From positions 623 to 64,622 of the forward strand of contig DASYUV010000252.1 of NCBI GenBank assembly GCA_036000865.1: 64,000 nucleotides of DNA, read 5' to 3'. The notes under the pieces are model-generated. The model worked only from the letters and a program-made list of their open reading frames with translations. It had not been told where the DNA came from and did not search any database. Positions 1-64,000 of the stretch are shown here, piece by piece (within the stretch, counting starts at the first letter, position 1; every line of letters starts with the position of its first letter). The stretch is from Candidatus Binatia bacterium (lineage in GTDB: Bacteria > Desulfobacterota > Binatia > UBA9968). Position numbers and translations under genes: made by a program.

Positions 1-1
1 C

Positions 2-412
2 AGCTTTGCCGTTGAGGCGGGGCCGCTCTTACCCTCAACGAACAGAGAAGAAAACAGATTTGGCTTCGAAGCGAGCGGGATACTGAGTGGAAAGTTAGAC
101 CCGTTGACTTATCATGTGAACTTCGGCGGAGGTGTAGATAGAGCGAAGACTAATCCTTTTATCGTCTGGGGAGTGATTGCGGAGCTGCCCATCACCCCAA
201 AACTGAGGTTGGTGGGGGAAATCAACGGGGAGAGCGTTAGAGGAAACCCTCCCGATAATTCTGCTCTCGTTGGCTTTATCTGGAAGTCGCCGCTATCCAA
301 CCTCTCCATCGACGCGGGAATTCGGAGGGGTATTAGCGCTGCAGCACCCGATTGGATGTTTACAACGGGTTTGACTTTTAGCTTCTCTCTGGCAACTATC
401 CCACACAACTAA
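2..412 (+). CDS. Outer-membrane beta-barrel protein, C-terminal part (5' end lies outside the window)
   Basis: The frame is open from nt 2 with no stop before 412. It shows an alternating hydrophobic strand pattern and an aromatic-rich C-terminus (GLTFSFSL...) typical of OM beta-barrels. No finer family call is possible by eye. Confidence 0.45.
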   Translation, partial: SFAVEAGPLLPSTNREENRFGFEASGILSGKLDPLTYHVNFGGGVDRAKTNPFIVWGVIAELPITPKLRLVGEINGESVRGNPPDNSALVGFIWKSPLSNLSIDAGIRRGISAAAPDWMFTTGLTFSFSLATIPHN

Positions 413-523
413 CTGACACGCACCACGGCATTTCATTTGACTGCTGGACAAGGCACAATCGCGGTGAGTAAAATAAAAATTGTCGCAACTTACGCAGAAT
501 GGTCGGGAGGCAATTTAAATCTC

Positions 524-1513
524 ATGCTTAAAGTCATACCCGTAGAAGAAGCGGTCGGATTACCGCTTGCTCATGACATCACCGAAATCGTACCCGGCAA
601 GCACAAAGGGCCGGCGTTTCGCCGCGGCCACATTGTGCGCCAGGAAGATATCTCGAAGCTCTTGGATGTCGGCAAGCGCAATCTCTATGTGATGGAATTG
701 GAAAACGACGAATTGCACGAAGAAGACGCGGCGCGACGACTTGCCATGGCCGCTGCGGGAGCCAATTTGAAATTAACCGATCCGAGCGAAGGACGAATCA
801 ATTTGGTCGCGGAGATTTCCGGGTTGCTAAAGGTCGACGCCGATCTGCTCTATCGCTTCAATTCCTTGGGCGACTTGATGCTGGCGACACTTCCAGGAAA
901 TCGCTATGTGAAGGTAGGCACAGTTGTGGCTGGTACAAGAACAATTCCAGTTGTGGTTAAACAAGAACTAGTCCAAAAGGCCGAGGCGCTCTGCAAGGAT
1001 CATCCGATCGTTACGATCGCGCCGATGCCGTCACGCAACATTCATTTGATCGTAACCGGCAGTGAGGTTTTTTCTGGACGGATCAAAGATGGCTTCGGCC
1101 CGGTGGTCACGCGAAAAGTTAGCGAGATGGGATCTACGGTTGAATCGGTAAAGCTTGCGCCCGATGATCCGGACGTGATCGCCGGCGATATTAAAGAGGC
1201 GAAGCAGGCGGGCGCCGACATGATTCTTGTTAGTGGAGGCATGTCGGTGGATCCTGACGATAAATCGCCGGAAGGCATTCGCAGAAGCGGCGCCAAGATC
1301 GAGTCGCACGGGTTTCCGGTGTTGCCGGGCTCGATGTTCGTGATGGCATACTTAGAAGAGACTCCGGTCTTGGGCCTTTCCGGTTGCGTGCTGCATGACC
1401 CGTTCACCGCCTTTGACATGTTATTGCCCCGTTTACTGGCGGGTGAAAAAATTAGCCGCGCGGATATCATGGCGATGGGGCACGGCGGCTTGCAGCGAAA
1501 ACACGACCATTGA
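524..1513 (+). CDS. Molybdopterin-binding (MoCF-biosynthesis/MoeA-like) domain protein
   Basis: The track ORF is 437-1513. An ATG at 524 follows GGGAGG (505-510). The C-terminal DMILVSGGMSVDPDD motif resembles a molybdopterin-binding domain. Confidence 0.6.
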   Translation: MLKVIPVEEAVGLPLAHDITEIVPGKHKGPAFRRGHIVRQEDISKLLDVGKRNLYVMELENDELHEEDAARRLAMAAAGANLKLTDPSEGRINLVAEISGLLKVDADLLYRFNSLGDLMLATLPGNRYVKVGTVVAGTRTIPVVVKQELVQKAEALCKDHPIVTIAPMPSRNIHLIVTGSEVFSGRIKDGFGPVVTRKVSEMGSTVESVKLAPDDPDVIAGDIKEAKQAGADMILVSGGMSVDPDDKSPEGIRRSGAKIESHGFPVLPGSMFVMAYLEETPVLGLSGCVLHDPFTAFDMLLPRLLAGEKISRADIMAMGHGGLQRKHDH

Positions 1514-1539
1514 CGGAAAGAGAGGATGGAAGATAGAGT

Positions 1540-1561
1540 ATCGAGGATCGTCATCCTCGAT
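1540..1561 (+). terminator. Intergenic stem-loop (possible terminator or attenuator)
   Basis: Perfect 9-bp stem ATCGAGGAT/ATCCTCGAT with a 4-nt loop, 27 nt after the upstream stop. There is no clean T-tract, so the function is uncertain. Confidence 0.3.
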
Positions 1562-1600
1562 CTTCAATCCTCAATCCTCGGTTTTGGAAGGGAAAGAGCT

Positions 1601-2251
1601 ATGGACATCTTGCGAACTCTCAAAGAGCGGTGTGATCCCAAGTATGCGGCGCTAGTCGTCGTTGATGTGCAAAATGACTTTGTCAGCCCGGAAGGGAGCG
1701 CCGGCAAACGCGGCGAGAACGTTGGAGCCGCGATGGCGATGGTGCCGAATCTGCTTCGACTCATCGACCAAGCGCGCCGGGTCGGGCTCACAATCGTCTA
1801 CATTCGGACCACGCATAGCGAATGGACGGACACACCATCGTGGATCTATCGCACGTCCCAAAAAGGCGGTTTGAGTACCTGCCGCGAAGGAACCTGGGGC
1901 GCGGAACTTTACACGGGGATTTCACCGTTGCCGACTGAACGCGTGGTGATCAAGCACCGCTACAGCGCATTTATCAACACTGATCTCAATACGGTGCTCA
2001 AAGCGCGCAATATCCAGAGCGTGCTCGTATGCGGCGTGGCGACCAACGTTTGCGTCGAAACCACGGCGCGTGACGGCTACATGTTCGATTACTACGTCAC
2101 TATGATCGACGACTGCTCGGCAGCCTACGAAGCCAAATTGCATTTGGGCACATTGGAGAATATGCGGCGGCACTTTGGCCTGGTGGCGTCGTCGAAAGAG
2201 ATCATCGACACCTGGCAAGAGCTGCCGACTAAACAAGCGGCGGGCCTGTAA
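1601..2251 (+). CDS. Isochorismatase-family cysteine hydrolase
   Basis: ATG at 1601 follows GGAAGGGA. It carries the AALVVVDVQNDF N-terminal motif and the VCGVATNVCVETTARD catalytic-Cys motif. Confidence 0.8.
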   Translation: MDILRTLKERCDPKYAALVVVDVQNDFVSPEGSAGKRGENVGAAMAMVPNLLRLIDQARRVGLTIVYIRTTHSEWTDTPSWIYRTSQKGGLSTCREGTWGAELYTGISPLPTERVVIKHRYSAFINTDLNTVLKARNIQSVLVCGVATNVCVETTARDGYMFDYYVTMIDDCSAAYEAKLHLGTLENMRRHFGLVASSKEIIDTWQELPTKQAAGL

Positions 2252-2287
2252 GGTCCGGTCAAAGAATTTTAACGGTTCAAATGCAAA

Positions 2288-2320
2288 GGCCTGGCAGGAG
2301 ATTCCTGCCAGGCCTTTTTT
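2288..2320. terminator. Bidirectional rho-independent terminator
   Basis: GGCCTGGCAGG-AGATT-CCTGCCAGGCC stem-loop followed by TTTTTT, lying between convergent genes. Confidence 0.7.
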
Positions 2321-2349
2321 CGTTTTACCGAAATGCTTGTCAGTGAAAT

Positions 2350-3378
2350 TTATTTCATCAAATCCGCGTTAATTCTTTCCAGCGCTTCGAGCGGCGGCTG
2401 CAGATCGGCTTGGCCGAGTTCCGAAAGCGGGATGTCGCATAGATTCAGTTCTTCGGCGAACTCTTTGCGGTTGGAATTGTAGTAAATCAAGCCGGTTAAG
2501 AACTTGCCTTCGGCGATGGCGCCGTGGATCGTCTGGATCGCTTGGAGTTTGTTGGTCGGATCGTAATCCGTGCCGAGCTTGTGCAAAATGATGCGTGAGC
2601 CGTCGTGCATTTCGACTTCATGATCCGTCCCTTCATCGTAATCCGCTTCGATGTTTTCATAAGGCGGGATGAAGTCGAGGTCATGGATCGGGTCAAGATG
2701 GCCTTTGACATACTTCAAACTCTTGGTCGAACCTTCGTGATTGTTAAACGTCACGCAGGGACTGATGACGTCCAAGATTGCGCTGCCTTTGTGCGCCAAA
2801 GCGCCCTGGACGAGCGGCGTGAGCTGTTTGCGGTCGCCGGAGAAACTCCGCGCCACATAGGTAGCGCCGAGCGTGATTGCCAACTCGGCTAGATCGATCG
2901 CCGGGATATCATTGACCTTGCCGCCCTTCATGACCGAGCCGACGTCGGCCGTCGCGGAAAACTGGCCTTTGGTCAAGCCGTAAACGCCATTGTTCTCGAT
3001 GATGTAAGTGATGTTTACGTTACGCCGCATCATGTGACAGAAATTACCCAGACCGATGGCTGAGGTATCACCGTCGCCGGATACTCCGATCGGGAGCAAC
3101 GTATGGTTCGCTAAATTGGCGCCGGTGGCTACGGCTGACATCCTGCCGTGCACGGCATTGAAGCCGAACGATTGGCTTAAAAAATAAGCCGGAGTTTTGG
3201 AAGAACAGCCGATGCCGCTCAGTTTAACCACCTTGCGCGGATCGATGCTGCTCTCGAAATAGGCCCGCTGGACCGAGGCCGATATCGCGTCGTGGCCGCA
3301 ACCGCGGCACATGGTCGACGGCGCGCCGTCATAGTCTTTTTCCGATAAATTGATTCGATTGAGTTTTGTTTCTGCCAT
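2350..3378 (-). CDS. korB: 2-oxoacid:ferredoxin oxidoreductase, beta (ThDP-binding) subunit
   Basis: CRGCGHD near the N-terminus and GDGD...IIENNGVYGLTKGQ ThDP motifs. It lies 14 nt downstream of the alpha subunit. Confidence 0.85.
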   Translation of the reverse strand: MAETKLNRINLSEKDYDGAPSTMCRGCGHDAISASVQRAYFESSIDPRKVVKLSGIGCSSKTPAYFLSQSFGFNAVHGRMSAVATGANLANHTLLPIGVSGDGDTSAIGLGNFCHMMRRNVNITYIIENNGVYGLTKGQFSATADVGSVMKGGKVNDIPAIDLAELAITLGATYVARSFSGDRKQLTPLVQGALAHKGSAILDVISPCVTFNNHEGSTKSLKYVKGHLDPIHDLDFIPPYENIEADYDEGTDHEVEMHDGSRIILHKLGTDYDPTNKLQAIQTIHGAIAEGKFLTGLIYYNSNRKEFAEELNLCDIPLSELGQADLQPPLEALERINADLMK

Positions 3379-3392
3379 GTTTTATTCCGTCC

Positions 3393-5213
3393 TTATGCGG
3401 TTTTCGCTGACTGGGCTGCGGCGAAAATTTGATTGACGACTTCAAGCGGCGTCGCCGGTAACCCGTTGTAGATCAATACGCTGACGATCTTAGCGCCGAG
3501 TTCGGGCCAATCATCCTTGATGATGGCCGCCATCTGACCGTCGCGGTTTTGTTCCACGAAGTAAATCGTGTCGTGCTCGGCGAGAAAATCCCGGACTTCG
3601 CTCGTCAGCGGTAATGCGCGAATCAGCATGTGGTTGGTTCTCAGTCCCCGAGCTTTCAATCTGTCGCGCGCTTCACGGACCGGCTCGAAACTCGAGCCGT
3701 AACAGATGATACCGGTCTTTACCCCTCTTTCCCTTTCGATGATCGGTTTGGGAACGAATTTTCGCGCGGTTTCGAACTTTTTGCGCAGGCGATCAAGAAT
3801 GTATTTGTAGTCGTGTTCGTCTTCTGAATATCTCGCATCGGCGTCGTGGCCCGACCCGCGGGTGAAATAGGAGGCCAAGCGGTGTTCATTACCAGGAACG
3901 GTGCGATACGGAATGCCGTCGCCGTCTTGATCGAAGTAGCGGCGAAATTTCTTGCCGGCTTTGGTCCATTCTTCGAGATTCTGTGCGCTCAGCCGTTTGC
4001 CGTAGTCGTAGGCATCCTGATTCAACTTGAGCGGCTCCGAGGACCACATGTTCATGCCGAGGTCGAGGTCCATCGCCACGAACACCGGAGTTTGGAACCG
4101 GTCGGCATAGTCGAAGCTTTGGCGCGCCAGATCAAAACAAGAATTCATGTCATGGGGAATTAAAATGATATGTCGGGTATCACCGTGCGAGGCGCCGTAC
4201 ATGAGCGAGATATCGGCCTGCTGGGTTCGAGTCGGCAGACCAGTCGATGGACCGCCACGTTGAATAATGAAGAAGACAGAAGGGATTTCAGCGTAATAGG
4301 CGAGGCCAATCGACTCGTTCATGAGCGAGACTCCGGGCCCCGAAGTAGAAGTCATGGCGCGCGCACCGGCCCAGCCGGCGCCAACGACCATTCCCACGGA
4401 GGCGATCTCATCTTCGGCCTGGACAATGGCGTAGGTCTTCTTGCCGTTTTTGGGCTTGCGCAGTCTGGGTAGGTAGTACTCCATGGCTTCCGCCAGTGAA
4501 CTCGAAGGCGTTATGGGATACCAGCAAATCACCGAAGCGCCGCCGTAGATCGCACCAAGTGCCGCAGCGGTATTGCCTTCGGTAATGATTTTGCCTTTAT
4601 TGCCGTCGGGAATCGGCTCGAGTCTGGCGATATTTTGTTTGTAATTTTGATCCTTGCAGTACTGGTAACCGGCATCGATACAGATCAGATTGGACTCGAT
4701 GACGGCCGGCTTCTTGCCAAAAGTATCTTCCAGGACCGCCTTGATAACCGCCATATCAATACCAAAAAGATAAGCTAAGGCGCCGACGTAAACCATATTC
4801 CGTTGTTTGGCTCGGAGCGGTGAAGCCGGTACGAGCTTAGACACTAGCTTGTTGGCTGGAAAACCAATGTATTGAACACCATCGCGCTTAGAACTGGCGC
4901 CTAGGGGCGTGGAATCATCGTATAAAATCACGCCGCCGTCGCGCACGCGATAGATGTCCTTCGCCGCCGTCTCCTCATTGAACATCACCATTACATCGAT
5001 GACATCTTTGCGGCTCAGGTAGCCGTCGGCGCAGGCGCGAATTTGATACCAGGTCGGCAACCCCTGAATGTTTGACGGGAACATGTTCTTCGACGAACAG
5101 GGAATGCCCATCTTAAAGATCGCCTTGAAGAGAATATTGTTCGATGAAGCGCTGCCCGAACCATTTTCGGTGGCAACGCAGATATTGAGATCATTGATCA
5201 ACGGTGTGTCCAA
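3393..5213 (-). CDS. korA: 2-oxoacid:ferredoxin (acceptor) oxidoreductase, alpha subunit (fused gamma/alpha type)
   Basis: 606-aa ORF with the typical KorA N-terminus (NGSGSASSNNILFKA...), in an operon with the beta subunit. Confidence 0.85.
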   Translation of the reverse strand: MDTPLINDLNICVATENGSGSASSNNILFKAIFKMGIPCSSKNMFPSNIQGLPTWYQIRACADGYLSRKDVIDVMVMFNEETAAKDIYRVRDGGVILYDDSTPLGASSKRDGVQYIGFPANKLVSKLVPASPLRAKQRNMVYVGALAYLFGIDMAVIKAVLEDTFGKKPAVIESNLICIDAGYQYCKDQNYKQNIARLEPIPDGNKGKIITEGNTAAALGAIYGGASVICWYPITPSSSLAEAMEYYLPRLRKPKNGKKTYAIVQAEDEIASVGMVVGAGWAGARAMTSTSGPGVSLMNESIGLAYYAEIPSVFFIIQRGGPSTGLPTRTQQADISLMYGASHGDTRHIILIPHDMNSCFDLARQSFDYADRFQTPVFVAMDLDLGMNMWSSEPLKLNQDAYDYGKRLSAQNLEEWTKAGKKFRRYFDQDGDGIPYRTVPGNEHRLASYFTRGSGHDADARYSEDEHDYKYILDRLRKKFETARKFVPKPIIERERGVKTGIICYGSSFEPVREARDRLKARGLRTNHMLIRALPLTSEVRDFLAEHDTIYFVEQNRDGQMAAIIKDDWPELGAKIVSVLIYNGLPATPLEVVNQIFAAAQSAKTA

Positions 5214-5290
5214 AACACAACCTCCTTGGAGCTTTTTGGCAACTCTCCAATTTTAACATACAAGCTCTGAAAGACAATGGTTTTACTTCG

Positions 5291-6151
5291 TTAACCGGGC
5301 GTATACTGATCTTCGGTGTCAAGATATTCGGCCACCTCTTTCCAAGTGCGGCGAACCTGTTCGTCGACGTTAAACGCCTGAGCATACTGAAGTATTTCCG
5401 GCATGGACACGATTCCGGTGAGTTCGCCGCCGTCCCCGCTGACCGGCATGTTTCTGATATCGCGGCGCGACATTTCAACCAAGACGTCGCCGACTAAAGC
5501 CGATTGCGGCATAGTAATGACCGGTGCCGTCATCACTTGACTAATTGGGGTTTGCTTAACGTTGATTTCCTTAGTGGCTACCCGTTTGAGCACGTCACGC
5601 TCGGTGAAAATACCGCTCGGTTTGCCGGCAGCAGTCACGACCACGGCGCTCACGCTCTTTGTGTTCATGAGCTCAATGGTTTCATGGATCATGGCCGACT
5701 GATCGACTGATACAATGGCTGGCGCCGCTATGTCGCCTAGTGTTTTTGTTTCGTTCAGCCCTTGGCCAAGTTCCACCGCAAGATTGAGAATGCGCCGCAT
5801 GGAGACGATGCCAACGATTTTCCCTCGCCGACCGCGCACCAATAGATGGCGGTATTTGCCTCGATACATTTTGCCGAAGGCGTCGACAATATGGGTTTCC
5901 TCGCGGACCGCCCGAGCGGGCGTCGTCATAACGTTTTTTATAGCGGCCTTTCTGGGCTCGATCTTAGCGTTGACAACTCGTTTCAAGACATCTTTCTCGG
6001 TGAAGATCCCGACTGGAATATCGTCATCCGTAATGATGACTCGCCCGACGTCCTCTGCGACCATCATTTCCATCACCTCGAAAATCGTCGAAGAGACGGG
6101 CGCTTTCGTAAGATTGGTCGTCATGATCTCGCTGACTTTATTGGAAAGCAT
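5291..6151 (-). CDS. CBS-domain protein (four tandem CBS motifs)
   Basis: Repeated V..IMT...V........A...M.......LPV...G...GI.T..D pattern, present four times. Confidence 0.8.
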   Translation of the reverse strand: MLSNKVSEIMTTNLTKAPVSSTIFEVMEMMVAEDVGRVIITDDDIPVGIFTEKDVLKRVVNAKIEPRKAAIKNVMTTPARAVREETHIVDAFGKMYRGKYRHLLVRGRRGKIVGIVSMRRILNLAVELGQGLNETKTLGDIAAPAIVSVDQSAMIHETIELMNTKSVSAVVVTAAGKPSGIFTERDVLKRVATKEINVKQTPISQVMTAPVITMPQSALVGDVLVEMSRRDIRNMPVSGDGGELTGIVSMPEILQYAQAFNVDEQVRRTWKEVAEYLDTEDQYTPG

Positions 6152-6345
6152 AAGATACCTCCTGAGGGTCCGTCGGCGTTTCGAAAGGAGCTTTGCAGTT
6201 CCGGTGCTATCGACACTCCTATTATACCACCAACTCGGCTACCCGCTACAACAATAAGACGCGATCGGAGGGCAGGGCGAAACGATTGCGACCCGGTGCG
6301 CCGGCATGTTAGATTTAATTTTGTCGCAGCGAGAGAAGGTCGGTC

Positions 6346-6660
6346 ATGAGCCGCAGGGAAACTGAATTTGATCACGGGCTGGTCACCGAAACCAAGAAAA
6401 AGTTAAAACGCCCGCCCCTCTATAAAGTTCTGTTACACAATGACGATTACACTACTAAAGAGTTTGTGGTACAAGTCCTGCAGTACGTCTTTCATAAAGA
6501 GCAAACTGAAGCCGTTCAAATCATGCTTCATGTACACAAGAAAGGCATCGGCGTAGCCGGCGTTTATACTTATGAGGTCGCCGAAACCAAGGTGGCGTTG
6601 GTTGAAAACCTGGCGCGCCAGCACGAATATCCCCTTAAGTGCACGATGGAAGAGGCTTAA
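6346..6660 (+). CDS. clpS: ATP-dependent Clp protease adaptor ClpS
   Basis: PPLYKVLLHNDDYTTKEFVV..L...F core. It lies immediately upstream of clpA. Confidence 0.92.
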   Translation: MSRRETEFDHGLVTETKKKLKRPPLYKVLLHNDDYTTKEFVVQVLQYVFHKEQTEAVQIMLHVHKKGIGVAGVYTYEVAETKVALVENLARQHEYPLKCTMEEA

Positions 6661-6666
6661 TTTGAG

Positions 6667-8931
<2,265 letters not shown>

Positions 8932-8988
8932 TCCCAACCCGTTCATCGCCCACAGCGTCTGCTCGAATCAAGTGGGCTTCTGGCGCAG

Positions 8989-10254
8989 ATGGAACAACTG
9001 ATCGTCGCGCTCTTCCTCGTCTTCTTCACGCTCGAATTCACCATCGAATTCGTCCTGAACGAACTGAATCTGCGGTACGTGCGCTCCCGTTCGGCCGAGA
9101 AAAAAATACCCGATTTTTTTCAAGGAAATATCAGTTCGGACGAGTACGAGAAATCCGTTCAATACACCCTCGCCAAAGGGCGATTCGAACGGTGGGCGGA
9201 GATCTATGGGCGGTGCCTATTGCTGGCCGTTTTGTTCAGCGGGCTGCTAGGCTGGCTGGAGCGATTCTCAGGTGGTCTAGCCCAGCGAACCTCATTAGGC
9301 ACGTATGGCCACGGGATTCTTTTTTGCCTAGCCGTCGGCTTGGCGTTTTCCATCACTAGTCTACCCATCAATCTCTATTCCACGTTCGGTCTTGAAACCA
9401 AGTTCGGCTTCAATAAGACAACTATCGGGCTTTACATCGCTGACAAGATCAAAGCGCTTATCCTCGGTCTCGTCATCGGCGTTCCCTTCCTTTTCGTGAT
9501 TCTTTGGCTGATGGACGTGATGGGGCGATATTGGTGGATTTGGGCGTTTGTTTTTATCAGCGGTTTTCAGCTCTTGATGATTGTCATTTTTCCGACGTTT
9601 ATCGCGCCTTGGTTCAATAAATACGAGCCCCTCAAAGAGGGCGAGTTCCGCGAGCGCATCTTAGCGCTCGCCGAGCGAATCGGATTCAAGACCAGCGGCA
9701 TCTATTCGATGGACGGATCGAAACGCTCCGCCCACTCAAATGCTTATTTCACCGGAATCGGCAAAGCTAAACGGATTGTCCTATTCGACACGTTGATCGA
9801 GCAGATGACCATCGATCAAGGGCTAGCGGTGCTCGCCCATGAGATGGGCCATTACAAAATGAAGCATATTCGGCGCATGCTCGTGGTCCAGACGGTTTTC
9901 CTTTTTTTCGGCCTTTACATTCTCAGCCTGCTGGTGGATTACCCGCCCTTGTTCGGCGCCTTTGGCTTAAGTCCGTCGAATCACGCCGCGCTTGTCCTGT
10001 TCAGTCTACTTTCCGGTCCGGCGACCTTTTACCTTCGGCCCTTGATCAATCTCCTATCGCGTAAACACGAATACGAGGCCGACTGTTTCGCCGCGCTCAC
10101 ATTGCGTGACGGCAAGCCTATGGAAGAAGCGTTGGTCAATTTGACGATCAAAAATCTTTCCAATCTCACACCGCATCCCTGGTACTCGGCCTATCACTAC
10201 TCGCACCCCACTCCGGTGGAACGGATTGAGGCGATTCGACAGTGCGCGGCGTAG
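8989..10254 (+). CDS. M48-family zinc metallopeptidase (Ste24/CAAX-protease-like, membrane bound)
   Basis: Several N-terminal TM helices and the HEMGH zinc motif. The C-terminal THP...RI motif is typical of Ste24-like M48A enzymes. Confidence 0.85.
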   Translation: MEQLIVALFLVFFTLEFTIEFVLNELNLRYVRSRSAEKKIPDFFQGNISSDEYEKSVQYTLAKGRFERWAEIYGRCLLLAVLFSGLLGWLERFSGGLAQRTSLGTYGHGILFCLAVGLAFSITSLPINLYSTFGLETKFGFNKTTIGLYIADKIKALILGLVIGVPFLFVILWLMDVMGRYWWIWAFVFISGFQLLMIVIFPTFIAPWFNKYEPLKEGEFRERILALAERIGFKTSGIYSMDGSKRSAHSNAYFTGIGKAKRIVLFDTLIEQMTIDQGLAVLAHEMGHYKMKHIRRMLVVQTVFLFFGLYILSLLVDYPPLFGAFGLSPSNHAALVLFSLLSGPATFYLRPLINLLSRKHEYEADCFAALTLRDGKPMEEALVNLTIKNLSNLTPHPWYSAYHYSHPTPVERIEAIRQCAA

Positions 10255-10291
10255 TTATCTCAGGTTTTTTGATTGTGTTTAGGCGAGAAAA

Positions 10292-10321
10292 AAATGGTCG
10301 GGGCGAGTGGATTTGAACCAC
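10292..10321. repeat. Distal att direct repeat (orphan 3' fragment of tRNA-Pro)
   Basis: AAATGGTCGGGGCGAGTGGATTTGAACCAC is identical to 57275-57304. Nt 10295-10321 equal the CCA, acceptor 3' strand, T-loop and part of the T-stem of the tRNA-Pro at 57278-57354. Confidence 0.85.
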
Positions 10322-10872
10322 GCCACGGGAAAAACGAGGAAATCTAAAAAGACATGAACTGCCGCGCAATTAGTGGTGAATCTGGGCGGCGGCGCGCCAT
10401 CTGACTCAATCCAAAAAGCCTCCTGTTTTACCCGTCAAATCCCATAAAAACCGAAACCGTTTCGGTATTATGAAAATGTAAGCGAAGTCAGCTCATCCAC
10501 CGAATCCCGACCCACTGATTACGAAAAACAACCAGCCTCTTTCGAATCTAGCTCAACTGGAGAAATTGCAGAAAAAACAGAGCGGTTGAACCCGAGACAT
10601 TCGTGTTGTTATGGTTCAGTCGGATTGGTGTGGAAACATGACGGAAACAGCGCAACCGTCAAACTAACCATGTGTCAGCATGGTCCTGTCCGCAAGATCA
10701 AATTCAACCGAGTCCTACGACCCCTCCCAGTGTCAATTTATCCCTCCTTCGCACCAGAATTTATCACCTTAACTTAGCAGGTCGTATGAAATTACGTTTA
10801 CCAGCATTCTCATTTTTTCTAGTTTTGCTTTTAGCTCGCGATTATAAACGTTTACCATGTTAGTTAAATCGT

Positions 10873-10900
10873 TTGGAAATGATTAGGTCCTTTGTATATA
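10873..10900 (+). promoter_or_regulatory. Candidate sigma70-type promoter for the beta-1 gene
   Basis: TTGGAA-N16-TATATA about 25 nt upstream of the GTG start at 10926. This is a pattern match only. Confidence 0.25.
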
Positions 10901-10925
10901 AAGTGGGGTCGGGAGGAGCTAATTT

Positions 10926-11549
10926 GTGAAGAGGCCAGAGTGTATTAAGATTTTAGATCGAAAGCTGGGCGACGATGTACTCGTCGTCACTCCGACGGGC
11001 AGGACTTACATGTACTGGGAAGCAACCGGGAGAGAAGCCCAGATCTCACAGGTGAATTTGGGTCTTTGCATGCCGGTGGGGCTGGGATTGGCTTTGGCGC
11101 TTCCCCACCGCAAAGTAGTGGTACTGGACGGCGACGGCAATCTGCTCTTCAATCTCGCCTCCCTTGCGGATGCTGCCGTTCAGAATCCTGGAAACCTGAT
11201 CGACATCGTCTTTGACAACGAATGCTATCAGTCTTGCGACGCTCTTCCGTCCGCCACCTCCAAAGGCGTGGACTTGGAGAGCGTCGCTAGGAGTTGCGGC
11301 ATCAAAAATACGGCGACGGTCAAGGAATCCGGCGCCTTCGAAGAAGTCCTCGACAAAACCCTCCTGGACAACAAGCTGGCCGTCATCGTAGTGAAGGTCG
11401 AGCCGGGCGAGGAAAACGTTCCGCTTCCCCAGCAAGAGGGTAGGGAAAACAAATACCGGTTCGTCAGGCATATCGAGAAGACGGAAAACATCCGCATCAT
11501 CAATCCCTATTCGCGCCGGCGAAAAAAAGATGTCCTTTCGCAAGTATAG
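10926..11549 (+). CDS. Split ThDP-dependent decarboxylase, beta (PP-domain) subunit, ComE/phosphonopyruvate-decarboxylase-like (beta-1)
   Basis: GTG start after GGGAGGAG. It has the ThDP-Mg motif LDGDGN-x24-FDNE and the family-specific tail NKYRFVRHIEKTEN. Confidence 0.75.
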   Translation: MKRPECIKILDRKLGDDVLVVTPTGRTYMYWEATGREAQISQVNLGLCMPVGLGLALALPHRKVVVLDGDGNLLFNLASLADAAVQNPGNLIDIVFDNECYQSCDALPSATSKGVDLESVARSCGIKNTATVKESGAFEEVLDKTLLDNKLAVIVVKVEPGEENVPLPQQEGRENKYRFVRHIEKTENIRIINPYSRRRKKDVLSQV

Positions 11550-11628
11550 TTATGAATCGGATTGCGGGCCGAAAAAATTATCATGCGCCGCGGACTGTCG
11601 AGCCGGCAAATCCCGATCCGTTTAGAAA

Positions 11629-12666
11629 TTATTTTACGGTCTTTCGAACTTCTTGAAGTATGGAGTAATCCACCAGAGCAGCCAGAGTCACCGGAGGGGC
11701 ATTGACCGCCTGCTTTCTAGCGTCTTCGTAAGGCGCTTGCAAGTCCGCGAGATCAATCTCTCCGTTGGGAAGAAAAACCCTCATGGCGTCATCGTAAATA
11801 GCATCAAAATTTTCCGGCTTCACGTCCAGCCGCTTCGCAAAGACAGCTTTGACTCGATTCCGATCCGCCTTCATCACTGTCAAGGCTCGGTACAGGGCTC
11901 TTATGCTTTTGCGGATTTCTTCCCTCTTGTCAGTCATCGTCTGGACTCCGATGCCGAGGCCCCCCACCGGCTGCCTGAGATACTGACCGGTGAAGAGGAG
12001 CGGCTTCATGCCGGCTTTCTCCGCCGGGATTTTTTCAATGTTGTTCAAAATGGCCGACTCTACATGCCCCGAGATCAGCGCGGCGATGCGCGTCGGCCCG
12101 CCGCCTATGGCGAGTATTTTCACGTCCTTGCTGGGGTCCAAATTGAAGTGACGGAAGGCGGCTCTGGCATCGAAATCCGTGGCCGAGCCGTATCTTGAAA
12201 TAGCCACCGTCTTACCCTTTAACTGCTCGATGTTCATGATCCCGGGCTTAGTGACAAGATAAAAGAAACTGCCGTTGAAAAAGTTGATCACGGTTTTAAC
12301 CGGAGCCCCGATGGCCGCCGCTTTCACCACGCTGCTGATGCTGGATGCAAAGTCGATGTCTCCGGTTACCAGCCCTTTCATGGCGATGTCCGAGCGGATC
12401 ACCACAATTTTTGAATCAATTCCCTCCGCTTTTAGATATCCCAACTCCTCGGCGACAAAGATGGGCGAAGCCGATACATCCGTCGCCGAGACCGCAAATA
12501 CTACACGTTTGAGACTTTGAGCCGAAGCCGGCCTGGCTTTGAGAATAACAAAGGCGCAAAGCAATAGGAGCAGGAAAGCCGCAGGTCGGAACCCGTTTAC
12601 CCTGCGATTCGTCAAGGAGCTTATAGGCAGCGCGCCGCTATTTTCCACATGACTACTTTTTTGCAT
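11629..12666 (-). CDS. NMT1/SsuA-TauA-type periplasmic solute-binding protein (SBP-1)
   Basis: Signal peptide ...AAFLLLLLCAFVILKARPASA/QS and the AISRYGSATDF motif. An AGGAG RBS precedes it, 11 nt after alpha-1. Confidence 0.8.
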   Translation of the reverse strand: MQKSSHVENSGALPISSLTNRRVNGFRPAAFLLLLLCAFVILKARPASAQSLKRVVFAVSATDVSASPIFVAEELGYLKAEGIDSKIVVIRSDIAMKGLVTGDIDFASSISSVVKAAAIGAPVKTVINFFNGSFFYLVTKPGIMNIEQLKGKTVAISRYGSATDFDARAAFRHFNLDPSKDVKILAIGGGPTRIAALISGHVESAILNNIEKIPAEKAGMKPLLFTGQYLRQPVGGLGIGVQTMTDKREEIRKSIRALYRALTVMKADRNRVKAVFAKRLDVKPENFDAIYDDAMRVFLPNGEIDLADLQAPYEDARKQAVNAPPVTLAALVDYSILQEVRKTVK

Positions 12667-12677
12667 CTGTCACTCCT

Positions 12678-13187
12678 TTAGATTTCGTCAAAGATGATGT
12701 CCCCGGTTAGCAGCACGGCCGCGGGTTGCAGCCAAGCTTCGGCCGATAGTTGGGCTCGCTTTATCGCCCAGGCAATTTCCTCGACCTTGTCAACGACGGT
12801 ATAGGCAACGTGAAGATCTTTTAAAACCGGTTCGGTGGTGAAGTGATAAGGCCCCATGAACCAAATGCCATCGCCGAGACTGCCTCTATAGGGCACGACC
12901 ATCAGGACCGGTATGTTTTTCTGCATATTCAAAGTGGTCAATGGAAAGGCGGCAGCGAGTATCCCCGCCGTGGGGATAAGCAGAGCGGGTTTTTTTCCTC
13001 CCATCCATGCCCCGGCGCAAACACCGACTCCGATGCCTTCGTTGCTGACCGATACGCATTGGAAAGACTTATCGTTCATCGCGGTTCGCTGGACTTCGGC
13101 CCAATCCGAGTCCGGCAGTATGGAAATGAAATTTATCCCGGCCTGCTTTAGCCCGCTAATGCTCGCTTCGACAGCTTCTTTTTTCAT
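12678..13187 (-). CDS. Split ThDP-dependent decarboxylase, alpha (PYR-domain) subunit, ComD-like (alpha-1)
   Basis: 169 aa, with the VSNEGIGVGVCAG catalytic-Glu motif of ThDP pyrimidine-binding domains. Confidence 0.75.
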   Translation of the reverse strand: MKKEAVEASISGLKQAGINFISILPDSDWAEVQRTAMNDKSFQCVSVSNEGIGVGVCAGAWMGGKKPALLIPTAGILAAAFPLTTLNMQKNIPVLMVVPYRGSLGDGIWFMGPYHFTTEPVLKDLHVAYTVVDKVEEIAWAIKRAQLSAEAWLQPAAVLLTGDIIFDEI

Positions 13188-13239
13188 AGACCGCGGCTGT
13201 TCCGTTTCGAATTCATAAAATGAACGGCGATAGGGGTCA

Positions 13240-13851
13240 CTACTCTACAAGAGGCGATTGTGAGCGAAGCCGCAGGACCGGTTTTTTTTCTGTTTCTTCG
13301 ATATATCCGGCAAAGATGTATTTATTGCGCTTGCCGTCCATATTAAGGTGAGCAACTTTTACCGTCCCCGTTTCAATCTTGGCGACCAGAACGCTCAGTT
13401 CCTTCGCTTCAAGAAAAGCTTGAGCGTTCTTTTTGAATTCTTCCACGCTCGAAACGGTTAAAGTTTTTTTGATTCCGCTGGCGTCGGCGATCTTTTCCAG
13501 ATTGGTGTCTCCCGCCGTGGCGGAAGGGAGTCCTCCCGGGGATTCATAAGCTTCATTATCAAAGATGATGATCCGCAGGTTGGCTGGTTTGTGACGCGCC
13601 ACGTCCGCCAGCGAAGCCAGGTTCATGAGCATGTTTCCATCGCCGTCCAAAGCGATGACTCGTCTCTTCGGTAAAGCTAATGCCAAGCCGAGCGCCACCG
13701 GCGTGCATTGACCCAAGTTGACGTTGTAAAGGTTTGCCGGGGACGCGCGCACGGCGTGCAATTCCAGCGAGGTATTGCCCACGTTGGCAACCACGATGTC
13801 TTCGTCCGCAATGATGGAAGCAAGAATGTCGAGGCACTCATATCGTTTCAT
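13240..13851 (-). CDS. Split ThDP decarboxylase beta subunit (beta-2)
   Basis: The start MKRYECLD overlaps the alpha-2 stop as ATGA. It has LDGDGN-x24-FDNE and the tail NKYIFAGYIEETEKKPVLRLRS. Confidence 0.8.
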   Translation of the reverse strand: MKRYECLDILASIIADEDIVVANVGNTSLELHAVRASPANLYNVNLGQCTPVALGLALALPKRRVIALDGDGNMLMNLASLADVARHKPANLRIIIFDNEAYESPGGLPSATAGDTNLEKIADASGIKKTLTVSSVEEFKKNAQAFLEAKELSVLVAKIETGTVKVAHLNMDGKRNKYIFAGYIEETEKKPVLRLRSQSPLVE

Positions 13852-14348
13852 CGTAACGTCTCCCCGGAAAAAAGCACGCAGATCGGATTTTGCCATGCGA
13901 ACGACGATGCCACGGCATCTTTAATGGCCGTGTCGACCTCGGCAATTTCCCGCACGACGACGTGAGGGATCTGCAACGCCTCGAGGATCGGCTCGGTGGT
14001 AAATTTGTACGTCCGCATCACCCAAAAAGCGTCGCCAATGTCACCGCGATAGGGAACCAGCAATAATAACGGGATTCCCCACAGCTGATTCAGACTGCCC
14101 AGCGGCCAAACTGAAACCAGCAGTCCAGAAGTCGGTATAATCATGGCCGGCACCTTGCCGCCCAAATAAAGGCCAGCACATATTCCCACTCCAATGCCCT
14201 CATTGCTCACGGGTATATAAGTGAATGTCGGGTCTTCGGCGATCATCCTCTGGACGTCGGCAAAACCATGATCAGGCAGAATGGCCACCGAATCCACGTG
14301 AGCCTCTTTAAGCCCCTTTACAATTGCGCTGCTCGTCTTTGCGTTCAT
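13848..14348 (-). CDS. Split ThDP decarboxylase alpha subunit (alpha-2)
   Basis: 166 aa with the VSNEGIGVGICAG motif. It is collinear with alpha-3 (31939-32439) over its full length. Confidence 0.8.
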   Translation of the reverse strand: MNAKTSSAIVKGLKEAHVDSVAILPDHGFADVQRMIAEDPTFTYIPVSNEGIGVGICAGLYLGGKVPAMIIPTSGLLVSVWPLGSLNQLWGIPLLLLVPYRGDIGDAFWVMRTYKFTTEPILEALQIPHVVVREIAEVDTAIKDAVASSFAWQNPICVLFSGETLR

Positions 14349-14382
14349 AACGTTTCACCTCAAACTCATTTACCCACTTCGG

Positions 14383-15870
14383 TCAATGTGCACGCTTGGG
14401 AAGGATATGGCTCCACTTTTGTTTTACTTTTTCCTTGTAGGCCGGGCTTGCGGAACTCACTTGAGGAAATTCCTTGCGCCACGAATAAGGCCGGCACGCA
14501 TCAATAATGATGCATGAGGTGATGAAATCGTTCTTCGCTTTTTTCTCAGGTGAAAGTCTGGGGTTTAGAGAACTGGCCGCAATGTCTAAAATCTCGGAGG
14601 CTGTTTTCGGATCCCAGCGCGAGGCAACGGCCCACAACAGCTCATTGACGTTCGTAATATCTATGTCGTCGTCCACCACGATAACCATTCTCGTGTCTCT
14701 TCCGCCATCGCGGGTTGATAAAACGCCAAGCGCCGCTTGTTTGGCATGGCCCGGGTATCGCTGCCTTATGGAAACCGCGGCGACAAAGCGGCCGTGGCGC
14801 GGGAACCACACGCCGGTAACGTCAGGCACACCGGACCGTTCGAGGGTGGCCCAAATATTCGCTGCGCGAACGTATCTGACCAGTTCGCTATTTAAATAGG
14901 TCTTGAGGGGTGGCGAGCCGGTGATGATCGGATCGTCACGGTGATAGATGCGCCGCACTTTGATGACCGGCGCTTTTTCCGGGCCGGAGGCATAATAACC
15001 CGGCCACTCACCGAACGGTCCTTCCACGCGCGATTCGGTTTCCGGCGGCGGCGCAAAACCTTCAAGGACGATTTCCGACAATGCCGGCATGGGCAAGCCG
15101 GTGATGCCAGCGATTGTGGTAGGAATCGGCCGGCCCAGAAATCCTCCCAAAAAATCGTATTCGCTCACGCCCCACGGCAATCCCAGTCCGGTCGCCATCA
15201 TGAAAGACGGCGGCATGCCGCAGACAACCAGAAAGGGACAGTCCTTTCCCTTTTCCCAGTACTTCCTCGCGATCAAATCGCCGTGCTTGCCGGGGAAGAT
15301 GTTGACGCCGACCGTTTGTTCATCGTGAAGCTGGACTCGATAAGTTCCGACGTTCACATACCCGGAGTCCGGATCTTTACATACCACGGCATTGAACGTT
15401 CCAATGTATCGGCCGCCGTCCAACTCATGCCATTTCGGAGTTGGGAACTTGAGGAGATCGACGCCCGCCGCTTCGAGAATGTTCTCCAAGATCGGCGCCT
15501 CTCCTGTCACCACCGGAGCAATGGGGCTTAAACTATTTAATCGCTCTTTCACTTCTCTAGCCAATTCGACGCCTCTTAATCCGGGCCGCATGCCGATGGC
15601 TAGTGACTCGCGCAGGGGCGACTTCAAAATATTACTCAAGACGCGATATCCCCGCTCATAGCCCGGGATGTCATCAAAGAGCAAAGCCGGGGTGCTTTCC
15701 GATTCCGCGAAGATCTCTGTGATCGCGCCGATTTCCAAATCCCAGTGCGCTCCCTCAATCACCTGAAGCTCACCACCGTTTTCAATCCGGTCCAAGAAAC
15801 ACCGCAGATCGAGCGCTGGATCGCCGCTGCTCTCGGCGCGTACTTGAGTCGTCTCACCAGCAGTTTTCAT
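14383..15870 (-). CDS. UbiD-family (prFMN-dependent) decarboxylase (UbiD-1)
   Basis: EGPFGEWPGYYAS motif and overall UbiD length and layout. The ATG at 15870 was chosen over the upstream start at 15912. Confidence 0.8.
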   Translation of the reverse strand: MKTAGETTQVRAESSGDPALDLRCFLDRIENGGELQVIEGAHWDLEIGAITEIFAESESTPALLFDDIPGYERGYRVLSNILKSPLRESLAIGMRPGLRGVELAREVKERLNSLSPIAPVVTGEAPILENILEAAGVDLLKFPTPKWHELDGGRYIGTFNAVVCKDPDSGYVNVGTYRVQLHDEQTVGVNIFPGKHGDLIARKYWEKGKDCPFLVVCGMPPSFMMATGLGLPWGVSEYDFLGGFLGRPIPTTIAGITGLPMPALSEIVLEGFAPPPETESRVEGPFGEWPGYYASGPEKAPVIKVRRIYHRDDPIITGSPPLKTYLNSELVRYVRAANIWATLERSGVPDVTGVWFPRHGRFVAAVSIRQRYPGHAKQAALGVLSTRDGGRDTRMVIVVDDDIDITNVNELLWAVASRWDPKTASEILDIAASSLNPRLSPEKKAKNDFITSCIIIDACRPYSWRKEFPQVSSASPAYKEKVKQKWSHILPKRAH

Positions 15871-15924
15871 GATTTCCCTTGTCCGCGTTTCAGGCAAACC
15901 GAGCGGCGGCAAAGCGGAGCCGAT

Positions 15925-16917
15925 TCATTTTGCAGAGGCTCGCGCCACCCTCAGCAACGACCAATCCACCAAGTCATCCAATCCTACGGGTGGCGGTTTG
16001 GTGGCCGCCTTGCGCGCGTCTTCATAGGGAGCGACTAAATCGCTCGCTGGAATCTCGCCCTCGGGCAGAAACACTTTCAACATAGACTCATAGGCGCTAT
16101 CGAACTGCTTCGCGCTAATGGCCAATTCTTTGTCAAAAAAATCTTTTATCGCGTTCTTGTCATTTTTCAGGACCGTTAACGCCCGATATACCGCTCTGAG
16201 CGATTTCACTAAAAAATCCCGATTCGTCCGAATCTTCTCGATGGAAGTTCCCAATCCGCCCACAGGTTGTTTATTAAACTGCCCGGTAGAAAGGAGCGCT
16301 TTCATGCCGGCTTTTTCAGCGTGTTCCTTTTCACCTTCCGTAAGGATTGCCCCATCGACCCGCCCGGAGACCAGTGAAGTAAGACGGTTCGTTCCTCCGC
16401 CCACCGGAAGGATGGTAACATCGCGTCCGGCCTCCAAAGAAAAGTGCTTCAAGACCGCTCTCGCGTCGAAATCAGTAGCGGATCCGTATCGCGAAATAGC
16501 AATGGTTTTTTTTCTCATCATCTTTATGTCGGTAATATCCGGCTTGGTAACGAGGTAGAAGAACCCGCCGTTAAAAAAACTGACGACGATTTTTACCGGG
16601 ATACCGACCGCGGCCGCCTTCGTAACGCTACTTAAGCTCCCGGCAAAGTCGGCGTCGCCCGAGATGAGGCTCGCTATTTGAAGATCCGACCTCATCACCA
16701 CGATTCGTGGTTCCAATCCCTCCTTCTTGAAGTAACCCAACCGATCCGCCAACCAGACGGGAGCCGATGACAAATCTTTTGTCGACACGGTGATCACGAC
16801 ATAATTTTTTTGCGTTTGGGCGGCGCTCGGTCGCGCTGTCCCGGCGATCACCAGCGTCAGCCAAACAATAAAGGGAACGCCGGTGATGACTAGCTTGCGA
16901 AATCCAGGTGCACTCAT
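15925..16917 (-). CDS. NMT1/SsuA-type solute-binding protein (SBP-2)
   Basis: Signal peptide ...VPFIVWLTLVIAGTARPSAA/QT and the AISRYGSATDF motif. It is a close paralogue of SBP-1. Its start overlaps the Rieske oxygenase stop (ATGA). Confidence 0.8.
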   Translation of the reverse strand: MSAPGFRKLVITGVPFIVWLTLVIAGTARPSAAQTQKNYVVITVSTKDLSSAPVWLADRLGYFKKEGLEPRIVVMRSDLQIASLISGDADFAGSLSSVTKAAAVGIPVKIVVSFFNGGFFYLVTKPDITDIKMMRKKTIAISRYGSATDFDARAVLKHFSLEAGRDVTILPVGGGTNRLTSLVSGRVDGAILTEGEKEHAEKAGMKALLSTGQFNKQPVGGLGTSIEKIRTNRDFLVKSLRAVYRALTVLKNDKNAIKDFFDKELAISAKQFDSAYESMLKVFLPEGEIPASDLVAPYEDARKAATKPPPVGLDDLVDWSLLRVARASAK

Positions 16918-18137
16918 GAAATACCTCCCGGAATGTAGTCTGGTGACGCTTGTTTGTGAACCTCCCGAAGAGGGGCTTTCTCATCCGTAAGGCCTTTTGG
17001 CGGATCACACCACGGCGTCAGCTGTGCACCCTTGGCAAGCGCGCTTAATTCGCGGTCAAAAAGTTTTCGGATAAGAATCACTCCTTTGTCGCTTTGTCCA
17101 AGCCGCTCTTGATTCCGATCGGCGAACGCGCCCTGACCGACGGCGGTGACGTAGTCCTCGATCCAAAACAGATCGAACGTGCTCAGATTGGCGTCGAGAT
17201 CTTCGATGCTGGTCTCCCCGGCGAGAACGGATTCGGCTAGTTTATTAAGCCTTGCCGTATCCACTTTCGCCATGAAGTCATTACATTGCTCCCGATACGC
17301 CGTCGCCTCGCTGCCGTCAATTTCCAAATAATCGATCGGAAAAGTCACACATCGTCCGTCATTGATCGGGACATAGATAAGAAGCCGAACATTCGGATAA
17401 GCAGTCGTTTTTCCGGCGCCCGGGACCCGCGTTTCGATGGTGCCAGGCTCTCTCCCGAGCTCTACGAGGTTCGGCATAAAGAAATAAGTGTAGGTCTGCC
17501 GGCCCGCGCGGGTAAAGCGCACGCCATATTCCATTTCTTCAGCCGTGATCGAGCCGCCGGGCTTCAGTTGGCGGCCCACGCGGCGCAGCGATTCACGGTG
17601 AGTGAAGGGAGGATGGGCGCTGTCATTCTCAAGACGGTTGAAATAGTTGCACGGCCACATCTCGGGCGGATTTGCGATCAGCAGGCCCTCGCCTTCCAGG
17701 TCGGCAAATCTTCTAAAGCTCGGCGTCTCCTTTTCACCGAAATAGCCCCAGATCAAACCGAGGTAATCTTGCGCCGGCCAACTGCGAATGCGCACTTTCG
17801 AAGCGAACGAGATGCTCTCCGAGGGCTGCTCAACACACTGGCCACACGCATCATATTTCCAGCCGTGATAACGGCACCGGATGTCTTCTCCTTCCACCCA
17901 TCCGGTTGATAGCTGCGTCCCTCGATGGGCGCATTTAAACGCGACGATATGAGGCGATCCGCTCTCGCCGCGATACAAGGTAAACTTCTCGCTCAGGATT
18001 TCTACGGGGACCGCCCTGCCGCGCTTTAAATCTTGACTCCGATAGATCGGTTGCCAGAAATTTCGCAGGTACCGCCCGCACAGCGTCTCGCGGCCGGTTT
18101 TAACAACATCATCAAGACGGGATTGTTCCTTGCTCAT
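16914..18137 (-). CDS. Rieske non-heme-iron oxygenase, alpha (catalytic) subunit
   Basis: Rieske motif CAH-x16-CRYH and mononuclear iron motif D-x2-H-x4-H (ENDSAHPPFTH). Confidence 0.8.
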   Translation of the reverse strand: MSKEQSRLDDVVKTGRETLCGRYLRNFWQPIYRSQDLKRGRAVPVEILSEKFTLYRGESGSPHIVAFKCAHRGTQLSTGWVEGEDIRCRYHGWKYDACGQCVEQPSESISFASKVRIRSWPAQDYLGLIWGYFGEKETPSFRRFADLEGEGLLIANPPEMWPCNYFNRLENDSAHPPFTHRESLRRVGRQLKPGGSITAEEMEYGVRFTRAGRQTYTYFFMPNLVELGREPGTIETRVPGAGKTTAYPNVRLLIYVPINDGRCVTFPIDYLEIDGSEATAYREQCNDFMAKVDTARLNKLAESVLAGETSIEDLDANLSTFDLFWIEDYVTAVGQGAFADRNQERLGQSDKGVILIRKLFDRELSALAKGAQLTPWCDPPKGLTDEKAPLREVHKQASPDYIPGGIS

Positions 18138-18167
18138 GAATTTCCTCGCTCGGCAATTCCTTGGCTC

Positions 18168-19004
18168 CTATCCTCCTTTTGAACTATTTTCCTTCAAAGG
18201 AAACATTTGCTGAGCAAGCGCAGCAAACGGCAGCCCAATCCCTAATTCCCGAGCGAGATCAAGCGCGGGTGTAATCGTGTGAAGAACCAAAGCGAATCCT
18301 TGCTTGGATCGAAGATCTTCATCCCTCACAACAAAACGCCCTAACCAATTATCAACGACGTAACTTTGCGCGAAGGACTGGCCAAGGACCTCCTGGGTGA
18401 GTCTTTCATCAAGCCCGTAAGCATGAGCCAAGCGCATACCTTCATAAGCGGAAAGTCTGTTCAAGCAAAGAATCGTCTGCTGGACGAGCTTCATCACCGA
18501 GCCCATTCCTAATTTTCCCATATGAAAAATATTGGCGCCGGAGCTTGCGAGCAGCGGCCGGCACCTCTCAAACACGGCTCGGTCGCCGCCGACCATGAAG
18601 CACAATTGACGATTTTCTGCGCCAGCTTGCCCGCCACTCATCTGCGCGTCGACTATTTCGAGACCGCGCTCTTTTACGGCCGTCGCTAGCTGGCAAATGG
18701 TAGCCGGGTGCACGGTGGTATGAATGATCACGATGGAACCGGCACGGGCGCCGGCCAGGATGCCGTCGTCCCCTGCGATAACCCGCTGCACCTGAGAGTC
18801 GTCCCACACAACGACACAGATGAGCTCGGAGTTCTTGGCGACCTCCTTGGGGCTTGTTGCGGGGTTGGCTCCGAGTTCGAGAAGCTCCTTCACCGGTGCT
18901 TCTCTTACGTCATAGACGCTGACTCCAAAGCCCGCCTGGAGGCTATTCATGGCCAGGGCTTTGCCCATTTTGCCCAGCCCGACGTATCCTACAGTTGCGC
19001 CCAC
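18168..19004 (-). CDS. NAD(P)-dependent dehydrogenase, 3-hydroxyisobutyrate/6-phosphogluconate dehydrogenase (HIBADH) family
   Basis: GYVGLGKMG Rossmann motif. The GTG at 19004 is preceded by AGGAG. The track ORF begins at a TTG at 19025. Confidence 0.7.
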   Translation of the reverse strand: MGATVGYVGLGKMGKALAMNSLQAGFGVSVYDVREAPVKELLELGANPATSPKEVAKNSELICVVVWDDSQVQRVIAGDDGILAGARAGSIVIIHTTVHPATICQLATAVKERGLEIVDAQMSGGQAGAENRQLCFMVGGDRAVFERCRPLLASSGANIFHMGKLGMGSVMKLVQQTILCLNRLSAYEGMRLAHAYGLDERLTQEVLGQSFAQSYVVDNWLGRFVVRDEDLRSKQGFALVLHTITPALDLARELGIGLPFAALAQQMFPLKENSSKGG

Positions 19005-19061
19005 CGCAAAACTCCTAACTCGCAAAATAGACCAATGACGAGAACAGAGCCGGTAATTTTT

Positions 19062-19463
19062 CTATTGACGCATCTTAACTTCGATTTGATGATTGTCTGG
19101 GTCGAGAATATATTTTGACGGGCTTCGCCCGGTGGCGCCGGTTCTGGGCATCAGTTCGCATTGCAACTTTTCGAAGACACCCGCGGCTGCGAGCTTGGCC
19201 ATGATCGCTTCAAACTCTTTTGCTTCAAACGTCAAACAGAAGTGATCGGGCCTTCCCTCCACGGATGGCGGAAGAGCAACAAAAGCCGGGTTATAGAGGA
19301 GGAAAATCAGACTTTCACCCACCTTGATCGCCGCGGCTTCGATATTATCGCCTCCGCCTAGCATGCGACGGTCGACTAACTCAAACCCGAACATTTCTGT
19401 ATAAAAGTTGATCGACCTATCGAGATTGGTAACTCGAATACCCACATGATCGAGTAATGCCAT
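19062..19463 (-). CDS. VOC-family protein (glyoxalase/extradiol-dioxygenase fold)
   Basis: LDHVGIRVTNLDRSINFYTEMFGFE N-terminus typical of the VOC/glyoxalase I superfamily. Confidence 0.75.
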   Translation of the reverse strand: MALLDHVGIRVTNLDRSINFYTEMFGFELVDRRMLGGGDNIEAAAIKVGESLIFLLYNPAFVALPPSVEGRPDHFCLTFEAKEFEAIMAKLAAAGVFEKLQCELMPRTGATGRSPSKYILDPDNHQIEVKMRQ

Positions 19464-19487
19464 CGTTTTGATCCTCCTTCCTAGGCG

Positions 19488-20291
19488 TTACAGATAACCG
19501 TCATTCCCTGCTCTTCGAATCATACTCGGACTGAGTTTATCCTTCAGCTCAAGCGCTGGCTCGCCTGTTTCAGTATCCATCAACGTTTTCGCAATACGGC
19601 GCGCTCCCTTAACGCCGGCCTCCGCTATTTGCTTGATTTGCCGGTAGGGGTATTTTGCCGACGGCCAGCTAAGACTCAGGACGGCGATAGGCCGTCCGTG
19701 GGCAGCGACTATAGGTATAGATGCGGATACCGCGCCTTTGACGGCGGTGCCACGACTCGTCGCATAGCCGCGCTTTTTTATGCGCGCCAAACTGCTCCAA
19801 AGGGCAGCGTTTCTTGTTAAGGAGCCGGAGCCTAACAATTGCATCGCTTCATTTATCGGTAAGAACGCTAAAAAAGCTTTTCCGGCGCTGCCGAACAAAA
19901 TGGAATGCCTTAAACCGAGCGGAAAACTGACTCGCAAAAGATCGTTGCTTTCCACTCTATCAATAACGACCATTTGCTTGCCTTCCCGGATTCTCAACGC
20001 CACCGTAATCCCTAAGGATTCCGACAGCGACCGCATGACCGGGAGGGTGGCTCGTTGTACCTGCTCGTAGTTCGCTGAGACGAGAGCGCGAAATTGCGGG
20101 CCCACGGTATAACGCTTCGTCCGCTGATTTTTTTCCACAAAACCCATCGTTTCCATTACGGCGAGAATCCGATGGATGGTGCTTTTGTCGATCTCGACCG
20201 CTCTCGCCAACTCCGCAAGGCTGTAGTCAGACGCCTTCGCCCGCAGCACCGTCAGCAAATGTAATCCCTTGACTAAGGTCCCTGCTTTCAT
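19488..20291 (-). CDS. IclR-family transcriptional regulator
   Basis: N-terminal wHTH (SLAELARAVEIDKSTIHRILAVMETMGFV) and a C-terminal IclR effector domain. It is the only regulator in the island. Confidence 0.85.
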   Translation of the reverse strand: MKAGTLVKGLHLLTVLRAKASDYSLAELARAVEIDKSTIHRILAVMETMGFVEKNQRTKRYTVGPQFRALVSANYEQVQRATLPVMRSLSESLGITVALRIREGKQMVVIDRVESNDLLRVSFPLGLRHSILFGSAGKAFLAFLPINEAMQLLGSGSLTRNAALWSSLARIKKRGYATSRGTAVKGAVSASIPIVAAHGRPIAVLSLSWPSAKYPYRQIKQIAEAGVKGARRIAKTLMDTETGEPALELKDKLSPSMIRRAGNDGYL

Positions 20292-20407
20292 TGTATATAC
20301 TGAGATAGTTATTTTTATATGCGCAACGATTATTCTGCTCGATGTCTTTTGTCAAGTTCTTTCTCGTCTGCAATTTTCATCGGCGGCCCGATGAGGCCGA
20401 GATCGTA

Positions 20408-20437
20408 TTGACATTTCCTCGTTCGAGGTGGTAATGG
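20408..20437 (+). promoter_or_regulatory. Candidate sigma70-type promoter for the plus-strand supraoperon
   Basis: TTGACA-N18-TAATGG in the 285-bp divergent region between iclR and the Mo-hydroxylase gene. This is a pattern match only. Confidence 0.3.
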
Positions 20438-20576
20438 CGGCAAAATATTTATAACTGTAACAAGCAGCGTCGGCAAAGCTGCGCCTGACCGCAACGAAAC
20501 CTCATGAATTATTGAAGGTACGTCTGCCCTTGCTTCCGCCTAACGAGGCGAATGTGGATAGGAAGGAAAACAAATA

Positions 20577-22901
20577 ATGGCCCAATATAAGGTGATAGGA
20601 ACTCCTGTGGAACGAGTGGATGGTCCGGAGATGCTTTCCGGCCAAGCGTTGTACGCACCGGATATGAAACTGCCGGCCATGTTATGGGGAAAGATTTTGC
20701 GAAGTCCGATACCGCACGGAAAAGTTTTGCGCGTCGACGTGGAAAAAGCAAAGAAGCATCCGGGAGTGAAAGCGGTAATTTGCGCCAAAGACGTACCGGC
20801 GCGCCGGTATGGCTATGCCATCGAGGACGAACACATTTTTGCCATCGACAGGGTGCGTTATGTTGGCCAACCGATCGCCGCTGTGGCGGCCGTGGACGAA
20901 GATATCGCGGAAGAGGCGCTCTCATTGATCGAAGTCGATTACGACGAATTACCGGCGGTCTTTGACGCGGAAGAAGCCATCCGCGACGGCGCGCCGTTGG
21001 TGCATGAAGAGCTCGACAAATATAAAGCCCGCTCGGTGTACCTTGCGTCTTGGTACCCGGTGAAGGGGACCAACATCATGCATCAGGCCTCGAACCAACG
21101 CGGCGACGTAGAAGCCGCCCTCAAGAAGTCTGACTACGTTTTCGAAGACACTTTTCGCGCGAGCCAGATCCACCACAGCTACATGGAGCCCCATGCGACA
21201 CTTGTTGCGGTCCGCGGCGGCACGATTACCGTCTGGACCTGCTCCCAAGAAGTCTTTGAGCTGCGGACGGTCATGGCCGGTCTTTTCGGCGTGCCGGAAA
21301 GCAAAATGCGCGTGATCTGCACGAAGGTAGGCGGGGGCTTTGGCGGGAAAATCGAGCCGCGCCTTGAGCCGATCACCATCGCTCTTGCCATGAAGAGCGG
21401 GAAACCGGTGAAAATCGTCATGACAAGGACGGACGAATTTACCGCAGCCGCCGGGTCGACGCCGGCATTGGTGAAACTCAAAACCGGTGTCATGAAGGAC
21501 GGAACTCTGGTCGCGAGAGATATCGACTTTCTCTGGAATACCGGCGCGCATGCCGAAGGATTGGCGCCGAGCAATCGGGCCATGAAGGACGGCATCGGCC
21601 CCTACCGTATCCCTGACATCCGTGTGACCTCCACTCTGGTGTACACGAACAGGATTCGCGGCACGCAACTGCGGGGCTTGGGTGTGCCAGAGGGAGCGTG
21701 GGCCATAGAGTCGCAGACGGATATGATTGCCGAGCGACTGGGCATGGATCCGTTGGAGTTGCGGCTGAAAAACATACTTCATGAGGGCGATATAAATGCG
21801 ATCGGCGACGAGGTGCAGAGTATTGGTTTACGCGAATGTCTGGAAAAAGTCGCTGCGGAGATCGGCTGGGGAAAAGCCAAAGCGAGAAACGTCGGGCGCG
21901 GCCTGGCGGTGATTGCCAAATCGCCAACGACTCACTCCAGCATTTCCGGCGCCCATGTTCTGTTCAACGAGGACGGGAGCGCACAGGTGTTGGTGGGAGC
22001 GTCCGAAATAGGTCAGGGCATGTGTGTGGTCTTGTCTCAAATCGCAGCCGAAGAGCTTGGGATTCCGGTGGAAGCAGTGGGGATCACCTGCGCAGACACT
22101 GGCGCAACGCCCTACGACCGTGGGACTTTCTCGAGTCGAGTTACGTTTTATACCGGCATGGCCGTCAAGAAAGCTGCCGAGGACGCGAAAAAGCAGCTCC
22201 TCGAAATGGCTTCGAAGATGTCTGAGGTTCCGGAAAATGATTTGACGGTCGAGAACCAATGCGTCGTGTCAACGAAGCAGCCGCGCCTTTCACTCCCGTT
22301 TAGAAAAGTTCTGGAACAAGCTCACAATCGAGAGAAACCTATCTTGGGCCGGGGCTGGTATGGAGGAAAAGGCGATTACCCATCGCTCCCTCACAAAGCG
22401 CAGGGAAAAGAATACGTGCCTGGCTGGAAATATGCGGCCCAAGCCGTGGAAGTCGAGATCGACGAAGAGACCGGAATCATCAAAGTAAAAAGAATTGCCT
22501 CCGCCCACGATGTCGGCATGACTTTGAATCCGATCAGCGTCAGAGGCCAGATCACCGGCGGCGTCGTGATGGGACTCGGATACGCGCTTCACGAAAGGCT
22601 GCAGTTTGAAGACGGGAGGGTTATCAATCCCTCATTCATGGATTACAAGTTGCCGTCGGCTCATCAAATCCCGGAAATTGTTTCCATCCCCGTTGAGGTT
22701 CCGCTGCCGGAGGGGCCGTTTGGCGCCAAAGGCATTGGGGAGCTGGCCGTGGTTGGCATTGCTCCCGCTATCGGCAACGCCATTTGCGATGCGTTCAAGG
22801 TAAGGATCAAGGAACTGCCCCTTTTTCCGGAGCGAGTACTCACCGCGTTAGAGAGCGGTGGCGCCAACGATGCCGCGCGTTCTTCCGTGGCGAAGAAATG
22901 A
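20577..22901 (+). CDS. Molybdenum hydroxylase (xanthine dehydrogenase/aldehyde oxidase family) large MoCo subunit, copy 1
   Basis: 774 aa with the GGGFGGK motif, a ...RGLGVPEG loop and the C-terminal catalytic Glu context KGIGELAVVGIAPAI. Confidence 0.85.
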   Translation: MAQYKVIGTPVERVDGPEMLSGQALYAPDMKLPAMLWGKILRSPIPHGKVLRVDVEKAKKHPGVKAVICAKDVPARRYGYAIEDEHIFAIDRVRYVGQPIAAVAAVDEDIAEEALSLIEVDYDELPAVFDAEEAIRDGAPLVHEELDKYKARSVYLASWYPVKGTNIMHQASNQRGDVEAALKKSDYVFEDTFRASQIHHSYMEPHATLVAVRGGTITVWTCSQEVFELRTVMAGLFGVPESKMRVICTKVGGGFGGKIEPRLEPITIALAMKSGKPVKIVMTRTDEFTAAAGSTPALVKLKTGVMKDGTLVARDIDFLWNTGAHAEGLAPSNRAMKDGIGPYRIPDIRVTSTLVYTNRIRGTQLRGLGVPEGAWAIESQTDMIAERLGMDPLELRLKNILHEGDINAIGDEVQSIGLRECLEKVAAEIGWGKAKARNVGRGLAVIAKSPTTHSSISGAHVLFNEDGSAQVLVGASEIGQGMCVVLSQIAAEELGIPVEAVGITCADTGATPYDRGTFSSRVTFYTGMAVKKAAEDAKKQLLEMASKMSEVPENDLTVENQCVVSTKQPRLSLPFRKVLEQAHNREKPILGRGWYGGKGDYPSLPHKAQGKEYVPGWKYAAQAVEVEIDEETGIIKVKRIASAHDVGMTLNPISVRGQITGGVVMGLGYALHERLQFEDGRVINPSFMDYKLPSAHQIPEIVSIPVEVPLPEGPFGAKGIGELAVVGIAPAIGNAICDAFKVRIKELPLFPERVLTALESGGANDAARSSVAKK

Positions 22902-23938
22902 GAATAATAAGGTCGTGCGAGTCAGGATCCTCTAGGGAGACAAAAGGAGCAGTGAAAAGAGTCACGGCATACTTGCTCGTTTTTTTGGTCAGCGCTTGTT
23001 TTGGATACGCCGGCCACTGTGCCGAGCTCACCAAAGTGCGAGTTGGAAGTCTCATCACCGGGGAGTTCAGCCAAGCCTACATTGCGCAGAAAAAGGGTTT
23101 TTTCGAGAAGTATGGCCTTGCTGTTGAATTGATTTATTTCCAAGGCGGGTCTCAGGTGATTCAAGCGATGCTGGGGGGCGACGTTCCATTGACTGTGACT
23201 GCAGGTCCCGAGGGAGTGACGGCGAAGCTTCAGGGCGCTGATATTGCGCTGCTTGCAGCCAACAACCCGACGATGCATTTTACCTTGTTCGTCCCACCCG
23301 AGGTCAAAAATGCAGTTGATCTTAAAGGCAAGCGAGCGGGTGTCAGCCGTTTCGGTTCATCGTCGGACTTCTGCATCAGATATATTTTCAAGTCTCTGGG
23401 GATAGCGGAAAACGACGTTACGATTGTCCAGATCGGCGACAATCCGAGCCGGTTAGCCGCGCTCAGATCCGGCTCAATTCAAGCGTCGGTGTTTACTACC
23501 CCGAATACCGTACGTGCCAGAAAAGCTGGTTTCGTGGGTATGGTCGACGCTTACAAGCTGGGCCTTAAGTTTCACGGCAGCGGCATCGCCGCGACCGGTA
23601 CCTTCCTGCGCGAGAACCGACCTGTCGTCGAGCAGTTTTTCAAGGGGTTTTTGGAAGGTGTGGCCTTTGCGAAACAGCACAAGGATGAGAGCGTTCGTTT
23701 GATTAAGGAGTTCATGAAGCTTAGGGATCAGGACGAGGCCGAAGAGTCCTATCAGGTGATCATCCAGCAGATTCAGCCACGCAAGCCCTATCCCCTAAAG
23801 GAAGGTGTGGAAACCGTTCTTAAGGACCTGGAGACCAAGATCCCCAGGGCCAAGACCGTGAGGGCGGTGGATCTCGTCGACGATAGCATCGTCAAACGGT
23901 TGGACGAGAGCGGTTTCATTGACAGTCTCTATCGATAA
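22898..23938 (+). CDS. NMT1/SsuA-type solute-binding protein (SBP-3), possibly a lipoprotein
   Basis: The ATG at 22898 overlaps the upstream stop (ATGA). An alternative GTG lies at 22952. Signal peptide with a lipobox-like LVSAC, and the GVSRFGSSSDF motif. Confidence 0.75.
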   Translation: MRIIRSCESGSSRETKGAVKRVTAYLLVFLVSACFGYAGHCAELTKVRVGSLITGEFSQAYIAQKKGFFEKYGLAVELIYFQGGSQVIQAMLGGDVPLTVTAGPEGVTAKLQGADIALLAANNPTMHFTLFVPPEVKNAVDLKGKRAGVSRFGSSSDFCIRYIFKSLGIAENDVTIVQIGDNPSRLAALRSGSIQASVFTTPNTVRARKAGFVGMVDAYKLGLKFHGSGIAATGTFLRENRPVVEQFFKGFLEGVAFAKQHKDESVRLIKEFMKLRDQDEAEESYQVIIQQIQPRKPYPLKEGVETVLKDLETKIPRAKTVRAVDLVDDSIVKRLDESGFIDSLYR

Positions 23939-23951
23939 AGGACGCGACACC

Positions 23952-24917
23952 GTGACGCGAAGATTTTTGATTCTCGCTCTGCTCTTGCCCTTTTTTACCG
24001 GGATCGCCAGCGCGCAAACAGGACTAGAGAAAGTTAAAATCGCTGTATCGAGTCGCGGCATCGCTTTCATCGATCTTTATATCGCGCAGGATCGCGGTTT
24101 TTTTCGAGAAGAGGGGCTGGAGCCCGAGATAATCCAGGTGGCGGCGAACGTGGCTACCGCGGCGTTGGTTTCCGGGGAAGTGGATGCGCTAGGGGCAGTA
24201 GGCCTAGCCGCACGCGCGAGCCAATCGGGTTTACCGATTAAGGTGTTAGCAGTGACCGGTCATCGCGCGCTCTTCTGGCTTGTCAGCAAACCGCAGTTCA
24301 AATCCATTCCCGAGCTCAAGGGTATGACCTTGGGAATCACATCGCGCAACGGTAGCCAGCACTTGGTTGCCAACCGGCTTTTAGCAGCCGGGGGCCTCGA
24401 TCCTGCCAGAGATTTGTCGACCGTGGTCATCGGAGGGGCGCCGGCGCTTTTGCAAGCGCTCCTGGCCGGCTCTGTTCAGGTTACTGCACTTTCTCCGCCG
24501 ACGATTATCGTCGCGCGCGATAAGTTCAAAGTAAATATTTTATCCGAAACTCCAAAGGACTTTCTCAGCACTCAGGGAGGCTTTGCCGTGGCCGATCATA
24601 GTCTTGCGGACAAACGTGAGTTTGTGCGCCGCATGATGCGGGCTCGAACCAAGGCCTACCGTTACTTTCGTGAGAATGAAAAAGGGGCGAGCGAGACATT
24701 AGCAAAGTACACAAAACTCGACCTCCCGACGGCCGTCGAGACATATCGCATGTCCCGGTTCGGGTTTACCAATAGCGGCATTCTTACTGACACCGACATG
24801 GAAACATTGCTAAAACAAGACGCGAAGACGCTGGGGCTTGCCCATTCGGCATCGCCCGCGAAGGTGTTCGATTTCAGCGTACAGCGAGAGATCAACCGGG
24901 AATTGAGCATAAAGTAA
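23952..24917 (+). CDS. NMT1/SsuA-type solute-binding protein (SBP-4)
   Basis: The GTG start gives VTRRFLILALLLPFFTGIASA/QT, a signal peptide with a Tat-like TRRFL. It has the SBP fold pattern. The track ORF starts at a TTG at 23919. Confidence 0.75.
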   Translation: MTRRFLILALLLPFFTGIASAQTGLEKVKIAVSSRGIAFIDLYIAQDRGFFREEGLEPEIIQVAANVATAALVSGEVDALGAVGLAARASQSGLPIKVLAVTGHRALFWLVSKPQFKSIPELKGMTLGITSRNGSQHLVANRLLAAGGLDPARDLSTVVIGGAPALLQALLAGSVQVTALSPPTIIVARDKFKVNILSETPKDFLSTQGGFAVADHSLADKREFVRRMMRARTKAYRYFRENEKGASETLAKYTKLDLPTAVETYRMSRFGFTNSGILTDTDMETLLKQDAKTLGLAHSASPAKVFDFSVQREINRELSIK

Positions 24918-25144
24918 ATCCGACATGTCGATCTTTTCAGGCAGCGAAGGATCGTCAAAGAGGCCGGCTATTTCCACGAACAAGGCGTTGAGCCTCGGTG
25001 GATCACCATGAATTCGGACATTTAGGGAATCGGTAAGTTAAAGGGCACGCAGAGTCAATATCGAATGGTAATTTTGGACTCGCGATCTTAGTGGAATTGC
25101 ACGAATGAATCGTCTCACGGAAAATCCTCAGTCGGAGGTTAACG

Positions 25145-26491
25145 GTGCCTTTTAACGATCTAAGAGAGTTCTTGACGTTTCTAGAAGAGAAAGGCGAGTT
25201 GCTCAAGACTAAAAGACCCGTCGACGTAAAATTCGAGATCTCGTCTTACATTCGCAAAACCAGCGATCAGCGCGGTCCGGCGCTACTGTTCGAGAACGTA
25301 AAGAATTTCAACATGCCGGTGGTGGGCGGCGTATTTGCCACACGCGAAAGGGCTTTTCTCGCCCTGGAAACTTCGTCTCTAAATTATGTCCACAAGTTTC
25401 AAAATGCCTTGGATCATCTGCTGCCGCCGAAGATGGTTTCCAACGCGCCGTGCAAGGATGTTATCTACACGGGGAACGATGTCGACCTAACGCAGCTTCC
25501 CATCCCGGTTTTTTCGGAAAAAGATCCCGCCCCTTTCATTACCCTCGGGTTGTCGATCAGTCGAGATCCCAAGAGCGGAGGAAAAAATACGTCGATCTAT
25601 AGACTCCAGCTCAAGGGGCGCAATCGGCTCGGCATCATGGCGCAACATCTCGTTCGCCAGCTGGTTGAGGCAGAATCGGTGGGGAAGGGTCTGCCTATCG
25701 CCGTTGCCATCGGAACAGATCCGGTGATCCCTCTCGCGACCCAGTGGATGGCTCCTTATGGCACCGACGAAATGGCATTGGCGGGTGCACTCAGGGGAGA
25801 GCCCGTTGAGGTAGTTAAAGCCGAAACGGTCGATCTGGAAATCCCCGCCACTGCTGAGATCGTCATTGAGGGAACCGTCTTGCCGAATATAAGAGAGGAA
25901 GAAGGGCCGTTCGGGGAAGTGTCAGGATATTATACTCCGGCAAATCCTAAACCCCTTATTCAAGTAAGTGCGATCACCCACCGCAAAAATCCGATTTTTC
26001 AGGCTGCTCTCACCGGAATGCCGACGACAGAGAATCATATTCTAAAGCAACTGCCGTTGGAGGCGACCTTTTATTGGATGCTCAAAAAGGAGTTTCCTGG
26101 AGTGACCGCTGTTCACTTTCCCGCTGCGGGCACGGTGGGGATGATTTCCGTCATTGCGATGAAACAAACTTATGAGTGCGAGGCGAGAAACGTGATCGCA
26201 ACCATGATGGGCACCCGCCGCAACAAGATCACTATTGTTGTGGACGAGGACATTGATATTTATGACATGGAAAAAGTTCTTTGGGCGATCGCCACACGGA
26301 CTCAGGCGGATGAAGACGTTGTCATTTTCCCTCGTTTGGTAGCGACGGCCATGGATCCTTCGGTGAAGAAACTGCGCGTGGGTTCGAGCCTCGGCATCGA
26401 CGCGACCAAGCCCTTTGGCCAACAATTTGCGGAAATGGTCAGAATCCCCGGTGCGGAAAGCGTTTCGCTGGATGACCTAAAGAAGTACTGA
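25145..26491 (+). CDS. UbiD-family decarboxylase (UbiD-2, short ~450-aa type)
   Basis: GTG start after GGAGG, with the EEGPFGEVSGYYTP motif. Confidence 0.8.
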   Translation: MPFNDLREFLTFLEEKGELLKTKRPVDVKFEISSYIRKTSDQRGPALLFENVKNFNMPVVGGVFATRERAFLALETSSLNYVHKFQNALDHLLPPKMVSNAPCKDVIYTGNDVDLTQLPIPVFSEKDPAPFITLGLSISRDPKSGGKNTSIYRLQLKGRNRLGIMAQHLVRQLVEAESVGKGLPIAVAIGTDPVIPLATQWMAPYGTDEMALAGALRGEPVEVVKAETVDLEIPATAEIVIEGTVLPNIREEEGPFGEVSGYYTPANPKPLIQVSAITHRKNPIFQAALTGMPTTENHILKQLPLEATFYWMLKKEFPGVTAVHFPAAGTVGMISVIAMKQTYECEARNVIATMMGTRRNKITIVVDEDIDIYDMEKVLWAIATRTQADEDVVIFPRLVATAMDPSVKKLRVGSSLGIDATKPFGQQFAEMVRIPGAESVSLDDLKKY

Positions 26492-26616
26492 AAACAAATT
26501 TTAGCAAAGAAGGATGAGAATGATTGTTGTACAAGGAGCCGATAAATACCGCGTCATTGAAGTGGCTTGATCAGAGCGAGCTCAAAGATGCCGCTGTTTG
26601 TCGTTCAGGAGGATAG

Positions 26617-27066
26617 ATGAAATTTCAGGGAAATCTGTTGATCGGACGACCCATAGAAAAAGTATGGGAGTTTTTGTGGGATGTCGAAAAGCTGTCCCAC
26701 TGCATTCCGGGATGTCAGGGAGTTAAGACCTTAAAAGAGCGCGAAAAATATGAATTGAGCGTAAAGGACAGCGTCGGTCCCATTACCGTACAGTTTGAGT
26801 TGTTGGCCAACGTGAAGAAGTTGGAGCCATTGAAGAAAATTGAAATTGCCATGGAGGGGAAGGACTTCAAGGCGGGAGGTGTGCGTCAGACCATGGCGCT
26901 CGCGCTCAGCTCGAAAGGCAATGACACTCAAGTGGATTTTGAAACCGACGTCAACGTGTTCGGAAGGTTAGGCACGCTGGGTTATCCTTTCGTCAAGAAA
27001 AAGGCGGAAGCTGTCATTAAAGAGTTTGGAGACAAGGTTAAAGGCGCTATCGAAGCAAATTCGTAA
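26617..27066 (+). CDS. CoxG-like SRPBCC protein (Mo-hydroxylase accessory subunit G)
   Basis: 149 aa. The WEFLWDVEKLSHCIPGC N-terminus is typical of CoxG. It lies upstream of the FAD and FeS subunits. Confidence 0.75.
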   Translation: MKFQGNLLIGRPIEKVWEFLWDVEKLSHCIPGCQGVKTLKEREKYELSVKDSVGPITVQFELLANVKKLEPLKKIEIAMEGKDFKAGGVRQTMALALSSKGNDTQVDFETDVNVFGRLGTLGYPFVKKKAEAVIKEFGDKVKGAIEANS

Positions 27067-27086
27067 CCGGCGCAAGGGAGCAAGTC

Positions 27087-27974
27087 ATGAGTGAGAGGAA
27101 ATTAGTCAGACCCGATACCCTGGACGAAGCGTTGGGTCAGCGTGAGCACTACCAGAAAGATGCGTTGCCCATCGCCGGAGGGCAGTCGCTCTTGGTGTTG
27201 TTGCGGAACAAACTGATCGATCCCAAAGTCTTGATCGATCTCGAGCGGCTTGGAGAGTTGCGAGGCCTGCGGCGTCGGACGGAAGGGATGTCGATTGGAG
27301 CGATGACGACGATCGACAATCTTGCGTCGTCATCCGAGGTGCGAGCGGCGATCCCGATCTTGAGCCAGGCAGCATCCAAGGTGGGTTCGACGGCGATTCG
27401 AAATCTCGGAACGATAGGCGGCAACCTCTGTCACAATGAACCGGGAGCGGACTTGCCGCCGGCACTCTTGGCTGTAGACGCCGTTGCAGAACTTCGCAGT
27501 ACGAAAAAAACAAGAAAAGTTCCGTTGCGGGAGTTCTTTCGCGGTTATTTCGAGACTGCCGTTGCGCCGGATGAGCTCCTTTGCGGTATCGACATTCCAA
27601 ATTTACCCGGTGGAGCGTCGGGCGTTTATCTTAAACACGCCATTAGCGCGGAGGATCTTGCAATTGCGGGGGTCGCCATTGTGCTCATTCCGGATGAGAA
27701 GCGATCTCGCGTGGCGCGAGAGATACGAATCGGTTTGGGAGGCGTGGCCCCGGTGCCTTTTAGGGCGAGCAAAGCTGAAAACGTCGTCCGCGGTGTAGCG
27801 CTCGATGACGCAGTAGTCCGGGAAGCCGGAGAAATCGCGTCATCCGAGGCCGAGCCGATGACCGATCCTCACGGATCCGCCGACTATCGGCGAAAAATGG
27901 TTAAGGTCCTTGTGCGCAGGGCGATCTTAGCAGCTATCGAGCAATCGGAAAGGAACGGTCATGGCAAAGCTTAA
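27087..27974 (+). CDS. Mo-hydroxylase FAD-binding medium subunit (CoxM-like)
   Basis: PIAGGQSLLVLLRNKL FAD-binding motif. There is no Cys-rich insertion, so it is not the HcrB type. Confidence 0.85.
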   Translation: MSERKLVRPDTLDEALGQREHYQKDALPIAGGQSLLVLLRNKLIDPKVLIDLERLGELRGLRRRTEGMSIGAMTTIDNLASSSEVRAAIPILSQAASKVGSTAIRNLGTIGGNLCHNEPGADLPPALLAVDAVAELRSTKKTRKVPLREFFRGYFETAVAPDELLCGIDIPNLPGGASGVYLKHAISAEDLAIAGVAIVLIPDEKRSRVAREIRIGLGGVAPVPFRASKAENVVRGVALDDAVVREAGEIASSEAEPMTDPHGSADYRRKMVKVLVRRAILAAIEQSERNGHGKA

Positions 27975-28425
27975 ACTGCAAATCAACGGCGAAGAGATTG
28001 AGCTAGAAGCAAAGGAGACAATGCTGTTGCTGGATGTTCTCCGAGAAGGCATGGGACTAACGGGTACGAAGCGGGGGTGCGAGACGAGTCACTGCGGCGC
28101 GTGCACCGTGTTGCTGGACGGAATGGCCGTGCATAGTTGCGTGGTTTTAGCGGCGCGATGTGAGGGAAAAGAGATCGCAACCGTGGAGGGATTGGGCGAG
28201 GGAGGCGAGCTGAACGAGCTGCAACGGCAGTTTCTCAAGCACGGCGCGCTGCAGTGCGGCTATTGTACGCCCGGGATTTTGATGGCCGCAACGGCGCTAC
28301 TCCAGCGCAATCCGCGACCGAGTCTGGAGGAAATCAAAATCGGGCTGGACGGAAACCTATGCCGTTGCACGGGCTACACAGGAATCTTCGATGCAATCCA
28401 GGCCTGCGCGCTGGCGGGCAAATAA
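27961..28425 (+). CDS. Mo-hydroxylase [2Fe-2S] small subunit (CoxS-like)
   Basis: GCETSHCGACTV and QCGYCTPG...CRCTGY cluster motifs. It overlaps the medium-subunit gene by 14 nt. Confidence 0.9.
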   Translation: MAKLKLQINGEEIELEAKETMLLLDVLREGMGLTGTKRGCETSHCGACTVLLDGMAVHSCVVLAARCEGKEIATVEGLGEGGELNELQRQFLKHGALQCGYCTPGILMAATALLQRNPRPSLEEIKIGLDGNLCRCTGYTGIFDAIQACALAGK

Positions 28426-28451
28426 ACCCAGCGCGCGGTTGAAGGTTTCCG

Positions 28452-28506
28452 GTTCAAAGTTCAATGTTCCGAAGAGACATTGAACATTGAACCTTGAACG
28501 TTGAAC
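28452..28506. repeat. Palindromic array of TTGAACN heptads (intercistronic hairpin)
   Basis: GTTCAAAGTTCAATGTTC (28452-28469) pairs 17/18 with GAACATTGAACCTTGAAC (28482-28499), followed by one more heptad. The 20-mer at 28487-28506 recurs at 36666-36685. Confidence 0.7.
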
Positions 28507-28531
28507 AAAACGTAGTTCACGAGGCTTGCAG

Positions 28532-30829
28532 ATGATGCAAAAGACGGATGACAAAAAAAGCAAACAGCAGAGTTTCTCTTCCATAGGCCAACCTGCGCCC
28601 AGAATCGAGGGAGTAGAAAAAGTTTCCGGTAGGGCGCGCTATACGGCGGATCATCTGCTGCCGGGAACGATATGGGGCAAAGTTTTGCGCAGCCCCTATC
28701 CGCATGCCCGTATCGTCCGCGTGGACACTGCGCGAGCCGAATCGCAGCCGGGAGTCATGGCGGTCATAACGGCAGCCGATATCCCAGACGTGTTAACCGG
28801 TCGCCGACTGCAGGATATGCCGATGCTGGCGCGGGATCGAGTGCGTTTTATCGGTGAGAAGGTTGCGGTGGTGGCGGCCGAGGAGCGCAATGTCGCCGAA
28901 GAAGCGGCGCAGCTGATCGAGATCGAATACGAGGAGATGCCGCCCGTCTTCGATCCCCTGGTCGCCGTCACAGAAGGCGCGCCCCAGCTTCATGACCAGT
29001 TGAAGAACTACAAGGGACTGCCGCAGCTCGCCTCTGCGGTCAATAACGTATATTCGCATGACGCGTGGCGGCTGGGAGATGTCGAGCAGGGATTTCGCGA
29101 GTCCGATCACATTTTCGAGGACACATTTACGACGCAGCACGTTCATCAAGCTTATCTGGAGCCCCATTCGAGCGTGCTTTCTATCGACAAAAAAACGGGC
29201 TCCATTCATGTCTGGGTGAGCAACAAGGCTCCGTACCAGACTAAGCAAAGTCTTGCGGCGGCGATCGGCGTCCCCGCGGAAAAAATCGTCATTCACGTCG
29301 CTGCGATAGGCGGCGACTTTGGAGGTAAGGGGGCGCTCATGGATCTTCCCCTCTGTTACTTCCTCGCGAAACGAACCGGCCGCCCGGTCCGCATGATCAT
29401 GACCTATACCGAAGAGCTCATGGCCGGAAATCCTCGCCACGCGGCGGTTATCGTCGTGAAGACGGGTGTAAAAAAAGATGGGACGCTTATGGCCAGGCAG
29501 GTCCGGGCTTTTTGGAACGGCGGCGCCTATGGCGCGATGAAGCCCATTCCGTCGGTAAACTTGCCGGGCGCCGTCAAAGCCGCCGGCTCCTACCGTATTC
29601 CCAACGTCAAGATCGACTCTTACGCGGTGTACACCAACAGCGTTCCGTGCGGCCATTTCCGCTCTCCCGGAATGGTACAGCTGGTATTTGCCGGCGAATC
29701 GCAGATGGATATGATCGCCAAATCACTGCAGATCGATCCTCTCGAGATCAGGATTCGGAACGCGCTTCAAGACGGCGATTTGACACCCGGCGAGAGCAAA
29801 GATGGCATGGTGGATGTAAAGTGCCAGGAAGTGTTGCAGTCGGCCGCCGATGCTTCCAATTGGAAGAGATTTAAGAAGTCTCCTAAGGTAGGTCGAGGGG
29901 TAGCACTCTCTTATCGAAACGTTGGGATCGGCGATGCCAATGCTCGATTGAGCGTGGGTCCGGACGGAATTGTCTCACTGTTGATCACCTATGCTGACAC
30001 CGGCACGGGAGCGCACACGATTCTTTGCCAGATGATAGCTGAGGTTTTGGATATTCCATTCAGTCAGGTGAAACTAGAAGTCGGCACGACGGATTGTTTT
30101 CGCTCCGAAGCCGGCACCGGCGCTAGCCGGGTGACCTTTGTGTTAGGACAAGCCGTATTGAAGGCCGTCGATAAGCTGAAGGCGTTGCTGCGGCACCGGG
30201 GAGCGGAAATGCTCGGTGTCGCCGCTGAGGAGATCGCGATCAGAAAGGGGCGGCTTTTGGTGGAACGTCATAGCTCGCGATCTTTGTCGCTCGCACAAAT
30301 TGCCGCAGCTGCCGCAGTGGAAGGCAAGCCCCTAGAAGTGGAAAGCTATTACGAAGCGACTGAGACACCTCCAGAAGGAGTATTCACTGCATGCGTAGCC
30401 GAAGTGTATGTTGACACGGAGACGGGTCAAGTCCACTTACGAAAGCTAAATACGGTTCATGACGTTGCTACGATTCTCAATCCGGTAGGACACCAAGGAC
30501 AAATTGACAGCGGCATTATGCAGGGCGTGGGTTATGCTCTGATGGAAGAGATGGTTTTGGAGGATGGGCGAGTCACGACCCTGAACCTCGGTGAATACAA
30601 GATACCGAACATCAAGGACATCAGTTCTTTGCAAACAACGCTCGTCCGCGGAGAGGTCGGCGCGGCACCGTTCCAAAGTAAGGAGATCGGCGAAAGCGCC
30701 ATCTCCCAGGTCGCGCCCGCGATTGCGAACGCAGTTTATGACGCCGTGGGCGTACGCATCATGGACCTCCCGATTACGGCGGAGAAAGTTTTTCGCGCGT
30801 TGCAGGACCGGCAGATTCGAGGGTCGTAG
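28532..30829 (+). CDS. Molybdenum hydroxylase large MoCo subunit, copy 2
   Basis: ATG at 28532 after GAGG. It has the GGDFGGK motif and the catalytic Glu context SKEIGESAISQVAPAI. It follows the G, M and S subunits. Confidence 0.85.
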   Translation: MMQKTDDKKSKQQSFSSIGQPAPRIEGVEKVSGRARYTADHLLPGTIWGKVLRSPYPHARIVRVDTARAESQPGVMAVITAADIPDVLTGRRLQDMPMLARDRVRFIGEKVAVVAAEERNVAEEAAQLIEIEYEEMPPVFDPLVAVTEGAPQLHDQLKNYKGLPQLASAVNNVYSHDAWRLGDVEQGFRESDHIFEDTFTTQHVHQAYLEPHSSVLSIDKKTGSIHVWVSNKAPYQTKQSLAAAIGVPAEKIVIHVAAIGGDFGGKGALMDLPLCYFLAKRTGRPVRMIMTYTEELMAGNPRHAAVIVVKTGVKKDGTLMARQVRAFWNGGAYGAMKPIPSVNLPGAVKAAGSYRIPNVKIDSYAVYTNSVPCGHFRSPGMVQLVFAGESQMDMIAKSLQIDPLEIRIRNALQDGDLTPGESKDGMVDVKCQEVLQSAADASNWKRFKKSPKVGRGVALSYRNVGIGDANARLSVGPDGIVSLLITYADTGTGAHTILCQMIAEVLDIPFSQVKLEVGTTDCFRSEAGTGASRVTFVLGQAVLKAVDKLKALLRHRGAEMLGVAAEEIAIRKGRLLVERHSSRSLSLAQIAAAAAVEGKPLEVESYYEATETPPEGVFTACVAEVYVDTETGQVHLRKLNTVHDVATILNPVGHQGQIDSGIMQGVGYALMEEMVLEDGRVTTLNLGEYKIPNIKDISSLQTTLVRGEVGAAPFQSKEIGESAISQVAPAIANAVYDAVGVRIMDLPITAEKVFRALQDRQIRGS

Positions 30830-30886
30830 CATGCGAACCTCTTTGAGAATTGCGTCGGCGGTCTCGGGATTGCGGAGGAGGTGACG

Positions 30887-31837
30887 ATGATGCCGATAAT
30901 TATCCTATCGTCCTTCTGGTTTTTGCTCTTTCCATATTTCGCGGTGGCTCAACCGCTGAAGGAAATTCGGATCGGATCCAGCGACATTACCGTCAGTAAC
31001 TTGTGTACGTTTTACGCGCGCGATCGAAAATTTTTTGAAGCTGAAGGCATTGACGTTAAGATTATCATTGTCAAAACAGAAGCAGCCCTGGCCGCGTTGG
31101 CGGTGGGGGATCTCGAGTATTCGACGTTAAGTACCTCTTCCATTGAAGCCACGCTCAAAGGCATGCCATTGCGCCTCATCGCCGTGACGAACCGGCAACC
31201 TTTGCTAGGTTTGTTGGTTCGTAAGGGAATCAATAGCGTGCCAGAGCTGCGGGGAAAGAAATTATCGATCAGTTCTTTCGGCGGCGCGATTTATGGAGCT
31301 GCCGTGTATCTCCTCAAGAATCACGGGCTTAGGCCAAAGGAGGACGTTGTTATCTTGGCGGGAGGTTCCAACTCGGCGCGCGCTGCCGCACTTAAACAGG
31401 GAGCGGTGGATGCGGCGCTCTTGAGTTCTCCAGATGACATTAGAACCGCGGGAGAAGGGTTCCGTATCTTACTCGATGTTGGGAGCGATTATCGGCTTCC
31501 GTGGGGGGGCGTCAGCGCGACGCTGGCGAAAATTCGTGGAAATGCCCCTGAAGTTGAAAGGGTCCTGCGGGCGGTCCTGCGGGCCACCAGGGCGATTACG
31601 GACGCGCATAACAAGGATGATGTAACAGGGTGGATCGGGAAATTTTTCAAGCTTGATCGGGCAATGTCCGACGAGTTCTATCGCAGGCTTGTTCCATCTC
31701 TCAGCCCTACCGGGTTCGTGGAGCGTGACAAAATCAAACTGGTTATCGACAACGCTGTCGAGCGGGGCTTGACCGACAAGCCTCTCGATCCCGATGCGGT
31801 GACGGACTTTTCGATCGCCAGACAATTGCGGTTTTGA
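30887..31837 (+). CDS. NMT1/SsuA-type solute-binding protein (SBP-5)
   Basis: GGAGGAGG RBS and signal peptide MMPIIILSSFWFLLFPYFAVA/QP. It belongs to the same subfamily as SBP-4. Confidence 0.75.
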   Translation: MMPIIILSSFWFLLFPYFAVAQPLKEIRIGSSDITVSNLCTFYARDRKFFEAEGIDVKIIIVKTEAALAALAVGDLEYSTLSTSSIEATLKGMPLRLIAVTNRQPLLGLLVRKGINSVPELRGKKLSISSFGGAIYGAAVYLLKNHGLRPKEDVVILAGGSNSARAAALKQGAVDAALLSSPDDIRTAGEGFRILLDVGSDYRLPWGGVSATLAKIRGNAPEVERVLRAVLRATRAITDAHNKDDVTGWIGKFFKLDRAMSDEFYRRLVPSLSPTGFVERDKIKLVIDNAVERGLTDKPLDPDAVTDFSIARQLRF

Positions 31838-31938
31838 AGCCCGATGCATTTGGGAAATAGTCAAAGGCAATTATCCGCGGGACTGGAGACGTGCCATTTA
31901 TCAAGGAAGTTGGAAAATACTGAGGAAGGAGCGCTTAT

Positions 31939-32439
31939 ATGACGGGTGAAGCAAGCGAAGCCATTGTTAGAGGACTCAAGTCTGCGGGCGTAGACCTGGT
32001 TGCTATCCTACCCGATCACGGGTTCGATCGAGTTCAAAAGGAAATTGCTGAAGATGACCGGTTCACGTTTGTTCCTGTCAGCAACGAAGGAATCGGCGCG
32101 GGAGTGTGTGCAGGAGCTTTTTTTGGAGGTAAGAGCCCTGCGCTGATGATTCCGACTTCCGGTTTCTTGGTCGCGGCCTGGCCGCTGGCCAGCCTGCATA
32201 ATCTATGGAACATCCCTCTCCTATTATTGATTCCGTATCGCGGTGATGTGGGAGACGCGCAGCCGGTCATGAGGACTTACAAGTTTACGACTGAGCCCAT
32301 ATTGCGTGATTTACAGATTCCGTACGTTCTCGTGAGCGAGGTGTCAAAGGTCGAGGGCGCCATCAAAGATGCAGTGGCGTCCGCTTTTGCTTGGCAAAAT
32401 CCAATCTGTCTGTTGTTTACAGGGGAGACTCTGCGATGA
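31939..32439 (+). CDS. Split ThDP decarboxylase alpha subunit (alpha-3)
   Basis: 166 aa with the VSNEGIGAGVCAG motif. It is the closest paralogue of alpha-2. Confidence 0.8.
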   Translation: MTGEASEAIVRGLKSAGVDLVAILPDHGFDRVQKEIAEDDRFTFVPVSNEGIGAGVCAGAFFGGKSPALMIPTSGFLVAAWPLASLHNLWNIPLLLLIPYRGDVGDAQPVMRTYKFTTEPILRDLQIPYVLVSEVSKVEGAIKDAVASAFAWQNPICLLFTGETLR

Positions 32440-33071
32440 AGAGAATTGATTGTCTTAAGGCGCTAGCAGAAATTACCAAGGAAGACGATCTGGTCGTCAC
32501 CAATTTAGGGAATACTCCACACGAATGGCTTTCCGTAAGGCCTTCGAGGGCGAACCTGTACGGGATGAATTTGGGGCAGTGTACGCCGGTGGCTTTGGGG
32601 CTTGCTCTGGCTTTGCCTCACCGGAGGGTTTTTGCGCTCGACGGAGACGGCAATCTCCTTCTGAATTTGGCCTCTTTGGCGGATACCGCCTATCGCAAAC
32701 CGTCAAATCTGAGCATTATTGTTTTTGACAATGAAGCCTATGAATCGCCTGGGGGAATGCCCACCGCAACGGCCCACGGCGTTGATTTAGTTCAGGTGGC
32801 TAAGGGATGCGGTATTAAGAAAAGCTTCACGGCGAGCACCCTCGACGATTTCCGAGAAAGGATCAAGCTTTTTGAGGAAAAAGAGCTGTGTTTTATTGTG
32901 GCGAAAATAGAAACCGGCACGATCGAGAGACCTCCTTATGCGAGTCTGGACTATAAATTCAACAAGTATCTTTTTGCCACCTATATCGAGGAAACAGAAA
33001 AGAAGCCCGTGCTCAGACTGCGTTCCAAATCTCCATTCACGAACCGATTAGATCCGGAGAAGCAAGTCTAG
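32436..33071 (+). CDS. Split ThDP decarboxylase beta subunit (beta-3)
   Basis: ATGA overlap with alpha-3. It has LDGDGN-x24-FDNE and the tail NKYLFATYIEETEKKPVLRLRS. Confidence 0.8.
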   Translation: MKRIDCLKALAEITKEDDLVVTNLGNTPHEWLSVRPSRANLYGMNLGQCTPVALGLALALPHRRVFALDGDGNLLLNLASLADTAYRKPSNLSIIVFDNEAYESPGGMPTATAHGVDLVQVAKGCGIKKSFTASTLDDFRERIKLFEEKELCFIVAKIETGTIERPPYASLDYKFNKYLFATYIEETEKKPVLRLRSKSPFTNRLDPEKQV

Positions 33072-33211
33072 CGGTCTAAGCTTCTTGGAACTTGGTTTCC
33101 GCTGTCCCGGCTCTAACTGAGGACTCATGCTGGCCGAGGCACGCGAGCATATGCAATGGTGCCTTCAAAGCAACCTATATTGTTTGTCCGATAATGAGGA
33201 GGTGGAGGATT

Positions 33212-34198
33212 ATGTCTTGGACACGATCACTTGCTTTGGTCTTATTGCTATTGATCTATCCGTCGTGGGCTCACTCTCAGTCAAAAAAACTGGAATCAGT
33301 GAAGATCGGATATAGCGGGGTAGGCATCGCCCATGACCTTCTTAAAATTATGGGCAATAAGCTTATCTTCGAAAAACACGGACTAAATGCGCAAAGCATC
33401 TACATCGGTAGCGGTTCGCTTATGAATCAGGCGGTGGTAGCCGGGAGTATACAGTTCACCACCTCCGATCTTCCCTCGCAAATCCAATCGGCGCTTGCGG
33501 GCATAGATTTTAAGATCATCAGCGTTACGATTGACAGACTTGACGGCGCGATCATGGCTCGGAAAGGGATTCGAAGCCCGCAAGAGCTTAAAGGAAAAAA
33601 AATAGCTATTAGCCGGTTTGGCTCGGTATCCGATATTGTGACGCGTATGGTGCTCAGGCATTGGGGCCTGGACCCCAAGGATGTTATTTTGATGCAAGTT
33701 GGTAATACGCCTACCCGCATCGCCGCAATTTTGAGCGGCCAGGTGGACGGTGGGCTGATTAATCCTACCGACGTTGACAGAATGGTCGCCAGCGGTTGCT
33801 GTGTTCTGCTGGGAGATCTTAGCGCCTTGGATATTCCCTACGCGAGATTCGGTGTGGCTGGTCTGGGAAGTTATTTCAAAGCAAACACTGATACCGCAGC
33901 CAGGGTATTGGGGGCTTTTACGGAGGGAATTCATTATTACAAGACTCACCCGGAAGATGGCGTAGCGGCTCTGCGAAGCAGAGGAGCTGATCCTCAGGTG
34001 ACCAAAGAGATATATCAAAAGGTGGCGGATTCCTACCGCACTCGGCCCGATCCGGATTTGATCAGCATCAAAGGTGTCTTGGACTCTCTGCCCGATGAAA
34101 AGGCCAAAAAAATCCGCCCGGAAGCTTTGATCGATCCCACGCCCTGGGAGAGAGTAGCAAAGAGCGGCTTAGTAGAAAGGCTCTATGGAAAGAAATAG
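33212..34198 (+). CDS. NMT1/SsuA-type solute-binding protein (SBP-6)
   Basis: ATG at 33212 after GAGGAGGTGGAGG. Signal peptide MSWTRSLALVLLLLIYPSWAHS/QS and the AISRFGSVSDI motif. Confidence 0.8.
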   Translation: MSWTRSLALVLLLLIYPSWAHSQSKKLESVKIGYSGVGIAHDLLKIMGNKLIFEKHGLNAQSIYIGSGSLMNQAVVAGSIQFTTSDLPSQIQSALAGIDFKIISVTIDRLDGAIMARKGIRSPQELKGKKIAISRFGSVSDIVTRMVLRHWGLDPKDVILMQVGNTPTRIAAILSGQVDGGLINPTDVDRMVASGCCVLLGDLSALDIPYARFGVAGLGSYFKANTDTAARVLGAFTEGIHYYKTHPEDGVAALRSRGADPQVTKEIYQKVADSYRTRPDPDLISIKGVLDSLPDEKAKKIRPEALIDPTPWERVAKSGLVERLYGKK

Positions 34199-34256
34199 TC
34201 TTTATCACGGCAGCCTTGACGGATCCCATGTTTAAAGGACGAAGTTTATCGTCGTT

Positions 34257-34314
34257 CGGGATGACAGATCGCTTACATGTCATTCCGAGCGCCGAGCGAG
34301 GAATCTTTCTTGAG
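34257..34314. repeat. Small palindromic REP/MITE-like element (TGTCATTCCGAGCG...CGAGGAATC type)
   Basis: CGGGATGACA (34257-34266) is inverted with TGTCATTCCG (34278-34287), followed by AGCGCCGAGCGAGGAATC. A related element lies at 50192-50270. Confidence 0.6.
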
Positions 34315-34372
34315 GCTAAAGTACGCTTCGGTTCTAAAGCAAGCACTAGCCAAAAACTGCAAGGAGTGACTC

Positions 34373-34882
34373 ATGAAAGAAACTGTAGCGAGTGAAGTTG
34401 TTGAAGGACTGAAGGACGCGGGGATCAAGTTTGCGTCCTTTTTGCCCGATAGCTGGTTGAGGCCGATTTACTCGCGGCTGTCGCAGGACCCACGTTTCAT
34501 CACAATCCCTGTCTCCAACGAGGGAGTCGGCGTTGGACTGTGCTGCGGGGCCTGGCTGGGTGGTATAAAAGCGGTGATGTTGATGGAGAATACCGGCGTG
34601 CGCATGGCCTGTGATCAACTCGCGCGTCTCGGGATCAGTGTGGGGCTTCCCTGTTTCATGATCATTCCGTACCGGGGAGATATTGGCGACAGCCAGACCT
34701 ATGCCGTAGCGCATGGCCAGACCATGCTTCCGGTTCTCGATGCGCTGCGCATACCTTACTATATAGTGCGCGAGGAAAACCGGATTCGCCAGTCCATCCG
34801 TCGGTGTCTTAAGACGTTGAGCGTCACCAACTATCATGTGGCCATGGTCATGGGCGCCGAAGTCTGCGTCGAGAATCTTTGA
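34373..34882 (+). CDS. Split ThDP decarboxylase alpha subunit (alpha-4, divergent)
   Basis: 169 aa with the VSNEGVGVGLCCG motif. Confidence 0.75.
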   Translation: MKETVASEVVEGLKDAGIKFASFLPDSWLRPIYSRLSQDPRFITIPVSNEGVGVGLCCGAWLGGIKAVMLMENTGVRMACDQLARLGISVGLPCFMIIPYRGDIGDSQTYAVAHGQTMLPVLDALRIPYYIVREENRIRQSIRRCLKTLSVTNYHVAMVMGAEVCVENL

Positions 34883-34902
34883 CGGAGGAGGAGAGCTTCC
34901 TT

Positions 34903-35496
34903 ATGGAAAGAATCGATTGTCTAAAGGCGCTGGTCCCCTATATTAAAGATCAGTTGGTCGTAATCACTTTGGGCCGGACGTCGCTGGAATGGGCCGAAGT
35001 CTGCCCGCGTGAGGGCAACATGTTCAACTCGGGAATGGGTAATCATATTCCGGTTGCTTTGGGATTGGCGAAAGCGCTCCCGCATCGTCAGATTATTCTT
35101 CTGGACAGTGACGGAAGCGTCCTTATGTTGCTTTCAGCCCTGACGACCTTGGGATCGTATCCGGCGCCAAACTTGAAGGTTTTTGTCTTCGACAACGAAG
35201 CTTATGAGGGAAGCGGCGGCCAGCCCAGCGACACGTCCCGGGTGACGGACATTGCGGCCATGGCGCAAGGCGCCGGTGTGTGCGGAGCACTAACGGTCAA
35301 AGACTTGGATTCGTTTAACGCCGCGGCGCGCGACGCCTTGACCAAGGAGGGAATGACTTTCATCGTGGCCAAAATCGAACTGGCCAAGGGACCGGCGCCG
35401 CGCAAGGATGTCGGTCATAAGGAAGGTCTTCTCCAGTTTGTCAGATACGTCGAGAAAACCGAGAATATAGCGGTCCTCCATCGCGAGCATTATTGA
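34903..35496 (+). CDS. Split ThDP decarboxylase beta subunit (beta-4, divergent)
   Basis: ATG at 34903 after GGAGGAGGAG. It has LDSDGS-x24-FDNE (SDG instead of GDG) and the tail LLQFVRYVEKTEN. Confidence 0.75.
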   Translation: MERIDCLKALVPYIKDQLVVITLGRTSLEWAEVCPREGNMFNSGMGNHIPVALGLAKALPHRQIILLDSDGSVLMLLSALTTLGSYPAPNLKVFVFDNEAYEGSGGQPSDTSRVTDIAAMAQGAGVCGALTVKDLDSFNAAARDALTKEGMTFIVAKIELAKGPAPRKDVGHKEGLLQFVRYVEKTENIAVLHREHY

Positions 35497-35587
35497 AATT
35501 CAGAGCAGAAAATCGGACTGAGACCAGGTTCTTTCGCTTGCGCAGGTTGCGTTTCGCCGGGTGTGTTCTGAGTGAGGATCGCGGTTC

Positions 35588-36568
35588 TTACTTGAAAACG
35601 CGGTCGAGAAAACCGCTCTGATCCAATTCCTTCAGATAACGCGCTTCGATAAAATCTTGCGGCTTGTATTTTTTGGCGATGGGGTCGCGAATGGCAATGG
35701 CGTCCAAAACCGCCTGCATTCCCTTTTCGCTCGCGTAAGGCTTTCTGGGCAGGATCTTGAGCAGGTAATCGTAAGTTTCGTCCAGCGCTTCCCGGTCTTC
35801 GAGACGCATCCACTGTCTCAAGGTGGCGAGGCTTTCTTCTTTGTTCTTGTGAATATAAGCGATACCTTCAACGAAGCCCCTCAGGACGTTGAGGACCGTC
35901 TGCTGATTTTTCTGCGCAAAATCGAGAGTCGTATCAATGGAATTATAGGCCCACGTGATGCCGGCTTCTTGAAAACTGGCGATCTGATTGAAGCCCATCT
36001 TTCTCGCGGTTACGGTGAGCGGGGGAGAAATAACTGTGGCATCGACCGAGCCGGACCGTAGCGCAGAAAAGCGGGCGGTCTGATCTCCGATACCCAATAT
36101 GACCGCCTCCTTTTCCGGGTTGATCCCCATGTTCCTTAACGCGATTCTGAGAGACAGATCGGATACGGATCCGAGCCGGCTAATCGCGAACTTCTTCCCT
36201 TTGAGTTGAGCTGCGGACTTGAGCGGCTGAGAAGAGACCAGCGTGTAGGGCAGCGAATCGATGAATACCGCCAGGGTCGCCGTTTCCGCGCCGCGCATCT
36301 TGGCATCGACAATGGAACTGGTTCCTCCAGCGTGAAACTGGACGGAACCCGAGAGCAAGGTCTGGACCGCGAGAGGCCCGCCCTGGATCGTAATTACTTC
36401 GGTGTCCAATCCGTGTTTCTTAAAAAGGCGCCGATCTTGCGCGACCCAAAGCGGCAACAGTTCGCCGCTCAATCCGGCGCTTGCGATGCGGACAGTTGCG
36501 GCGTCAGCATGGGACAAAACCGAGAAGACGGATAATACCAACACAAGGCCGAGCAAGATCCGTCGCAT
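35588..36568 (-). CDS. NMT1/SsuA-type solute-binding protein (SBP-7)
   Basis: ATG at 36568 after GGAGGG. Signal peptide MRRILLGLVLVLSVFSVLSHADA/AT and the AISRLGSVSDL motif. The 81-codon upstream extension of the track ORF runs through a REP element and is not credible. Confidence 0.8.
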   Translation of the reverse strand: MRRILLGLVLVLSVFSVLSHADAATVRIASAGLSGELLPLWVAQDRRLFKKHGLDTEVITIQGGPLAVQTLLSGSVQFHAGGTSSIVDAKMRGAETATLAVFIDSLPYTLVSSQPLKSAAQLKGKKFAISRLGSVSDLSLRIALRNMGINPEKEAVILGIGDQTARFSALRSGSVDATVISPPLTVTARKMGFNQIASFQEAGITWAYNSIDTTLDFAQKNQQTVLNVLRGFVEGIAYIHKNKEESLATLRQWMRLEDREALDETYDYLLKILPRKPYASEKGMQAVLDAIAIRDPIAKKYKPQDFIEARYLKELDQSGFLDRVFK

Positions 36569-36600
36569 TTTGCCCTCCTGGAACTGCATCAATTGACGCC

Positions 36601-36657
36601 GTCTCTCCGGTGAGTGAGCCCTCACCCCTTCCCTCTCCCGCGACGGGCGAGGGAGAC
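36601..36657. repeat. GC-rich small palindromic element (CCCTCTCCCG-CGA-CGGGCGAGGG type)
   Basis: 10-bp stem with one mismatch (36631-36640 with 36644-36653) and outer GTCTC/GAGAC arms, lying between hydantoinase A and SBP-7. Confidence 0.5.
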
Positions 36658-36665
36658 TCTTGCGT

Positions 36666-36693
36666 TTGAACCTTGAACGTTGAACTTTTGAAC
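36666..36693. repeat. Tandem TTGAACN heptads (second copy)
   Basis: TTGAACCTTGAACGTTGAAC (36666-36685) is identical to 28487-28506, followed by TTTTGAAC. It abuts the hydantoinase A stop codon. Confidence 0.7.
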
Positions 36694-38159
36694 TAATTAT
36701 ATAAAGACTGACTGCCGAGCTTTCTCGGAACATAACGACCCACGGGGTCGCCGACCATTTCCATGCTATTGCTTCTGTTTGACCACTCGGCGACGACGTT
36801 GCCACGGACAATCGTCATCACCGGCCAGCCGGTGAACTCCCATCCCTCATAGATGGACCATCCGGAAGAAGTGTAGAGCATGTCCGGCTTCACGGTGGCT
36901 TTCTTGTTCAAGTCCACAATCACGATATCGCCATCAGAGCCTACCCGAATCGTGCCTTTTTTGGGAAACACGCCGAACACTTTGGCGTTATTTTCACAAC
37001 AACACTCCACCATTCGCTCCAAGGAAATCCGTCCCTGGTTGACTCCTAAGCTGAGCATCACTTGCAGATACGCTTCGACACGGGATGAGAAACCGCTGAC
37101 GCTCTTCCAGACATCGCCTTTGACTTCCATCTCAGCACGCGGGACTCCATGGTTGACGTGATCCGTGCCAACACAGTGAATTCTTCCCTCTCTTAGTCCC
37201 GTCCAAATTCTTTCGATGGTCTCTTTGCTGCGAAGGGGAACATTGAGCTTCCAGGCGTCCTTAGCGAGAGAGAGGTAACAAGGAGCTGTTTGAGCGTAAA
37301 CTGTTAAACCGTCCTTGCGCGCTCTCTCCACTTCATCCATGGTCTCATCACACGTGCAGTGCTGGATGTAAAGCGGGCATTTCAGCAATCCGGCGAAATA
37401 CGCAAACTGCCGGACATGGGCCGCCTCCGCGAAATGCGGCGACCGGTCATCCCAGGCGCCGATATCCATGCGCCCCTGTTTTCTGAGTCGCTCCTCGAGA
37501 ACTCGAACAATGCCCCAATTTTCGCAGTGGAGGCTGACGATGCATGGAGCCCCAAGCCGTGCCACATGTTCCATGCCCCGGTAAACCGTGCCGTCATCGA
37601 AGCCGAAAAATCCCATTCGCTTCTGCGAGAGCCAGCCAGAATTTTCCGGGCGCATCATATGGAGGTAGTATTTGAACGAGGTGATACCGAACTTTTCCGC
37701 GTATTCCGGAATCTCCTCGGCCTGGCCATCGTTGGCGAGGATCGGCGTCAAAAAGAAATCCACGCGCGAATGTTTCTCACCGGCATCTTTGAAGTTTGGG
37801 AACACGTCCTTGAAAGAGACAATATCGTTGGGATTATTCTCCAGCTTGTGCTTCATCTGCATGTTGGGGCTGGTAAGCTGCATGCCCCAGGTAGTAACGC
37901 CGGTAGAAGCGGCGGCCTTGGTTTCGCTGATGAGATCGTCGGTGATCGGCCGGTGAATTCCCAGATGGACCTCGGGATCGATCAAACCTGGAAGAATGTG
38001 TTTTCCGCCGACGTCAATGATCTTCTGCGCGTCAGGCAACGCGGAGTCTTTGCCGACGGCGATAAATTTGCCGTCTTTTATCGCCACGCCACCTTCGATG
38101 ATACCCTGTGAGGAAACGATTTTTCCGTTCTTGACGACCAAGTCAGCGCGCTCGGCCAT
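36693..38159 (-). CDS. Hydantoinase/dihydropyrimidinase-like cyclic amidohydrolase (Hyd-A)
   Basis: ATG at 38159 after GGAGGA. Motifs present: DPEVH (in place of DxHxH), SFKYY (carbamylated-Lys position), HCEN, YIQH and GTDH. Confidence 0.8.
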   Translation of the reverse strand: MAERADLVVKNGKIVSSQGIIEGGVAIKDGKFIAVGKDSALPDAQKIIDVGGKHILPGLIDPEVHLGIHRPITDDLISETKAAASTGVTTWGMQLTSPNMQMKHKLENNPNDIVSFKDVFPNFKDAGEKHSRVDFFLTPILANDGQAEEIPEYAEKFGITSFKYYLHMMRPENSGWLSQKRMGFFGFDDGTVYRGMEHVARLGAPCIVSLHCENWGIVRVLEERLRKQGRMDIGAWDDRSPHFAEAAHVRQFAYFAGLLKCPLYIQHCTCDETMDEVERARKDGLTVYAQTAPCYLSLAKDAWKLNVPLRSKETIERIWTGLREGRIHCVGTDHVNHGVPRAEMEVKGDVWKSVSGFSSRVEAYLQVMLSLGVNQGRISLERMVECCCENNAKVFGVFPKKGTIRVGSDGDIVIVDLNKKATVKPDMLYTSSGWSIYEGWEFTGWPVMTIVRGNVVAEWSNRSNSMEMVGDPVGRYVPRKLGSQSLYN

Positions 38160-38191
38160 TTTACTTCCTCCGTTTCTTTGCACCCGATCGT

Positions 38192-39685
38192 TTAAGCTTC
38201 TATCGGGTAGGTTGCGTATCCCAGCTTCCTGGCCTGGTACCTTCCTCTGGGCTTACCCACCATGTTGTGCTTCTGTTCCTTCTCATTCCACTCCGAAGCA
38301 ACCTCGCCGCGCAGGATAACCTGATACGGCCAACCCGTGACCCCCCAGCCTTCGAAGACGGACCAGCCGGCAGAAGTTAAGAGCATATCTTTGTCGATCG
38401 TTTGTTTCTTTTTCAGGTCGACCAGTACGATGTCAGCATCGGCGCCCACTCTGAGCACCCCTTTCTTGGGAAAAAGACCAAAAGCCTTGGCCGGATTCTC
38501 GCAACAAAACTCGACGCACCGGGGTAAAGTGATTCGCCCTTTGTTGACGCCTTCGCTCAGCATGACCGGGAGCAGCGCCTCGACGCGAGAGGAGAATCCG
38601 CTAACGGTGTTCCACACGTCACCCTTGATCTCCATCTCCTCCCTGGGAACGCCGTGGTTCACGTGATCGGATCCTGTGCAATCGACATCCCCATTGGCCA
38701 CAGCTTTCCAGAGCTGTTCCATGGTCTGCCGATCTCGTAGCGGGACGTTGATCTTATAAACGTCGTGGTCAAGCGTCAGGTAATGAAAGCCGGTCTCGCC
38801 GATGATTTTGACTCCCTCGCTCCGGGCGCGAATAATCTCATCGATGGTTTCCTGCGTTGTGGTGTGCACGATGTAGAGAGGGGAGTTGGTCACTTTAGCG
38901 AGATAGGCGTACTGGCGCACGTGAGTGGCTTCGACAAAGTGCGGGCACCGTTCGTCCCAGGCCGCGTTATCCTTGCGCCCTTGTTTGATCAAACGCGCCT
39001 GAAGGACGCGAATAATCTCCCAGTTTTCCGGATGAATACAGGTGATGCAGGGAGGACCCAACCATCCGACATGCTCCATTCCAATGTAGACGGTCCCGTC
39101 GTCGAAGCCGTAGATGCCAATCTTTCTCTGCGGTTCCCATTGTCCCAAGGTATCCTGTCCGCGCTTGAGATGAAGATAGTATTTGTAAGACGTGGCGCCA
39201 TATTTCTCTGCCAACAGTGGAATTTCTTCGACCTGGGCGTCGTTGGAGACGAGCGGGGTTAAAAAATAGTCGACCATGGAGTGCGTGTTTCCCAGATCTT
39301 CGTAAATCGACATGACCTGACTGAAAGGCACGCTGTCCTCGGGGTCTTTAAACTTTTTGTAGCCGCGGCTGCGGCTTATGGTGGGGCTGGTCAGCATCAT
39401 TCCCCAGGTAGTTACTCCACCTGCGAGGGCGGCCTTCGTTTCGGAGATGAAATCGTCTTCCAAAGAACGGTGAACGCCAAGGTGCGTTTCCGGGTCCACG
39501 ACACCTGGAAGAACGTAGTTCCCCTTGGCGTCGATGGTTTTCTTCGCCGGGAAGCCGCTCAGATCGGTTGCGATCGCGGCGATCTTTTCGCCTTTGATCC
39601 CGATACTTGAGGATATAATGTCCGGCGGGATAACCAGCTTTCCATTTGTGATTACTAAATCAAACTCCATAGATCCATTGCTCAT
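38192..39685 (-). CDS. Hydantoinase/dihydropyrimidinase-like cyclic amidohydrolase (Hyd-B)
   Basis: DPETH, SYKYY, HPEN, YIVH and GSDH motifs. It ends 8-32 nt upstream of the Hyd-A start (8 nt by the track start at 38183, 32 nt by the ATG at 38159). Confidence 0.8.
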   Translation of the reverse strand: MSNGSMEFDLVITNGKLVIPPDIISSSIGIKGEKIAAIATDLSGFPAKKTIDAKGNYVLPGVVDPETHLGVHRSLEDDFISETKAALAGGVTTWGMMLTSPTISRSRGYKKFKDPEDSVPFSQVMSIYEDLGNTHSMVDYFLTPLVSNDAQVEEIPLLAEKYGATSYKYYLHLKRGQDTLGQWEPQRKIGIYGFDDGTVYIGMEHVGWLGPPCITCIHPENWEIIRVLQARLIKQGRKDNAAWDERCPHFVEATHVRQYAYLAKVTNSPLYIVHTTTQETIDEIIRARSEGVKIIGETGFHYLTLDHDVYKINVPLRDRQTMEQLWKAVANGDVDCTGSDHVNHGVPREEMEIKGDVWNTVSGFSSRVEALLPVMLSEGVNKGRITLPRCVEFCCENPAKAFGLFPKKGVLRVGADADIVLVDLKKKQTIDKDMLLTSAGWSVFEGWGVTGWPYQVILRGEVASEWNEKEQKHNMVGKPRGRYQARKLGYATYPIEA

Positions 39686-40088
39686 TATTGGCTTTTCCTT
39701 TCTACAAAATCATAGTTACAAACCAATGATAAATTTCCACTTTGTCTTACGGGAGGTATAACATGAAACTTTCATTGTCAATTTGAAAATCGTAAAACTG
39801 AAATTGAATAAAATTTAAGCTGACTCACTCCCGGCTACAAGCTAAAAGGTGCAACCCCGGTCGGCCCGAAGGCGTCTGATGATCGGTGAGTAGTCGAAAC
39901 GATCGGTGTGCATTGTCGCGCTCCTCTATCGAACGAGTTAGACGAAAGCTATGACAGCCGGGATCGACTCGTCGAAGCGAATTAATCCTAATCTTGCATT
40001 ACCACAATGTGTGAGTAACAAAACCTAGTCAAATATATTTGAAATTTCGGTTGCTCATTGGATTGCAGAATCGGAAAAGAGATGGCTC

Positions 40089-40164
40089 GCGCAAAGACGC
40101 AAAGCACGCCAAGTTCGGAGGAGTAGAAAAATATCTTACTTTGCGCTCTTGGCGCCTTGGCGCG
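40089..40164. repeat. REP/MITE-like inverted repeat (GCGCAAAGACGCAAAG...CTTTGCGC...TTGGCGCG type)
   Basis: GCGCAAAGACGCAAAGCACGCCAAG faces CTTACTTTGCGCTCTTGGCGCCTTGGCGCG with partial complementarity, inside a 750-bp non-coding region. Confidence 0.5.
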
Positions 40165-40437
40165 ATATAATTTCTTGAAGTCGTTTTGTTCAAGATTGAA
40201 AAAGCAAGAAACTAGTCCTAATGCGTTGGCAATCTCACCAAGCGATCGCTAAAGCTGCTCCTTTTCTGGCATCCGGCGAGTCCTCTCATACGACCGGCGA
40301 AACACTCATCAAACCATGATGAAAAATGCCTGGGTTAATGACCGCTTTACCGTGGGCCATGTTGGCAGAAAAAGCGAGCTGTGATAGAGGAACAAACCAG
40401 TGAAAAGTGTGGCGATAATTCGGAGGAAATGAGTGTC

Positions 40438-41913
40438 ATGGATGTCGGTGAGATGGACCTGGTGATCCAACATGGGCAGGTGGTAACCAGCAGCGGGGTG
40501 AAGAAGCTGGCAATCGGCATAAAGGATGGGAGGATTGTCGCTTTGACTTCGGGAACCGAATCGCTCCAGGCGCGGCAGACTATCGATGCTGATGGCAAAT
40601 ACGTCTTGCCGGGGATCGTGGACCCGGAAAATCACATGGGAACGCATCGCCCGTTGAAAGACAGCTTGAATAGTGAGACGCGAGCCGCGGCAGCCGGGGG
40701 AGTAACCACCTGGGGAATGATGCAGGCGAGTCCGAAACTCAGAAAAGAGTATATTCACGAGCCTGAAGCGAAAGATGTCGTCCCGTTCTCCCGGGTTATG
40801 CCGGAGTTCATCGAAGTCGTCGAATCACATTCTTTTGTGGATATATTTCTTACTGGGTTTATCACGACCGACGAACAGGCTCTCGACATTCCCAAAGTGG
40901 CCCAAGAATTCGGCGTCACATCCTTTAAATATTATCTTCACATGATGCAGGGAGCACGGACTCAGGCTATGTGGGCCGGGCGAGAGCGAGGCGGGTGGCT
41001 GGGCTTCGATGACGGGACGATTTATTTGGGCATGGAGAAGACAGCTGAGCTCGGACCTCCCGGAATCATCTGTATCCACCCTGAGAACTATGAGATTGTC
41101 CGCTTATTCGAGGATCGTCTCAGGCGGGCGGGACGGACGGACATGGCCGCTTGGGACGAGCGCTCACCCCATTTTTGTGAGGCGGGACATGTAAGGACCT
41201 ATGCTTATTATGCCGGGGTCACCGGCTGCCCGCTCTACGTCGTGCATACGACGACGAAAGAATCGATAGACGAGATCCTCAAGGCCAGAGCCGAAGGCGT
41301 TAAGATCTACAGCCAGACCGGCCACCATTATTTGACACTGTCGCACGACGTTTGGAAGATCAACGTTCCGCTTCGCGACGAAGCCACCATGGCTGCGCTG
41401 TGGGAAGCTCTGCGAGCGGGGCACATCGACTGCATCGGCACGGACCACGTTGATTGGGGAATGTCGCGGGTGCAGATGGATAAAGGCAACGTGTGGGAAA
41501 CCAGCAGCGGCTTTCCTTCCCGCGTGGAGGCTTACTTGCCTGTTATGCTGACCGAAGGACTCCATAAAGGAAAAATTTCCCTGGAAAAGCTAGTCGAGGT
41601 CTGTTGTGAAAATCCTGCCCGAATTTTCGGCCTCTATCCTAAAAAGGGAGTGATCAGCATTGGTTCTGATGCCGATTTTGTCATTGTCGATCTCGAGCGC
41701 ACGGCCCAAGTGAAGCGAGACATGATCTACAGCTCGGCTGGATGGTCGATCTGGGAGGGCAAGGAGCTTAAAGGCTGGCCGGTTATGACGATCCTTCGTG
41801 GAAACGTCATCATGGAATGGCCGGAGGGAGCCCCTCGGGCGAGGATAATGATGGAAGGACCGCAGGGTCGGTATCTTCCGCGCAAGCCGGGCCAAGAGCT
41901 CTATCCAATTTAA
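40438..41913 (+). CDS. Hydantoinase/dihydropyrimidinase-like cyclic amidohydrolase (Hyd-C)
   Basis: The ATG at 40438 lies 11 nt after GGAGG. The track ORF begins at a GTG at 40381. DPENH, SFKYY, HPEN, YVVH and GTDH motifs. Confidence 0.8.
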   Translation: MDVGEMDLVIQHGQVVTSSGVKKLAIGIKDGRIVALTSGTESLQARQTIDADGKYVLPGIVDPENHMGTHRPLKDSLNSETRAAAAGGVTTWGMMQASPKLRKEYIHEPEAKDVVPFSRVMPEFIEVVESHSFVDIFLTGFITTDEQALDIPKVAQEFGVTSFKYYLHMMQGARTQAMWAGRERGGWLGFDDGTIYLGMEKTAELGPPGIICIHPENYEIVRLFEDRLRRAGRTDMAAWDERSPHFCEAGHVRTYAYYAGVTGCPLYVVHTTTKESIDEILKARAEGVKIYSQTGHHYLTLSHDVWKINVPLRDEATMAALWEALRAGHIDCIGTDHVDWGMSRVQMDKGNVWETSSGFPSRVEAYLPVMLTEGLHKGKISLEKLVEVCCENPARIFGLYPKKGVISIGSDADFVIVDLERTAQVKRDMIYSSAGWSIWEGKELKGWPVMTILRGNVIMEWPEGAPRARIMMEGPQGRYLPRKPGQELYPI

Positions 41914-41931
41914 GTTCTCCAGGGAGACTTT

Positions 41932-42903
41932 ATGATTTTGAAATTGCTGTTCGCTGGGATGGTTTTCGCGGCGGCGACGATTTTGGGTGCGGCTCAGGCG
42001 CAGTCGGTTCGGATCAGCTACGGCGGAACTTCGGGATATAACGTGCCCGTGTGGGTGACTCAGGAGGCCGGATTGTTCAAGAAGTACGGATTGAACGCAG
42101 AGCTGATCTTCATCAGCGGCGCCGCTCCTGGCATGCAGGCGATGCTCGCCAACGAGGTCCACTTCGCAAACACGTCAGGGTCGGCGCCTATCAATGCTAC
42201 GCTTCAGGGAACCGATGCCGTCATCATCGCTACGTCATACGATCTGATCCCTTACGGTTTTGTCGTGCATAAAGACATTCATACTCCTGCCGACCTGAAA
42301 GGGAAGATTATCGCGATCTCCCGATTGGGAGGCGTGACCGAGCTCGCCGCCCGAGTAACCTTCGAAAAGTTGGGGTTGAATCCCAAGGACATGACCTTGA
42401 TCCAGGCCGGCCCGGACGCGCAGAGAATTCCAGCCGTTCAATCCGGCAATGCGGCGGCTACGGTGATCGCGCCGCCCGGTCTTTTCGCGGCCGTCGCGCG
42501 CGGCCTGAGAGTTCTGGTTGACCTGACGGACTTGGGGATCAAGTATCCGACGTCTGTTTTCTTTGTCACGCGCTCTTTTCTCATGCAGAATCGGCCAGCA
42601 GTGAAGAAATTTCTAATGGCTTTTACTGACGGACTCCATCTTTACGCGCAGAGGCGGGACTTCGTGCTGCAGGTCATGAAGAAATACACGAAGCTTGATG
42701 ACGCGGACGTTTTGACGAAGTCGCATGATTATTTTGTTAAGAAAACTCTTCTGGTACCGCTGACGGATGCGGCGGCGGTAAAAAATGCCTTGCCGATGGG
42801 AAAGCCGGTCAATCGAAAACTCGAGGACTTTTACGATAATTCGATCGTGCAGGAGCTGATCAGCGAAGGGTTTGTGGAAAAAATTTCTAATGCCTACAAG
42901 TAG
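41932..42903 (+). CDS. NMT1/SsuA-type solute-binding protein (SBP-8)
   Basis: Signal peptide MILKLLFAGMVFAAATILGAAQA/QS and the AISRLGGVTEL motif. Confidence 0.8.
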   Translation: MILKLLFAGMVFAAATILGAAQAQSVRISYGGTSGYNVPVWVTQEAGLFKKYGLNAELIFISGAAPGMQAMLANEVHFANTSGSAPINATLQGTDAVIIATSYDLIPYGFVVHKDIHTPADLKGKIIAISRLGGVTELAARVTFEKLGLNPKDMTLIQAGPDAQRIPAVQSGNAAATVIAPPGLFAAVARGLRVLVDLTDLGIKYPTSVFFVTRSFLMQNRPAVKKFLMAFTDGLHLYAQRRDFVLQVMKKYTKLDDADVLTKSHDYFVKKTLLVPLTDAAAVKNALPMGKPVNRKLEDFYDNSIVQELISEGFVEKISNAYK

Positions 42904-42944
42904 GAAGGCGCTGCATCAATTGACACCAACCCTAGGAGGCAATC

Positions 42945-44396
42945 ATGGCTCAGGTGGAAGTGCTTTTTAAGAATGGAAAGATTGTAACCTCCGGGAAAAT
43001 TATCGAGGGCTTTGTCGCCGTCGAAAAGGAGAAAATCGTCGCCGTCGGCGAGGGAGACGCTGCACCGCAAGCACTGAAGACAATCGATCTTAAAGGTCGC
43101 ACATTGATTCCCGGAGTCGTTGACCCGGAAGTCCATTTTGGCAGCCACCGCTGGGTCGGAGACGAATTCGATTCGGAGACCCGCGGCGCCGCCTCCTATG
43201 GCATCACGACCTGGGGCTTCATGCAGCCCAGCGCCAACATGGGACAGCCGTACAAGGCTGAAAAGACCGAGGAGGAAGTGCCGCTCTATGCCGACGTATT
43301 CGGCCTGTTTCGGGAGCTCGGCGAGGCGCGCTCGATGGTCGATTTTTTTCTCACCCCGAAGATTTTAAAAGACGAACACGCGCTGGAAATTCCGCGGTTG
43401 GCGCGGGACTTTGGCATGACGTCGTTTAAATACCAGCTTCATCTCATGAGCCCGGAGCGTACGGCGACTTACTGGCCCAACCGAAAAAGCCAGGGTTATT
43501 TCGGGTATGATGACGGAACGATTTATCTGGGCCTGGAAGCAGTCGCCAAATTGGGACGCCCCGCGATTGTCTGCATGCACTGTGAGAACTGGGAGATCGC
43601 TCGCATCTTCGAAGAGCGTCTTTTAAAAGCGGGGCGAAAGGAATACCGGGTTTGGAACGAGCGCTCACCGCATTTTTGCGAAGCCGGGCACGTGCGCGCG
43701 TATACGTACTACGCGCGCGTTCTAAAATGCCCGCTTTACATCCAGCACACCACCACTCCGGAAACAATCGAGGAGATCACCAAGGCAAGAGCGGAGGGCG
43801 CTACTGTGTACGCGCAGACGGGGCCTCATTATCTGAGCCTCACCGAAGACATGTGGCGCATCAACGTGCCGCTGCGGAGCGCAGAAACCATCGAGATCCT
43901 TTGGCAGGCCCTGGCGGACGGCCGCATCGACTCGGTGGGCAGCGACCATACGAACACGGGCAGATCACGCAAGGAGATGGAAGTCCCCGGTGATATCTGG
44001 GCAACAAGAACCGGGTTCCCTTCACGGGGAGAGGCGGCCCTGCCGGTAATGCTCAATGACGGCGTGAACCGGGGACGGATTTCGCTCCTTCGGATGGTTC
44101 AAGTCTGCTCGGAGAATCCGGCGCGGATCTTTGGACTCTACCCGAAGAAGGGCGTTATCGCACCGGGGGCCGATGCGGACCTCGTGGTGGTAGACCTGGA
44201 TCGGAAGGTTAAAGTGACCAACGACATGGTTCATAGCTCGGCCGGCTGGACGCTGTGGGAGGGGAGAGAGATGAAAGGCTGGCCCGTGATGACCGTGCTC
44301 CGCGGGAAGACAATCGCGGAGTGGCCCGACGGGGGAAAGAGACCGGAAATCGTCTCCAAGCCGTTCGGTCGCTACCAACCCCGTTCGCTGGGGTGA
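42945..44396 (+). CDS. Hydantoinase/dihydropyrimidinase-like cyclic amidohydrolase (Hyd-D)
   Basis: AGGAGG RBS. DPEVH, SFKYQ, HCEN, YIQH and GSDH motifs. Confidence 0.8.
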   Translation: MAQVEVLFKNGKIVTSGKIIEGFVAVEKEKIVAVGEGDAAPQALKTIDLKGRTLIPGVVDPEVHFGSHRWVGDEFDSETRGAASYGITTWGFMQPSANMGQPYKAEKTEEEVPLYADVFGLFRELGEARSMVDFFLTPKILKDEHALEIPRLARDFGMTSFKYQLHLMSPERTATYWPNRKSQGYFGYDDGTIYLGLEAVAKLGRPAIVCMHCENWEIARIFEERLLKAGRKEYRVWNERSPHFCEAGHVRAYTYYARVLKCPLYIQHTTTPETIEEITKARAEGATVYAQTGPHYLSLTEDMWRINVPLRSAETIEILWQALADGRIDSVGSDHTNTGRSRKEMEVPGDIWATRTGFPSRGEAALPVMLNDGVNRGRISLLRMVQVCSENPARIFGLYPKKGVIAPGADADLVVVDLDRKVKVTNDMVHSSAGWTLWEGREMKGWPVMTVLRGKTIAEWPDGGKRPEIVSKPFGRYQPRSLG

Positions 44397-44535
44397 GGCT
44401 GAATTTTAGCATCTATGCGCGGAGGGCGCAGGTTGTAAGCTAGACGCGGTCAGGCCACCTTGTCTGGGGAGAGTAAGAACTTTTCAAGCGTAAGGATCCC
44501 ACCAGAACACTGGGTTTACACACTCCGATCGTCTC

Positions 44536-45888
44536 ATGACAACTCTCCTTGAACACGCCACCGTCGTCACGATGAATGCGAAGAAGGAGATTCTCCAAGA
44601 CAGCCATGTGCTAATTCAGGATGGTCGGATTGCGAGTGTGGGGCTTGCGGAATCTAGCAAAGCCGATCAAGTCATCGATTGCCAGGGTAAGATTATTATC
44701 CCTGGCCTTGTAAGCGCTCACTCCCATCTCACAGGATTGCTTCAACGAGGGTTGTGGGATGAGAACAGTTTCGAATCCTGGTCGCGGAAATCTACGGCAA
44801 CGGAAAAGTCATTTCAGGCTTTTCCGGAGGACATCTATGCGCTCCATTGTGGAGCTTGTGTGGAGTTCATCAGGCATGGTGCAACGACGGTTCTCAACAT
44901 GTTTACCGTTTCCTCGCACGTCCCGCTGGAATTGATCGATGCTTCGTGTCGCGCGCTCCGGGATAGCGGAATCAGGGGCATTCTAGCGCTTTCGGTCAAA
45001 GACCAATCGCCGGACAATCCGGCCATTGGTCTTGATTCTATTGATGCCGAATTCTGGAGTGCGCGAGCCAAGGAAGCCGCCGCGTGTGTCAGCGACTTTG
45101 GCCCGAGAGTATCCTTCATGCTGGCGCCTTCAGCGCCTCAACGCTGCAGTGACAACCTCCTGATACGATGTAAAGACCTAGCGGAAGAGCTCGGAGTGGG
45201 TGTTCACACACACCTTGCCGAAACCAAATCTCACGCGCGTGTGGCAAGAAGTCTCTATGGACAGCCGATGGTAAAGCATCTGGAGAAAATCGGCTTTCTT
45301 GGGCCTCATCTCTCCGTGGCGCACTCGATCTGGTTGGATGAAGAAGAAATTGACATCTTGAGTCGCTATCGGGTTAACGTCGTTCATAATCCATCGAGCA
45401 ATATGAAGCTCGGCAGTGGAGCCGCCGGAGTCAAAAAGATGCTCGACCGAGGTATCACCGTTGGACTAGGAGCAGACAGCGTGAATGCGGGCACCGTTTA
45501 CTCAATCTTCGAGCAAATGAAACTATCAGTGTTGCTACCAAGGGCCGTTTGGGAACCCGAGGATTGGATTTCGCCTGACGAGGCGTTTGAAATGGGATGC
45601 CTCGGCGGAGCCAGAGCCATGCTTCTAGGCGATGAAATCGGGTCGATTGAAGAGGGAAAGAAAGCCGACCTCGTGGTGCTGAAACTTTCGACCAGCCTTT
45701 TGCCAGCAAATAATCTGACAGCGCAGCTTGCACTGTCTGAGGGCGGTGAGTCTATTGAGACCGTTTTCGTCGACGGAGAGCCTATTTTGCTTAACGGGCG
45801 TTTCACGAAGATCGATGAAGATGCCGTTCTTGAAGCGCTTTCATCCTTCACACCCAGAATCGCCGCAATCAATGCTTCGTTCCGCTGA
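44536..45888 (+). CDS. TRZ/ATZ-family amidohydrolase (aminohydrolase/deaminase/chlorohydrolase type)
   Basis: PGLVSAHSHL (HxH), GVHTHLAE and GLGADS motifs. The length and layout match SsnA / MTA-deaminase / AtzA-like enzymes. Confidence 0.75.
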   Translation: MTTLLEHATVVTMNAKKEILQDSHVLIQDGRIASVGLAESSKADQVIDCQGKIIIPGLVSAHSHLTGLLQRGLWDENSFESWSRKSTATEKSFQAFPEDIYALHCGACVEFIRHGATTVLNMFTVSSHVPLELIDASCRALRDSGIRGILALSVKDQSPDNPAIGLDSIDAEFWSARAKEAAACVSDFGPRVSFMLAPSAPQRCSDNLLIRCKDLAEELGVGVHTHLAETKSHARVARSLYGQPMVKHLEKIGFLGPHLSVAHSIWLDEEEIDILSRYRVNVVHNPSSNMKLGSGAAGVKKMLDRGITVGLGADSVNAGTVYSIFEQMKLSVLLPRAVWEPEDWISPDEAFEMGCLGGARAMLLGDEIGSIEEGKKADLVVLKLSTSLLPANNLTAQLALSEGGESIETVFVDGEPILLNGRFTKIDEDAVLEALSSFTPRIAAINASFR

Positions 45889-46006
45889 TCTGTCGCTCTT
45901 TGAGGCGGCTTCAGCTTCCTACCCCACCAAATGGATTAACCCCCAGACGCGAGGGACAACAACATGACGAGTTACGCAGACTGCTGTTTTTGCATTCAGC
46001 ATCCTG

Positions 46007-47479
46007 CTACGGCACAAACCGCAAGGGTAGTCCTTTTGCAGCGAAGGACTTTTTGTATAGCTCACGAATCGTTCGGTGGGAACGATCCGGCTTGTTTTTG
46101 ATGCGACCGTAGAGGCGGTACATTGTTTTGCTGATCGGTTCCACCCTCCGGATCAGGGCGTCCTCGTCAACATTGGTGAGACGGCCGCCCTCCAGTACCA
46201 CCTTGCCGTCTACCAGAACCGTGTCCACCGACTGACCTCCTTCACAGAAGACCAGTTGGTGGACGATATCCCTTAGCGGACGAAGTTGAAGGCTGGGTTT
46301 TAATAAAAGAAGGTCAGCACGGTAACCAGGTTTGATCTTGCCTATTTTGCCGCGCCACGCGGGAATAGCTTGGGCCCCGTTGACGGTTCCCATCCTGAGG
46401 GCATCCAACGCGGTAATCCAGGTTTCGGGATCTTCCGCAGCGATCCGTGATAGAAAAGCAGCCAATCGCATTTGCTCGAAGATCGAATAGCTATCGCTCG
46501 TGTCGCCACCGTCGGTGCCGAGAGCCACATTGACCCCGCGGGCTTTCAATTTGGCAACGGGCGCAACGCCGCTTCCGAGTTTGAGATTACTGGCCGGGTT
46601 ATGAACGACGCTCGCTCCGGATGATGCTAAAAGATCCATTTCTCTCTCGTCCAGCCAAATGCTATGCGCCGTTGAAACCCGCGGTGAGAGAAATCCAATA
46701 TCCGCAAGGTGAGCGCATAGAGTTTTTTTATAAATCTTGTGGGCCGCCCATGCTTGCAGTCTCGTCTCCAAAAGGTGCGTGTGAATCCCCAGGTCAAATT
46801 GCTCAGCAACTTTGACGACTTCTCGGAGCAGCTCGTCGCTGCAGTTCATCGGCGAAGAAGGCCCAAGCATGATGCCAGAGGGAGTAGGGGAGCGACGAAG
46901 ACGCGCGAGAACCGTGAGCACTTCCTCTTTCCAAGGCTCCGGCGAAGCCTTCTGAGCCGCCTTTTTGCCGTTCTGTTGCGTTGCCAAGCGAATAAAATCT
47001 TGATCGCGCAGCGAAGGAACCAGCATTCCCCGGATGCCGGTTTTTTCGAACGCGCCAAGAATAGCTTCCATTTTGCCTACGCTGAGCCCGGGCCGCGTGG
47101 AGAAATGATCTACAACGGCCGTCACTCCGTTCTTAAGCATTTCGGAACAAGCCAGCTCCGCTGCGGTTCCAATCTCCTCGGCCTTCAAATGCGCGAGGTC
47201 TTCCGTCGTAGCCCTATAGCCGCGCCAGATTTCCATCCGCACGTTATCGCGAAAGCTTTTTTGGAGAATCTCCGTCAGGTGAGAGTGAGCGTTAACCAGG
47301 CCCGGCATGACAATCATTTCCGAGCAGTCAATTCGCCTTGTGATTGGAAGCCCTCTTGTGTGAATCTTCCTTCCCACCTGAGCGATGGTGCCCTCGTGAA
47401 TGAGAATCTGCTGCGCTTCGAGAATGGGCTTCGAGGCGTTTAGAGTGACAAGGGATGCATTTTCCAACAGGATCGCCAT
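46007..47479 (-). CDS. TRZ/ATZ-family amidohydrolase, second copy
   Basis: PGLVNAHSHL, GIHTHLLE and LGTDGG motifs. The ATG at 47479 (MAILLENASLVT) is preferred over the GTG at 47521. Confidence 0.75.
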   Translation of the reverse strand: MAILLENASLVTLNASKPILEAQQILIHEGTIAQVGRKIHTRGLPITRRIDCSEMIVMPGLVNAHSHLTEILQKSFRDNVRMEIWRGYRATTEDLAHLKAEEIGTAAELACSEMLKNGVTAVVDHFSTRPGLSVGKMEAILGAFEKTGIRGMLVPSLRDQDFIRLATQQNGKKAAQKASPEPWKEEVLTVLARLRRSPTPSGIMLGPSSPMNCSDELLREVVKVAEQFDLGIHTHLLETRLQAWAAHKIYKKTLCAHLADIGFLSPRVSTAHSIWLDEREMDLLASSGASVVHNPASNLKLGSGVAPVAKLKARGVNVALGTDGGDTSDSYSIFEQMRLAAFLSRIAAEDPETWITALDALRMGTVNGAQAIPAWRGKIGKIKPGYRADLLLLKPSLQLRPLRDIVHQLVFCEGGQSVDTVLVDGKVVLEGGRLTNVDEDALIRRVEPISKTMYRLYGRIKNKPDRSHRTIRELYKKSFAAKGLPLRFVP

Positions 47480-47588
47480 AAGCTTTGTCTTCTCGCGTGG
47501 TGAAATTCTTGTCGAAGGCACCTATTATTCAGGATTAACAGCACTTTCGGAGCGAATACTTTCGGGCGAAGCGGCAGGCCTCTGCGGT

Positions 47589-47617
47589 GTAGGGGCGGGT
47601 TTCAAACCCGCCCCTAC
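47589..47617. repeat. Perfect GC-rich hairpin GTAGGGGCGGG-TTTCAAA-CCCGCCCCTAC (REP-type; possible terminator or mRNA stabiliser)
   Basis: 11-bp perfect stem and 7-nt loop, 47 nt downstream of the SBP-9 stop. There is no flanking U-tract. Confidence 0.65.
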
Positions 47618-47663
47618 AAAGAATGTGGTGTTAAAAAAGGAACACATGGCAAGCACCACCACA

Positions 47664-48680
47664 CTAGCGCGCGTAAAGCGCGTCGATGAATCCGCTCTGA
47701 TCCAGCTCTCTAACAAAGTGCAGATCAACGAGATCTTCCGGTTTGATCGCGCGTGCCTTAGGATCTTTCTCTCCAATGGTTCCTAAAACCGTCTTGAGTC
47801 CCTCGAGCGTCGGATATTGTTTGCGGGGAAGTTGGTTATCCGCAATGTAGCGGTCGTAGGCTCTTTCCATGCTATCTTTGTCGCGCACTTTGCCAAAGTA
47901 TTTTGCCGCTACCTTGAGCCCTGTCTCACGGTCGGTCTTGAGTCGATGGATGGCTTCCACATGGGCCTTCACATATCTCCCCACGGTGTCGGCGTTTTCG
48001 CGGATGAATTTACGCGTCGTGACCGCGCCGGTGTGCTGAAACGCCAAGCCCAGCGAAGCAACGTCGGCGAGCACTGTAAAGCCATTTTTTTGGCCGATGA
48101 AACTGGTGGGCGGATTGAAGACAGCGCCTTCTACGCGCTTTGCCGTCATCGCCAAAAAGCGATCCGTGTTCGTTCCGACCTGAACTATGGTGACTTCCTT
48201 CTCAGGCGTAAGGCCGACTCTCTGAAGCGCAAATCGTGCGACAAAGTCGGAAACCGAGCCGAACCTGCTAATCGCGATCGATCCGCCTTTTAACTGCGCG
48301 GGGGCCTTGATCTCCGGCCGGCCCATTAGCCACCAATCAAGCGTGATGGTCCCTCCTGCGACGAACACCGGATCGCTCCCTGCGAGATAAGCGTTGACCA
48401 CCTCCGGGCCGGCATTTTGGGAAATCGCGGTGTCGCCGGAAACAAGCGCCATGGCCGCTGTCGTTCCTCCGGTGAAATAAACGAGCTGAACATCGAGGCC
48501 ATTTTTTGTGAAGAGTCCTGTGTCCTTTGCAATCCAAGCCGGCAGTTGATCATAACTGATGGCGCTATAGGCGACAGTAATTCGGGTCAGCTTCTCCGCG
48601 GGTTGTACGGCGGGACGCCACGCCAGTATGAAGACAATGGTCGCGAGGATTATGGATGTCAGAGTGCGCACGGTGCCCAT
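47664..48680 (-). CDS. NMT1/SsuA-type solute-binding protein (SBP-9)
   Basis: N-terminal hydrophobic signal or anchor (LTSIILATIVFILAW), the AISRFGSVSDF motif and the C-terminal LDQSGFIDALY tail. Confidence 0.8.
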   Translation of the reverse strand: MGTVRTLTSIILATIVFILAWRPAVQPAEKLTRITVAYSAISYDQLPAWIAKDTGLFTKNGLDVQLVYFTGGTTAAMALVSGDTAISQNAGPEVVNAYLAGSDPVFVAGGTITLDWWLMGRPEIKAPAQLKGGSIAISRFGSVSDFVARFALQRVGLTPEKEVTIVQVGTNTDRFLAMTAKRVEGAVFNPPTSFIGQKNGFTVLADVASLGLAFQHTGAVTTRKFIRENADTVGRYVKAHVEAIHRLKTDRETGLKVAAKYFGKVRDKDSMERAYDRYIADNQLPRKQYPTLEGLKTVLGTIGEKDPKARAIKPEDLVDLHFVRELDQSGFIDALYAR

Positions 48681-48729
48681 GTCGATGCCCTCTCGTCTGT
48701 GAGCCTACCTCCAGCTTACGGCTATCGCA

Positions 48730-50160
48730 TTACAAAAGTATGTGACGCCATTTTTCGGTTACTTTGGCTCGCTCTTCCGGCGTCAGCGCATGGTCCTTTG
48801 AGAAGTCTTTGATCCAGCGAAATGGCCGGCAGGCGTCGATAATGGCGCGCGAGTTGGTGAAATCGCCCTGACTTCTTTGCTCCGGCGGAATCCTGGGATC
48901 GATCGGGCTGCTCCAGCATCCGCGCACGATCTCGATAGATGTTTCCGGGTCGCACCTCGTAGCAATCGCCCACAAAACATCGGCCATGTTGGACGGGTCG
49001 ATGTCGTCGTCAACGACAATCACGAAGCGTCCCAAGTATCCGCCCTCACGGGCACCAAGGGCTACATGAGCCGCCTGGCGCGCGTGGCCGCCGTAGCGTT
49101 GCCGCAGGGAGATGACTTGTAAGAATCTCATGCCGGATTCGAGTTGCCATACGCCCTTGACGTCGGTGACGCCGCACTTTTCCAGTTCGTTCCAGATTTC
49201 GGCGGATCGAAAAAGCAGCGACAGGTAACTGTCGAGCGGATAAATTTTTAGATCTCCAACGACCGTGATGATCGGATCCGTGCGGTAATAAATTCGTTTG
49301 ACGTGAATGACCGGGGCAGGGCGGGTGGCCGAGGCGTAGTAGCCGGTCCATTCACCAAAGGGGCCTTCGGGCCTCGACTCTACATCAGGAGGCGGCATCT
49401 CGCCTTCCAAAACGATTTCCGCGTGCGCCGGAATCGGTAGCCCCGTATGCTCGCCGGTAACAACTTCAAATGGCTTGCCGGCGACATGACCGGCAAAGTC
49501 GTATTCCGACACTCCCCATGGAAGCCCCAGAGATGCCGCGGCAAAAAGGACCGGCTCAATGCCGCACACAACCGCTACAGGGCAGGCCTGTTTTTTCATC
49601 CAATATTGCTCGGCGATTAGCCGTGTTTGTTTGCCGGGAGAGATGTAAATGCTCACAACCGCAGGCTCTTGGAGCTGCACTCTGGCGGTGCCGAGATTGA
49701 CCCAATTTCCTTCCGGATCTTTTGTGATGACCGCATCCTGTGTGCCGATGTATTTTCCGCCGTCGTCCTTGTGGAGCTTGGGTGCGGGAAATTTGAAAAC
49801 GTCGATATCTTGTCCCCGGAGGACGTGTTCCGTGATCGGCCCCGAAGTAACTAGTTTGGGCGGAACGGGCTCATGGTCTTCCATCCGTTTGCGAATCGCG
49901 TCGACCAGGGCAGGTCCTCTCAGAGTAGCGTTAACTCCCAACGACTCGGCGGTCCGGCGTTGAGTTTGAAACATGTTGATCAGAACCCGGTAGCCATCGG
50001 GGTAACCTTTAATCTTGTCGAACAGTAAGGCCGGCGGCTCCGTTCCCAAACCGGAAACCTCGGCCAAGGCGCCGATGTCAAGATCCGCGTCCGCGCCTTC
50101 GACTATCTTCAATTGGCCGTTGGCCCGCCAATCCTCTATCAATCCTCGCAAGTCGCGCAT
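48730..50160 (-). CDS. UbiD-family decarboxylase (UbiD-3)
   Basis: EGPFGEWTGYYAS motif. It is a paralogue of UbiD-1. Confidence 0.8.
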   Translation of the reverse strand: MRDLRGLIEDWRANGQLKIVEGADADLDIGALAEVSGLGTEPPALLFDKIKGYPDGYRVLINMFQTQRRTAESLGVNATLRGPALVDAIRKRMEDHEPVPPKLVTSGPITEHVLRGQDIDVFKFPAPKLHKDDGGKYIGTQDAVITKDPEGNWVNLGTARVQLQEPAVVSIYISPGKQTRLIAEQYWMKKQACPVAVVCGIEPVLFAAASLGLPWGVSEYDFAGHVAGKPFEVVTGEHTGLPIPAHAEIVLEGEMPPPDVESRPEGPFGEWTGYYASATRPAPVIHVKRIYYRTDPIITVVGDLKIYPLDSYLSLLFRSAEIWNELEKCGVTDVKGVWQLESGMRFLQVISLRQRYGGHARQAAHVALGAREGGYLGRFVIVVDDDIDPSNMADVLWAIATRCDPETSIEIVRGCWSSPIDPRIPPEQRSQGDFTNSRAIIDACRPFRWIKDFSKDHALTPEERAKVTEKWRHILL

Positions 50161-50191
50161 GGTTTAGCTCCTTATTAGGTATTTACTACTC

Positions 50192-50270
50192 CTGTCATTT
50201 CGAGCCCTTCGGCAAGGCTCAGGACAGGCGCGAGAAATCCAAGATCCCTCGCTTTCACTCCGGATGACAG
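50192..50270. repeat. REP/MITE-like element (CTGTCATTTCGAG...CGCGAGAAATC...CGGATGACAG)
   Basis: Terminal inverted repeats CTGTCAT.../...ATGACAG. The internal CCCTTCGGCAAGGCTCAGGACAGG segment resembles widespread small palindromic elements of environmental genomes. Confidence 0.6.
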
Positions 50271-50318
50271 CCAATGTACAGCCGTTGCAACATAGTATCT
50301 TGGGAGAGAAGTCTAGCC

Positions 50319-50663
50319 TTACGTCCCCAGTTGTTTGTTCGCATCGACGCTGACAAAAATTTTCCCGTCTTCTTCCGTGACGGTGTAGCGCTCTATCTTA
50401 TAGCCCGTGCAGTTCAATCCTTCTCCGGTTTCGAGATCGAAAGTGAAGGCGTGCTGGCCACATCGGATCATCTTGTTCCAGACGTTGCCTTTTTCCAAAG
50501 GCGCTCCTTCATGGGGGCATCGCCTTTGAATGGCGTAGAGGTTGCCGGAGCAGCGCAAAACCAAAACCTCTTTGCCATCGGGCAGCTTGGTGATGAAGAA
50601 GCCCTCTTCCTCGAGGGCGGAAAGTTGTCCGACAAAAATGGCTTCCACTAGTCGCTCCGCCAA
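50319..50663 (-). CDS. Rieske [2Fe-2S] ferredoxin-like protein
   Basis: 114 aa with the CPH-x16-CGQH Rieske motif. Confidence 0.8.
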   Translation of the reverse strand: MAERLVEAIFVGQLSALEEEGFFITKLPDGKEVLVLRCSGNLYAIQRRCPHEGAPLEKGNVWNKMIRCGQHAFTFDLETGEGLNCTGYKIERYTVTEEDGKIFVSVDANKQLGT

Positions 50664-50735
50664 AACACTTAATGCAGATTCTTTTGCGCGTTTTCGATTT
50701 CCTAGTGGAAGCTAAACTTTCTGTCAAGGCGGCGG

Positions 50736-51728
50736 CTACCGGTATAGCTTCTGAACCAAGCCGCTTGCTTCCAACTCTTTCAGAAGGCGGATATCGGCAA
50801 ACATTTCCGGCTTGAGGCCTTTGACTTTGGGATCTTTCTTGGCGATTTCGTTGAGCACATTCTGAATGCCCTTCATATCCGGATAGGGGACTCTGGGAAT
50901 TATATCTTGGTAATGGCGATAGGTTTCGTCGATGAGAGTTGCATCCCCGAGCCGGGCGAAGGCGTCAAGCGACTTCATGCTGGCTTCTTTTTGCGTCTTG
51001 AAAAAGTGGATTCCCTCGACCATCGCTTTCATGATGCGGCGGGTTAGCTCCTCGTTTTTCGATACATTGGAAGCGGTGCTGACAATGCACGTATTCGGAT
51101 AGGCAAGATTAAGTTGCTCGGGAGTGGCGATTTCGTTGAATCCTGACTTGCGGGCAACGATATCGGCAGGGGGTCCGACAATCGTTCCGTGCACGGTGCC
51201 GCTCTTAAGAGCGGTGAGGCGTGCCGGTTGACTGCCGATCTGGAGAATTGCCACGTCTCGATCGGGAACAAGCCCCCATTTATCGAGGGCATAACGAACG
51301 ACAAAATCGGTTGAAGAGCCGAAGCGGCTTACGCCCAATTTTTTTCCTTTCAGGTCCTGGGGCTTCTTAACCTCCGGCGCAGTGATGATACTGAAATCGA
51401 TAAGATTGATCAGACCTCCCAGTATCACCGTATCGGCGCCCTGCAAGCGGGCCAGTATCGAAGGTTCACCGCTCACCACCGCAATGGGCAGATCACCTGC
51501 AATGAGGGCTTGAATAATTCCGCTTCCGCCGGCGATAAGTACAAGGCTGACATCGAGGCCGTTTTTCGAGAAAATGCCAGCATCCCCAATGACCCGAAGA
51601 ATTGCCTGGGAACCCGAGATGGAGGAATATCCGAGATTGATACGGATTGGTTTTTCCTGGGTTGCGCCGGGGAGAGGAAATAAAAAAGCGACCCATAGGG
51701 CAATTATTGCGGAGGTGAGATATCTCAT
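50736..51728 (-). CDS. NMT1/SsuA-type solute-binding protein (SBP-10)
   Basis: ATG at 51728 after GGAGG. Signal peptide MRYLTSAIIALWVAFLFPLPGAT/QE, the GVSRFGSSTDF motif and the LEASGLVQKLY tail. Confidence 0.8.
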   Translation of the reverse strand: MRYLTSAIIALWVAFLFPLPGATQEKPIRINLGYSSISGSQAILRVIGDAGIFSKNGLDVSLVLIAGGSGIIQALIAGDLPIAVVSGEPSILARLQGADTVILGGLINLIDFSIITAPEVKKPQDLKGKKLGVSRFGSSTDFVVRYALDKWGLVPDRDVAILQIGSQPARLTALKSGTVHGTIVGPPADIVARKSGFNEIATPEQLNLAYPNTCIVSTASNVSKNEELTRRIMKAMVEGIHFFKTQKEASMKSLDAFARLGDATLIDETYRHYQDIIPRVPYPDMKGIQNVLNEIAKKDPKVKGLKPEMFADIRLLKELEASGLVQKLYR

Positions 51729-51896
51729 ACGACCTCCAGTCCGTCGGCTCAATAAGCTGCAGCGCTTCGTGCCCTGATTCTCCAGATGTATATCACTGCT
51801 TCCTCCACTCATGTCAATTTTTGAAGGTCCGGAGGATCCCTGGCCGCGGTTTCTAGGTCTGAGCGAAATCCAGGTAAAGTGATGCAGCAGAGTGCC

Positions 51897-51925
51897 TTGA
51901 CATCGGTGCTAGCTTTTTTTATACG
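51897..51925 (+). promoter_or_regulatory. Candidate sigma70-type promoter for alpha-5/beta-5
   Basis: TTGACA-N17-TATACG ending 19 nt before the GTG start at 51944. This is a pattern match only. Confidence 0.35.
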
Positions 51926-51943
51926 CAGTTCATTGGTGCAACG

Positions 51944-52450
51944 GTGGAAGCGGAGCTTGCAGCGAGAATTGTCGGCGCGTTGAAAGAGGCGGGGATCAGT
52001 TTTGTTTCGTATCTGCCAGAAACAAGACTTAGCCAAATCATGCCATCGCTGCGCGAAGACCCGTCTTTCATGCTGGTCCCTGTTGCCAATGAATCGGAGG
52101 GGGTTTCGATAGCCGCAGGCGCCTCATTAGGCGGAAGGCCGGCTGCGGTGTATATGGAGGGCAGCGGTGTTTACATTTCGTCCTACAACCTCCTGGTGCT
52201 TGGCAAGCGGCTCGGCGTTCCCATGCTGCTGCTCGTCGCATATTACGGCAGCATCCTGGATCAGCGAAACAGTTTTCTCTACGCTTTTCCCGGCATTCAC
52301 CTAGTTCCAATCCTCCAATCACTCGATATCCAGTATGAAGTTTTCCAAAACGGGGACTTTTTGGAGGACAAGATTAAAGGGGCCGTGAAGATGATGCACG
52401 CCATCAAGCAGCCGGTGGCCCTCCTCTTTACAGGAGCATTCACGGCATGA
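51944..52450 (+). CDS. Split ThDP decarboxylase alpha subunit (alpha-5, most divergent)
   Basis: 168 aa with a VANESEGVSIAAG motif at the catalytic-Glu position. GTG start. Confidence 0.7.
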   Translation: MEAELAARIVGALKEAGISFVSYLPETRLSQIMPSLREDPSFMLVPVANESEGVSIAAGASLGGRPAAVYMEGSGVYISSYNLLVLGKRLGVPMLLLVAYYGSILDQRNSFLYAFPGIHLVPILQSLDIQYEVFQNGDFLEDKIKGAVKMMHAIKQPVALLFTGAFTA

Positions 52451-53046
52451 ATCGTTACGACTGTTTTGAGTTTCTGGCACCGCTGATCAAGGACCAGCTT
52501 GTGATTGGCTCTCTCAGCGGGCAACGGGTCGAGTGGGGTCACCTTTGCCGGCACGAAGGTAACTTGTTAGTGGCCTCCATGGGAGCCGCTTTGGGGGTCG
52601 GCGTAGGCCTCGCGTTGGTCCTGCCCCATCGGAAAGTTATTGTTTTGGAATCTGATGGGAGCCTCCTGCTTTCGCTCTACAATCTTCCGACTTTAGGTAA
52701 TTTGAGCCTTTCCAACCTTGCAGTTTTCGTATTCGACAACGAGGTGTACAGCGGGACGCGGATCAGCGAGCCGAGCGCAACTGCCGGAAAAACTGATTTA
52801 GCTGGCGTGGCTCGGAGTTGCGGTATCGAACGAGCGATGACGGTGCGCGAGATCGATTCTTTTAAGCGTGAATCGAAAAAAGCTCTAGACGAAAATGTGC
52901 TTCGTTTTCTTGTGTGTAAAGTAGATCCGACAACCGGGCATCGCCAAATCGAGCGACCAAACGAAGATCTATGGGAGCATAAATATCGTTTTGTGAGATA
53001 TCTAGAAAGAACCGAAGGCAAAGAAATTTTCAAAGGTCGTGGCTAA
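52447..53046 (+). CDS. Split ThDP decarboxylase beta subunit (beta-5)
   Basis: ATGA overlap with alpha-5. It has LESDGS-x24-FDNE and the tail HKYRFVRYLERTEG. Confidence 0.75.
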   Translation: MNRYDCFEFLAPLIKDQLVIGSLSGQRVEWGHLCRHEGNLLVASMGAALGVGVGLALVLPHRKVIVLESDGSLLLSLYNLPTLGNLSLSNLAVFVFDNEVYSGTRISEPSATAGKTDLAGVARSCGIERAMTVREIDSFKRESKKALDENVLRFLVCKVDPTTGHRQIERPNEDLWEHKYRFVRYLERTEGKEIFKGRG

Positions 53047-53069
53047 AGTCGTGGGTGTGACAGACGTAT

Positions 53070-54095
53070 TCAGATTTTCTTTTGAACTACCTTCGGCATC
53101 ACCTTTGTAGCGATGAGGCTGAGTGAATGCCCGCGATTCGGACCGATAATTTCCCAGACAATGGGGAGCTTGAGGCCTGAGCCAAGAAATTGTCTAAGGC
53201 CTTCGACCACTTGATCGGGTGTGCCAGCGATCGTCACTTTGCGCACCAGCGAATCACTGAGTTCCGAAGCCGCTTTCTCCAAGCCGAACCTCTCGACGTT
53301 GTCTTTAACGAGAGCGATCTCCGCTGCACTTACACCCGCTTGGCGGAGCATCTGTGAATGCCTCGTTGGAAGTTTCTGAGCAACGAAGCGCTTGGCCGAG
53401 TCCAAAGCTCTTTTTTCGTCCTCATCGACGCCCACGAGCAGGTATGCTGAGACAGCGAAATTTTCTACCGTTCTTCCGGAAAGCCTGAGTCCTTCCTCGA
53501 CGAAGGGCATTGCATATTCAATGAAGCCAGGCGTGCAGGGATAGTTGAAGAGAACCCCGTCCGCATGCTGACCGGCCAGTCTAAGCATAGCCGGTCCAGT
53601 TGCGCCGACATAGATGAGTAAATCTCTGGGCGGGTCGAGTTCTAGCTGACTACCTGGCGAGGGAATTCTAAACTTAGCGCCTTCGTATTGGACCAATTGC
53701 CCGCTCAATAGTCCTTTTAGTAGGTCAATCGCTTCCTTCACCACTTGCGTCGCGCCTGCGCGCTCGAACCCGTGCTTCCGCAGCGCATTTTTAACTGTAC
53801 CTACCCCCAGGATCACCCTGCCACGCGCTACTTCATCAAGTGAAGCCGCGTCCATGGCTAGTAGCGCGGGGTGTTTTGTGTGAGGACTGAGGATGCCTAA
53901 ACCTATCCGTATCCTGCTGGTTGAGAGCGCGATGACGGTAGCCCTGACAACTGCGCTTCTAGAGTGGTACCCCTCTGAGAGCCAGAAACTGTGGAAGCCC
54001 AAACCCTCAGCCTCCTTAGCCAGCGCTAAAGTCTCGCTCATCGATGTTGTGCCGTCGATCCCAACGCCTAGATTTTCGAAACCTTTGACAATCAT
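53070..54095 (-). CDS. LLM-class (luciferase-like) flavin/F420-dependent oxidoreductase
   Basis: 341 aa. The GFHSFWLSEGY...RIGLGILSP...ILGVG pattern is typical of luciferase-like monooxygenase/F420 reductases. Confidence 0.75.
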   Translation of the reverse strand: MIVKGFENLGVGIDGTTSMSETLALAKEAEGLGFHSFWLSEGYHSRSAVVRATVIALSTSRIRIGLGILSPHTKHPALLAMDAASLDEVARGRVILGVGTVKNALRKHGFERAGATQVVKEAIDLLKGLLSGQLVQYEGAKFRIPSPGSQLELDPPRDLLIYVGATGPAMLRLAGQHADGVLFNYPCTPGFIEYAMPFVEEGLRLSGRTVENFAVSAYLLVGVDEDEKRALDSAKRFVAQKLPTRHSQMLRQAGVSAAEIALVKDNVERFGLEKAASELSDSLVRKVTIAGTPDQVVEGLRQFLGSGLKLPIVWEIIGPNRGHSLSLIATKVMPKVVQKKI

Positions 54096-54125
54096 CTCAA
54101 AGTAAATCCACGGTACCCAAATCGA

Positions 54126-54449
54126 TCATTGCCCATTGCGCGCCATCTGTTCGACATCGGCAATCGTGAGCTTGTCCATCCGGAAGGCCCGGCGCGGGTC
54201 CCACTCGAGGACTTCCATAGACCGAATACCTCGGACGTGGTGTGAGTCTTGGGCGGCGATGGTTCTTGCTTCCTCAAGGCTAGATGCGAGCATGACATAG
54301 ATACCATAGGCGCCATCGGTGGTCGGTCCGGAAAACAGCAGGCGTCCCGCTTTATGCTGCTCCTCTAACCACAGGCGATGCTCGTCGTAATAGGTCTGTT
54401 TGTTTTCTTCCATTTCCGGTTTCGATCGCGAAAGTACGATGTACCACAT
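54126..54449 (-). CDS. YciI-family protein
   Basis: 107 aa. The layout (MWYIVL...H..WL......G.LL.SGP...) is typical of the YciI-like dimeric alpha-beta barrel. Confidence 0.65.
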   Translation of the reverse strand: MWYIVLSRSKPEMEENKQTYYDEHRLWLEEQHKAGRLLFSGPTTDGAYGIYVMLASSLEEARTIAAQDSHHVRGIRSMEVLEWDPRRAFRMDKLTIADVEQMARNGQ

Positions 54450-54516
54450 GATTGCTTTTCGTTTTTTTCCTGAGTGGAGCTTAGAACTTCCCGGCTAACG
54501 TGCGCAGTCGCAAAAT

Positions 54517-55359
54517 TCAGTTATGGCGTAACGTGAATTCGAACTCTTGTCGTTGGGCTTTGCCGTAAATTTCTCGAAATTCTTCCTGTGATTTATATTT
54601 GATTTTCGGGATGAGCTTGCCGCGGACGCTTACCCGCAATGGTGCTTGGTCGAATGGATAGGGATCAACGATGACCGTATTGCGGTCAACGATCCGAAGT
54701 TGAATCTGTCCGTCTTCTTCACCGGGGTTCACCGGCGTTGGTTTAATCGTCGAGCCGTAATAAGCCTTACCTTCCCTTGTGTGCGAGCCGGCGGCGGCCA
54801 CCGCCGTGATGTCAAAGTTAGAACAGAAAAACAGCGACAGCCGGTCGAAAACCTGCATCAAAAGATAATTGTGCCAAATCTGCTCTTTGCTTGTGAATCC
54901 GGCGTATTGTTCCATTCTACTCAGTTTGTCGATCATGTCCTTGTGCGTGGGCTCGCGCTCAGAAATGAATTTCTGAGAATAGGGATCGTCGCGGTCGACC
55001 ATGGTGGGCATGGTGCCATAGCGCTTCTGCGGCAGGCCGACGCCATGCATGCTGACCACCAAGCCGGCGTAAAGATCCCGCGCGATGACGTTGTCGATGG
55101 CTTTGCCGTAGAAATTCGACCGGAATTCGCGCGGCGTGCGGGTGAACGGTATGGGCACTCCGTGATCATCGATGGAAGGATAAATGTCCCAATCCCACCA
55201 GCCGTTATCATGGGTTTCCGCCGCCAGCACCATCGATTGATAGGGTTTCGGCTTGGCGAATCGGTCGTTACCCCAATGAGCGGCGAATTGCCCGGCGAGA
55301 TCGCCGTGGTCGTTTTGCGATATCATTCGATAGTATTCAGAGTTTTCCGAGATAATCAT
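54517..55359 (-). CDS. DUF3891-like protein (tentative), copy 1
   Basis: QNDHGDLAGQFAAHWGN ... AAETHDNGWWDWD gives an H...HD-type signature. It is a paralogue of the upstream gene. Confidence 0.5.
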   Translation of the reverse strand: MIISENSEYYRMISQNDHGDLAGQFAAHWGNDRFAKPKPYQSMVLAAETHDNGWWDWDIYPSIDDHGVPIPFTRTPREFRSNFYGKAIDNVIARDLYAGLVVSMHGVGLPQKRYGTMPTMVDRDDPYSQKFISEREPTHKDMIDKLSRMEQYAGFTSKEQIWHNYLLMQVFDRLSLFFCSNFDITAVAAAGSHTREGKAYYGSTIKPTPVNPGEEDGQIQLRIVDRNTVIVDPYPFDQAPLRVSVRGKLIPKIKYKSQEEFREIYGKAQRQEFEFTLRHN

Positions 55360-55468
55360 GGGGAACTCCTTTCGTTCGCGGCAAAGTTTGCGGTTCGCGG
55401 TCGAACCAGAACGCGCTAGTCATTTTATAGACTGTAATCCGTCTTAGAGCCACGCTAGCTATTTCGCC

Positions 55469-56314
55469 TTAAGCCGACGCGAGGGTATGCGCGACCGTGA
55501 TGCGCTCAGCGCGGTAGAACTCGCCGAGAAAGTCTTCACCGTCTTTGTACGTCCGGTTCGGCACCAACCGCGCGCTGAACGAAACCGGCAGCGGATCGAT
55601 ATCAAAAGGATAGGGTCGCAGGACGGCTTTGTTTTCGCCGACTGTATCGATACTGATTTTTACCGCCGGTTGGCCGTGTTTCGTCGGTACGTCGATATCG
55701 TTTAACGAATGGGTGGGGCCGAGCTTGCGCGCCTTGCTATTCAGCGGATAACGATTGCAGACAAACTGCGCCAATTGATCGAAGACCTCCATGTACTCGT
55801 AGTTGGTCCATATCTGCTCGTCGGAACAATGCTGCTTGAACTGTTCGGATTGGCGCAGCTGTCCGAGTAGTTTTAGACGCAGCTCTTCCTGGTGATCGAC
55901 GTACGCCTTCACCCGGGGGTCACCGGTGCGGTCGGGAGGATAGCTGTATTTGCCATAACCGGCGTTCATCAGCGCCACCCCGTGCATTGCCATCAACATG
56001 GCCGAGTAAGGATCGCGGGTTAGGACCCGATCCACCGAGTTTTTATAGAAATCGAGCCGGAGTTGCCCGAGATATTTGAAACTGCCGTCGTGGTAGTCGA
56101 GAGGAAACCCCTTGTCGTTGAGCGTCGACGGTTTCATTTCCCATTCCCACCAGCCAATATCATGCTCGGTGGCGGCCAATACGACGGAGGAATAAGGCTC
56201 GGGCCGATCGAAGTTTGGGTTGCCCCAATGAGCCGCGAAGTAGCCCGCCACCCGCGAGTGGTCGATCTGCAGCGCCAAAATTATCCGCGTATCGTCGTAT
56301 GGATAGGCCATCAT
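55469..56314 (-). CDS. DUF3891-like protein (tentative), copy 2
   Basis: QIDHSRVAGYFAAHWGN ... AATEHDIGWWEWE. It is collinear with copy 1. Confidence 0.5.
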   Translation of the reverse strand: MMAYPYDDTRIILALQIDHSRVAGYFAAHWGNPNFDRPEPYSSVVLAATEHDIGWWEWEMKPSTLNDKGFPLDYHDGSFKYLGQLRLDFYKNSVDRVLTRDPYSAMLMAMHGVALMNAGYGKYSYPPDRTGDPRVKAYVDHQEELRLKLLGQLRQSEQFKQHCSDEQIWTNYEYMEVFDQLAQFVCNRYPLNSKARKLGPTHSLNDIDVPTKHGQPAVKISIDTVGENKAVLRPYPFDIDPLPVSFSARLVPNRTYKDGEDFLGEFYRAERITVAHTLASA

Positions 56315-56370
56315 AATTTTTCTACCTCCGCAAAATTAATTTGTCCTGATTCTGAACTTCGCCTGGCTAC

Positions 56371-57000
56371 TTACGGTTTCTTCACTGATAGCTCGTTTCG
56401 CGTTTCTTTGACAAACTGAAAATCGACAACGCGAGACAAGGCAACGCGGTTTTTGATGGCTCCAGTCTGTCGCGCAATTTCTAGATCCTTCTCAATCACT
56501 TCATCCGCTACGAACCCGTTCGGCGGATACGCCTCAACCATTTGGCCATGAGCTTGCTCCGCTTGTTCGACGCGAATCTTAAACCACTTGACCATGATGC
56601 CGGCGACTTCTTTCTTGTTTTTTTGCGTCTCTGAGGAAGTCGATGCCTCGGAGAGTTGCTCGTACCGCCCGGCGCAAGAGATCCGGTTTTTTTGCGATGT
56701 TCTCGTCTGAAGTGCCCAGGCCAGCCATGGGCAATCGCATAACATCGCCGAAGTACGCAAGCTTTCGCAAGCCGGCTTTCTCGGCCACCGTTTGCCACGG
56801 CACCGAAAATCACCGCTGCGTCGACGTGGCCGCTTTGTATCGCTTGAATGCTCGTATTGTGATCTCCGGTTACAATCAAAGCGACGTTCTTATCGGCATC
56901 CAAATTTTTCTGCGCCATGAATTCCTTGGTCATGAGATGAACGGAGCGGCCACGCGAGCCACGCCACTGGCAGCGTCCGCAGTATCGCCGTCCCGATCCA
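56371..57000 (-). pseudogene. NMT1/SsuA-type solute-binding protein pseudogene (5'-truncated, two frameshifts)
   Basis: Three overlapping minus-strand ORFs in three frames (56508-56933, 56579-56803 and 56371-56760) concatenate into the C-terminal two-thirds of an SBP-1/2-like protein (..AEKAGLRK..AGLGTS..). One shift lies in an A7 run (56618-56624). Confidence 0.7.
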
Positions 57001-57019
57001 CGGGGCGCTCGGGATTAGA

Positions 57020-57277
57020 GCCCGGAAATTCTACGCGACCCGTCACATGTTCATCTCGGTCGCGTTATCACATGGAGTCAATATCAAATGGCTGGCCGAG
57101 TATTGCGGAACATCAGTGGCAATGATCGAAAAGCACTACGGGCGATATATCAAAAGCGATTCGCAAGAGCAGTTAAAGAGGCTTTTCGGCGGCAAAACCG
57201 AAACCTTTTCCGAAACGCTACGCGATGAGAATGGTGCTACAAAGCCCCAAGTAGCGAAAAAAATTGGCGGAAAGAAA
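57020..57277 (+). pseudogene. Tyrosine recombinase (integrase) C-terminal remnant
   Basis: Only the last catalytic segment is present: ..YATRHMFISVALSHGVNIKWLAEYCGTSVAMIEKHYGRYI (Arg-His box and Tyr nucleophile). An in-frame TAG at 57017 leaves no N-terminal or core-binding domains. The frame runs on into the tRNA. Confidence 0.7.
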
Positions 57278-57304
57278 TGGTCGGGGCGAGTGGATTTGAA
57301 CCAC
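57275..57304. repeat. tRNA-proximal att direct repeat
   Basis: Identical 30-mer to 10292-10321. It overlaps the 3' 27 nt of tRNA-Pro. Confidence 0.85.
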
Positions 57305-57354
57305 CGACTTCACGGTCCCGAACCGTGCGCTCTACCAAGCTGAGCCACGCCCCG
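57278..57354 (-). tRNA. tRNA-Pro: tRNA-Pro (anticodon CGG)
   Basis: Cloverleaf folded by hand: acceptor CGGGGCG/CGCCCCG, D arm GCTC/GAGC, anticodon stem CACGG/CCGTG with loop TTCGGGA, T arm GGTGG-TTCAAAT-CCACT, discriminator A and an encoded CCA. Confidence 0.9.
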
Positions 57355-57397
57355 ACCCGCTCAAACTAACACACGGAAACGAGAAAACAACAGTCAG

Positions 57398-57415
57398 GCC
57401 GCGCTTGGGCGCGGC
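57398..57415. terminator. GC hairpin between rpe and tRNA-Pro (possible rpe terminator)
   Basis: GCCGCGC-TTGG-GCGCGGC. On the minus strand it is followed by a partly T-rich stretch. Confidence 0.35.
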
Positions 57416-57506
57416 ATTTCAAATTACAAATTCCAGATGACAGAATCTCACAATGTCCATTTGGAATCTGAAATTTGAAATCTGGAATCGCAGACGTAGC
57501 CGCTGT

Positions 57507-58172
57507 CTACGACTGCCCAACCGCTTGCCTCATTTGGCGGATGGTTTCGGCGTAGTCCGGCGTCTTAAAAATTCCCGAACCGGACACAATGACTTCACCG
57601 CCGGCCTTGACCACGCGGTCGATGTTGTCGGCTTTGATGCCGCCATCGACCTCCACCAAGATGGAGAGCTTACGTTGATCGATCCATTTTCTGGTTTCCG
57701 CGATCTTAGGCAACACGTCCGGAATGAAGGCCTGGCCGCCAAAACCCGGAAACACCGTCATCATCAGCACCATATCAATGTCGCTGAAACAGCTTTCGAC
57801 TTTTTTTAAAGGCACATCGGGATTGACGGCGATGGATGCCTTGGCGCCGAGCTCACGGATTCTTTTCAGAGTGGCATTCGGATTCACGCAAGTGTCGGGG
57901 TGGATTGAAACCCAATCCGCGCCGGCCTTGATGAATTCCGGCGCGTATTTATCAGGGTCGGTGATCATCAGATGAACGTCGACGGGGATCGCGGTGACTT
58001 TACGCACCCATTCGACCACCACGGGGCCGATGGTGATGTTGGGCACAAAGTGCCCGTCCATGACGTCGACATGGAGCCAGTCAGCGCCGGCGGCTTCGAC
58101 CGCCTGGATCTCCTCCTTAAGTCGGCTGAAGTCCGCGGATAGAATGGACGGAGCGATCTTGATTGCTTGCAC
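57507..58172 (-). CDS. rpe: Ribulose-phosphate 3-epimerase
   Basis: PSILSADF...HVDVMDGHFVPN motifs. 221 aa. Confidence 0.92.
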   Translation of the reverse strand: MQAIKIAPSILSADFSRLKEEIQAVEAAGADWLHVDVMDGHFVPNITIGPVVVEWVRKVTAIPVDVHLMITDPDKYAPEFIKAGADWVSIHPDTCVNPNATLKRIRELGAKASIAVNPDVPLKKVESCFSDIDMVLMMTVFPGFGGQAFIPDVLPKIAETRKWIDQRKLSILVEVDGGIKADNIDRVVKAGGEVIVSGSGIFKTPDYAETIRQMRQAVGQS

Positions 58173-59543
58173 CTATGAGACCTTTCGCATGCGCGCGGCG
58201 AAAAAGCCGTCGGTATTATCGCGGTGGGGTAAGGCGACAAAAAACTTTCCCCGCACCATGTGTGTCGCCTGTCGAGGAAGATACCGCGCTGCATCTTCCA
58301 ACTCAAACTCGTTGTGGTGTGCCCGAAACGATTCCACGATTTCTTCGTTCTCTTCCCGCGAGAGAGTGCAGGTTGCATAGACGAGCACGCCGCCCGGCTT
58401 GAGATATGCTGCGACTCGGCTGAGAATCTTCGACTGCAAACGGCTCAGGCGGCGAATGTCATTTTCATCGCGATGCCATTTGATCTCGGGGTGACCGCGC
58501 AACGTGCCGAGGCCGCTGCAGGGAGCGTCCACCAAGACACGGTCGTATGGTTCTCGGAGGTTATCGGCGAGTTCGGCGCTGGCATCGGCGCTCAGGACGC
58601 GCAACGATTTGAGCCCTAAGCGGGCCACGTTTTCCCTGATCTTCGCAATACCGCGCGCAGAAGTGTCGATCGCGACTAACTCGCCCTCGTCCTTCATGAA
58701 CTCGACGACATGCGTGCTTTTTCCTCCCGGCGCGGCGCAGGCGTCAAGGATTCGCTCACCGGATAAAGGCGACACTAGGTACGTTACCAGCTGAGACGCC
58801 TCCCCTTGAATCTGAAAATAACCTTCCGCAAAACCGGGTAGTTTATCGACGGCGGGGCCTGAGAGAACTGATATTCCTTGCGGCGACCACTGCGTTGCTT
58901 CAGCATTGATGCCGGCTTCGAGAAATCGATTAAGCAGCTTTTCTCTCGTGCACTTAAGATAATTCACCCGCAATACCAGTGTCCCTCTTTCGTTATTTGC
59001 GCGCATCAGCGTTTTTGCCGCTTCCGCGCCGAACTCGTCGATCCATCTTTTCACCAGCCATTCTGGATGCGAGTAAGTAACGGCGAGTCCAGCCACTGAT
59101 TCGTCCTTCGGCGCAAGCCCGATGACGCGATCCTTACCACGAAGAAAATTTCGCAGAACGGCGTTGACGAATCCTGCTGATTTGCCGCCACTATGATTCC
59201 TAGCCAGCTCGACGGCTTCGTTCACCGCGGCATAGTCGGGGATTTTATCGAGGAAGCGTAATTGATAAACGCTGACGCGCAGGAGATTCCTAATGAGCGG
59301 ATCCGTTTTAGCCAATGGCTGGCGCAGGTATCGACTCAATTGCCCGTCGATATTGCCACGCCAGCGAAGCGTGCCGTAGGTAAGCTCCGTCAGCAGAGCG
59401 CGATCGCGTTCATTGAGCGTGGCGCCTTTTAAGGCTTGGTCGAGAAGAATGTCAGCGTAGGCTTTTCGGGTATCGACTTTGGCCAGAATGTCACTTGCGA
59501 GCTGGCGAACGTTTCTCCGTCGTTCTTCAACCGAGGCGATCAC
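58173..59543 (-). CDS. rsmB: 16S rRNA (cytosine967-C5)-methyltransferase RsmB
   Basis: NusB-like N-terminal domain and the DACAAPGGKS, DAPCSGLG and TCT.S.EENE methyltransferase motifs. The start is uncertain. The GTG at 59543 is preferred over the ATG at 59624, which would overlap fmt by 98 nt. Confidence 0.85.
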   Translation of the reverse strand: MIASVEERRRNVRQLASDILAKVDTRKAYADILLDQALKGATLNERDRALLTELTYGTLRWRGNIDGQLSRYLRQPLAKTDPLIRNLLRVSVYQLRFLDKIPDYAAVNEAVELARNHSGGKSAGFVNAVLRNFLRGKDRVIGLAPKDESVAGLAVTYSHPEWLVKRWIDEFGAEAAKTLMRANNERGTLVLRVNYLKCTREKLLNRFLEAGINAEATQWSPQGISVLSGPAVDKLPGFAEGYFQIQGEASQLVTYLVSPLSGERILDACAAPGGKSTHVVEFMKDEGELVAIDTSARGIAKIRENVARLGLKSLRVLSADASAELADNLREPYDRVLVDAPCSGLGTLRGHPEIKWHRDENDIRRLSRLQSKILSRVAAYLKPGGVLVYATCTLSREENEEIVESFRAHHNEFELEDAARYLPRQATHMVRGKFFVALPHRDNTDGFFAARMRKVS

Positions 59544-60468
59544 CGGCTTTGATCCTCGCCCCTCTGATAAATTCGATGCCCGGCAGGCGTTTCTTATTTT
59601 CCCATTGAACTTCTTCCAAGCCAATCACACCGGATGCGGTGGCCACCCAAAAGCCGCCCTCGTCGGCTCTGAGAATTTCACCGGGACTTGCACGCAATTC
59701 AGTGGAAACGGGGTTAGCGCGGTGCACCTTGAGCAATTTTCCATCGAAATGAGTAAAACTGCCGGGCCACGGATCGAGTCCACGCACGCGCCTTTCAATC
59801 TCCATGGCAGAGCGGTTCCAGGCGATGAGCCCGTCCTCTTTTTTCAGTATCGGCGCCGGGGTCGCCTTGGACTCATCCTGTTCCGTCGGAGTTAGCGAGC
59901 CTTCTTTCAGTCTTCGGAGTGTTTCCAAAAGCAGACGCGCACCAATCGGCGTGAGCTTCGCTTGTAACGATCCGGTAGTTTCGTCGGGGGCCAGCCCGAT
60001 CGCTTCCTGAAGGTAGATCGCGCCGGCATCCATTTTTTCCACGAGCTTCATAGTCGTCACGCCGCCTTCCGCCTCACCATTGATGATCGTCCAAGCCGCT
60101 GGCGCGGCGCCACGGTACTTGGGCAATAGCGAGTAGTGCACGTTGAGGCATCCGTGTGGCGCCAAATCCAGAATGGTTTTGGGCAAAATTCTCCCGTATG
60201 CAACAACAACGATGATCTCCGGCTTCCAATTTTTCAAAGTCTCGAGAAATTCCGGCGTGCGAATTTTTTCCGGCGCAACGACCGGGAGGCGGTGGCTATC
60301 GGCAAACTTGCGCACGGGAGATCGAGTGGTTTGCTGGCCTCGGCCCGCCGGGCGATCCGGCTGGGTCACGACACCGACGACGGGATCGGGTCCTTGAATC
60401 AACTGCGCCAAAGTAGCCGCAGCGATCTCAGGCGTTCCCATGAATACTATAGGCCATAGGGTAGCCAT
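59527..60468 (-). CDS. fmt: Methionyl-tRNA formyltransferase
   Basis: IVFMGTPE N-terminus and the HYSLLPKYRGAAP motif. Confidence 0.92.
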   Translation of the reverse strand: MATLWPIVFMGTPEIAAATLAQLIQGPDPVVGVVTQPDRPAGRGQQTTRSPVRKFADSHRLPVVAPEKIRTPEFLETLKNWKPEIIVVVAYGRILPKTILDLAPHGCLNVHYSLLPKYRGAAPAAWTIINGEAEGGVTTMKLVEKMDAGAIYLQEAIGLAPDETTGSLQAKLTPIGARLLLETLRRLKEGSLTPTEQDESKATPAPILKKEDGLIAWNRSAMEIERRVRGLDPWPGSFTHFDGKLLKVHRANPVSTELRASPGEILRADEGGFWVATASGVIGLEEVQWENKKRLPGIEFIRGARIKAGDRLG

Positions 60469-60524
60469 GAGATATTCGCTGGGTTGTGAGGAATTACCGT
60501 AAATTGCGCACGGCGCAACTTGGC

Positions 60525-61067
60525 TCAGATCATGACGCGCGCATTTTCTCGCGGTGGTTCCGTGCCGCTGCGGAGCATTTTTTTGCGTCGACGAGTATAG
60601 AGATCTCGCTTAAGGCGGCTAATCCTATCGATAAAGAGTTTTCCATCGAGATGATCGATCTCATGTTGGAGGGCGACCGCGAGCAGTCCTTCGGCGGCAA
60701 TCTTTACTTCTTTTTCCTTTTCATCGAAGGCGACGACTTCGACCTGAGCCGCGCGGCGCACTTCCGCGGTGAAATCGACAACGCTCAAACAGCCTTCTTC
60801 CCAGATGATCTCGCCCTCGGCGCGGGTGATCACGGGATTGATCAGCTTGTAAACTTGTTTGCCAGGATTTTCATGGTCGGTGTCCAGCACCAGGATGCGC
60901 TCGGAGACACCGACTTGCGGTGCGGCGAGCCCGACGCCTGGCGCGGCATACATCGTTTCGAGTAGATCGCTGAGCAATTGCGCGGTTTTGCCGGTAATAC
61001 TTTTGACCGGCGAGGCCACTTTACTAAGCACTGGTTCAGGGTATTTAAGGATCTCTAAGATCGCCAT
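60525..61067 (-). CDS. def: Peptide deformylase
   Basis: GVGLAAPQ, EGCLS and QHEIDH motifs. Confidence 0.93.
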   Translation of the reverse strand: MAILEILKYPEPVLSKVASPVKSITGKTAQLLSDLLETMYAAPGVGLAAPQVGVSERILVLDTDHENPGKQVYKLINPVITRAEGEIIWEEGCLSVVDFTAEVRRAAQVEVVAFDEKEKEVKIAAEGLLAVALQHEIDHLDGKLFIDRISRLKRDLYTRRRKKMLRSGTEPPRENARVMI

Positions 61068-61080
61068 ATCTTAGAGAATT

Positions 61081-63366
61081 TCATAACATACTGTAGGGAT
61101 CTACATCAATGTGGAGGCGCATGCCGCGCGACCAGGGCAATAGCTCGCGCGCTTGCCGGGCGAAATCCAACAACGTGGCGCTCTGCTTGCTTCGAAGCAA
61201 AAATTGCCACCGGTAGCGGTTGCGGAGCTTTTCGATCGGCGCCGCCGCCGGGCCAAGCACTTCGATGTGCTCGCGAAACCTCGACTGGCAATGCTGTAGC
61301 TCGCGTAATTTACCCGCTAACGTTCCGGCCTTTTTCTCGACTTCTTCAAGCTTCGGCCCGTCGAGCCGCAGGCTTACCAACCGAGTAAAAGGCGGATAGT
61401 TGAGGGCGCGACGAAATTCGCTCTCGGCTTCGAAAAAGCCTTTGTAGTCATGAGCCACCAAGTACTGAATGGCGTAATGGTCGGGCGCATAGGTTTGTAT
61501 GATGACCCGCCCCGGATCATCGCCGCGTCCGGACCGACCGGCGACTTGACTTAACAATTGGAAAGTTCGCTCGGCGGCACGGAAATCGGGCAAATTTAGC
61601 GAAAGATCCGCCAATAGAGCGCCTACCAGGGTCACGCCGGCAACGTCATGACCTTTGGTGATCATTTGCGTGCCCACGAGGATATCGATCTCGCCTCTTT
61701 CCCATTGGCGGATCAATGTTTCGTGAGAACCGCGCCTGCTCGTCGTATCCCTGTCCATGCGCGCGACTCGCGCTTGCGGGACAAGCTGCCGTAGCCTCTG
61801 TTCGATCCGCTCCGTGCCGCTTCCTACGCCGGCAAGAGTTGGATTTTTGCACTCGGGGCACATCTCTGTCACCGATCTTTGATAACCGCAATGGTGGCAG
61901 GAGAGCTTTTTCTGTTTCAAGTGCAAGGTCAGCGTCACGCTACAGTATGAGCAGCGCCATACGTGGCCGCACGCGGTGCATTGAAGAAAGTTGGCAAAGC
62001 CTCTGCGGTTTAAGAAAATCAACGTCTGGCGGCGCGCTTGAAAATTCTCTTTCAAGGCATGGACGAAAGTGTCGGAAAACAACGGCCGATCGGGATTCTT
62101 ACGGTCAACCGCGGCTGACGTTGCCGGTGAATCCGGATGCCATTTCGGCGTGTGAACTTGAGCCCGGACATCGATCGCTTCGATCTTAGGTAACGAACGT
62201 TGCTCCACCCGTTGAGTGATTTCCAGAAGCCGATAACGGTTTTGGCGGCAGTTTTCGTAGCTCTCGAGCGCCGGCGTCGCTGAGCCCAAAATAACCGGGC
62301 AATCAAGAAGCTTGCCGCGGACAACAGCCACATCTCGGCCATTGTAGCGCAGTCCTTCTTCTTGCTTGTAAGAAGGATCGTGTTCTTCGTCGACAACGAT
62401 CAGTCCGAGGTCGGGAATCGGCGCGAATACCGCGGACCGGGCGCCGACGATTACGTCTAAATTTCCTTTGGCAATTTGCCGCCACTGGGTCCACCGTTCG
62501 GCATTGGTGAGAGCGCTGTGAAGCATGCCGATCTTTCCCGGAAAACGGGCGTCGAGCCGATCGATCAGTTGTGGGGTGAGCGAGATCTCGGGGATAAGAA
62601 TTAAACTTCGCCGCCCGAGTTCTTTAGCTCGCTCCATGGCGCGCAGGTAAATTTCGGTCTTGCCGCTGCCGGTTACGCCATGCAACAAGAAGGTTTCAAA
62701 ACCGCCGGTTCTGATGCGGCCATCGATAGCCGACAGAGCGGCGTCCTGCTCGGCAGTCAATTCAAATCTCACCAGAGTGGAATTTGATTCACGACTTGCG
62801 GCAGAGAGCGGTTCGATTTTAGCGCGTCTCTGCTTGGCTAAATGCTCTTCAATTTTGATTGCCCCCAACGATTCCAGGCGCGCCAAGATTCGCTCGAGCG
62901 GATGGTTGGAAAATCTTCGGGCCAGCGTTTTGACATTTATCCTTCCTTTGCGTTGCGCCAGCTCGCGCAGCACCTTCTTGCCGAGCTCATCAGTGACGGT
63001 CGGGTTGGCTCGCTCGAGAATGACAGTTCTCTGACTCTGTCGACGTGAGTTCGGTGGCATCATGGTAGCCACAACTTCACCGAGGGATGTCAGGTAGTAG
63101 CGTGAAATCCAGTGAGCGAGATTAATGAGCTGCTGATCGAAAATCGGTTGATGATCCAACGGCTCAATAATTGGTTGGGTCTCGGCCCTTGGATTTTCGG
63201 CAACAAAATCCAAGACAATGCCCGTAACCGTGCGCTTTTGCAGCGGGATCAAGACCCTGATGCCGACAACGATTTGGTCTTCTAAAGTATCGGGGATGCT
63301 GTAAATTAGGGGATTTTTGAGCGGCGCGGGGACAATGATTCGTGCGAGCTTTGGTGCCGGTTTCAT
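61081..63366 (-). CDS. priA: Primosomal protein N' (replication restart helicase PriA)
   Basis: Walker A GVTGSGKTE, DEEHD box and a Cys-rich zinc-binding insertion (CTACGH..CSYC...CHHCGY..CPEC). Confidence 0.92.
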   Translation of the reverse strand: MKPAPKLARIIVPAPLKNPLIYSIPDTLEDQIVVGIRVLIPLQKRTVTGIVLDFVAENPRAETQPIIEPLDHQPIFDQQLINLAHWISRYYLTSLGEVVATMMPPNSRRQSQRTVILERANPTVTDELGKKVLRELAQRKGRINVKTLARRFSNHPLERILARLESLGAIKIEEHLAKQRRAKIEPLSAASRESNSTLVRFELTAEQDAALSAIDGRIRTGGFETFLLHGVTGSGKTEIYLRAMERAKELGRRSLILIPEISLTPQLIDRLDARFPGKIGMLHSALTNAERWTQWRQIAKGNLDVIVGARSAVFAPIPDLGLIVVDEEHDPSYKQEEGLRYNGRDVAVVRGKLLDCPVILGSATPALESYENCRQNRYRLLEITQRVEQRSLPKIEAIDVRAQVHTPKWHPDSPATSAAVDRKNPDRPLFSDTFVHALKENFQARRQTLIFLNRRGFANFLQCTACGHVWRCSYCSVTLTLHLKQKKLSCHHCGYQRSVTEMCPECKNPTLAGVGSGTERIEQRLRQLVPQARVARMDRDTTSRRGSHETLIRQWERGEIDILVGTQMITKGHDVAGVTLVGALLADLSLNLPDFRAAERTFQLLSQVAGRSGRGDDPGRVIIQTYAPDHYAIQYLVAHDYKGFFEAESEFRRALNYPPFTRLVSLRLDGPKLEEVEKKAGTLAGKLRELQHCQSRFREHIEVLGPAAAPIEKLRNRYRWQFLLRSKQSATLLDFARQARELLPWSRGMRLHIDVDPYSML

Positions 63367-63696
63367 CGCTGCACTTGTACCCAGCGACCCTCACAAAAGC
63401 AATACGAGATAAATCCACCAGCGCTGAACTATTTTGTTCAATTCTGTCAGTCGGCGGCCCCTTGGCCCAAGGCATCAGTAATCCCGGTAGTTTTCGATGT
63501 CACGGATATTATGGGCAAAAATGGACTTGGATTGCTATTGATAAGACTGGCAGTTGCTTTGCTTAAAAAAGTACTCCCAATTAACATAATTAGCCATAAT
63601 TACGCATAAATTTTGTTGACTTAAAGTATTGTATCGAGTAGAAAAGCCTCAACTTTTTTGCATTTCCTAAGCTCCTCACGATAAACGCTTGCGCCG

Positions 63697-63906
63697 ATGG
63701 ATCAAGTCGATCAAGAGAATGACGTCAAGAAGATGCGCGAAGCGAAAATGTTGAGCAAGGCTGAGCTTGCGCGCTTGGCGGGAATCTCACCGTTGACACT
63801 TGATCGCATTGAAAAGGGAAGGGATTGTCGGATGGCAACCAAACGCAAGATCCTTCTGGCTTTGGGTCTGACCATTGAACAAAAGCATACGCTCTTCAAG
63901 CAATAA
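63697..63906 (+). CDS. XRE-family helix-turn-helix transcriptional regulator
   Basis: 69 aa with the LSKAELARLAGISPLTLDRIEKG HTH. Confidence 0.7.
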   Translation: MDQVDQENDVKKMREAKMLSKAELARLAGISPLTLDRIEKGRDCRMATKRKILLALGLTIEQKHTLFKQ

Positions 63907-63909
63907 TCC

Positions 63910-64000
63910 ATGCCTTCGTTCTGGAAAATTTTTAATCTCGGATTTTTGAATTCGTTGGGTGGCCACGACGGTTACGTTGCGCTCGATATCGGTTCAAGTT
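63910..64000 (+). CDS. PilM/FtsA-like actin-fold ATPase, N-terminal fragment (runs off the window)
   Basis: The ATG at 63910 opens MPSFWKIFNLGFLNSLGGHDGYVALDIGSS. The LDIGSS phosphate-1 motif is typical of PilM. Only 30 codons are visible. Confidence 0.4.
   Translation, partial: MPSFWKIFNLGFLNSLGGHDGYVALDIGSS

Follow-up and report, generated by a model that had tools for sequence, protein, structure and literature searches.

Several described systems stand close to the locus considered here. ICEclc of Pseudomonas knackmussii B13 is a catabolic island in a tRNA-Gly gene, which is self-transmissible and carries an intact integrase together with conjugation genes. P4-like, or satellite-type, small integrative elements contain an integrase gene (int), a regulator, an excisionase (AlpA/HTH_17) and a primase, and the target of Myxococcus phage Mx8 is tRNA-Asp. 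Genomic islands integrated into tDNA are defined as a group in Islander (Hudson, Lau and Williams 2015, PMC4383910), in which 'J' is one class of crossover site. According to the accounts of the Mx8 intP/attP work (Tojo et al. 1996; Magrini et al. 1999) given in PMC6070905 and PMC4383910, the attP core of this phage lies in the 3′ end of its integrase gene, and integration into a tRNA gene replaces the C-terminal tail of Int.

The locus belongs to a Candidatus Binatia bacterium, and was analysed in a 64-kb stretch of DNA (the window), in which positions 10292–57304, about 47 kb, are very probably a genomic island that was inserted into tRNA-Pro(CGG) by a site-specific integrase and later immobilised by deletion. 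A sequence-only reading had already taken this segment for an island at the 3′ end of the tRNA gene, and it is borne out by empty sites in relatives, by cargo that no relative shares and by an intact sister element in contig L029. The features of the window are as follows (position, strand, feature, with the basis in brackets):

8989–10254, plus: M48 (HtpX/Ste24-type) peptidase, last chromosomal gene left of the island (Pfam Peptidase_M48_N and Peptidase_M48)
10282–10321, minus: attL, displaced orphan 3′ fragment of tRNA-Pro (30-mer at 10292–10321) with about 10 imperfectly matching nt of the spacer that originally lay downstream of the tRNA (repeat search)
10322–10466, plus: left end of the element, candidate P′ arm of attP (motif search and alignment)
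10926–56314, no strand: cargo, 43 open genes (Pfam, NCBIfam, paralogue clustering, gene calls on population contigs)
56371–56933, minus: binding-protein pseudogene without about 150–170 N-terminal codons, two frameshifts (blastx against island paralogues)
56934–57004, no strand: putative deletion junction, 5′-truncated binding-protein gene head to head with 5′-truncated int (truncated genes and comparison with L029)
57005–57343, plus: tyrosine-integrase remnant, last 111 of about 423–431 codons (alignment to full-length integrases)
57195–57216, plus: P-side motif AAACCGAAACCTTTTCCGAAAC, with the heptamer CCGAAAC in two direct copies spaced by 12 nt (motif search)
57275–57304, minus: attR core, the 30-mer copy that is the functional tRNA 3′ end (repeat search and ARAGORN)
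57278–57354, minus: tRNA-Pro(CGG), intact, 77 nt, CCA encoded (ARAGORN)
57507–58172, minus: rpe, first chromosomal gene right of the tRNA, then rsmB, fmt, def and priA (Pfam; synteny kept in relatives)

The direct repeat and the insertion site in relatives

An exact search of the window found exactly two copies of the 30-mer AAATGGTCGGGGCGAGTGGATTTGAACCAC, at 10292–10321 and 57275–57304, and no third copy appeared even when 3 mismatches were allowed. The only tRNA that ARAGORN finds in the window is tRNA-Pro(cgg), at 57278–57354 on the minus strand, and by these coordinates the right-hand copy covers the final 27 nt of the tRNA, T-stem position 50 to CCA, and 3 nt past it. The tRNA sequence is identical to that of L014, where the site is empty, and to those of L012, L021 and L001. 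The left-hand copy begins 37 nt past the stop of the M48 peptidase, the ORF of which ends at 10254. Past the 30-mer, positions 10282–10291 (GGCGAGAAAA) and 57266–57274 (GGCGGAAAG) differ by one 1-nt indel and one mismatch. The perfect 30-bp repeat, the identity of the second copy with the 3′ end of an intact minus-strand tRNA-Pro, the orphan nature of the first copy and the imperfect similarity of about 10 nt beyond the tRNA end had all been claimed beforehand, and each was recovered.

The left flank carries korAB, clpS, clpA and M48 and the right flank rpe, rsmB, fmt, def and priA by Pfam, in agreement with the earlier description of the genes outside the repeats as housekeeping. The empty site that had been proposed as a check (M48, tRNA-Pro, rpe) is present in four relatives (L013, L014, L025 and L031), in the order clpA, M48, about 45–55 nt, tRNA-Pro, rpe, rsmB, fmt, def and priA, and the window flanks, when joined by removing 10322–57304, are colinear with these sites. 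An orphan fragment lies directly after M48 in L007, L019, L020, L023, L029, L030, L091 and L092, and is degenerate in L006 and L037. In about ten other Binatia contigs the inserts at the site differ in size (4.2, 9.2 and >10 kb) and are unrelated in cargo. The closest relative, L006, is 95.6% identical across 7.9 kb of the left flank, and its similarity to the window ends within the orphan fragment, after which different genes follow. The tRNA-Pro insertion site is highly variable among relatives. In all loci examined, the 30-mer repeat is confined to the tRNA and the position directly after M48, and no relative carries any of the island cargo.

It could be objected, from the general risk of metagenome assemblies and nothing else, that the repeat is a chance match or an artefact of contigs misjoined through tRNA-like sequence. 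The probability of this is negligible: such a repeat arose in none of 100 shuffles, with 0 expected by chance, and both island junctions were found in contigs of four independent metagenome assemblies (samples 3300036860, 3300036861, 3300036863 and 3300036864) with 99.7–99.97% identity, because of which the island is not an assembly chimera. Furthermore, a 52.8-kb contig (L003) and a 19.4-kb contig (L089), judging from their lengths and the parts that were read, would jointly tile the island.

Like the islands of Islander, the one in the window has an intact tRNA gene at one end, a displaced 3′ fragment in direct orientation (a 30/30 match) at the other and DNA derived from an integrase gene beside the tRNA, its size is within 2–200 kb, and its identity block runs from the T-stem to past the 3′ end, as in the 'J' class (PMC4383910). 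Unlike them, it has an integrase remnant of 111 codons, an uncultured Binatia host and no compositional anomaly, a trait that supports such islands without being required of them. Since the remnant alone gives no Pfam integrase hit at E<0.01, an Islander-like integrase filter (PMC4383910) would probably reject it.

The integrase remnant and the ends of the element

The tyrosine-integrase remnant lies directly inside the tRNA-proximal repeat, as the sequence-only reading had placed it: positions 57005–57340 (+) align to residues 313–423 of the 423-aa integrase P0122, with 63% identity, and the remnant is 76.6% identical to residues 320–430 of L029 Int. Its homology to full-length integrases is strong, with a bit score of 146. 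The ...YATRH... motif and the catalytic-Tyr region MIEKHYGRY are preserved in it, and its ORF reads across the att core to a stop within the tRNA gene (end 57343). Arm-DNA-bind_2 and Phage_integrase are found in the integrases P0121, P0122 and P0125, accompanied by a SAM-like domain in P0121 and P0122. Compared with L029 int, dN is 0.17 and dS 1.18, and the resulting dN/dS of about 0.15 means that int was under selection for most of its history. By tblastn with full-length integrases, no part of the window encodes the N-terminal 312 residues of Int, to which Arg-I and Lys belong. A functional tyrosine recombinase (PF00589) was rejected, as only the part from ...YATRH... to Tyr is left and the complete catalytic domain is missing; so was an SSV-type split int, as the same tblastn gave nothing near 10322 or elsewhere in the window.

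In L029, an intact element of 9.19 kb occupies the same site and is bounded by the same perfect repeat. It encodes a 431-aa integrase, an HTH regulator, an excisionase-like HTH_17 protein and a primase with a DUF3631-type C-terminal region; Pfam and PHROGs detect no phage structural genes in it, and IMG/VR contains no close relatives. The P4-like order of modules is found in this sister element (9.2 kb), while the window, unlike P4-like elements, keeps only the 3′ end of int. We know of no helper phage or capsid-redirecting gene for the Binatia element.

In the window, int is truncated inside the island, at about 56934–57004. The neighbouring pseudogene matches residues 175–341 of a 345-aa binding protein in blastx, spread over three frames, and has a weak Phosphonate-bd hit in Pfam (profile positions 125–168). 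In the intact L029 element, the place upstream of int is taken by the HTH regulator, excisionase and primase genes. That the truncated pseudogene abuts the int remnant suggests that the mobility module was lost in one deletion, by which the island became fixed; a single event is deduced from the head-to-head position of the two truncated genes and from the L029 element, which is intact. Along with about 310 int codons, this later deletion would have taken the regulator/excisionase/primase module and the 5′ part of a binding-protein gene in the cargo, and would have left an immobile island.

The truncation point of int varies by locus (residue 313 in the window, 277 in L001, 328 in L012, 355 in L007 and about 380 in L036 and L067), which bears on the idea that the 47 kb is ancestral to the clade and that the empty-site relatives lost it by precise excision. 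Occupied sites are commoner than empty ones among close relatives, and precise excision through an active integrase would give exactly the empty sites observed. However, with cargo common to no relative and truncation points that differ among loci, such a history is highly improbable, and it would leave the segment an integrase-borne island all the same.

The left end of the element holds a 12-codon Lys-rich continuation of the int frame, with its stop at 10355–10357, and the palindromic motif AAACCGAAACCGTTTC at 10448–10463. The end motif occurs only twice in the window, against 0 expected. The P′ motif is separated from the core by 129 nt in the window, L029, L019 and L023, and likewise in L006 with one mismatch; in an alignment, the left ends are conserved as far as the motif and divergent past it. 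The P-side motif sits in the int tail coding ...KTETFSET..., and the P-side heptamers of L029 (15755+ and 15767+) have the same geometry. The motif AAACCGAAACC[GT]TTTC is restricted to the two element ends, with the spacing seen in L029. The CCGAAAC heptamer pairs, 65–80 nt from the core on one side and 129 nt on the other, are regarded as candidate arm-type sites; the P′ copy may alternatively act as a terminator, and on the minus strand it does score as a terminator-like hairpin.

When attP is reconstructed, the int frame stays open for 12 more codons, into 10322–10357, and in the left-end alignment it is open for 6–10 codons past the core in L029, L019, L023, L007 and L030. Since the int reading frame crosses the attP core, the tail of the integrase changes upon integration, as can be read directly from the sequence. 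That is to say, the frame is open through the core in both the integrated and the reconstructed attP states, as in Mx8 so far as the accounts cited above describe it. Unlike Mx8, the Binatia element has no phage structural genes, only the last 10–20 codons cross the core, and the two are not closely related in sequence; the best-matching integrases of phages, at about 30% identity, belong to phages of Pseudomonas and Ralstonia. No attP or circular form was found in metagenomes.

The following course of integration is proposed. The attP of an integrative element, whose tyrosine integrase was of the lambda type with arm-binding, SAM-like and catalytic domains, recombined with the 3′ part of tRNA-Pro(CGG), and attP brought the final 27 nt of the tRNA in copy, along with a few downstream bases. 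The crossover rebuilt the tRNA from element DNA at the right end, giving attR, and the original 3′ fragment was left stranded beside the M48 peptidase gene as attL. The anatomy of the locus and the empty sites in relatives show these integration steps.

Cargo, composition and the time of its arrival

The island contains 43 open genes, one pseudogene and the integrase remnant. The cargo includes ten SsuA/NMT1-like binding proteins, all without any transporter partner; 5+5 ComD/ComE-like split TPP decarboxylase subunits and three UbiD decarboxylases; two XDH/CODH-type Mo-hydroxylase large subunits with CoxG, FAD and 2Fe-2S subunits; four hydantoinase-like and two TRZ/ATZ amidohydrolases; a Rieske oxygenase, a small Rieske protein, an IclR and a VOC protein; and a beta-hydroxyacid dehydrogenase, an F420/LLM oxidoreductase, a YCII protein and two DUF3891 proteins. 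By paralogue clustering, most of the cargo consists of old paralogues with 23–70% identity. The earlier count of 43 intact genes stands, whereas their description as catabolic holds at family level only, because no cargo protein reaches an NCBIfam equivalog cut-off. At that level, the cargo would serve Mo-dependent hydroxylation, the hydrolysis of rings or amides, and (de)carboxylation, with many solute-binding-like proteins besides, and it probably extends the breakdown of N-heterocyclic or aromatic compounds by the host.

The island is like ICEclc in being a large degradative block at a tRNA 3′ end, with a tyrosine integrase and a short direct repeat, and unlike it in lacking relaxase and T4SS genes and in having a destroyed integrase. 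Among the island ORFs, Pfam matches no transposase, relaxase, T4SS or phage structural family. Two further candidates were rejected: an ICE, as the island ORFs lack Pfam families for relaxase, coupling protein and type IV secretion, and a prophage, as capsid, terminase, portal and tail genes are absent from the window.

The comparison of composition inside and outside the island, also proposed earlier, brought out no difference: the flanks have a GC of 0.540 and a GC3 of 0.635, compared with 0.538 and 0.614 for the island (p = 0.16 for GC3), the tetranucleotide profile of the island correlates with that of the flanks (0.929) as well as the profiles of the two flanks do with each other, and codon usage (RSCU) is indistinguishable. 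Composition thus gives no support to the island, yet does not refute it, because empty sites exist. As the composition is like that of the host, the donor was probably another member of the same lineage.

The same composition is compatible with another course of events, in which a small element like the 9-kb one of L029 integrated, and 46 kb of cargo came later by stepwise insertions or by a homologous locus swap via clpA-M48 and rpe-rsmB, with no 47-kb integrase event in the lineage. The old paralogue families, which form no compact operon set, are in keeping with it, as is the absence of metabolic cargo from the L029 element, the only intact family member seen; wholly different cargo beside 95.6% identical flanks is also what a recombination-driven plasticity zone would be expected to show. 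Nevertheless, the conserved P′ arm lies directly against the cargo on the left and the int remnant on the right, no transposase, IS element or secondary att site is found inside the island, and the 30-bp repeat is still perfect. Moreover, metabolic genes directly follow the P′ arm in L006 and L020 as well, which suggests that cargo normally rides inside such elements. Later arrival of the cargo is considered unlikely, and integrase-mediated insertion followed by immobilisation is preferred, with the qualification that delivery of the whole 47 kb in one event can only be deduced, because no backbone gene except the 3′ end of int survives in the window.

Significance for Binatota

As a genomic island, that of the window is of an ordinary type; it comes from a phylum that has been little studied, and leaves the current understanding of how genomic islands work unchanged. 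What it documents is that genes are transferred horizontally at a defined hot spot in Binatota. In the main genomic survey of this uncultured phylum (PMC8262859), the words integrase, mobile, horizontal, island and prophage are all absent. Composition-based island finders would miss islands of this kind, and an integrase-based filter probably misses the one in the window too. The insertion site also explains why many MAG contigs end just past the M48 peptidase gene. It may be speculated, as a possible but somewhat doubtful extension, that an undescribed family of small integrative elements with primase and excisionase generally carries large blocks of host-like metabolic genes for Binatia, at a single tRNA-Pro(CGG) hot spot, and that the window island is a recently immobilised load whose unusual cargo, with binding-protein-like genes paired with split TPP decarboxylases, UbiD enzymes and cyclic amidohydrolases, is an uncharacterised pathway for the breakdown of N-heterocycles or aromatic acids. 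Strain-level catabolic differences in Binatota can ride on tRNA-targeting elements.

The tRNA-Pro repeat and its surroundings

The stretch 10292-57304 is a genomic island that a tyrosine integrase inserted into a tRNA gene, and it appears to have been immobilised afterwards by a deletion. The placing of such an island at the 3′ end of tRNA-Pro(CGG) by the sequence-only reading is upheld, and all the factual statements of that reading hold.

First of all, the perfect 30-bp direct repeat (AAATGGTCGGGGCGAGTGGATTTGAACCAC) is confirmed at 10292-10321 and 57275-57304; there is no third copy in the window with up to 3 mismatches allowed, and a match to it was found in 0 of 100 dinucleotide-preserving shuffles. 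Since the sole tRNA of the window, tRNA-Pro(cgg) at 57278-57354 on the minus strand, overlaps 57275-57304, the right copy is indeed the genuine 3′ end of an intact tRNA gene, that is, its last 27 nt (from T-stem position 50 to the encoded CCA) and 3 nt downstream. The left copy is an orphan fragment (attL) beginning 37 nt past the stop of the M48 peptidase gene (8989-10254), as had been described, and the imperfect similarity reported for about 10 nt beyond the tRNA end was also recovered: outside the 30-mer, GGCGAGAAAA (10282-10291) and GGCGGAAAG (57266-57274) differ by one indel and one mismatch. Metagenome contigs match the window across both junctions with 99.7-99.97% identity; the M48 protein occurs with identical sequence on JGI metagenome contigs (3300036860, 3300036861 and 3300036864), and the DUF3891 protein of the right end on contigs from four samples. 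The genes outside the repeats are as follows:

Left flank: MoCF-domain gene, isochorismatase, korB/korA, CBS protein, clpS, clpA, M48 peptidase
Right flank, beyond the tRNA: rpe, rsmB, fmt, def, priA

The housekeeping character ascribed to these flanks is borne out by korB/korA, clpS and clpA on the left and by rpe, rsmB, fmt, def and priA on the right. In the spacer between tRNA-Pro and rpe (57400-57500), there are repeated AAATT(C/T)CA(G/A)AT-like units (caaattacaaattccagat ... ggaatctgaaatttgaaatctggaatc), partly conserved in two related loci (L013 and L014), which may be a tRNA promoter or UP-like region.

Empty and occupied sites in relatives

With the M48 protein as query, 80 loci were recovered from the GTDB species representatives. 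Almost all of them are MAGs labelled Candidatus Binatia or "Deltaproteobacteria bacterium", the lineage being Candidatus Binatota, and the occupancy of the site was mapped on related loci by tblastn and ARAGORN. The empty site that relatives had been expected to show is present in L013, L014, L025 and L031, in the order clpA, M48, 45-55 nt, tRNA-Pro(cgg), rpe, rsmB, fmt, def, priA, and the window minus 10322-57304 is colinear with them. An orphan tRNA fragment directly follows M48 in L007, L019, L020, L023, L029, L030, L091 and L092, and a degenerate one is found in L006 and L037. In L006, the closest relative, the left flank is 95.6% identical over 7.9 kb, and the similarity stops inside the orphan fragment. 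The inserts are of very different sizes and contents:

Inserts between M48 and tRNA-Pro in related loci
L052: 0.9 kb; PEP-mutase/ICL-family protein
L036, L067: 1.2 kb; short integrase tail, in L036 also an outer-membrane beta-barrel protein
L037: 2.1 kb; degenerate orphan fragment
L021: 2.7 kb; Na+/H+ exchanger
L007: 4.2 kb; frameshifted PQQ dehydrogenase and integrase remnant
L029: 9.2 kb; intact element
L012: 9.6 kb; PLD-like, ferritin-like and OmpA-family proteins and integrase remnant
L016, L020: >10 kb; in L020 acyl-CoA dehydrogenases, enoyl-CoA hydratase and SDR
L006: >10 kb; LysR, CoxG, Mo-hydroxylase
L001: right-hand part of insert; fatty-acid desaturases, sulfotransferase, IS110

The integrase is truncated at residue 313 in the window, 277 in L001, 328 in L012, 355 in L007 and about 380 in L036 and L067; since these points differ between loci, the decay of the integrase was independent. 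Throughout the class, tRNA-Pro(cgg) is a hot spot of integration.

Several side observations concern the contigs themselves. Many MAG contigs end 0.4-3.6 kb past M48 (L008-L011, L017-L019, L022, L023, L026, L030, L041 and L091), as would be expected if assemblies break where the boundary of an island varies between strains. L023 has a second, inverted tRNA-Pro 3′ fragment (11612-11635, minus strand) 300 nt from its orphan att (11308-11331, plus strand), near the contig end and with a palindromic layout around the arm motif described below; either an inversion or a fold-back in the assembly could account for it. L006 (DASPXM010000210.1) and L047 were deposited as "Verrucomicrobiia bacterium" MAGs, with 99% ClpA and 95.6% nucleotide identity to the window, and other related contigs are labelled Syntrophobacter, Solirubrobacterales or Pyrinomonadaceae; these non-Binatia labels are probably binning or labelling errors.

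The integrase, its truncation and the ends of the element

On the plus strand, a frame that is open from about 57005 crosses the att core and reaches a stop at 57341-57343 inside the tRNA gene. Pfam gave no match for this remnant alone. A word-indexed search with it returned 184 homologues, and the 120 matches listed were all of 57-170 aa, many of the short homologues coming from contigs of a few kb or having no start codon; full-length relatives of about 420 aa were recovered by an exhaustive HMMER scan. Arm-DNA-bind_2 and Phage_integrase domains were identified in three of these, with a SAM-like domain in two of them. The tyrosine-integrase remnant proposed just inside the tRNA-proximal repeat is thus identified by its alignment to residues 313-423 of P0122, a 423-aa homologue whose gene is known from a 1.6-kb contig, at 63% identity. 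A conserved mini-protein was also considered and was dropped, as the HMMER scan gave integrases of about 420 aa and many of the short matches were from small contigs or had no start codon. An SSV-type split integrase was excluded as well, since tblastn with full-length integrases over the whole window found no N-terminal part or other integrase match. With only residues 313-423 found in the window, about three quarters of the int gene is therefore gone.

Directly upstream of the remnant, on the opposite strand, lies a binding-protein pseudogene (56371-56933) with two frameshifts, from which about 150-170 N-terminal codons are absent. Because two 5′-truncated genes, the pseudogene and int, here meet head to head, the layout points to one deletion event as the origin of the junction. 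What an intact element looks like can be seen in the sister element of L029, 9.19 kb long, which lies between the same perfect repeat (6642-6669 and 15832-15859):

14605-15900 region: full-length integrase, 431 aa
HTH_3 regulator
HTH_17 excisionase-like protein
CHC2 and DUF3631 primase

Its regulator, excisionase and primase genes occupy exactly the position of the deletion junction of the window, where no remnants of these three were found in a search of the window; phage structural genes are absent from the L029 element. The window remnant is 76.6% identical to the C-terminus of the L029 integrase, with dN 0.17 against dS 1.18, and therefore purifying selection acted on int through most of its evolution. 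A viral search with the L029 integrase gave no close relatives, its matches being only 26-42% identical, and the best integrase matches in GenBank phages are at about 30%. In L002, a frameshifted integrase of the same family (9300-10383) adjoins tRNA-Met(cat) upstream of rpoD-dnaG, and a second one (1-723; 418 aa, clipped by the locus end) lies 9 kb from it; the targets of the family therefore include other tRNAs, and tandem copies can occur.

In the reconstructed attP of the window, the int frame reads on for another 12 codons after the core (...NHATGKTRKSKKT, stop at 10355-10357), whereas in the integrated state it ends inside the tRNA gene (...LNHRLHGPEPCALPS). The tail past the core is Lys-rich, with 6-10 codons in five other loci and 6-13 codons overall in reconstructed attP; that of L029 is at 6670-6700. 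Moreover, many members of the integrase family terminate in the translated 3′ ends of several other tRNAs. Since several loci and many members read across the core, this is a family trait, shared with phage Mx8, whose int is known to read across attP likewise (PMC6070905, PMC4383910).

Near both ends of the island is the motif AAACCGAAACC[GT]TTTC, which occurs twice in the window against 0 expected:

10448-10463: left copy, 129 nt from the attL core
57195-57210 (heptamer pair 57195-57216): right copy, 65 nt before the attR core

L029 carries both copies at identical distances (6798-6813 and 15752-15773), and the left copy recurs with one mismatch each in L019, L023 and L006, with the 129-nt spacing in L019 and L023. 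In A1, the alignment of attL-proximal DNA from eight loci, conservation extends as far as the motif, and the sequences are unrelated beyond it. The CCGAAAC heptamer within the motif is paired at both ends, in inverted orientation on the left (the P′ arm) and in direct orientation, 12 nt apart, on the right (the P arm). Given the arm-binding domain of the full-length family members, the heptamers are candidates for arm-type sites; the left copy scores as a terminator-like hairpin of the minus strand as well. The right pair falls in int-tail codons (...KTETFSET...), where other family members have xETxxET or TVTPTVT, and a peptide repeat kept while its sequence changes hints at DNA-level constraint. 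A scan of metagenomes for attP or circular forms (core, about 129 nt, arm motif) gave three matches and no attP form: L091 and L092 are attL-type junctions beside M48, and on L093 (1.4 kb) no flank, integrase or backbone protein was matched. The same pattern was absent from viral contigs.

Cargo, composition and meaning

The 43 intact genes counted by the sequence-only reading between the repeats were all found as open genes:

SsuA/NMT1-like solute-binding proteins: 10
Split TPP-decarboxylase subunits: 5 ComD-like and 5 ComE-like
UbiD decarboxylases: 3
Xanthine-dehydrogenase/CODH-type molybdenum subunits: 2, with CoxG, FAD and 2Fe-2S partners
Amidohydrolases: 4 hydantoinase-like and 2 TRZ/ATZ-type
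Rieske oxygenase and small Rieske protein
IclR, VOC protein, beta-hydroxyacid dehydrogenase, F420/LLM oxidoreductase, YCII
DUF3891 proteins: 2

The term "catabolic" holds as a family-level inference, because every cargo protein stays below the NCBIfam equivalog cut-offs. Among the genes between the repeats, there was no match to a transposase, relaxase, secretion or phage structural family. Eight paralogue families take in 33 of the 43 genes, and with identities of 23-70% they are therefore old paralogues and not recent duplications. In the cargo (10926-56314), the ten binding-protein genes and one pseudogene are interleaved with TPP-subunit pairs, UbiDs and amidohydrolases; neither an ABC permease or ATPase nor UbiX was seen there, and perhaps the binding-protein-like genes do not belong to transporters.

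None of the 80 related loci shares the cargo, with only distant paralogues in L006, L042 and L045. The 46 kb of cargo may have come inside the element in a single event; alternatively, it could have accumulated after integration, or been brought in by exchange through homologous recombination in the conserved flanks. The comparison of composition inside and outside the repeats, which the sequence-only reading had suggested, gave no difference, and the island is unmarked by any of the four measures: GC is 0.540 in the flanks and 0.538 in the island, GC3 is 0.635 and 0.614 (p = 0.16), the RSCU correlation between them is 0.89, and the tetranucleotide correlation of flank with island (0.929) equals that of flank with flank (0.929). 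Such host-like composition would follow from a donor within the same lineage or from a long stay in the host.

The tRNA-integrated island is a well-known kind (PMC4383910), and the words integrase, mobile, horizontal, island and prophage are all absent from the main Binatota genomic survey (PMC8262859). What is new is the host phylum, the hot spot and the make-up of the cargo.

Follow-up and report, generated by a model that had tools for sequence, protein, structure and literature searches.

The locus described here raises the question of why five split ThDP-dependent enzymes should be gathered in one bacterial genome among genes for secreted substrate-binding proteins (SBPs). Within the window (the whole 64,000-nucleotide stretch of DNA that was analysed), they occupy a catabolic island of ~46 kb (about 10.9-56.3 kb), which is chromosomal and has housekeeping genes on both borders; its host is an uncultured soil or groundwater bacterium whose kin are MAGs labelled Deltaproteobacteria/Binatia. 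A preliminary description had proposed an undescribed system of five ComDE-like decarboxylases, each wired to an NMT1/SsuA-type SBP and possibly serving sulfonate or phosphonate metabolism. Our analysis supports this interpretation in part. The literature that we searched does not describe the split ThDP clade or the island, which is assembled from repeated modules and looks like a multi-substrate heterocycle-breakdown toolkit, not a sulfonate or phosphonate system. The preferred unit is better defined as a conserved catabolic island with several modules for heterocycles or aromatic acids than as a two-part system of ThDP enzyme and SBP, and we consider it reasonably probable that such a modular island, with five heteromeric ThDP decarboxylases, accounts for the locus as a whole.

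The five enzyme pairs

All ten alpha and beta open reading frames of the preliminary description are present, and a six-frame scan of the window with HMMs built from the pairs returned exactly five of each, with no extra copies. The alpha subunits are 166-169 aa long and the beta subunits about 199-211 aa. The first pair consists of alpha-1 (12678..13187, minus strand; 169 aa), a PYR-domain subunit with a VSNE catalytic-Glu motif that scores 85.9 bits with the ComD model TIGR03845, and beta-1 (10926..11549, plus strand; 207 aa), a PP-domain subunit scoring 57.6 bits with Pfam TPP_enzyme_C and 111 bits with the ComE model TIGR03846. Alpha-2 (13848..14348; 166 aa; TIGR03845, 107 bits) and beta-2 (13240..13851; 203 aa; TPP_enzyme_C, 64.2 bits; TIGR03846, 137.8 bits) are both on the minus strand. 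The remaining pairs are on the plus strand: alpha-3 (31939..32439; 166 aa; TIGR03845, 94 bits) with beta-3 (32436..33071; 211 aa; TIGR03846, 122 bits), alpha-4 (34373..34882; 169 aa; of the five, the nearest to AzcB) with beta-4 (34879..35496; 205 aa; TPP_enzyme_C, 62.7 bits; NF004813, 112.6 bits; TIGR03846, 99.7 bits), and alpha-5 (51944..52450; 168 aa; TPP_enzyme_N, 33.1 bits with a cut-off of 26.8; TIGR03845, 74 bits) with beta-5 (52447..53046; 199 aa; TPP_enzyme_C, 50.7 bits). Every beta subunit matches TPP_enzyme_C (50.7-64.2 bits; cut-off 21.9), four of the five alphas match TPP_enzyme_N weakly, and all ten subunits match the NCBIfam ComD/ComE models (E 1e-20 to 4e-40). In alignments, V(S/A)NE with its catalytic Glu is invariant across the five alphas, and all five betas carry (G/S)DG ... 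DNE with a GDG-to-N spacing of 26 residues (the GDG-X26-N ThDP motif).

Beta-2 and beta-3 most likely start at internal ATG codons, each 15 codons into the listed ORF (at 13851 in an ORF reaching 13896, and at 32436 in an ORF from 32391, respectively), which gives lengths of 203 and 211 aa, as in homologues (203 aa for those of beta-2). Given these starts, a 4-nt stop/start overlap is found in four of the five pairs, as ATGA in pairs 2, 3 and 5 and as TTGA in pair 4, using the listed TTG start of beta-4. Alpha-1 and beta-1 lie on opposite strands with SBP-1 in between, on which beta-1 converges. This split order is not an assembly error, as the rearranged alpha-1/SBP-1/beta-1 order is found again in a near-identical JGI contig (L001; beta-2 96% identical); in two other loci (L016 and L017) alpha-1 orthologues adjoin beta-1 orthologues. 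Identity among the five paralogues is 31-70% for alpha, with alpha-3 and alpha-2 sharing 70%, and 34-61% for beta, while the alpha-2 orthologue of MAG JACQUW01 is 78% identical. The pairs are old paralogues, not recent copies, and five of them within 42 kb far exceeds chance.

Neighbouring enzymes and binding proteins

The UbiD, Mo-hydroxylase, amidohydrolase and Rieske content of the island points to the catabolism of (N-)heterocycles or aromatic acids, and none of the island enzymes reaches a curated NCBIfam equivalog cut-off. Three genes encode UbiD proteins: UbiD-1 (14383..15912, minus strand; Pfam UbiD, 188 bits), a member of the prFMN-type decarboxylase family that falls below all these cut-offs, UbiD-2 (25145..26491, plus; 226 bits), the first gene of a Mo-hydroxylase operon, and UbiD-3 (48730..50160, minus; 204 bits). 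Pfam detects no UbiX within the window, so the genes that supply prFMN must lie elsewhere. Mo-hydroxylase large subunit 1 (20577..22901, plus; MoCoBD_1, MoCoBD_2, Ald_Xan_dh_C) belongs to the xanthine-dehydrogenase family, its top NCBIfam match being 4-hydroxybenzoyl-CoA reductase alpha (581 bits; cut-off 995). A CoxG gene is followed by the FAD, 2Fe-2S and Mo large subunit 2 genes of a three-subunit Mo-hydroxylase (26617..30829, plus; Pfam COXG, FAD_binding_5/CO_deh_flav_C, Fer2_2 and MoCoBD_1/2). Genes for an IclR regulator, a glyoxalase-fold protein, a 3-hydroxyisobutyrate-dehydrogenase-like reductase and a phthalate-family Rieske oxygenase (16914..20291, minus; Pfam; the last matching 7FHR at E 9e-27) head an operon that runs on into SBP-2, UbiD-1, alpha-2, beta-2, alpha-1 and SBP-1 with intergenic gaps of -4 to 52 nt.

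Further along, four hydantoinase/dihydropyrimidinase-like cyclic amidohydrolases (36693..44396, both strands; Pfam Amidohydro_1) share 48-55% identity: Amh1 (36693-38183, minus), Amh2 (38192-39685, minus), Amh3 (40381-41913, plus) and Amh4 (42945-44396, plus). This group matches TIGR02033 at 245 bits (cut-off 393) and the L-hydantoinase 1GKR at E 2.5e-61. Two TRZ/ATZ-type aminohydrolases (44536..47521, both strands; Amidohydro_1, 186-188 bits), Amh5 (44536-45888, plus) and Amh6 (46007-47521, minus), have family-level matches to chlorohydrolase, 8-oxoguanine deaminase and guanine deaminase models, all under cut-off. A luciferase-like (F420/FMN) oxidoreductase (LLM), a YCII protein and two DUF3891 proteins (53070..56314, minus; Pfam) complete the set.

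Ten secreted NMT1-type SBPs had been reported, and Pfam NMT1/NMT1_2 matches confirm them; by inspection, all ten carry at the N terminus a hydrophobic stretch that runs up to an A-x-A-like site. PF09084 is matched by SBP-1 (11629..12666, minus; 63.2 bits; N-terminal signal-like segment), SBP-2 (15925..16917, minus; 54.8 bits), SBP-3 (22784..23938, plus; 91.6 bits; true start probably internal), SBP-4 (23919..24917, plus; 64.7 bits), SBP-5 (30881..31837, plus; 57.2 bits), directly upstream of alpha-3, SBP-6 (33092..34198, plus; 65.7 bits), between beta-3 and alpha-4, SBP-7 (35588..36811, minus; 58.9 bits; true start probably internal), convergent with beta-4, and SBP-8 (41932..42903, plus; 79.3 bits), and PF13379 by SBP-9 (47664..48680, minus; 51.8 bits) and SBP-10 (50736..51812, minus; 75.3 bits), divergent from alpha-5. 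Among SBPs of solved structure, the closest is an exported protein that is itself uncharacterised. Every pair is indeed as close to an SBP gene as had been described, and this linkage is real and conserved; however, it extends over the whole island and does not single out the ThDP enzymes, as the observed ThDP adjacency has P = 0.26 when the ten SBPs are placed at random. An SBP lies within two genes of 27 of the 33 non-SBP island genes, and directly adjoins all three UbiD genes and both Mo-hydroxylase large subunits. Pfam found neither a permease nor an ATPase of the ABC type within the window, and uptake must consequently be encoded elsewhere.

Conservation in other genomes

The island as a whole shows module-by-module synteny with MAGs that carry the labels Deltaproteobacteria, Binatia, Eisenbacteria and Verrucomicrobia (which may include binning errors) and with many soil metagenome contigs; its modules recur in unchanged order in 16 GTDB loci belonging to several phyla, as well as in metagenome contigs. 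Conserved orders include SBP2-UbiD1-alpha2-beta2 (L002), large subunit 2-SBP5-alpha3-beta3 (L004 and L007-L010), and alpha4-beta4 followed by the oppositely oriented SBP7, Amh1 and Amh2 (L008-L010, where the position of SBP-6 is also kept). SBP9-UbiD3-SBP10 divergent from alpha5-beta5 is retained in L019 and L020, and UbiD-2, CoxG and the medium, small and large Mo-hydroxylase subunits keep their order across relatives. In the beta-5 orthogroup the luciferase-like oxidoreductase gene is usually next downstream, and LLM and DUF3891 genes recur next to alpha/beta pairs in other genomes. SBP linkage likewise recurs elsewhere: an NMT1 SBP is the immediate neighbour of 12 of 22 alpha genes in GTDB genome loci (within two genes in 16/22) and lies within two genes of alpha in 28/54 cases on metagenome contigs. 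Among metagenome loci of at least 5 kb (n=48), 34 have an SBP, 20 an LLM, 18 a xanthine-dehydrogenase-family large subunit and 11 a UbiD. More distant relatives adjoin SBPs of other families, namely a BMP (Rhizobium), an SBP_bac_1-type (L014) or an Opp-type protein (L004), or adjoin no SBP. In the cultured Rhizobium tumorigenes, a pair of the same clade lies beside a Mo-hydroxylase, a TRZ/ATZ-like amidohydrolase and parts of a Rieske oxygenase, together with a GMC oxidoreductase, an aldehyde dehydrogenase, a guanine deaminase and a BMP-type ABC importer.

Relation to characterised ThDP enzymes

The earlier assignment of the pairs to split ComDE/Ppd-type ThDP enzymes is borne out by model matches and motifs, and HMMs, structure comparison and trees give no grouping with acetolactate synthase or other characterised full-length ThDP families. 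Homology notwithstanding, scores fall far under the equivalog cut-offs for ComD (74-107 bits; 148), ComE (85-138 bits; 221.5) and Ppd (at most 114 bits; 312.5). In NJ trees, which are rough, include RhiEF and AzcBC as partial sequences and carry no support values, the pairs form a separate clade with their MAG orthologues and the Rhizobium pair, apart from PGAP-named ComDE, PEP-mutase-linked Ppd, RhiEF and AzcBC; the alpha and beta trees are congruent, with the same five orthogroups in each. The beta C-terminal tail NKYxFxxYIExTE is clade-specific, and an alpha profile at E 1e-30 retrieves only 81 of 1.84 billion 50%-identity cluster representatives. The five pairs belong to a clade of their own, so far uncharacterised, within the ComDE/Ppd/AzcBC superfamily. 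The 4-nt overlaps in four pairs and the congruent trees suggest that alpha and beta would form a heteromeric ThDP enzyme. Structures are available for only two relatives, both of them split decarboxylases: RhiEF, which acts on phosphonopyruvate, and AzcBC, which its PDB title names a TPP-dependent alpha-imino acid decarboxylase (9U8Q/R/S; structure released 2026).

That ComD and ComE are the top NCBIfam models, and that JGI auto-annotation names homologues likewise, would suit sulfopyruvate or phosphonopyruvate decarboxylases serving organosulfonate/phosphonate uptake through SsuA/TauA-type SBPs; both SsuA and TauA belong to the NMT1 family, and SBP-10 matches TauA 6SSY at E 2.8e-9. We nevertheless regard this proposal of the preliminary description as highly improbable given the sub-cut-off scores above, an SsuA_fam score for SBP-5 of 56 bits (cut-off 163.5), and the residue preceding the catalytic Glu, which is Asn in the window clade, Lys in ComD and Arg in RhiE. 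The genomic context also argues against it: the true bacterial ComDE of Leisingera has TRAP transporter, HpsN-like and sulfolactate-type neighbours and Ppd adjoins PEP mutase, none of which occur in the window or syntenic loci. The window has no sulfonate or phosphonate genes: Pfam found neither PEP mutase nor Xsc there, and nothing for sulfite handling or ComABC, in agreement with the earlier remark on Xsc and sulfite handling.

The ThDP fold also supports carboligase and lyase chemistry, as in glyoxylate carboligase and cyclohexane-1,2-dione hydrolase, so decarboxylation is proposed here at the family level. Carboligases or C-C lyases, which might for example condense ring-cleavage products in the manner of glyoxylate carboligase or cleave cyclic 1,2-diones by hydrolysis, would fit the tartronate-semialdehyde-reductase-family gene (NAD_binding_2/NAD_binding_11) in the alpha-2/alpha-1 operon, and glyoxylate is a common product of ureide and heterocycle breakdown (clusters III and IV of PMC12391406). 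Such chemistry seems quite unlikely, as every characterised member of the split ComDE/Ppd/AzcBC group is a decarboxylase and the reductase gene is not conserved next to pairs elsewhere (1/48 loci). Slightly less unlikely are AzcBC-like alpha-imino-acid decarboxylases, whose ThDP would react with cyclic imino acids (partly reduced/hydroxylated N-heterocycle 2-carboxylates from Mo-hydroxylase, amidohydrolase and LLM steps) at the C=N carbon, giving CO2 and a cyclic imine; this overlaps with our main explanation and differs in committing to imino, not oxo, substrates. AzcBC is the top solved match of alpha-4 (9U8Q_A, phmmer E 2.6e-18; TM 0.84-0.86 for an AF2 model with pLDDT 83.8), beta-2 and beta-4, and the enzymes around the pairs are of N-heterocycle type. 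Alpha-4 and the Rhizobium alpha share the AzcB segment MENxGxR, in full MEN(S/T)G(L/V)R, where ComD, RhiE and Ppd have QN(S/T); alpha-1 to alpha-3, however, have IPT(S/A)G, identity to AzcB is only about 31%, and AzcB lies outside the clade in the alpha NJ tree.

Proposed function of the island

Under the favoured explanation of a modular catabolic island, the secreted NMT1-type SBP of each module would presumably capture one small (hetero)aromatic or N-heterocyclic acid and pass it to an importer encoded elsewhere, after which cytoplasmic enzymes would take the compound apart. Xanthine-dehydrogenase-family Mo hydroxylases may introduce oxygen into the ring, TRZ/ATZ-type aminohydrolases may strip off exocyclic amines, cyclic amides may be opened by the hydantoinase-like amidohydrolases, and carboxylates on the ring may be removed by the UbiD-type enzymes. 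The five alpha-beta enzymes would act as heteromeric ThDP-dependent non-oxidative decarboxylases, each on a different 2-oxo (or cyclic 2-imino) acid intermediate, whose C1 carboxylate would leave as CO2. The aldehyde or imine product could then be taken further by Mo aldehyde/heterocycle oxidoreductases, by the reductase or by the luciferase-like oxidoreductase. There is a precedent in Cupriavidus sp. LA-1, which breaks down pterin and lumazine with a cluster that combines a Mo-dehydrogenase, a UbiD decarboxylase, an amidohydrolase and a deaminase (PMC12391406). The LA-1 lumazine cluster differs in employing an amidohydrolase_2 isomerase, which the window lacks, and in having no ThDP enzyme (PMC12391406).

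Five split ThDP enzyme pairs form a clade of their own

All ten ThDP genes named in the preliminary description are present in the ORF list, and its account of a ComDE-like split architecture in five-fold multiplicity is borne out by family matches, motifs and an exact count of five pairs. The five beta subunits, which carry the PP domain, match Pfam TPP_enzyme_C above its cut-off (50.7-64.2 bits), and weak matches to TPP_enzyme_N were obtained for four of the five alpha subunits, which carry the PYR domain. In alignments the cofactor-activating catalytic Glu50 is invariant within V(S/A)NE in all five alphas and aligns with the Glu of ComD, RhiE and AzcB; with GDG-X(24-27)-N(N) in the PP domain as the general ThDP criterion, the diphosphate/Mg motif was found in every beta as (G/S)DG, 26 intervening residues and then DNE. 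Since a six-frame scan with HMMs built from the pairs recovered exactly five alpha and five beta ORFs, no copy has been missed in the window. The pairs are old paralogues, with identities of 31-70% among alphas and 34-61% among betas.

Internal ATGs are the probable starts of beta-2 (13851) and beta-3 (32436), in agreement with homologues of 203 aa. With these internal starts, four of the five pairs show the 4-nt stop/start overlap typical of translationally coupled subunits, as ATGA in alpha-2/beta-2, alpha-3/beta-3 and alpha-5/beta-5, and as TTGA in beta-4 with its listed TTG start. Alpha-1 and beta-1, the sole pair split by a binding-protein gene, lie on opposite strands around SBP-1 (10926-13187), with beta-1 inverted. 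This order is real, because it recurs in a near-identical JGI contig (L001) whose beta-2 is 96% identical; in two further loci (L016 and L017) the orthologues of this pair are adjacent and co-directional. Expression of beta-1, inverted and apart from its partner, must therefore be uncoupled from that of alpha-1 in this genome.

Reference sequences for phylogenetic trees were taken from annotated plasmids, and comprised PGAP-named comDE of a Leisingera DHPS/sulfolactate-type locus and Ppd encoded beside PEP mutase in Arthrobacter (L026). NJ trees place the window pairs together with their MAG orthologues and a Rhizobium pair in a single clade of five orthogroups that stands apart from ComDE, Ppd, RhiEF, AzcBC and a Variovorax pair, and the alpha and beta trees are congruent. 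Members of the clade have Asn before the catalytic Glu, where Lys is found in ComD, Arg in RhiE and Asp in AzcB, and share a clade-specific conserved beta C-terminal tail, NKYxFxxYIExTE. When searched against 1.84 billion cluster representatives, the alpha profile gave 3449 matches at E <= 1e-3 and 1303 at 1e-10 but no more than 81 at 1e-30, so that within a larger superfamily the close clade is a small one. Among these representatives, five relatives of 370-390 aa (P0332, P0344, P0347, P0383 and P0386) have the alpha domain at ~210-380, and would be beta-alpha fusions if their N-terminal ~200 residues are the putative beta domain. Single-chain Ppd has the reverse, alpha-beta order, and another relative, P0427 (393 aa), carries its alpha domain at the N-terminus. 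The literature searched contained no description of this clade or of the island.

Gene content and borders of the island

The island extends from ~10.9 to 56.3 kb, between ClpS/ClpA and an M48 protease on the left and tRNA-Pro, rpe, rsmB, fmt, def and priA on the right. Apart from the ThDP pairs and their neighbouring binding proteins, there are genes for three decarboxylases of the UbiD family and for two Mo large subunits of the xanthine-dehydrogenase family, the latter with CoxG, FAD and 2Fe-2S subunits. Four amidohydrolases resemble hydantoinase/dihydropyrimidinase (1GKR, E 2.5e-61), two aminohydrolases are of TRZ/ATZ type, and a Rieske oxygenase belongs to the phthalate family (7FHR, E 9e-27). 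Further genes encode a luciferase-like oxidoreductase of F420/FMN type (LLM), a 3-hydroxyisobutyrate-dehydrogenase-like reductase, a glyoxalase-fold protein, an IclR regulator, a YCII protein and two DUF3891 proteins. Enzymes of these classes are the ones used in the catabolism of N-heterocycles and aromatic acids. None of the surrounding enzymes reaches an NCBIfam equivalog cut-off, and the preliminary description was right to leave the substrates open. It had also reported that Xsc and sulfite-handling genes are missing, and we likewise found in the window no Xsc/SuyAB/ComABC or sulfite-handling genes, ABC permease or ATPase, UbiX or PEP mutase.

The run IclR-...-Rieske-SBP2-UbiD1-a2-b2-a1-SBP1 is likely one operon, because its genes are separated by gaps of only -4 to 52 nt. 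An Rfam scan of the window for TPP, Moco and other riboswitches returned tRNA-Pro only, and a promoter/terminator scan of 10-21 kb gave counts equal to the shuffled expectation and is therefore uninformative. A mobile-element reading was set aside, there being no integrase or transposase and an even GC of 0.50-0.57 across the window, yet the island does end beside a tRNA gene: tRNA-Pro(CGG) at 57278-57354 (-) lies directly past its right edge. To the left of ClpS/ClpA (437-5213) are genes for a protein with a MoCF_biosynth domain, a hydrolase of the isochorismatase family and a 2-oxoacid:ferredoxin oxidoreductase of two subunits. This oxidoreductase is a further ThDP enzyme, unrelated to the five pairs, and the Mo-cofactor gene may serve the Mo hydroxylases of the island.

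Conservation in MAGs and metagenomes

Hundreds of metagenome and MAG homologues of beta-2 were found, automatically named 'sulfopyruvate decarboxylase subunit beta' by JGI; an NCBI organism label is attached to only a few of them, and it is then the name of a Deltaproteobacteria, Binatia, Eisenbacteria or Bathyarchaeia MAG. We annotated the neighbourhoods of three beta-2 homologues and 16 GTDB-genome loci with window-derived profiles, and in these the island is reproduced module by module. Conserved modules are SBP2-UbiD1-a2-b2; UbiD2-CoxG-XDH_M-XDH_S-XDH_L2-SBP5-a3-b3-SBP6-a4-b4-<SBP7-<Amh1-<Amh2, in which XDH_M, XDH_S and XDH_L2 are the FAD, 2Fe-2S and second large subunits of the Mo-hydroxylase and Amh1 and Amh2 are hydantoinase-like; and Amh5 <Amh6 <SBP9 <UbiD3 <SBP10 >a5 >b5, in which Amh5 and Amh6 are of TRZ/ATZ type. 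The arrangement a1-b1-DUF3891-SBP-a4-b4 was also among those found in other genomes. The MAGs of this set are labelled Deltaproteobacteria, Binatia, Eisenbacteria, Verrucomicrobiia, Udaeobacter and Syntrophobacteraceae. MAGs placed in different phyla carry the island at 60-80% protein identity, a finding that points to lateral transfer or else to errors in binning.

A metagenome scan yielded more than 457 relatives. In the 48 metagenome loci of at least 5 kb, NMT1 binding proteins were encoded in 34, LLM in 20, a Mo large subunit in 18, CoxG in 17, UbiD in 11 and DUF3891 in 11. The gene upstream of alpha encodes a binding protein in 17 of 48 cases, and the gene downstream of beta a binding protein in 18 of 50 and LLM in 16 of 50. 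More distant pairs have as neighbours an SBP_bac_1-type binding protein (L014), a bicupin (L013) or an Opp-type ABC system (L004). A further distant pair (L106) adjoins genes for GST and a penicillin-amidase-family protein. A candidate full NMT1-type ABC transporter beside it was rejected, because the genes in between encode these two proteins, a response regulator and cytochrome c', and no transporter parts.

Binding proteins as a property of the whole island

All ten secreted binding proteins (SBP-1 to SBP-10) were confirmed as NMT1/NMT1_2 proteins by PF09084/PF13379 matches, and each has, by inspection, a signal-peptide-like N-terminus; they share with SsuA/TauA the NMT1-type periplasmic binding fold and this signal-like N-terminus. 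In their sequences they nevertheless appear distant from SsuA/TauA. SBP-5, the only one scanned against NCBIfam, scores 56.5 bits against the SsuA_fam (TIGR01728) cut-off of 163.5; for both SBPs tested against the PDB, SBP-5 and SBP-10, the best match is the uncharacterised 3QSL, and of these two only SBP-10 matches TauA (E 2.8e-9). The window contains no ABC_tran or BPD_transp domain that would mark SsuB/SsuC-type genes. NMT1/THI5 and ThiY bind pyrimidines, and thiamine/HMP salvage was rejected because TenA, ThiD and ThiXZ genes are absent and the enzymes are five divergent paralogues.

The proposal that each ThDP pair is wired to binding proteins holds in part. SBP-alpha-beta cassettes are conserved as syntenic units: an NMT1 SBP is the immediate neighbour of 12 of 22 alphas in GTDB-genome loci and lies within two genes of 16, with none within 10 kb for two. 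The wiring is not exclusive, as all three UbiD genes and both Mo large-subunit genes directly adjoin an SBP gene as well, and random re-placing of the ten SBPs leaves at least four of the five ThDP pairs adjacent to one in 26% of trials. Among the 33 non-SBP island genes, 18 directly abut an SBP gene and 27 are within two genes of one. The SBPs thus belong to the island as a whole, at about one for each enzyme module, and are not a dedicated ThDP partner.

Four of the listed SBP ORFs, those of SBP-3 (22784-23938 (+)), SBP-6 (33092-34198 (+)), SBP-7 (35588-36811 (-)) and SBP-10 (50736-51812 (-)), are over-extended at their 5' ends: 25-80 residues precede the signal-like segments, and SBP-7 as listed runs 119 nt into Amh1. 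Translation probably begins at internal Met/Val codons instead. An eleventh NMT1 SBP gene survives as a frameshifted remnant at the island's right edge, where three stop-to-stop pieces within 56371-57014 (-), lying in different frames, match the profile built from the window's ten SBPs (E 4e-10 to 2e-8).

Comparison with heterocycle-catabolic clusters

By gene content, the closest characterised system is cluster I of Cupriavidus sp. LA-1, an inducible cluster that converts pterins and lumazine to xanthine. Its enzymes are a Mo lumazine dehydrogenase of three subunits, an isomerase of the amidohydrolase family, a xanthine-8-carboxylate decarboxylase of UbiD type and a pterin deaminase, with purine/pyrimidine permeases for uptake; related pterin/lumazine clusters occur across soil phyla (PMC12391406). 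Common to both is the combination of a Mo dehydrogenase of the xanthine-oxidoreductase family, a UbiD-type decarboxylase, a ring-opening amidohydrolase-superfamily enzyme and an aminohydrolase. In the window a three-subunit Mo dehydrogenase adjoins UbiD in the order UbiD2-CoxG-FAD-FeS-Mo large subunit (25145-30829), an order kept in other genomes. However, ThDP enzymes and SBPs are absent from cluster I, which uses an amidohydrolase_2-family isomerase; the window is therefore not an instance of it. In addition to this isomerase (DHLI alpha/beta), cluster I possesses a CobW-like GTPase and UbiX, none of which was found in the window, where Amidohydro_1 enzymes are present instead; one relative (L002) has a single Amidohydro_2 gene. 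In tblastn searches of plasmids, the best matches to UbiD-2 were only 37-40% identical, one of them (~38%) inside what we take, from annotated products and the known hmfABCDEFGH, to be an hmf-like furan cluster, in which UbiD and Mo-hydroxylase likewise occur together.

The nearest cultured homologues in tblastn of plasmids and chromids belong to Rhizobium tumorigenes, R. grahamii, R. rhododendri and a Hyphomicrobiales isolate (39-41% identity to beta-2), with Roseobacter comDE next at 33-37%. In the plant-tumour species R. tumorigenes, the uncharacterised locus lies on pRt1078 (219638-244210, PR017_RS18845-18930), and its pair (alpha 166 aa, beta 202 aa) falls within the same clade and has the clade's beta C-terminal tail. 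As in the window, the pair is accompanied by a Mo-hydroxylase, here fused (290 bits to XDH_L1, the first large subunit), with a 2Fe-2S subunit, a TRZ/ATZ-like amidohydrolase (150 bits to Amh6) and split Rieske oxygenase genes; a LysR regulator and a guanine deaminase are also encoded. The locus differs in having one pair only, a BMP-family ABC importer in place of NMT1 SBPs, no UbiD or hydantoinase genes, and genes for GMC oxidoreductase, GST and aldehyde dehydrogenase. The association of the ThDP clade with Mo-hydroxylase, aminohydrolase and Rieske oxygenase therefore holds across very distant bacteria, whereas the type of binding protein does not. BMP-family ABC importers are of nucleoside/purine type, and the locus probably encodes a purine-like heterocycle pathway.

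Proposed function and alternatives

We favour, with reasonable though far from complete confidence, a multi-substrate heterocycle/aromatic-acid utilisation island in which the five alpha-beta pairs are heteromeric ThDP decarboxylases that would act on 2-oxo (or cyclic 2-imino) acids formed as intermediates, releasing their carboxylate. In one conceivable and chemically economical chain, the ThDP enzyme would convert R-CO-COO- to R-CHO, a Mo aldehyde or heterocycle oxidoreductase would convert R-CHO to R-COO-, and UbiD could then release R-H.

That the pairs are instead true sulfo- or phosphonopyruvate decarboxylases, the lead initially drawn from their likeness to ComDE, is highly improbable, and as a lead it was wrong or overstated. 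The likeness itself is clear, with a PYR-domain alpha of ~165 aa and a PP-domain beta of ~185-205 aa, a catalytic Glu and GDG...N ThDP motif, and subunits encoded separately by adjacent genes in four of the five window pairs. ComD/ComE models of NCBIfam match all ten proteins (E 1e-20 to 4e-40) and are the best-scoring curated models for each, but the equivalog cut-offs are missed by far: alphas score 74.3-107.2 bits against 147.95 for ComD (TIGR03845), betas 84.8-137.8 against 221.5 for ComE (TIGR03846), and alphas and betas 49-63 and 77-114, respectively, against 312.5 for Ppd (TIGR03297), with 91-118 bits against 240 for PRK06163. The pairs thus differ from ComDE in reaching 50-70% of trusted cut-offs, in forming a clade separate from PGAP-named ComDE with Asn for Lys and an extra beta tail, and in numbering five paralogues per genome rather than one. 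In contrast to the Leisingera comDE locus, neither the window nor the syntenic loci contain sulfolactate, coenzyme M or sulfoacetaldehyde genes and, in contrast to the Arthrobacter Ppd locus, no PEP phosphomutase domain occurs in any window ORF scanned. RhiEF phosphonopyruvate decarboxylase (9IZ3/9IZ4) is also a heteromeric split enzyme and the best solved match of alpha-2 (E 3.9e-10), yet together with ComD and Ppd it has QN(S/T) in the strand-4 segment, where the window clade has IPT or MEN (IPT(S/A)G in alpha-1 to alpha-3). Apart from RhiEF, the only solved relatives by sequence are chains of 9U8Q/9U8R/9U8S, and it is these that suggest alpha-imino-acid decarboxylation in the manner of AzcBC, an alternative we regard as possible but rather unlikely. 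In Foldseek, the AF2 model of alpha-4 (pLDDT 83.8) found 9U8Q, the Streptomyces 'TPP-dependent alpha-imino acid decarboxylase (AzcB and AzcC)' released 2026-04-01, at TM 0.84-0.86 to AzcB as compared with 0.80 to RhiE; full-length ThDP enzymes (AHAS, IPDC, HACL) trail, only at E ~1e-6. AzcB/AzcC, of the same split architecture, is the best solved match of alpha-4 (E 2.6e-18, TM ~0.85, ~31% identity) and of beta-2 and beta-4, and the strand-4 segment MEN(S/T)G(L/V)R is common to AzcB, the Rhizobium alpha and, among window alphas, alpha-4 only. However, alpha-1 to alpha-3 are without this motif, AzcB falls outside the window clade in the alpha tree, and the catabolic context of the window differs from the role of AzcBC, presumably biosynthetic from its gene naming; the literature searched contained no paper on AzcBC. 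A function as ThDP carboligases or lyases seems to us improbable.

Returning to the favoured utilisation island, a broader and more speculative proposal, which we regard as doubtful, is that the clade is a hitherto unrecognised catabolic ThDP decarboxylase family for heterocyclic alpha-imino/alpha-oxo acids, each orthogroup matched to its own SBP and substrate, which with its partners would form a major and as yet undescribed route of N-heterocycle mineralisation in uncultured soil bacteria. If so, Mo-hydroxylase, UbiD, hydantoinase, LLM and DUF3891 partners would join this route in abundant uncultured Binatia and others, acting on substrates such as pteridines, purine derivatives and Maillard/humic heterocycles, and the chemistry newly found in AzcBC would reach beyond biosynthesis into the cycling of carbon and nitrogen.

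Among ThDP decarboxylases, the split ComDE type is considered the ancestral form of these enzymes and, to our knowledge, only two substrates, sulfopyruvate and phosphonopyruvate, were known for them until 2026. The island shows that a separate clade has radiated into at least five conserved orthogroups, abundant in soil metagenomes and consistently embedded in heterocycle-type catabolic gene sets, for which the automatic label 'sulfopyruvate decarboxylase' could mislead inferences on coenzyme M and sulfonates in Binatia and other MAGs. Since the enzyme superfamily is a known one and catabolic clusters of similar design have been described, the island is not categorically new; the interest of the clade lies in its abundance, its mis-annotation and its timely tie to imino-acid decarboxylase chemistry. 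The same-clade pair in a cultured Rhizobium species places this chemistry within experimental reach and, should the substrates be heterocyclic oxo/imino acids, new steps of soil N-heterocycle turnover and new biocatalysts would follow.

DUF3891 proteins

The two DUF3891 paralogues, at 54517-55359 (-) and 55469-56314 (-), share 35% identity and belong to a family that is extremely conserved and abundant in soil metagenomes (homologues 62-94% identical, one 90%-identity cluster having 1131 member sequences) and that recurs beside alpha/beta pairs and LLM. Its AF2 model is confident (pLDDT 88.5, pTM 0.89) and a Foldseek search of the PDB gave no structural neighbour (best E 0.33, TM <= 0.22); the modelled fold may be new. 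Invariant residues include D18-H19, H51-D52, H111 and several Trp, a pattern that could represent a putative metal site.

Follow-up and report, generated by a model that had tools for sequence, protein, structure and literature searches.

Ten NMT1-type binding proteins in a catabolic island of Candidatus Binatia and the apparent loss of a local NitT/TauT translocator

Ten genes for NMT1/THI5-type binding proteins (SBP1-SBP10) lie between 11.6 and 51.7 kb of a 64-kb stretch of Candidatus Binatia DNA (the window, meaning the whole stretch that was analysed). Gene order and spacing place them inside catabolic gene strings with no neighbouring transporter genes. They look orphaned here because a translocator block that relatives keep in the same island is absent. 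From the comparison of loci, the orphan state appears to stem from loss of the local translocator in this lineage, and islands of this kind are normally laid out otherwise. We hold it fairly probable that many specificity modules feed one shared NitT/TauT translocator, the local copy of which was lost in the lineage of the window.

Binding proteins and their enzyme partners

The ten ORFs all matched PF09084 (NMT1) above the gathering threshold, with E values of 3e-11 to 8.5e-26 and bit scores of 44-92 against a cutoff of 20.5. Nine also passed PF13379 (NMT1_2), the exception being SBP5 (23.0 vs a cutoff of 24.7). The ten are paralogs that match each other in blastp, with 53% identity between SBP1 and SBP2. 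Three subfamilies had been proposed by eye; the third, SBP4 with SBP5, is loose, the similarity of each to SBP1 being roughly that to its partner. A PDB profile search returned 3qsl as the best match (1.8e-32), then TauA, SsuA, THI5, ThiY, and NrtA. The AlphaFold model of SBP10 (pLDDT 92.3, pTM 0.86) retrieved 3qsl, TauA, ThiY, a thiamin binding protein, SsuA, and PqqT with Foldseek (probability 1.00 for 3qsl, TauA, ThiY, and SsuA), and together with the loop alignment this indicates a two-lobed class-F fold in which the ligand loop lies where the lobe-2 helix starts. Within the NMT1 / NitT-TauT binding-protein superfamily the ten SBPs form a divergent branch. The label "SsuA-type" given to them by the sequence-only reading holds at that level and fails for SsuA proper: by the NCBIfam models TIGR01728, TIGR01729, NF008553, and NF008588, all ten reached 35.7-93.5 bits against an SsuA_fam cutoff of 163.5 and fell far under the cutoffs of the TauA and SsuA equivalog models. 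Two other identities were rejected, namely TAXI-TRAP (TIGR02122, at most 30.9 bits vs a cutoff of 84.35; NMT1_3, PF16868, at most 19 bits vs a cutoff of 27) and the Bug/TctC receptors of TTT systems (PF03401, no match at E<=0.01 in any of the ten).

The partners of the SBPs are split TPP decarboxylases, UbiD decarboxylases, Mo-hydroxylases, cyclic amidohydrolases, and deaminases (Table 1). Within same-strand SBP/enzyme strings the spacing ranges from a 4-bp overlap to about 140 bp. The ten SBP genes and all of the approximately 30 enzyme genes of the island are intact. Thus the description of ten orphan NMT1-type paralogs amid enzyme genes was borne out by Pfam, blastp, and gene order.

Table 1. 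Binding-protein genes and features of the missing-block site in the window (SBP coordinates rest on probable starts)
Feature	Position	Strand	Description
SBP1	11629..12666	-	345 aa; NMT1 4.3e-17; hydrophobic core FLLLLLCAFVIL, then ARPASA/QS; downstream of split-TPP alpha gene, gap 11 bp
SBP2	15925..16917	-	330 aa; Pfam NMT1; start overlaps stop of Rieske oxygenase gene by 4 bp; UbiD gene 12 bp further on after SBP2
SBP3	22898..23938	+	346 aa; Pfam NMT1; ATG overlaps by 4 bp the stop of Mo-hydroxylase 20577-22901
SBP4	23919..24917	+	332 aa; TTG start; N-terminus TRRFLIL, Tat-like
SBP5	30881..31837	+	318 aa; after Mo-hydroxylase 28526-30829
SBP6	33194..34198	+	334 aa (328 aa if ATG at 33212); after split-TPP alpha/beta pair
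SBP7	35588..36589	-	333 aa (326 aa if ATG at 36568); follows two hydantoinase-like genes
SBP8	41932..42903	+	323 aa; hydantoinase-like gene on each side, gaps 18 and 41 bp
SBP9	47664..48680	-	338 aa; flanked by UbiD 48730-50160 and amidohydrolase 46007-47521
SBP10	50736..51728	-	330 aa; heads string SBP10 - Rieske ferredoxin - UbiD - SBP9
YCII-family gene	54126..54449	-	107 aa, intact; after DUF3891_c as in L082
DUF3891 type c	54517..55359	-	right flank of missing block; 81-86% aa identity to DUF3891 after ATPase in L082/L083
Junction	55360..55468	.	109-bp spacer where relatives have the 8-10 kb block
DUF3891 type a	55469..56314	-	left flank of missing block; 90-91% aa identity to DUF3891 after first SBP in L082/L083
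Pseudogene of eleventh SBP	56374..57020	-	three frames, two frameshifts, degraded 5' part

The SBP/enzyme pairs recur at 70-91% amino acid identity in Candidatus Binatia and in other soil metagenome contigs (loci L006, L007, L009, L011-L014, L074, and L075), where the recurring units are MoHyd-SBP3-SBP4-UbiD, TPPa-TPPb-SBP6, SBP10-Rieske-UbiD-SBP9, and hydantoinase-SBP7. Orthologs of SBP3 (70-80% identity) always stand behind a Mo-hydroxylase of 770-775 aa in L007-L013 and L074, and those of SBP4 (75-84%) come after them in L009, L011, L012, and L013. In L075, a Binatia MAG locus, an SBP5 ortholog (74%) adjoins a Mo-hydroxylase; an SBP6 ortholog (78%) keeps the TPPa-TPPb-SBP order in L011/L012, and orthologs of SBP7 reach 90-91% in L006/L014. 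TctC and SBP_bac_1/8 proteins fill the same slots beside split-TPP genes in relatives, also with no membrane partners.

The N-termini of all ten SBPs are signal-peptide-like by heuristic criteria, which agrees with the earlier description of them. In each, a basic N-region leads into a hydrophobic core of 12 residues (mean Kyte-Doolittle 2.25-3.45) and then into a small-residue c-region, whose small-residue site immediately precedes strand one of the mature domain. In the SBP10 model residues 2-16 are a helix detached from the rest, with a linker of low confidence after it. A lipobox-like Cys had been pointed out in SBP3; its orthologs do not conserve the residue. The motif (A/G)(I/V)SRxG(S/G)x(S/T)(D/E), previously counted in seven copies, is carried by eight of the ten, and the divergent ligand loops are GITSRNGSQH in SBP4 and SISSFGGAIY in SBP5. 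The SBP loop SRxGSxxD aligns with the TauA loop FISTTH, which by manual residue count includes Thr132, and has a family-specific Arg in the window SBPs. In TauA, Thr132 binds taurine at its sulfonate as well as at its amine (PMC6906117).

Translocator genes in the window and in related islands

A tblastn search with a NitT/TauT permease and ATPase gave no match at E<=1e-3 anywhere in the 64 kb, and the only polytopic membrane ORF in the window is a housekeeping M48 protease (8989-10254). No TauC/SsuC-type permease with TauB-type ATPase is linked to the ten SBPs within the window, and TRAP or TTT membrane genes were found neither in the window nor in the loci of relatives. The island is therefore devoid of a membrane transporter component, as had been noticed from the sequence.

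Relatives carry one translocator per island, composed of a 286-aa permease and a 256-aa ATPase that are annotated as NitT/TauT and have the domains BPD_transp_1 and ABC_tran. Permease-anchored loci each hold a single permease/ATPase pair with its own SBP, and up to three SBPs. In 59 permease-anchored metagenome loci as well as L082, L083, and L091 the order is FAD-FeS-MoHyd-DUF3891-SBPcog-permease-ATPase-DUF3891, with one pair each. SBPcog shares 22-28% identity with the orphan SBPs. In locus L011 the orthologs of SBP3, SBP4, and SBP6 lack an adjacent permease, and there is one SBPcog-permease-ATPase operon; L007 resembles it, with an SBP3 ortholog and a pair in the same island; linkage of the SBPs to a permease/ATPase at the level of the island was found only in these relatives. 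Across the SBP-anchored loci of ten other organisms (approximately 178 kb), about 36 NMT1 SBP genes were counted against two permease/ATPase pairs. The earlier suggestion that many modules feed one distant shared permease thus gains from these counts as regards sharing and loses as regards distance, since relatives have the permease inside the same island.

It is very improbable that these are ordinary ABC systems that have been split, each SBP having its own permease/ATPase pair elsewhere in the genome. A complete operon is the usual arrangement for NitT/TauT systems, and the window covers only 64 kb of the genome, both of which would fit such a split. It is contradicted by the counts in the SBP-anchored loci, by the single pair with up to three SBPs in permease-anchored loci, and by the operonic arrangement of the SBPs with enzymes and not with transporter genes.

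A non-transport role, in which the SBPs would be periplasmic sensors, buffering or scavenging proteins, or enzymes built on the SBP fold, is improbable as well. The Foldseek search with the SBP10 model also returned the enzymes THI5, DszB, and MqnD as fold relatives, sensing is a known secondary use of SBP scaffolds (PMC8938411), and a translocator is absent nearby. However, the island was found to have neither a histidine kinase nor a chemoreceptor nor a diguanylate cyclase, and the regulators are cytoplasmic (IclR type in the island, RpiR or LysR types in the loci of relatives). The signal-peptide-like N-termini would speak against THI5-like cytoplasmic enzymes, the ligand loop of transport SBPs is conserved, and the orthologs in L011 and L007 share their island with a matching translocator. 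Gene content, ligand loop, and the loci of relatives thus gave no support to the sensor and non-transport options raised from the sequence.

It is extremely unlikely that the SBPs serve another class of transporter, be it TAXI-TRAP, TTT, or some unrelated ABC family. The weak sub-threshold matches to TAXI and NMT1_3 and the TctC and SBP_bac_1/8 proteins in the split-TPP slots of relatives could point to one; the TAXI scores lie far below the cutoff, TRAP and TTT membrane genes are missing from the window and the relatives' loci alike, and the NitT/TauT pair is the only membrane transporter repeatedly found with such islands.

Missing block and pseudogene

In relatives the gene order is SBP - DUF3891_a - [SDR-SDR-FAD-FeS-MoHyd-Amidohydro_2-DUF3891_b-SBPcog-permease-ATPase] - DUF3891_c - YCII, the bracketed part spanning 8-10 kb. 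The flanks of this block in the window are collinear with those of relatives at the protein and the DNA level. By blastn, window positions 56957->55470 correspond to 273->1754 of L082 and 55372->54150 to 11743->12942, and the same pattern was obtained against L083, L038, L058, and L028. The DUF3891_a/DUF3891_c junction is shared by the assemblies L084-L087 and L089-L090, and it is present in JGI samples 3300036860/61/63/64 and in the Logan runs SRR11742948 and SRR11742962. Six or seven other assemblies of the window's population showed no haplotype but this deletion, which is thus no rare defective form. The SBP pseudogene next to the two DUF3891 genes had been listed with the ten intact genes under the range 11629-51728; it is real, with two frameshifts and a degraded 5' part, and it lies outside that range. 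Compared with the intact SBP of 329-335 aa at the head of the translocator module in L082/L083, it retains 78-94% amino acid identity in two downstream fragments and 58% in the degraded 5' fragment.

The deletion could also have taken the only translocator and left stranded modules, the ten SBPs and with them island uptake being non-functional and the genes looking intact only because the loss is recent. This is unlikely, though the block is cleanly gone, the adjacent SBP gene is already a pseudogene, and the 64 kb contain neither permease nor ATPase. In a metagenome scan with the island-type permease, none of the contigs came from the samples of the window itself, which may not be in the collection. 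The decay of the pseudogene may also be recent, given the identity still seen in its two better fragments, and its three-taxon omega (0.07 to 2.15) is spread too widely to time the decay. Against stranding stand the intact state of all ten SBPs and the enzyme genes, the exclusive deletion haplotype, and the selection on the two SBPs tested. On the window-specific branch (dS ~0.3) dN/dS was 0.05 for SBP7 and for SBP10, within the 0.03-0.16 of neighbouring enzymes, and this argues that these two SBPs are still in use.

Proposed mechanism and closest known systems

In the reading preferred here, with one shared NitT/TauT translocator, the ten SBPs would be exported two-lobed solute-binding proteins, each co-transcribed with cytoplasmic enzymes able to process its ligand. 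They would act as exchangeable specificity modules that bring different substrates to one ABC translocator having its own SBP. The orphans may dock on a permease/ATPase of the type found in the islands of relatives, a working copy of which would persist elsewhere in the genome of the window. Against this reading weigh the lack of a permease and ATPase in the 64 kb, the outcome of the metagenome scan, the absence of L006 (897 kb, the closest of the long contigs from relatives) from the best 120 permease homologs, and the identity of only 22-28% between SBPcog and the orphans. The ligands probably belong to the carboxylated N-heterocycles or related acids.

By analogy, the arrangement would be an unusually large case of the known design of many SBPs and one pump. 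In Pseudomonas, CbcWV serves CbcX and the orphans CaiX and BetX, each of which brings a different substrate (Chen et al. 2010; Thomas 2010, "Homes for the orphans", as described in PMC5806209 and PMC8938411), and caiX lies in the operon caiX-cdhCAB-hocS with CbcWV encoded elsewhere (PMC5806209; PMC8938411). The islands resemble this system in that a core translocator with its own SBP is present once per island in relatives, while further SBPs stand in catabolic operons with no transporter genes. They differ in family (NitT/TauT here vs betaine/choline-type in Cbc), in the number of orphans (at least 10 in the island vs 2), and in that the core is normally in the same island and is absent from its conserved site in the window; in the present case sharing is proposed, whereas in Cbc it is known.

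Many SBPs and few membrane units are also found in the Bug/TctC expansion of tripartite tricarboxylate transporters in Bordetella and others. The likeness extends to signal peptides, putative in the window, on the SBPs and to a TctC in the same slot beside split-TPP genes in L009, but the fold family is another one and the transporter is primary ABC here vs secondary TTT. With SsuABC, TauABC, ThiXYZ (ThiY), and PqqT the window SBPs share the fold and the position of the ligand loop. Unlike SsuA and TauA, they fall far under the model cutoffs, have the loop Arg, and are linked to decarboxylases, hydroxylases, and amidohydrolases instead of sulfonate monooxygenases, with no adjacent permease. 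The closest solved relative is the "putative exported protein" CAE31940 of Bordetella bronchiseptica (PDB 3qsl; E 1.8e-32, Foldseek TM 0.77), the function of which is uncharacterised. It is only about 21% identical to the window SBPs and lacks the loop Arg; its loop GVTAPGSST aligns with GVSRFGSST of the window.

The binding proteins and enzymes of the island

The catabolic island is a 46-kb block with housekeeping genes on both sides, namely those for ClpA, an M48 protease and a 2-oxoacid:ferredoxin oxidoreductase on the left and Rpe, RsmB, Fmt, Def and PriA on the right. Its enzymes include five split TPP-decarboxylase alpha/beta pairs (sulfopyruvate/phosphonopyruvate-decarboxylase-like, under model cutoffs), three UbiD decarboxylases, two Mo-hydroxylase large subunits with FAD, 2Fe-2S and CoxG subunits, four hydantoinase-like and two TRZ/ATZ-like amidohydrolases, one Rieske oxygenase and one Rieske ferredoxin. 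A 3-hydroxyisobutyrate-dehydrogenase-like gene, a VOC gene, an IclR regulator, an LLM oxidoreductase, a YCII gene and two DUF3891 genes are also present. Binding-protein genes and enzymes form same-strand strings, with spacing from a 4-bp overlap (Rieske/SBP2, Mo-hydroxylase/SBP3) up to ~140 bp.

Coordinates of features in the window and in loci from relatives
Sequence	Position	Strand	Feature
Window	~10.9 to 57.0 kb		Island block
Window	10255-10925		Gene-free 671 bp
Window	10926-11549	+	Lone TPP-decarboxylase beta gene
Window	10926-14348		Apparent inversion
Window	14348->11629	-	TPP alpha-beta-alpha-SBP1
Window	11629-12666	-	SBP1
Window	23919-24917		SBP4
Window	24918-25022	+	Possible copy remnant past the SBP4 stop
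Window	36693-44396		Four hydantoinase/dihydropyrimidinase-like paralogs
Window	39686-40380		Divergent intergenic region, 695 bp
Window	54126-54449	-	YCII-family gene
Window	54517-55359	-	DUF3891_c
Window	55469-56314	-	DUF3891_a
Window	54517-56314		Region of both DUF3891 genes
Window	56374-57020	-	Binding-protein pseudogene (eleventh copy)
Window	56957->55470		DNA alignment with L082 273->1754
Window	55372->54150		DNA alignment with L082 11743->12942
L082	18050-20449		NicX-like and Amidohydro_2 genes
L009	357-3578		TctC binding proteins abutting split-TPP genes
L013	4173-5252		SBP_bac_1/8 binding protein
L007	6592-7551; 17005-18141		SBP_bac_1/8 binding proteins

A sequence-only reading had described ten orphan binding proteins without a transporter in the island, and this was confirmed with small corrections. 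The ten ORFs are mutually paralogous by blastp and all score above threshold for NMT1 (PF09084); nine also pass NMT1_2 (PF13379), while SBP5, at 23.0 bits, falls short of the 24.7 cutoff. Queries from a relative for a NitT/TauT permease and ATPase gave no tblastn match (E<=1e-3) anywhere in the 64 kb, and the sole polytopic membrane protein in a hydropathy scan of the window was the M48 protease. By blastp, SBP1 and SBP2 share 53% identity, and a clear second group comprises SBP3, 6, 7, 8, 9 and 10, whose members are 27-37% identical (E 1e-33 to 1e-75). The third subfamily proposed for SBP4 and SBP5 is loose, these being ~30% identical to each other and each as near to SBP1. A PDB search with a ten-copy profile returned 3qsl as the best match (1.8e-32), then TauA, SsuA, THI5, ThiY and NrtA. 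The AlphaFold model of SBP10 (pLDDT 92.3) was matched by Foldseek to 3qsl, TauA, ThiY (a pyrimidine binder), thiamin binding protein, SsuA and PqqT (a PQQ binder). All ten copies fall far short of the curated cutoffs for SsuA and TauA and also below those for TAXI. They are members of the NMT1 superfamily, not SsuA or TauA proper.

The motif (A/G)(I/V)SRxG(S/G)x(S/T)(D/E), earlier counted in seven copies, occurs in eight of the ten, and its counterparts in the alignment are FISTTH, a loop of TauA, and GVTAPGSST of 3qsl. The TauA loop contains Thr132 by our own residue count, not by direct tool output; the backbone of Thr132 contacts the sulfonate and its side chain the amine (PMC6906117). From this alignment, the motif is predicted to be the loop that contacts the ligand in a working binding protein, here with an extra family-specific Arg. 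The ligands themselves would be carboxylated N-heterocycles, because the relevant enzymes are XDH-like hydroxylases, cyclic amidohydrolases, deaminases and many decarboxylases, a NicX-like gene occurs in the related locus L082, and PqqT and ThiY are among the fold neighbours. A sulfonate-specific reading, based on SsuA and sulfopyruvate decarboxylase, was not supported, with all models sub-cutoff and genes for Xsc, SuyAB or sulfite handling absent.

All ten copies carry a basic N-terminal stretch, then a strongly hydrophobic 12-mer and then a small-residue site right before the first mature beta-strand. In the SBP10 model, residues 2-16 make up a helix of their own, and the linker behind it has low confidence. 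By heuristic inspection, the N-termini fit Sec-type signal peptides. Twin-arginine-like N-regions were seen in SBP4 (TRRFLIL) and SBP1 (NRRVNGF), the other eight looking Sec-type. The lipobox-like site suggested for SBP3 was unsupported as a lipoprotein signal, its Cys being unconserved in orthologs, whose cleavage sites are of the ordinary AxA type.

The translocator block and its absence from the window

Two syntenic relatives, L011 and L007, each encode one NitT/TauT permease (286 aa) and one ATPase (256 aa), with their own NMT1 binding protein (SBPcog) ahead. SBPcog and the orphans share 22-28% identity. In 59 permease-anchored metagenome loci the order FAD-FeS-MoHyd-(Amidohydro_2)-DUF3891-SBPcog-permease-ATPase-DUF3891, where MoHyd is the Mo-hydroxylase, is conserved with one permease/ATPase pair per locus. 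Three long-contig examples have the full module, which is binding protein-DUF3891_a-SDR-SDR-FAD-FeS-MoHyd-Amidohydro_2-DUF3891_b-SBPcog-permease-ATPase-DUF3891_c-YCII. The DUF3891 proteins of the window and of L007, L009, L011, L082, L083 and L091 fall into three paralog types (a, b and c), mutually 35-48% identical. They are constant companions of Mo-hydroxylase, UbiD and translocator cassettes and may be accessory or maturation factors. In L082 the translocator module is adjoined by an Amidohydro_2 gene and by a NicX-like gene of the 2,5-dihydroxypyridine dioxygenase family, a neighbourhood that hints at pyridine-ring catabolism.

The two adjoining DUF3891 genes of the window are orthologous to DUF3891_a (90-91% aa identity) and DUF3891_c (81-86%). 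The pseudogene is 78-94% identical to the module-opening binding protein in two downstream fragments and 58% in a degraded 5' fragment. Window DNA aligns with L082 on both sides of the missing block, a pattern repeated in L083, L038, L058 and L028. From this two-sided collinearity it follows that the window is without exactly the 8-10 kb that bear the translocator, SBPcog and one Mo-hydroxylase set, with a 109-bp spacer at 55360-55468 instead. Remnants of permease, ATPase or SBPcog were sought in the window and none were found. The junction is not an assembly error, since the order DUF3891_a/DUF3891_c/YCII/LLM was seen in four JGI and two Logan assemblies of the population, and a third Logan contig starts within it. 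Because the block is present in every relative with both flanks visible and the flanking gene is decayed here, deletion in the window lineage is the parsimonious reading. Dating of the pseudogene by three-taxon dN/dS was inconsistent (omega 0.07-2.15 over 142 codons).

The metagenome scan with the island-type permease that gave the 59 loci returned none from the window population's JGI samples 3300036860-64, which may be outside the collection scanned. None of the best 120 permease homologs was located on an 897-kb relative contig (ERZ25039464 contig_2372). One permease candidate found only in Logan (P0165) stems from runs other than those of the window population. All ten binding-protein genes are intact, and dN/dS was 0.05 for SBP10 and SBP7 at dS ~0.3 (window-specific branch, three-taxon), with neighbouring enzymes at 0.03-0.16. 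This argues for binding proteins that probably remain functional, and hence for a translocator that would lie elsewhere in the genome. On an improbable reading of the deletion of the sole island NitT/TauT translocator, with the ten proteins and ~30 linked enzymes kept under strong purifying selection, the binding proteins would now work without a dedicated translocator, by promiscuous docking on an unrelated importer or by periplasmic capture or sensing. If that were true, binding-protein/enzyme cassettes would be free-standing units pluggable into whichever transporter the host has. The best-supported model is one of modules feeding one NitT/TauT translocator, in which the periplasmic binding proteins would serve as specificity modules, each expressed together with the enzymes for its own substrate and all delivering to the same translocator. 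The earlier proposal that many modules feed one distant shared permease is supported in principle as to sharing; the permease itself is in the island in relatives and was lost in the window lineage.

Cassettes in relatives and known parallels

At least 1180 homologs were found, and most come from soil metagenomes. Among those with a name, the nearest is from a 'Candidatus Binatia bacterium' MAG (89% identical to SBP10). The pairings MoHyd-SBP3-SBP4-UbiD-DUF3891-CoxG-FAD-FeS, TPPa-TPPb-SBP6 (TPPa and TPPb being the split decarboxylase subunits), SBP10-Rieske-UbiD-SBP9-amidohydrolase and hydantoinases-SBP7 are found again, with 70-91% aa identity, in MAGs and contigs of Binatia, 'Eisenbacteria' and 'Deltaproteobacteria'. 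A search with a five-ortholog SBP3 alignment gave 8 GTDB loci. Binding-protein-anchored loci from ten other organisms (~178 kb) hold ~36 NMT1 binding-protein genes against 2 permease/ATPase pairs.

The closest characterised parallel to a shared translocator is CbcWV of Pseudomonas, whose dedicated binding protein is CbcX and which works with CaiX and BetX as well, both encoded in catabolic operons without transporter genes (PMC5806209; PMC8938411). The island differs in its transporter family, its larger scale (at least 10 orphans), the cassette-like pairing of binding proteins with paralogous enzyme families and the loss of the local core from the window genome. The island is a conserved one with a single in-island translocator, lost by the window lineage, and its design is known and not categorically new. 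Nothing specific on orphan expansions of the NMT1 type or on binding-protein islands in Binatia came up in literature searches. Sharing of one translocator by orphans is not known to have been described for the NitT/TauT family.

The island stands out for its scale, for its use in assigning substrates to enzymes that are uncharacterised, and for the natural deletion. Catabolism in uncultured soil Binatia and neighbouring lineages is suggested to be organised as cassettes of one binding protein and its enzyme(s), which appear to use a single NitT/TauT pump in common and would bring ten or more binding proteins, instead of 2-3, under the 'homes for the orphans' principle. Knowing what a binding protein captures would predict the substrate of the neighbouring enzyme, so the cassettes offer a direct handle on many UbiD, split-TPP, Mo-hydroxylase, hydantoinase and DUF3891 enzymes that are uncharacterised. 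By losing the pump block, the window population provides a natural experiment on whether the modules rely on this pump. As a caution for annotators, partnerless 'ABC transporter substrate-binding protein' genes are not assembly artefacts in this case.

Other binding-protein families also occur in these islands. In L009, TctC (TTT-type) proteins occupy the slot next to split-TPP genes that NMT1 proteins hold in the window, and the islands of L013 and L007 include ABC-type SBP_bac_1/8 proteins, in all cases with no membrane partner near. The cassette arrangement seems independent of binding-protein family. At the left end of the window block, the lone plus-strand TPP beta gene has no alpha partner upstream, and it looks as if one alpha/beta pair was split by inversion. 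The four hydantoinase-like paralogs, mutually 49-56% identical, lie around SBP8 and upstream of SBP7, with a long divergent intergenic region among them. The stretch just past the SBP4 stop has weak similarity (E 0.003-0.4) to residues ~48-94 of SBP1, SBP2 and SBP4, and may be a remnant of a further copy or a chance match. The YCII-family gene is intact at 107 aa, below the 150-aa size of the ORF list; its counterparts follow DUF3891_c behind the translocator in L082 and come directly after the ATPase in L007.
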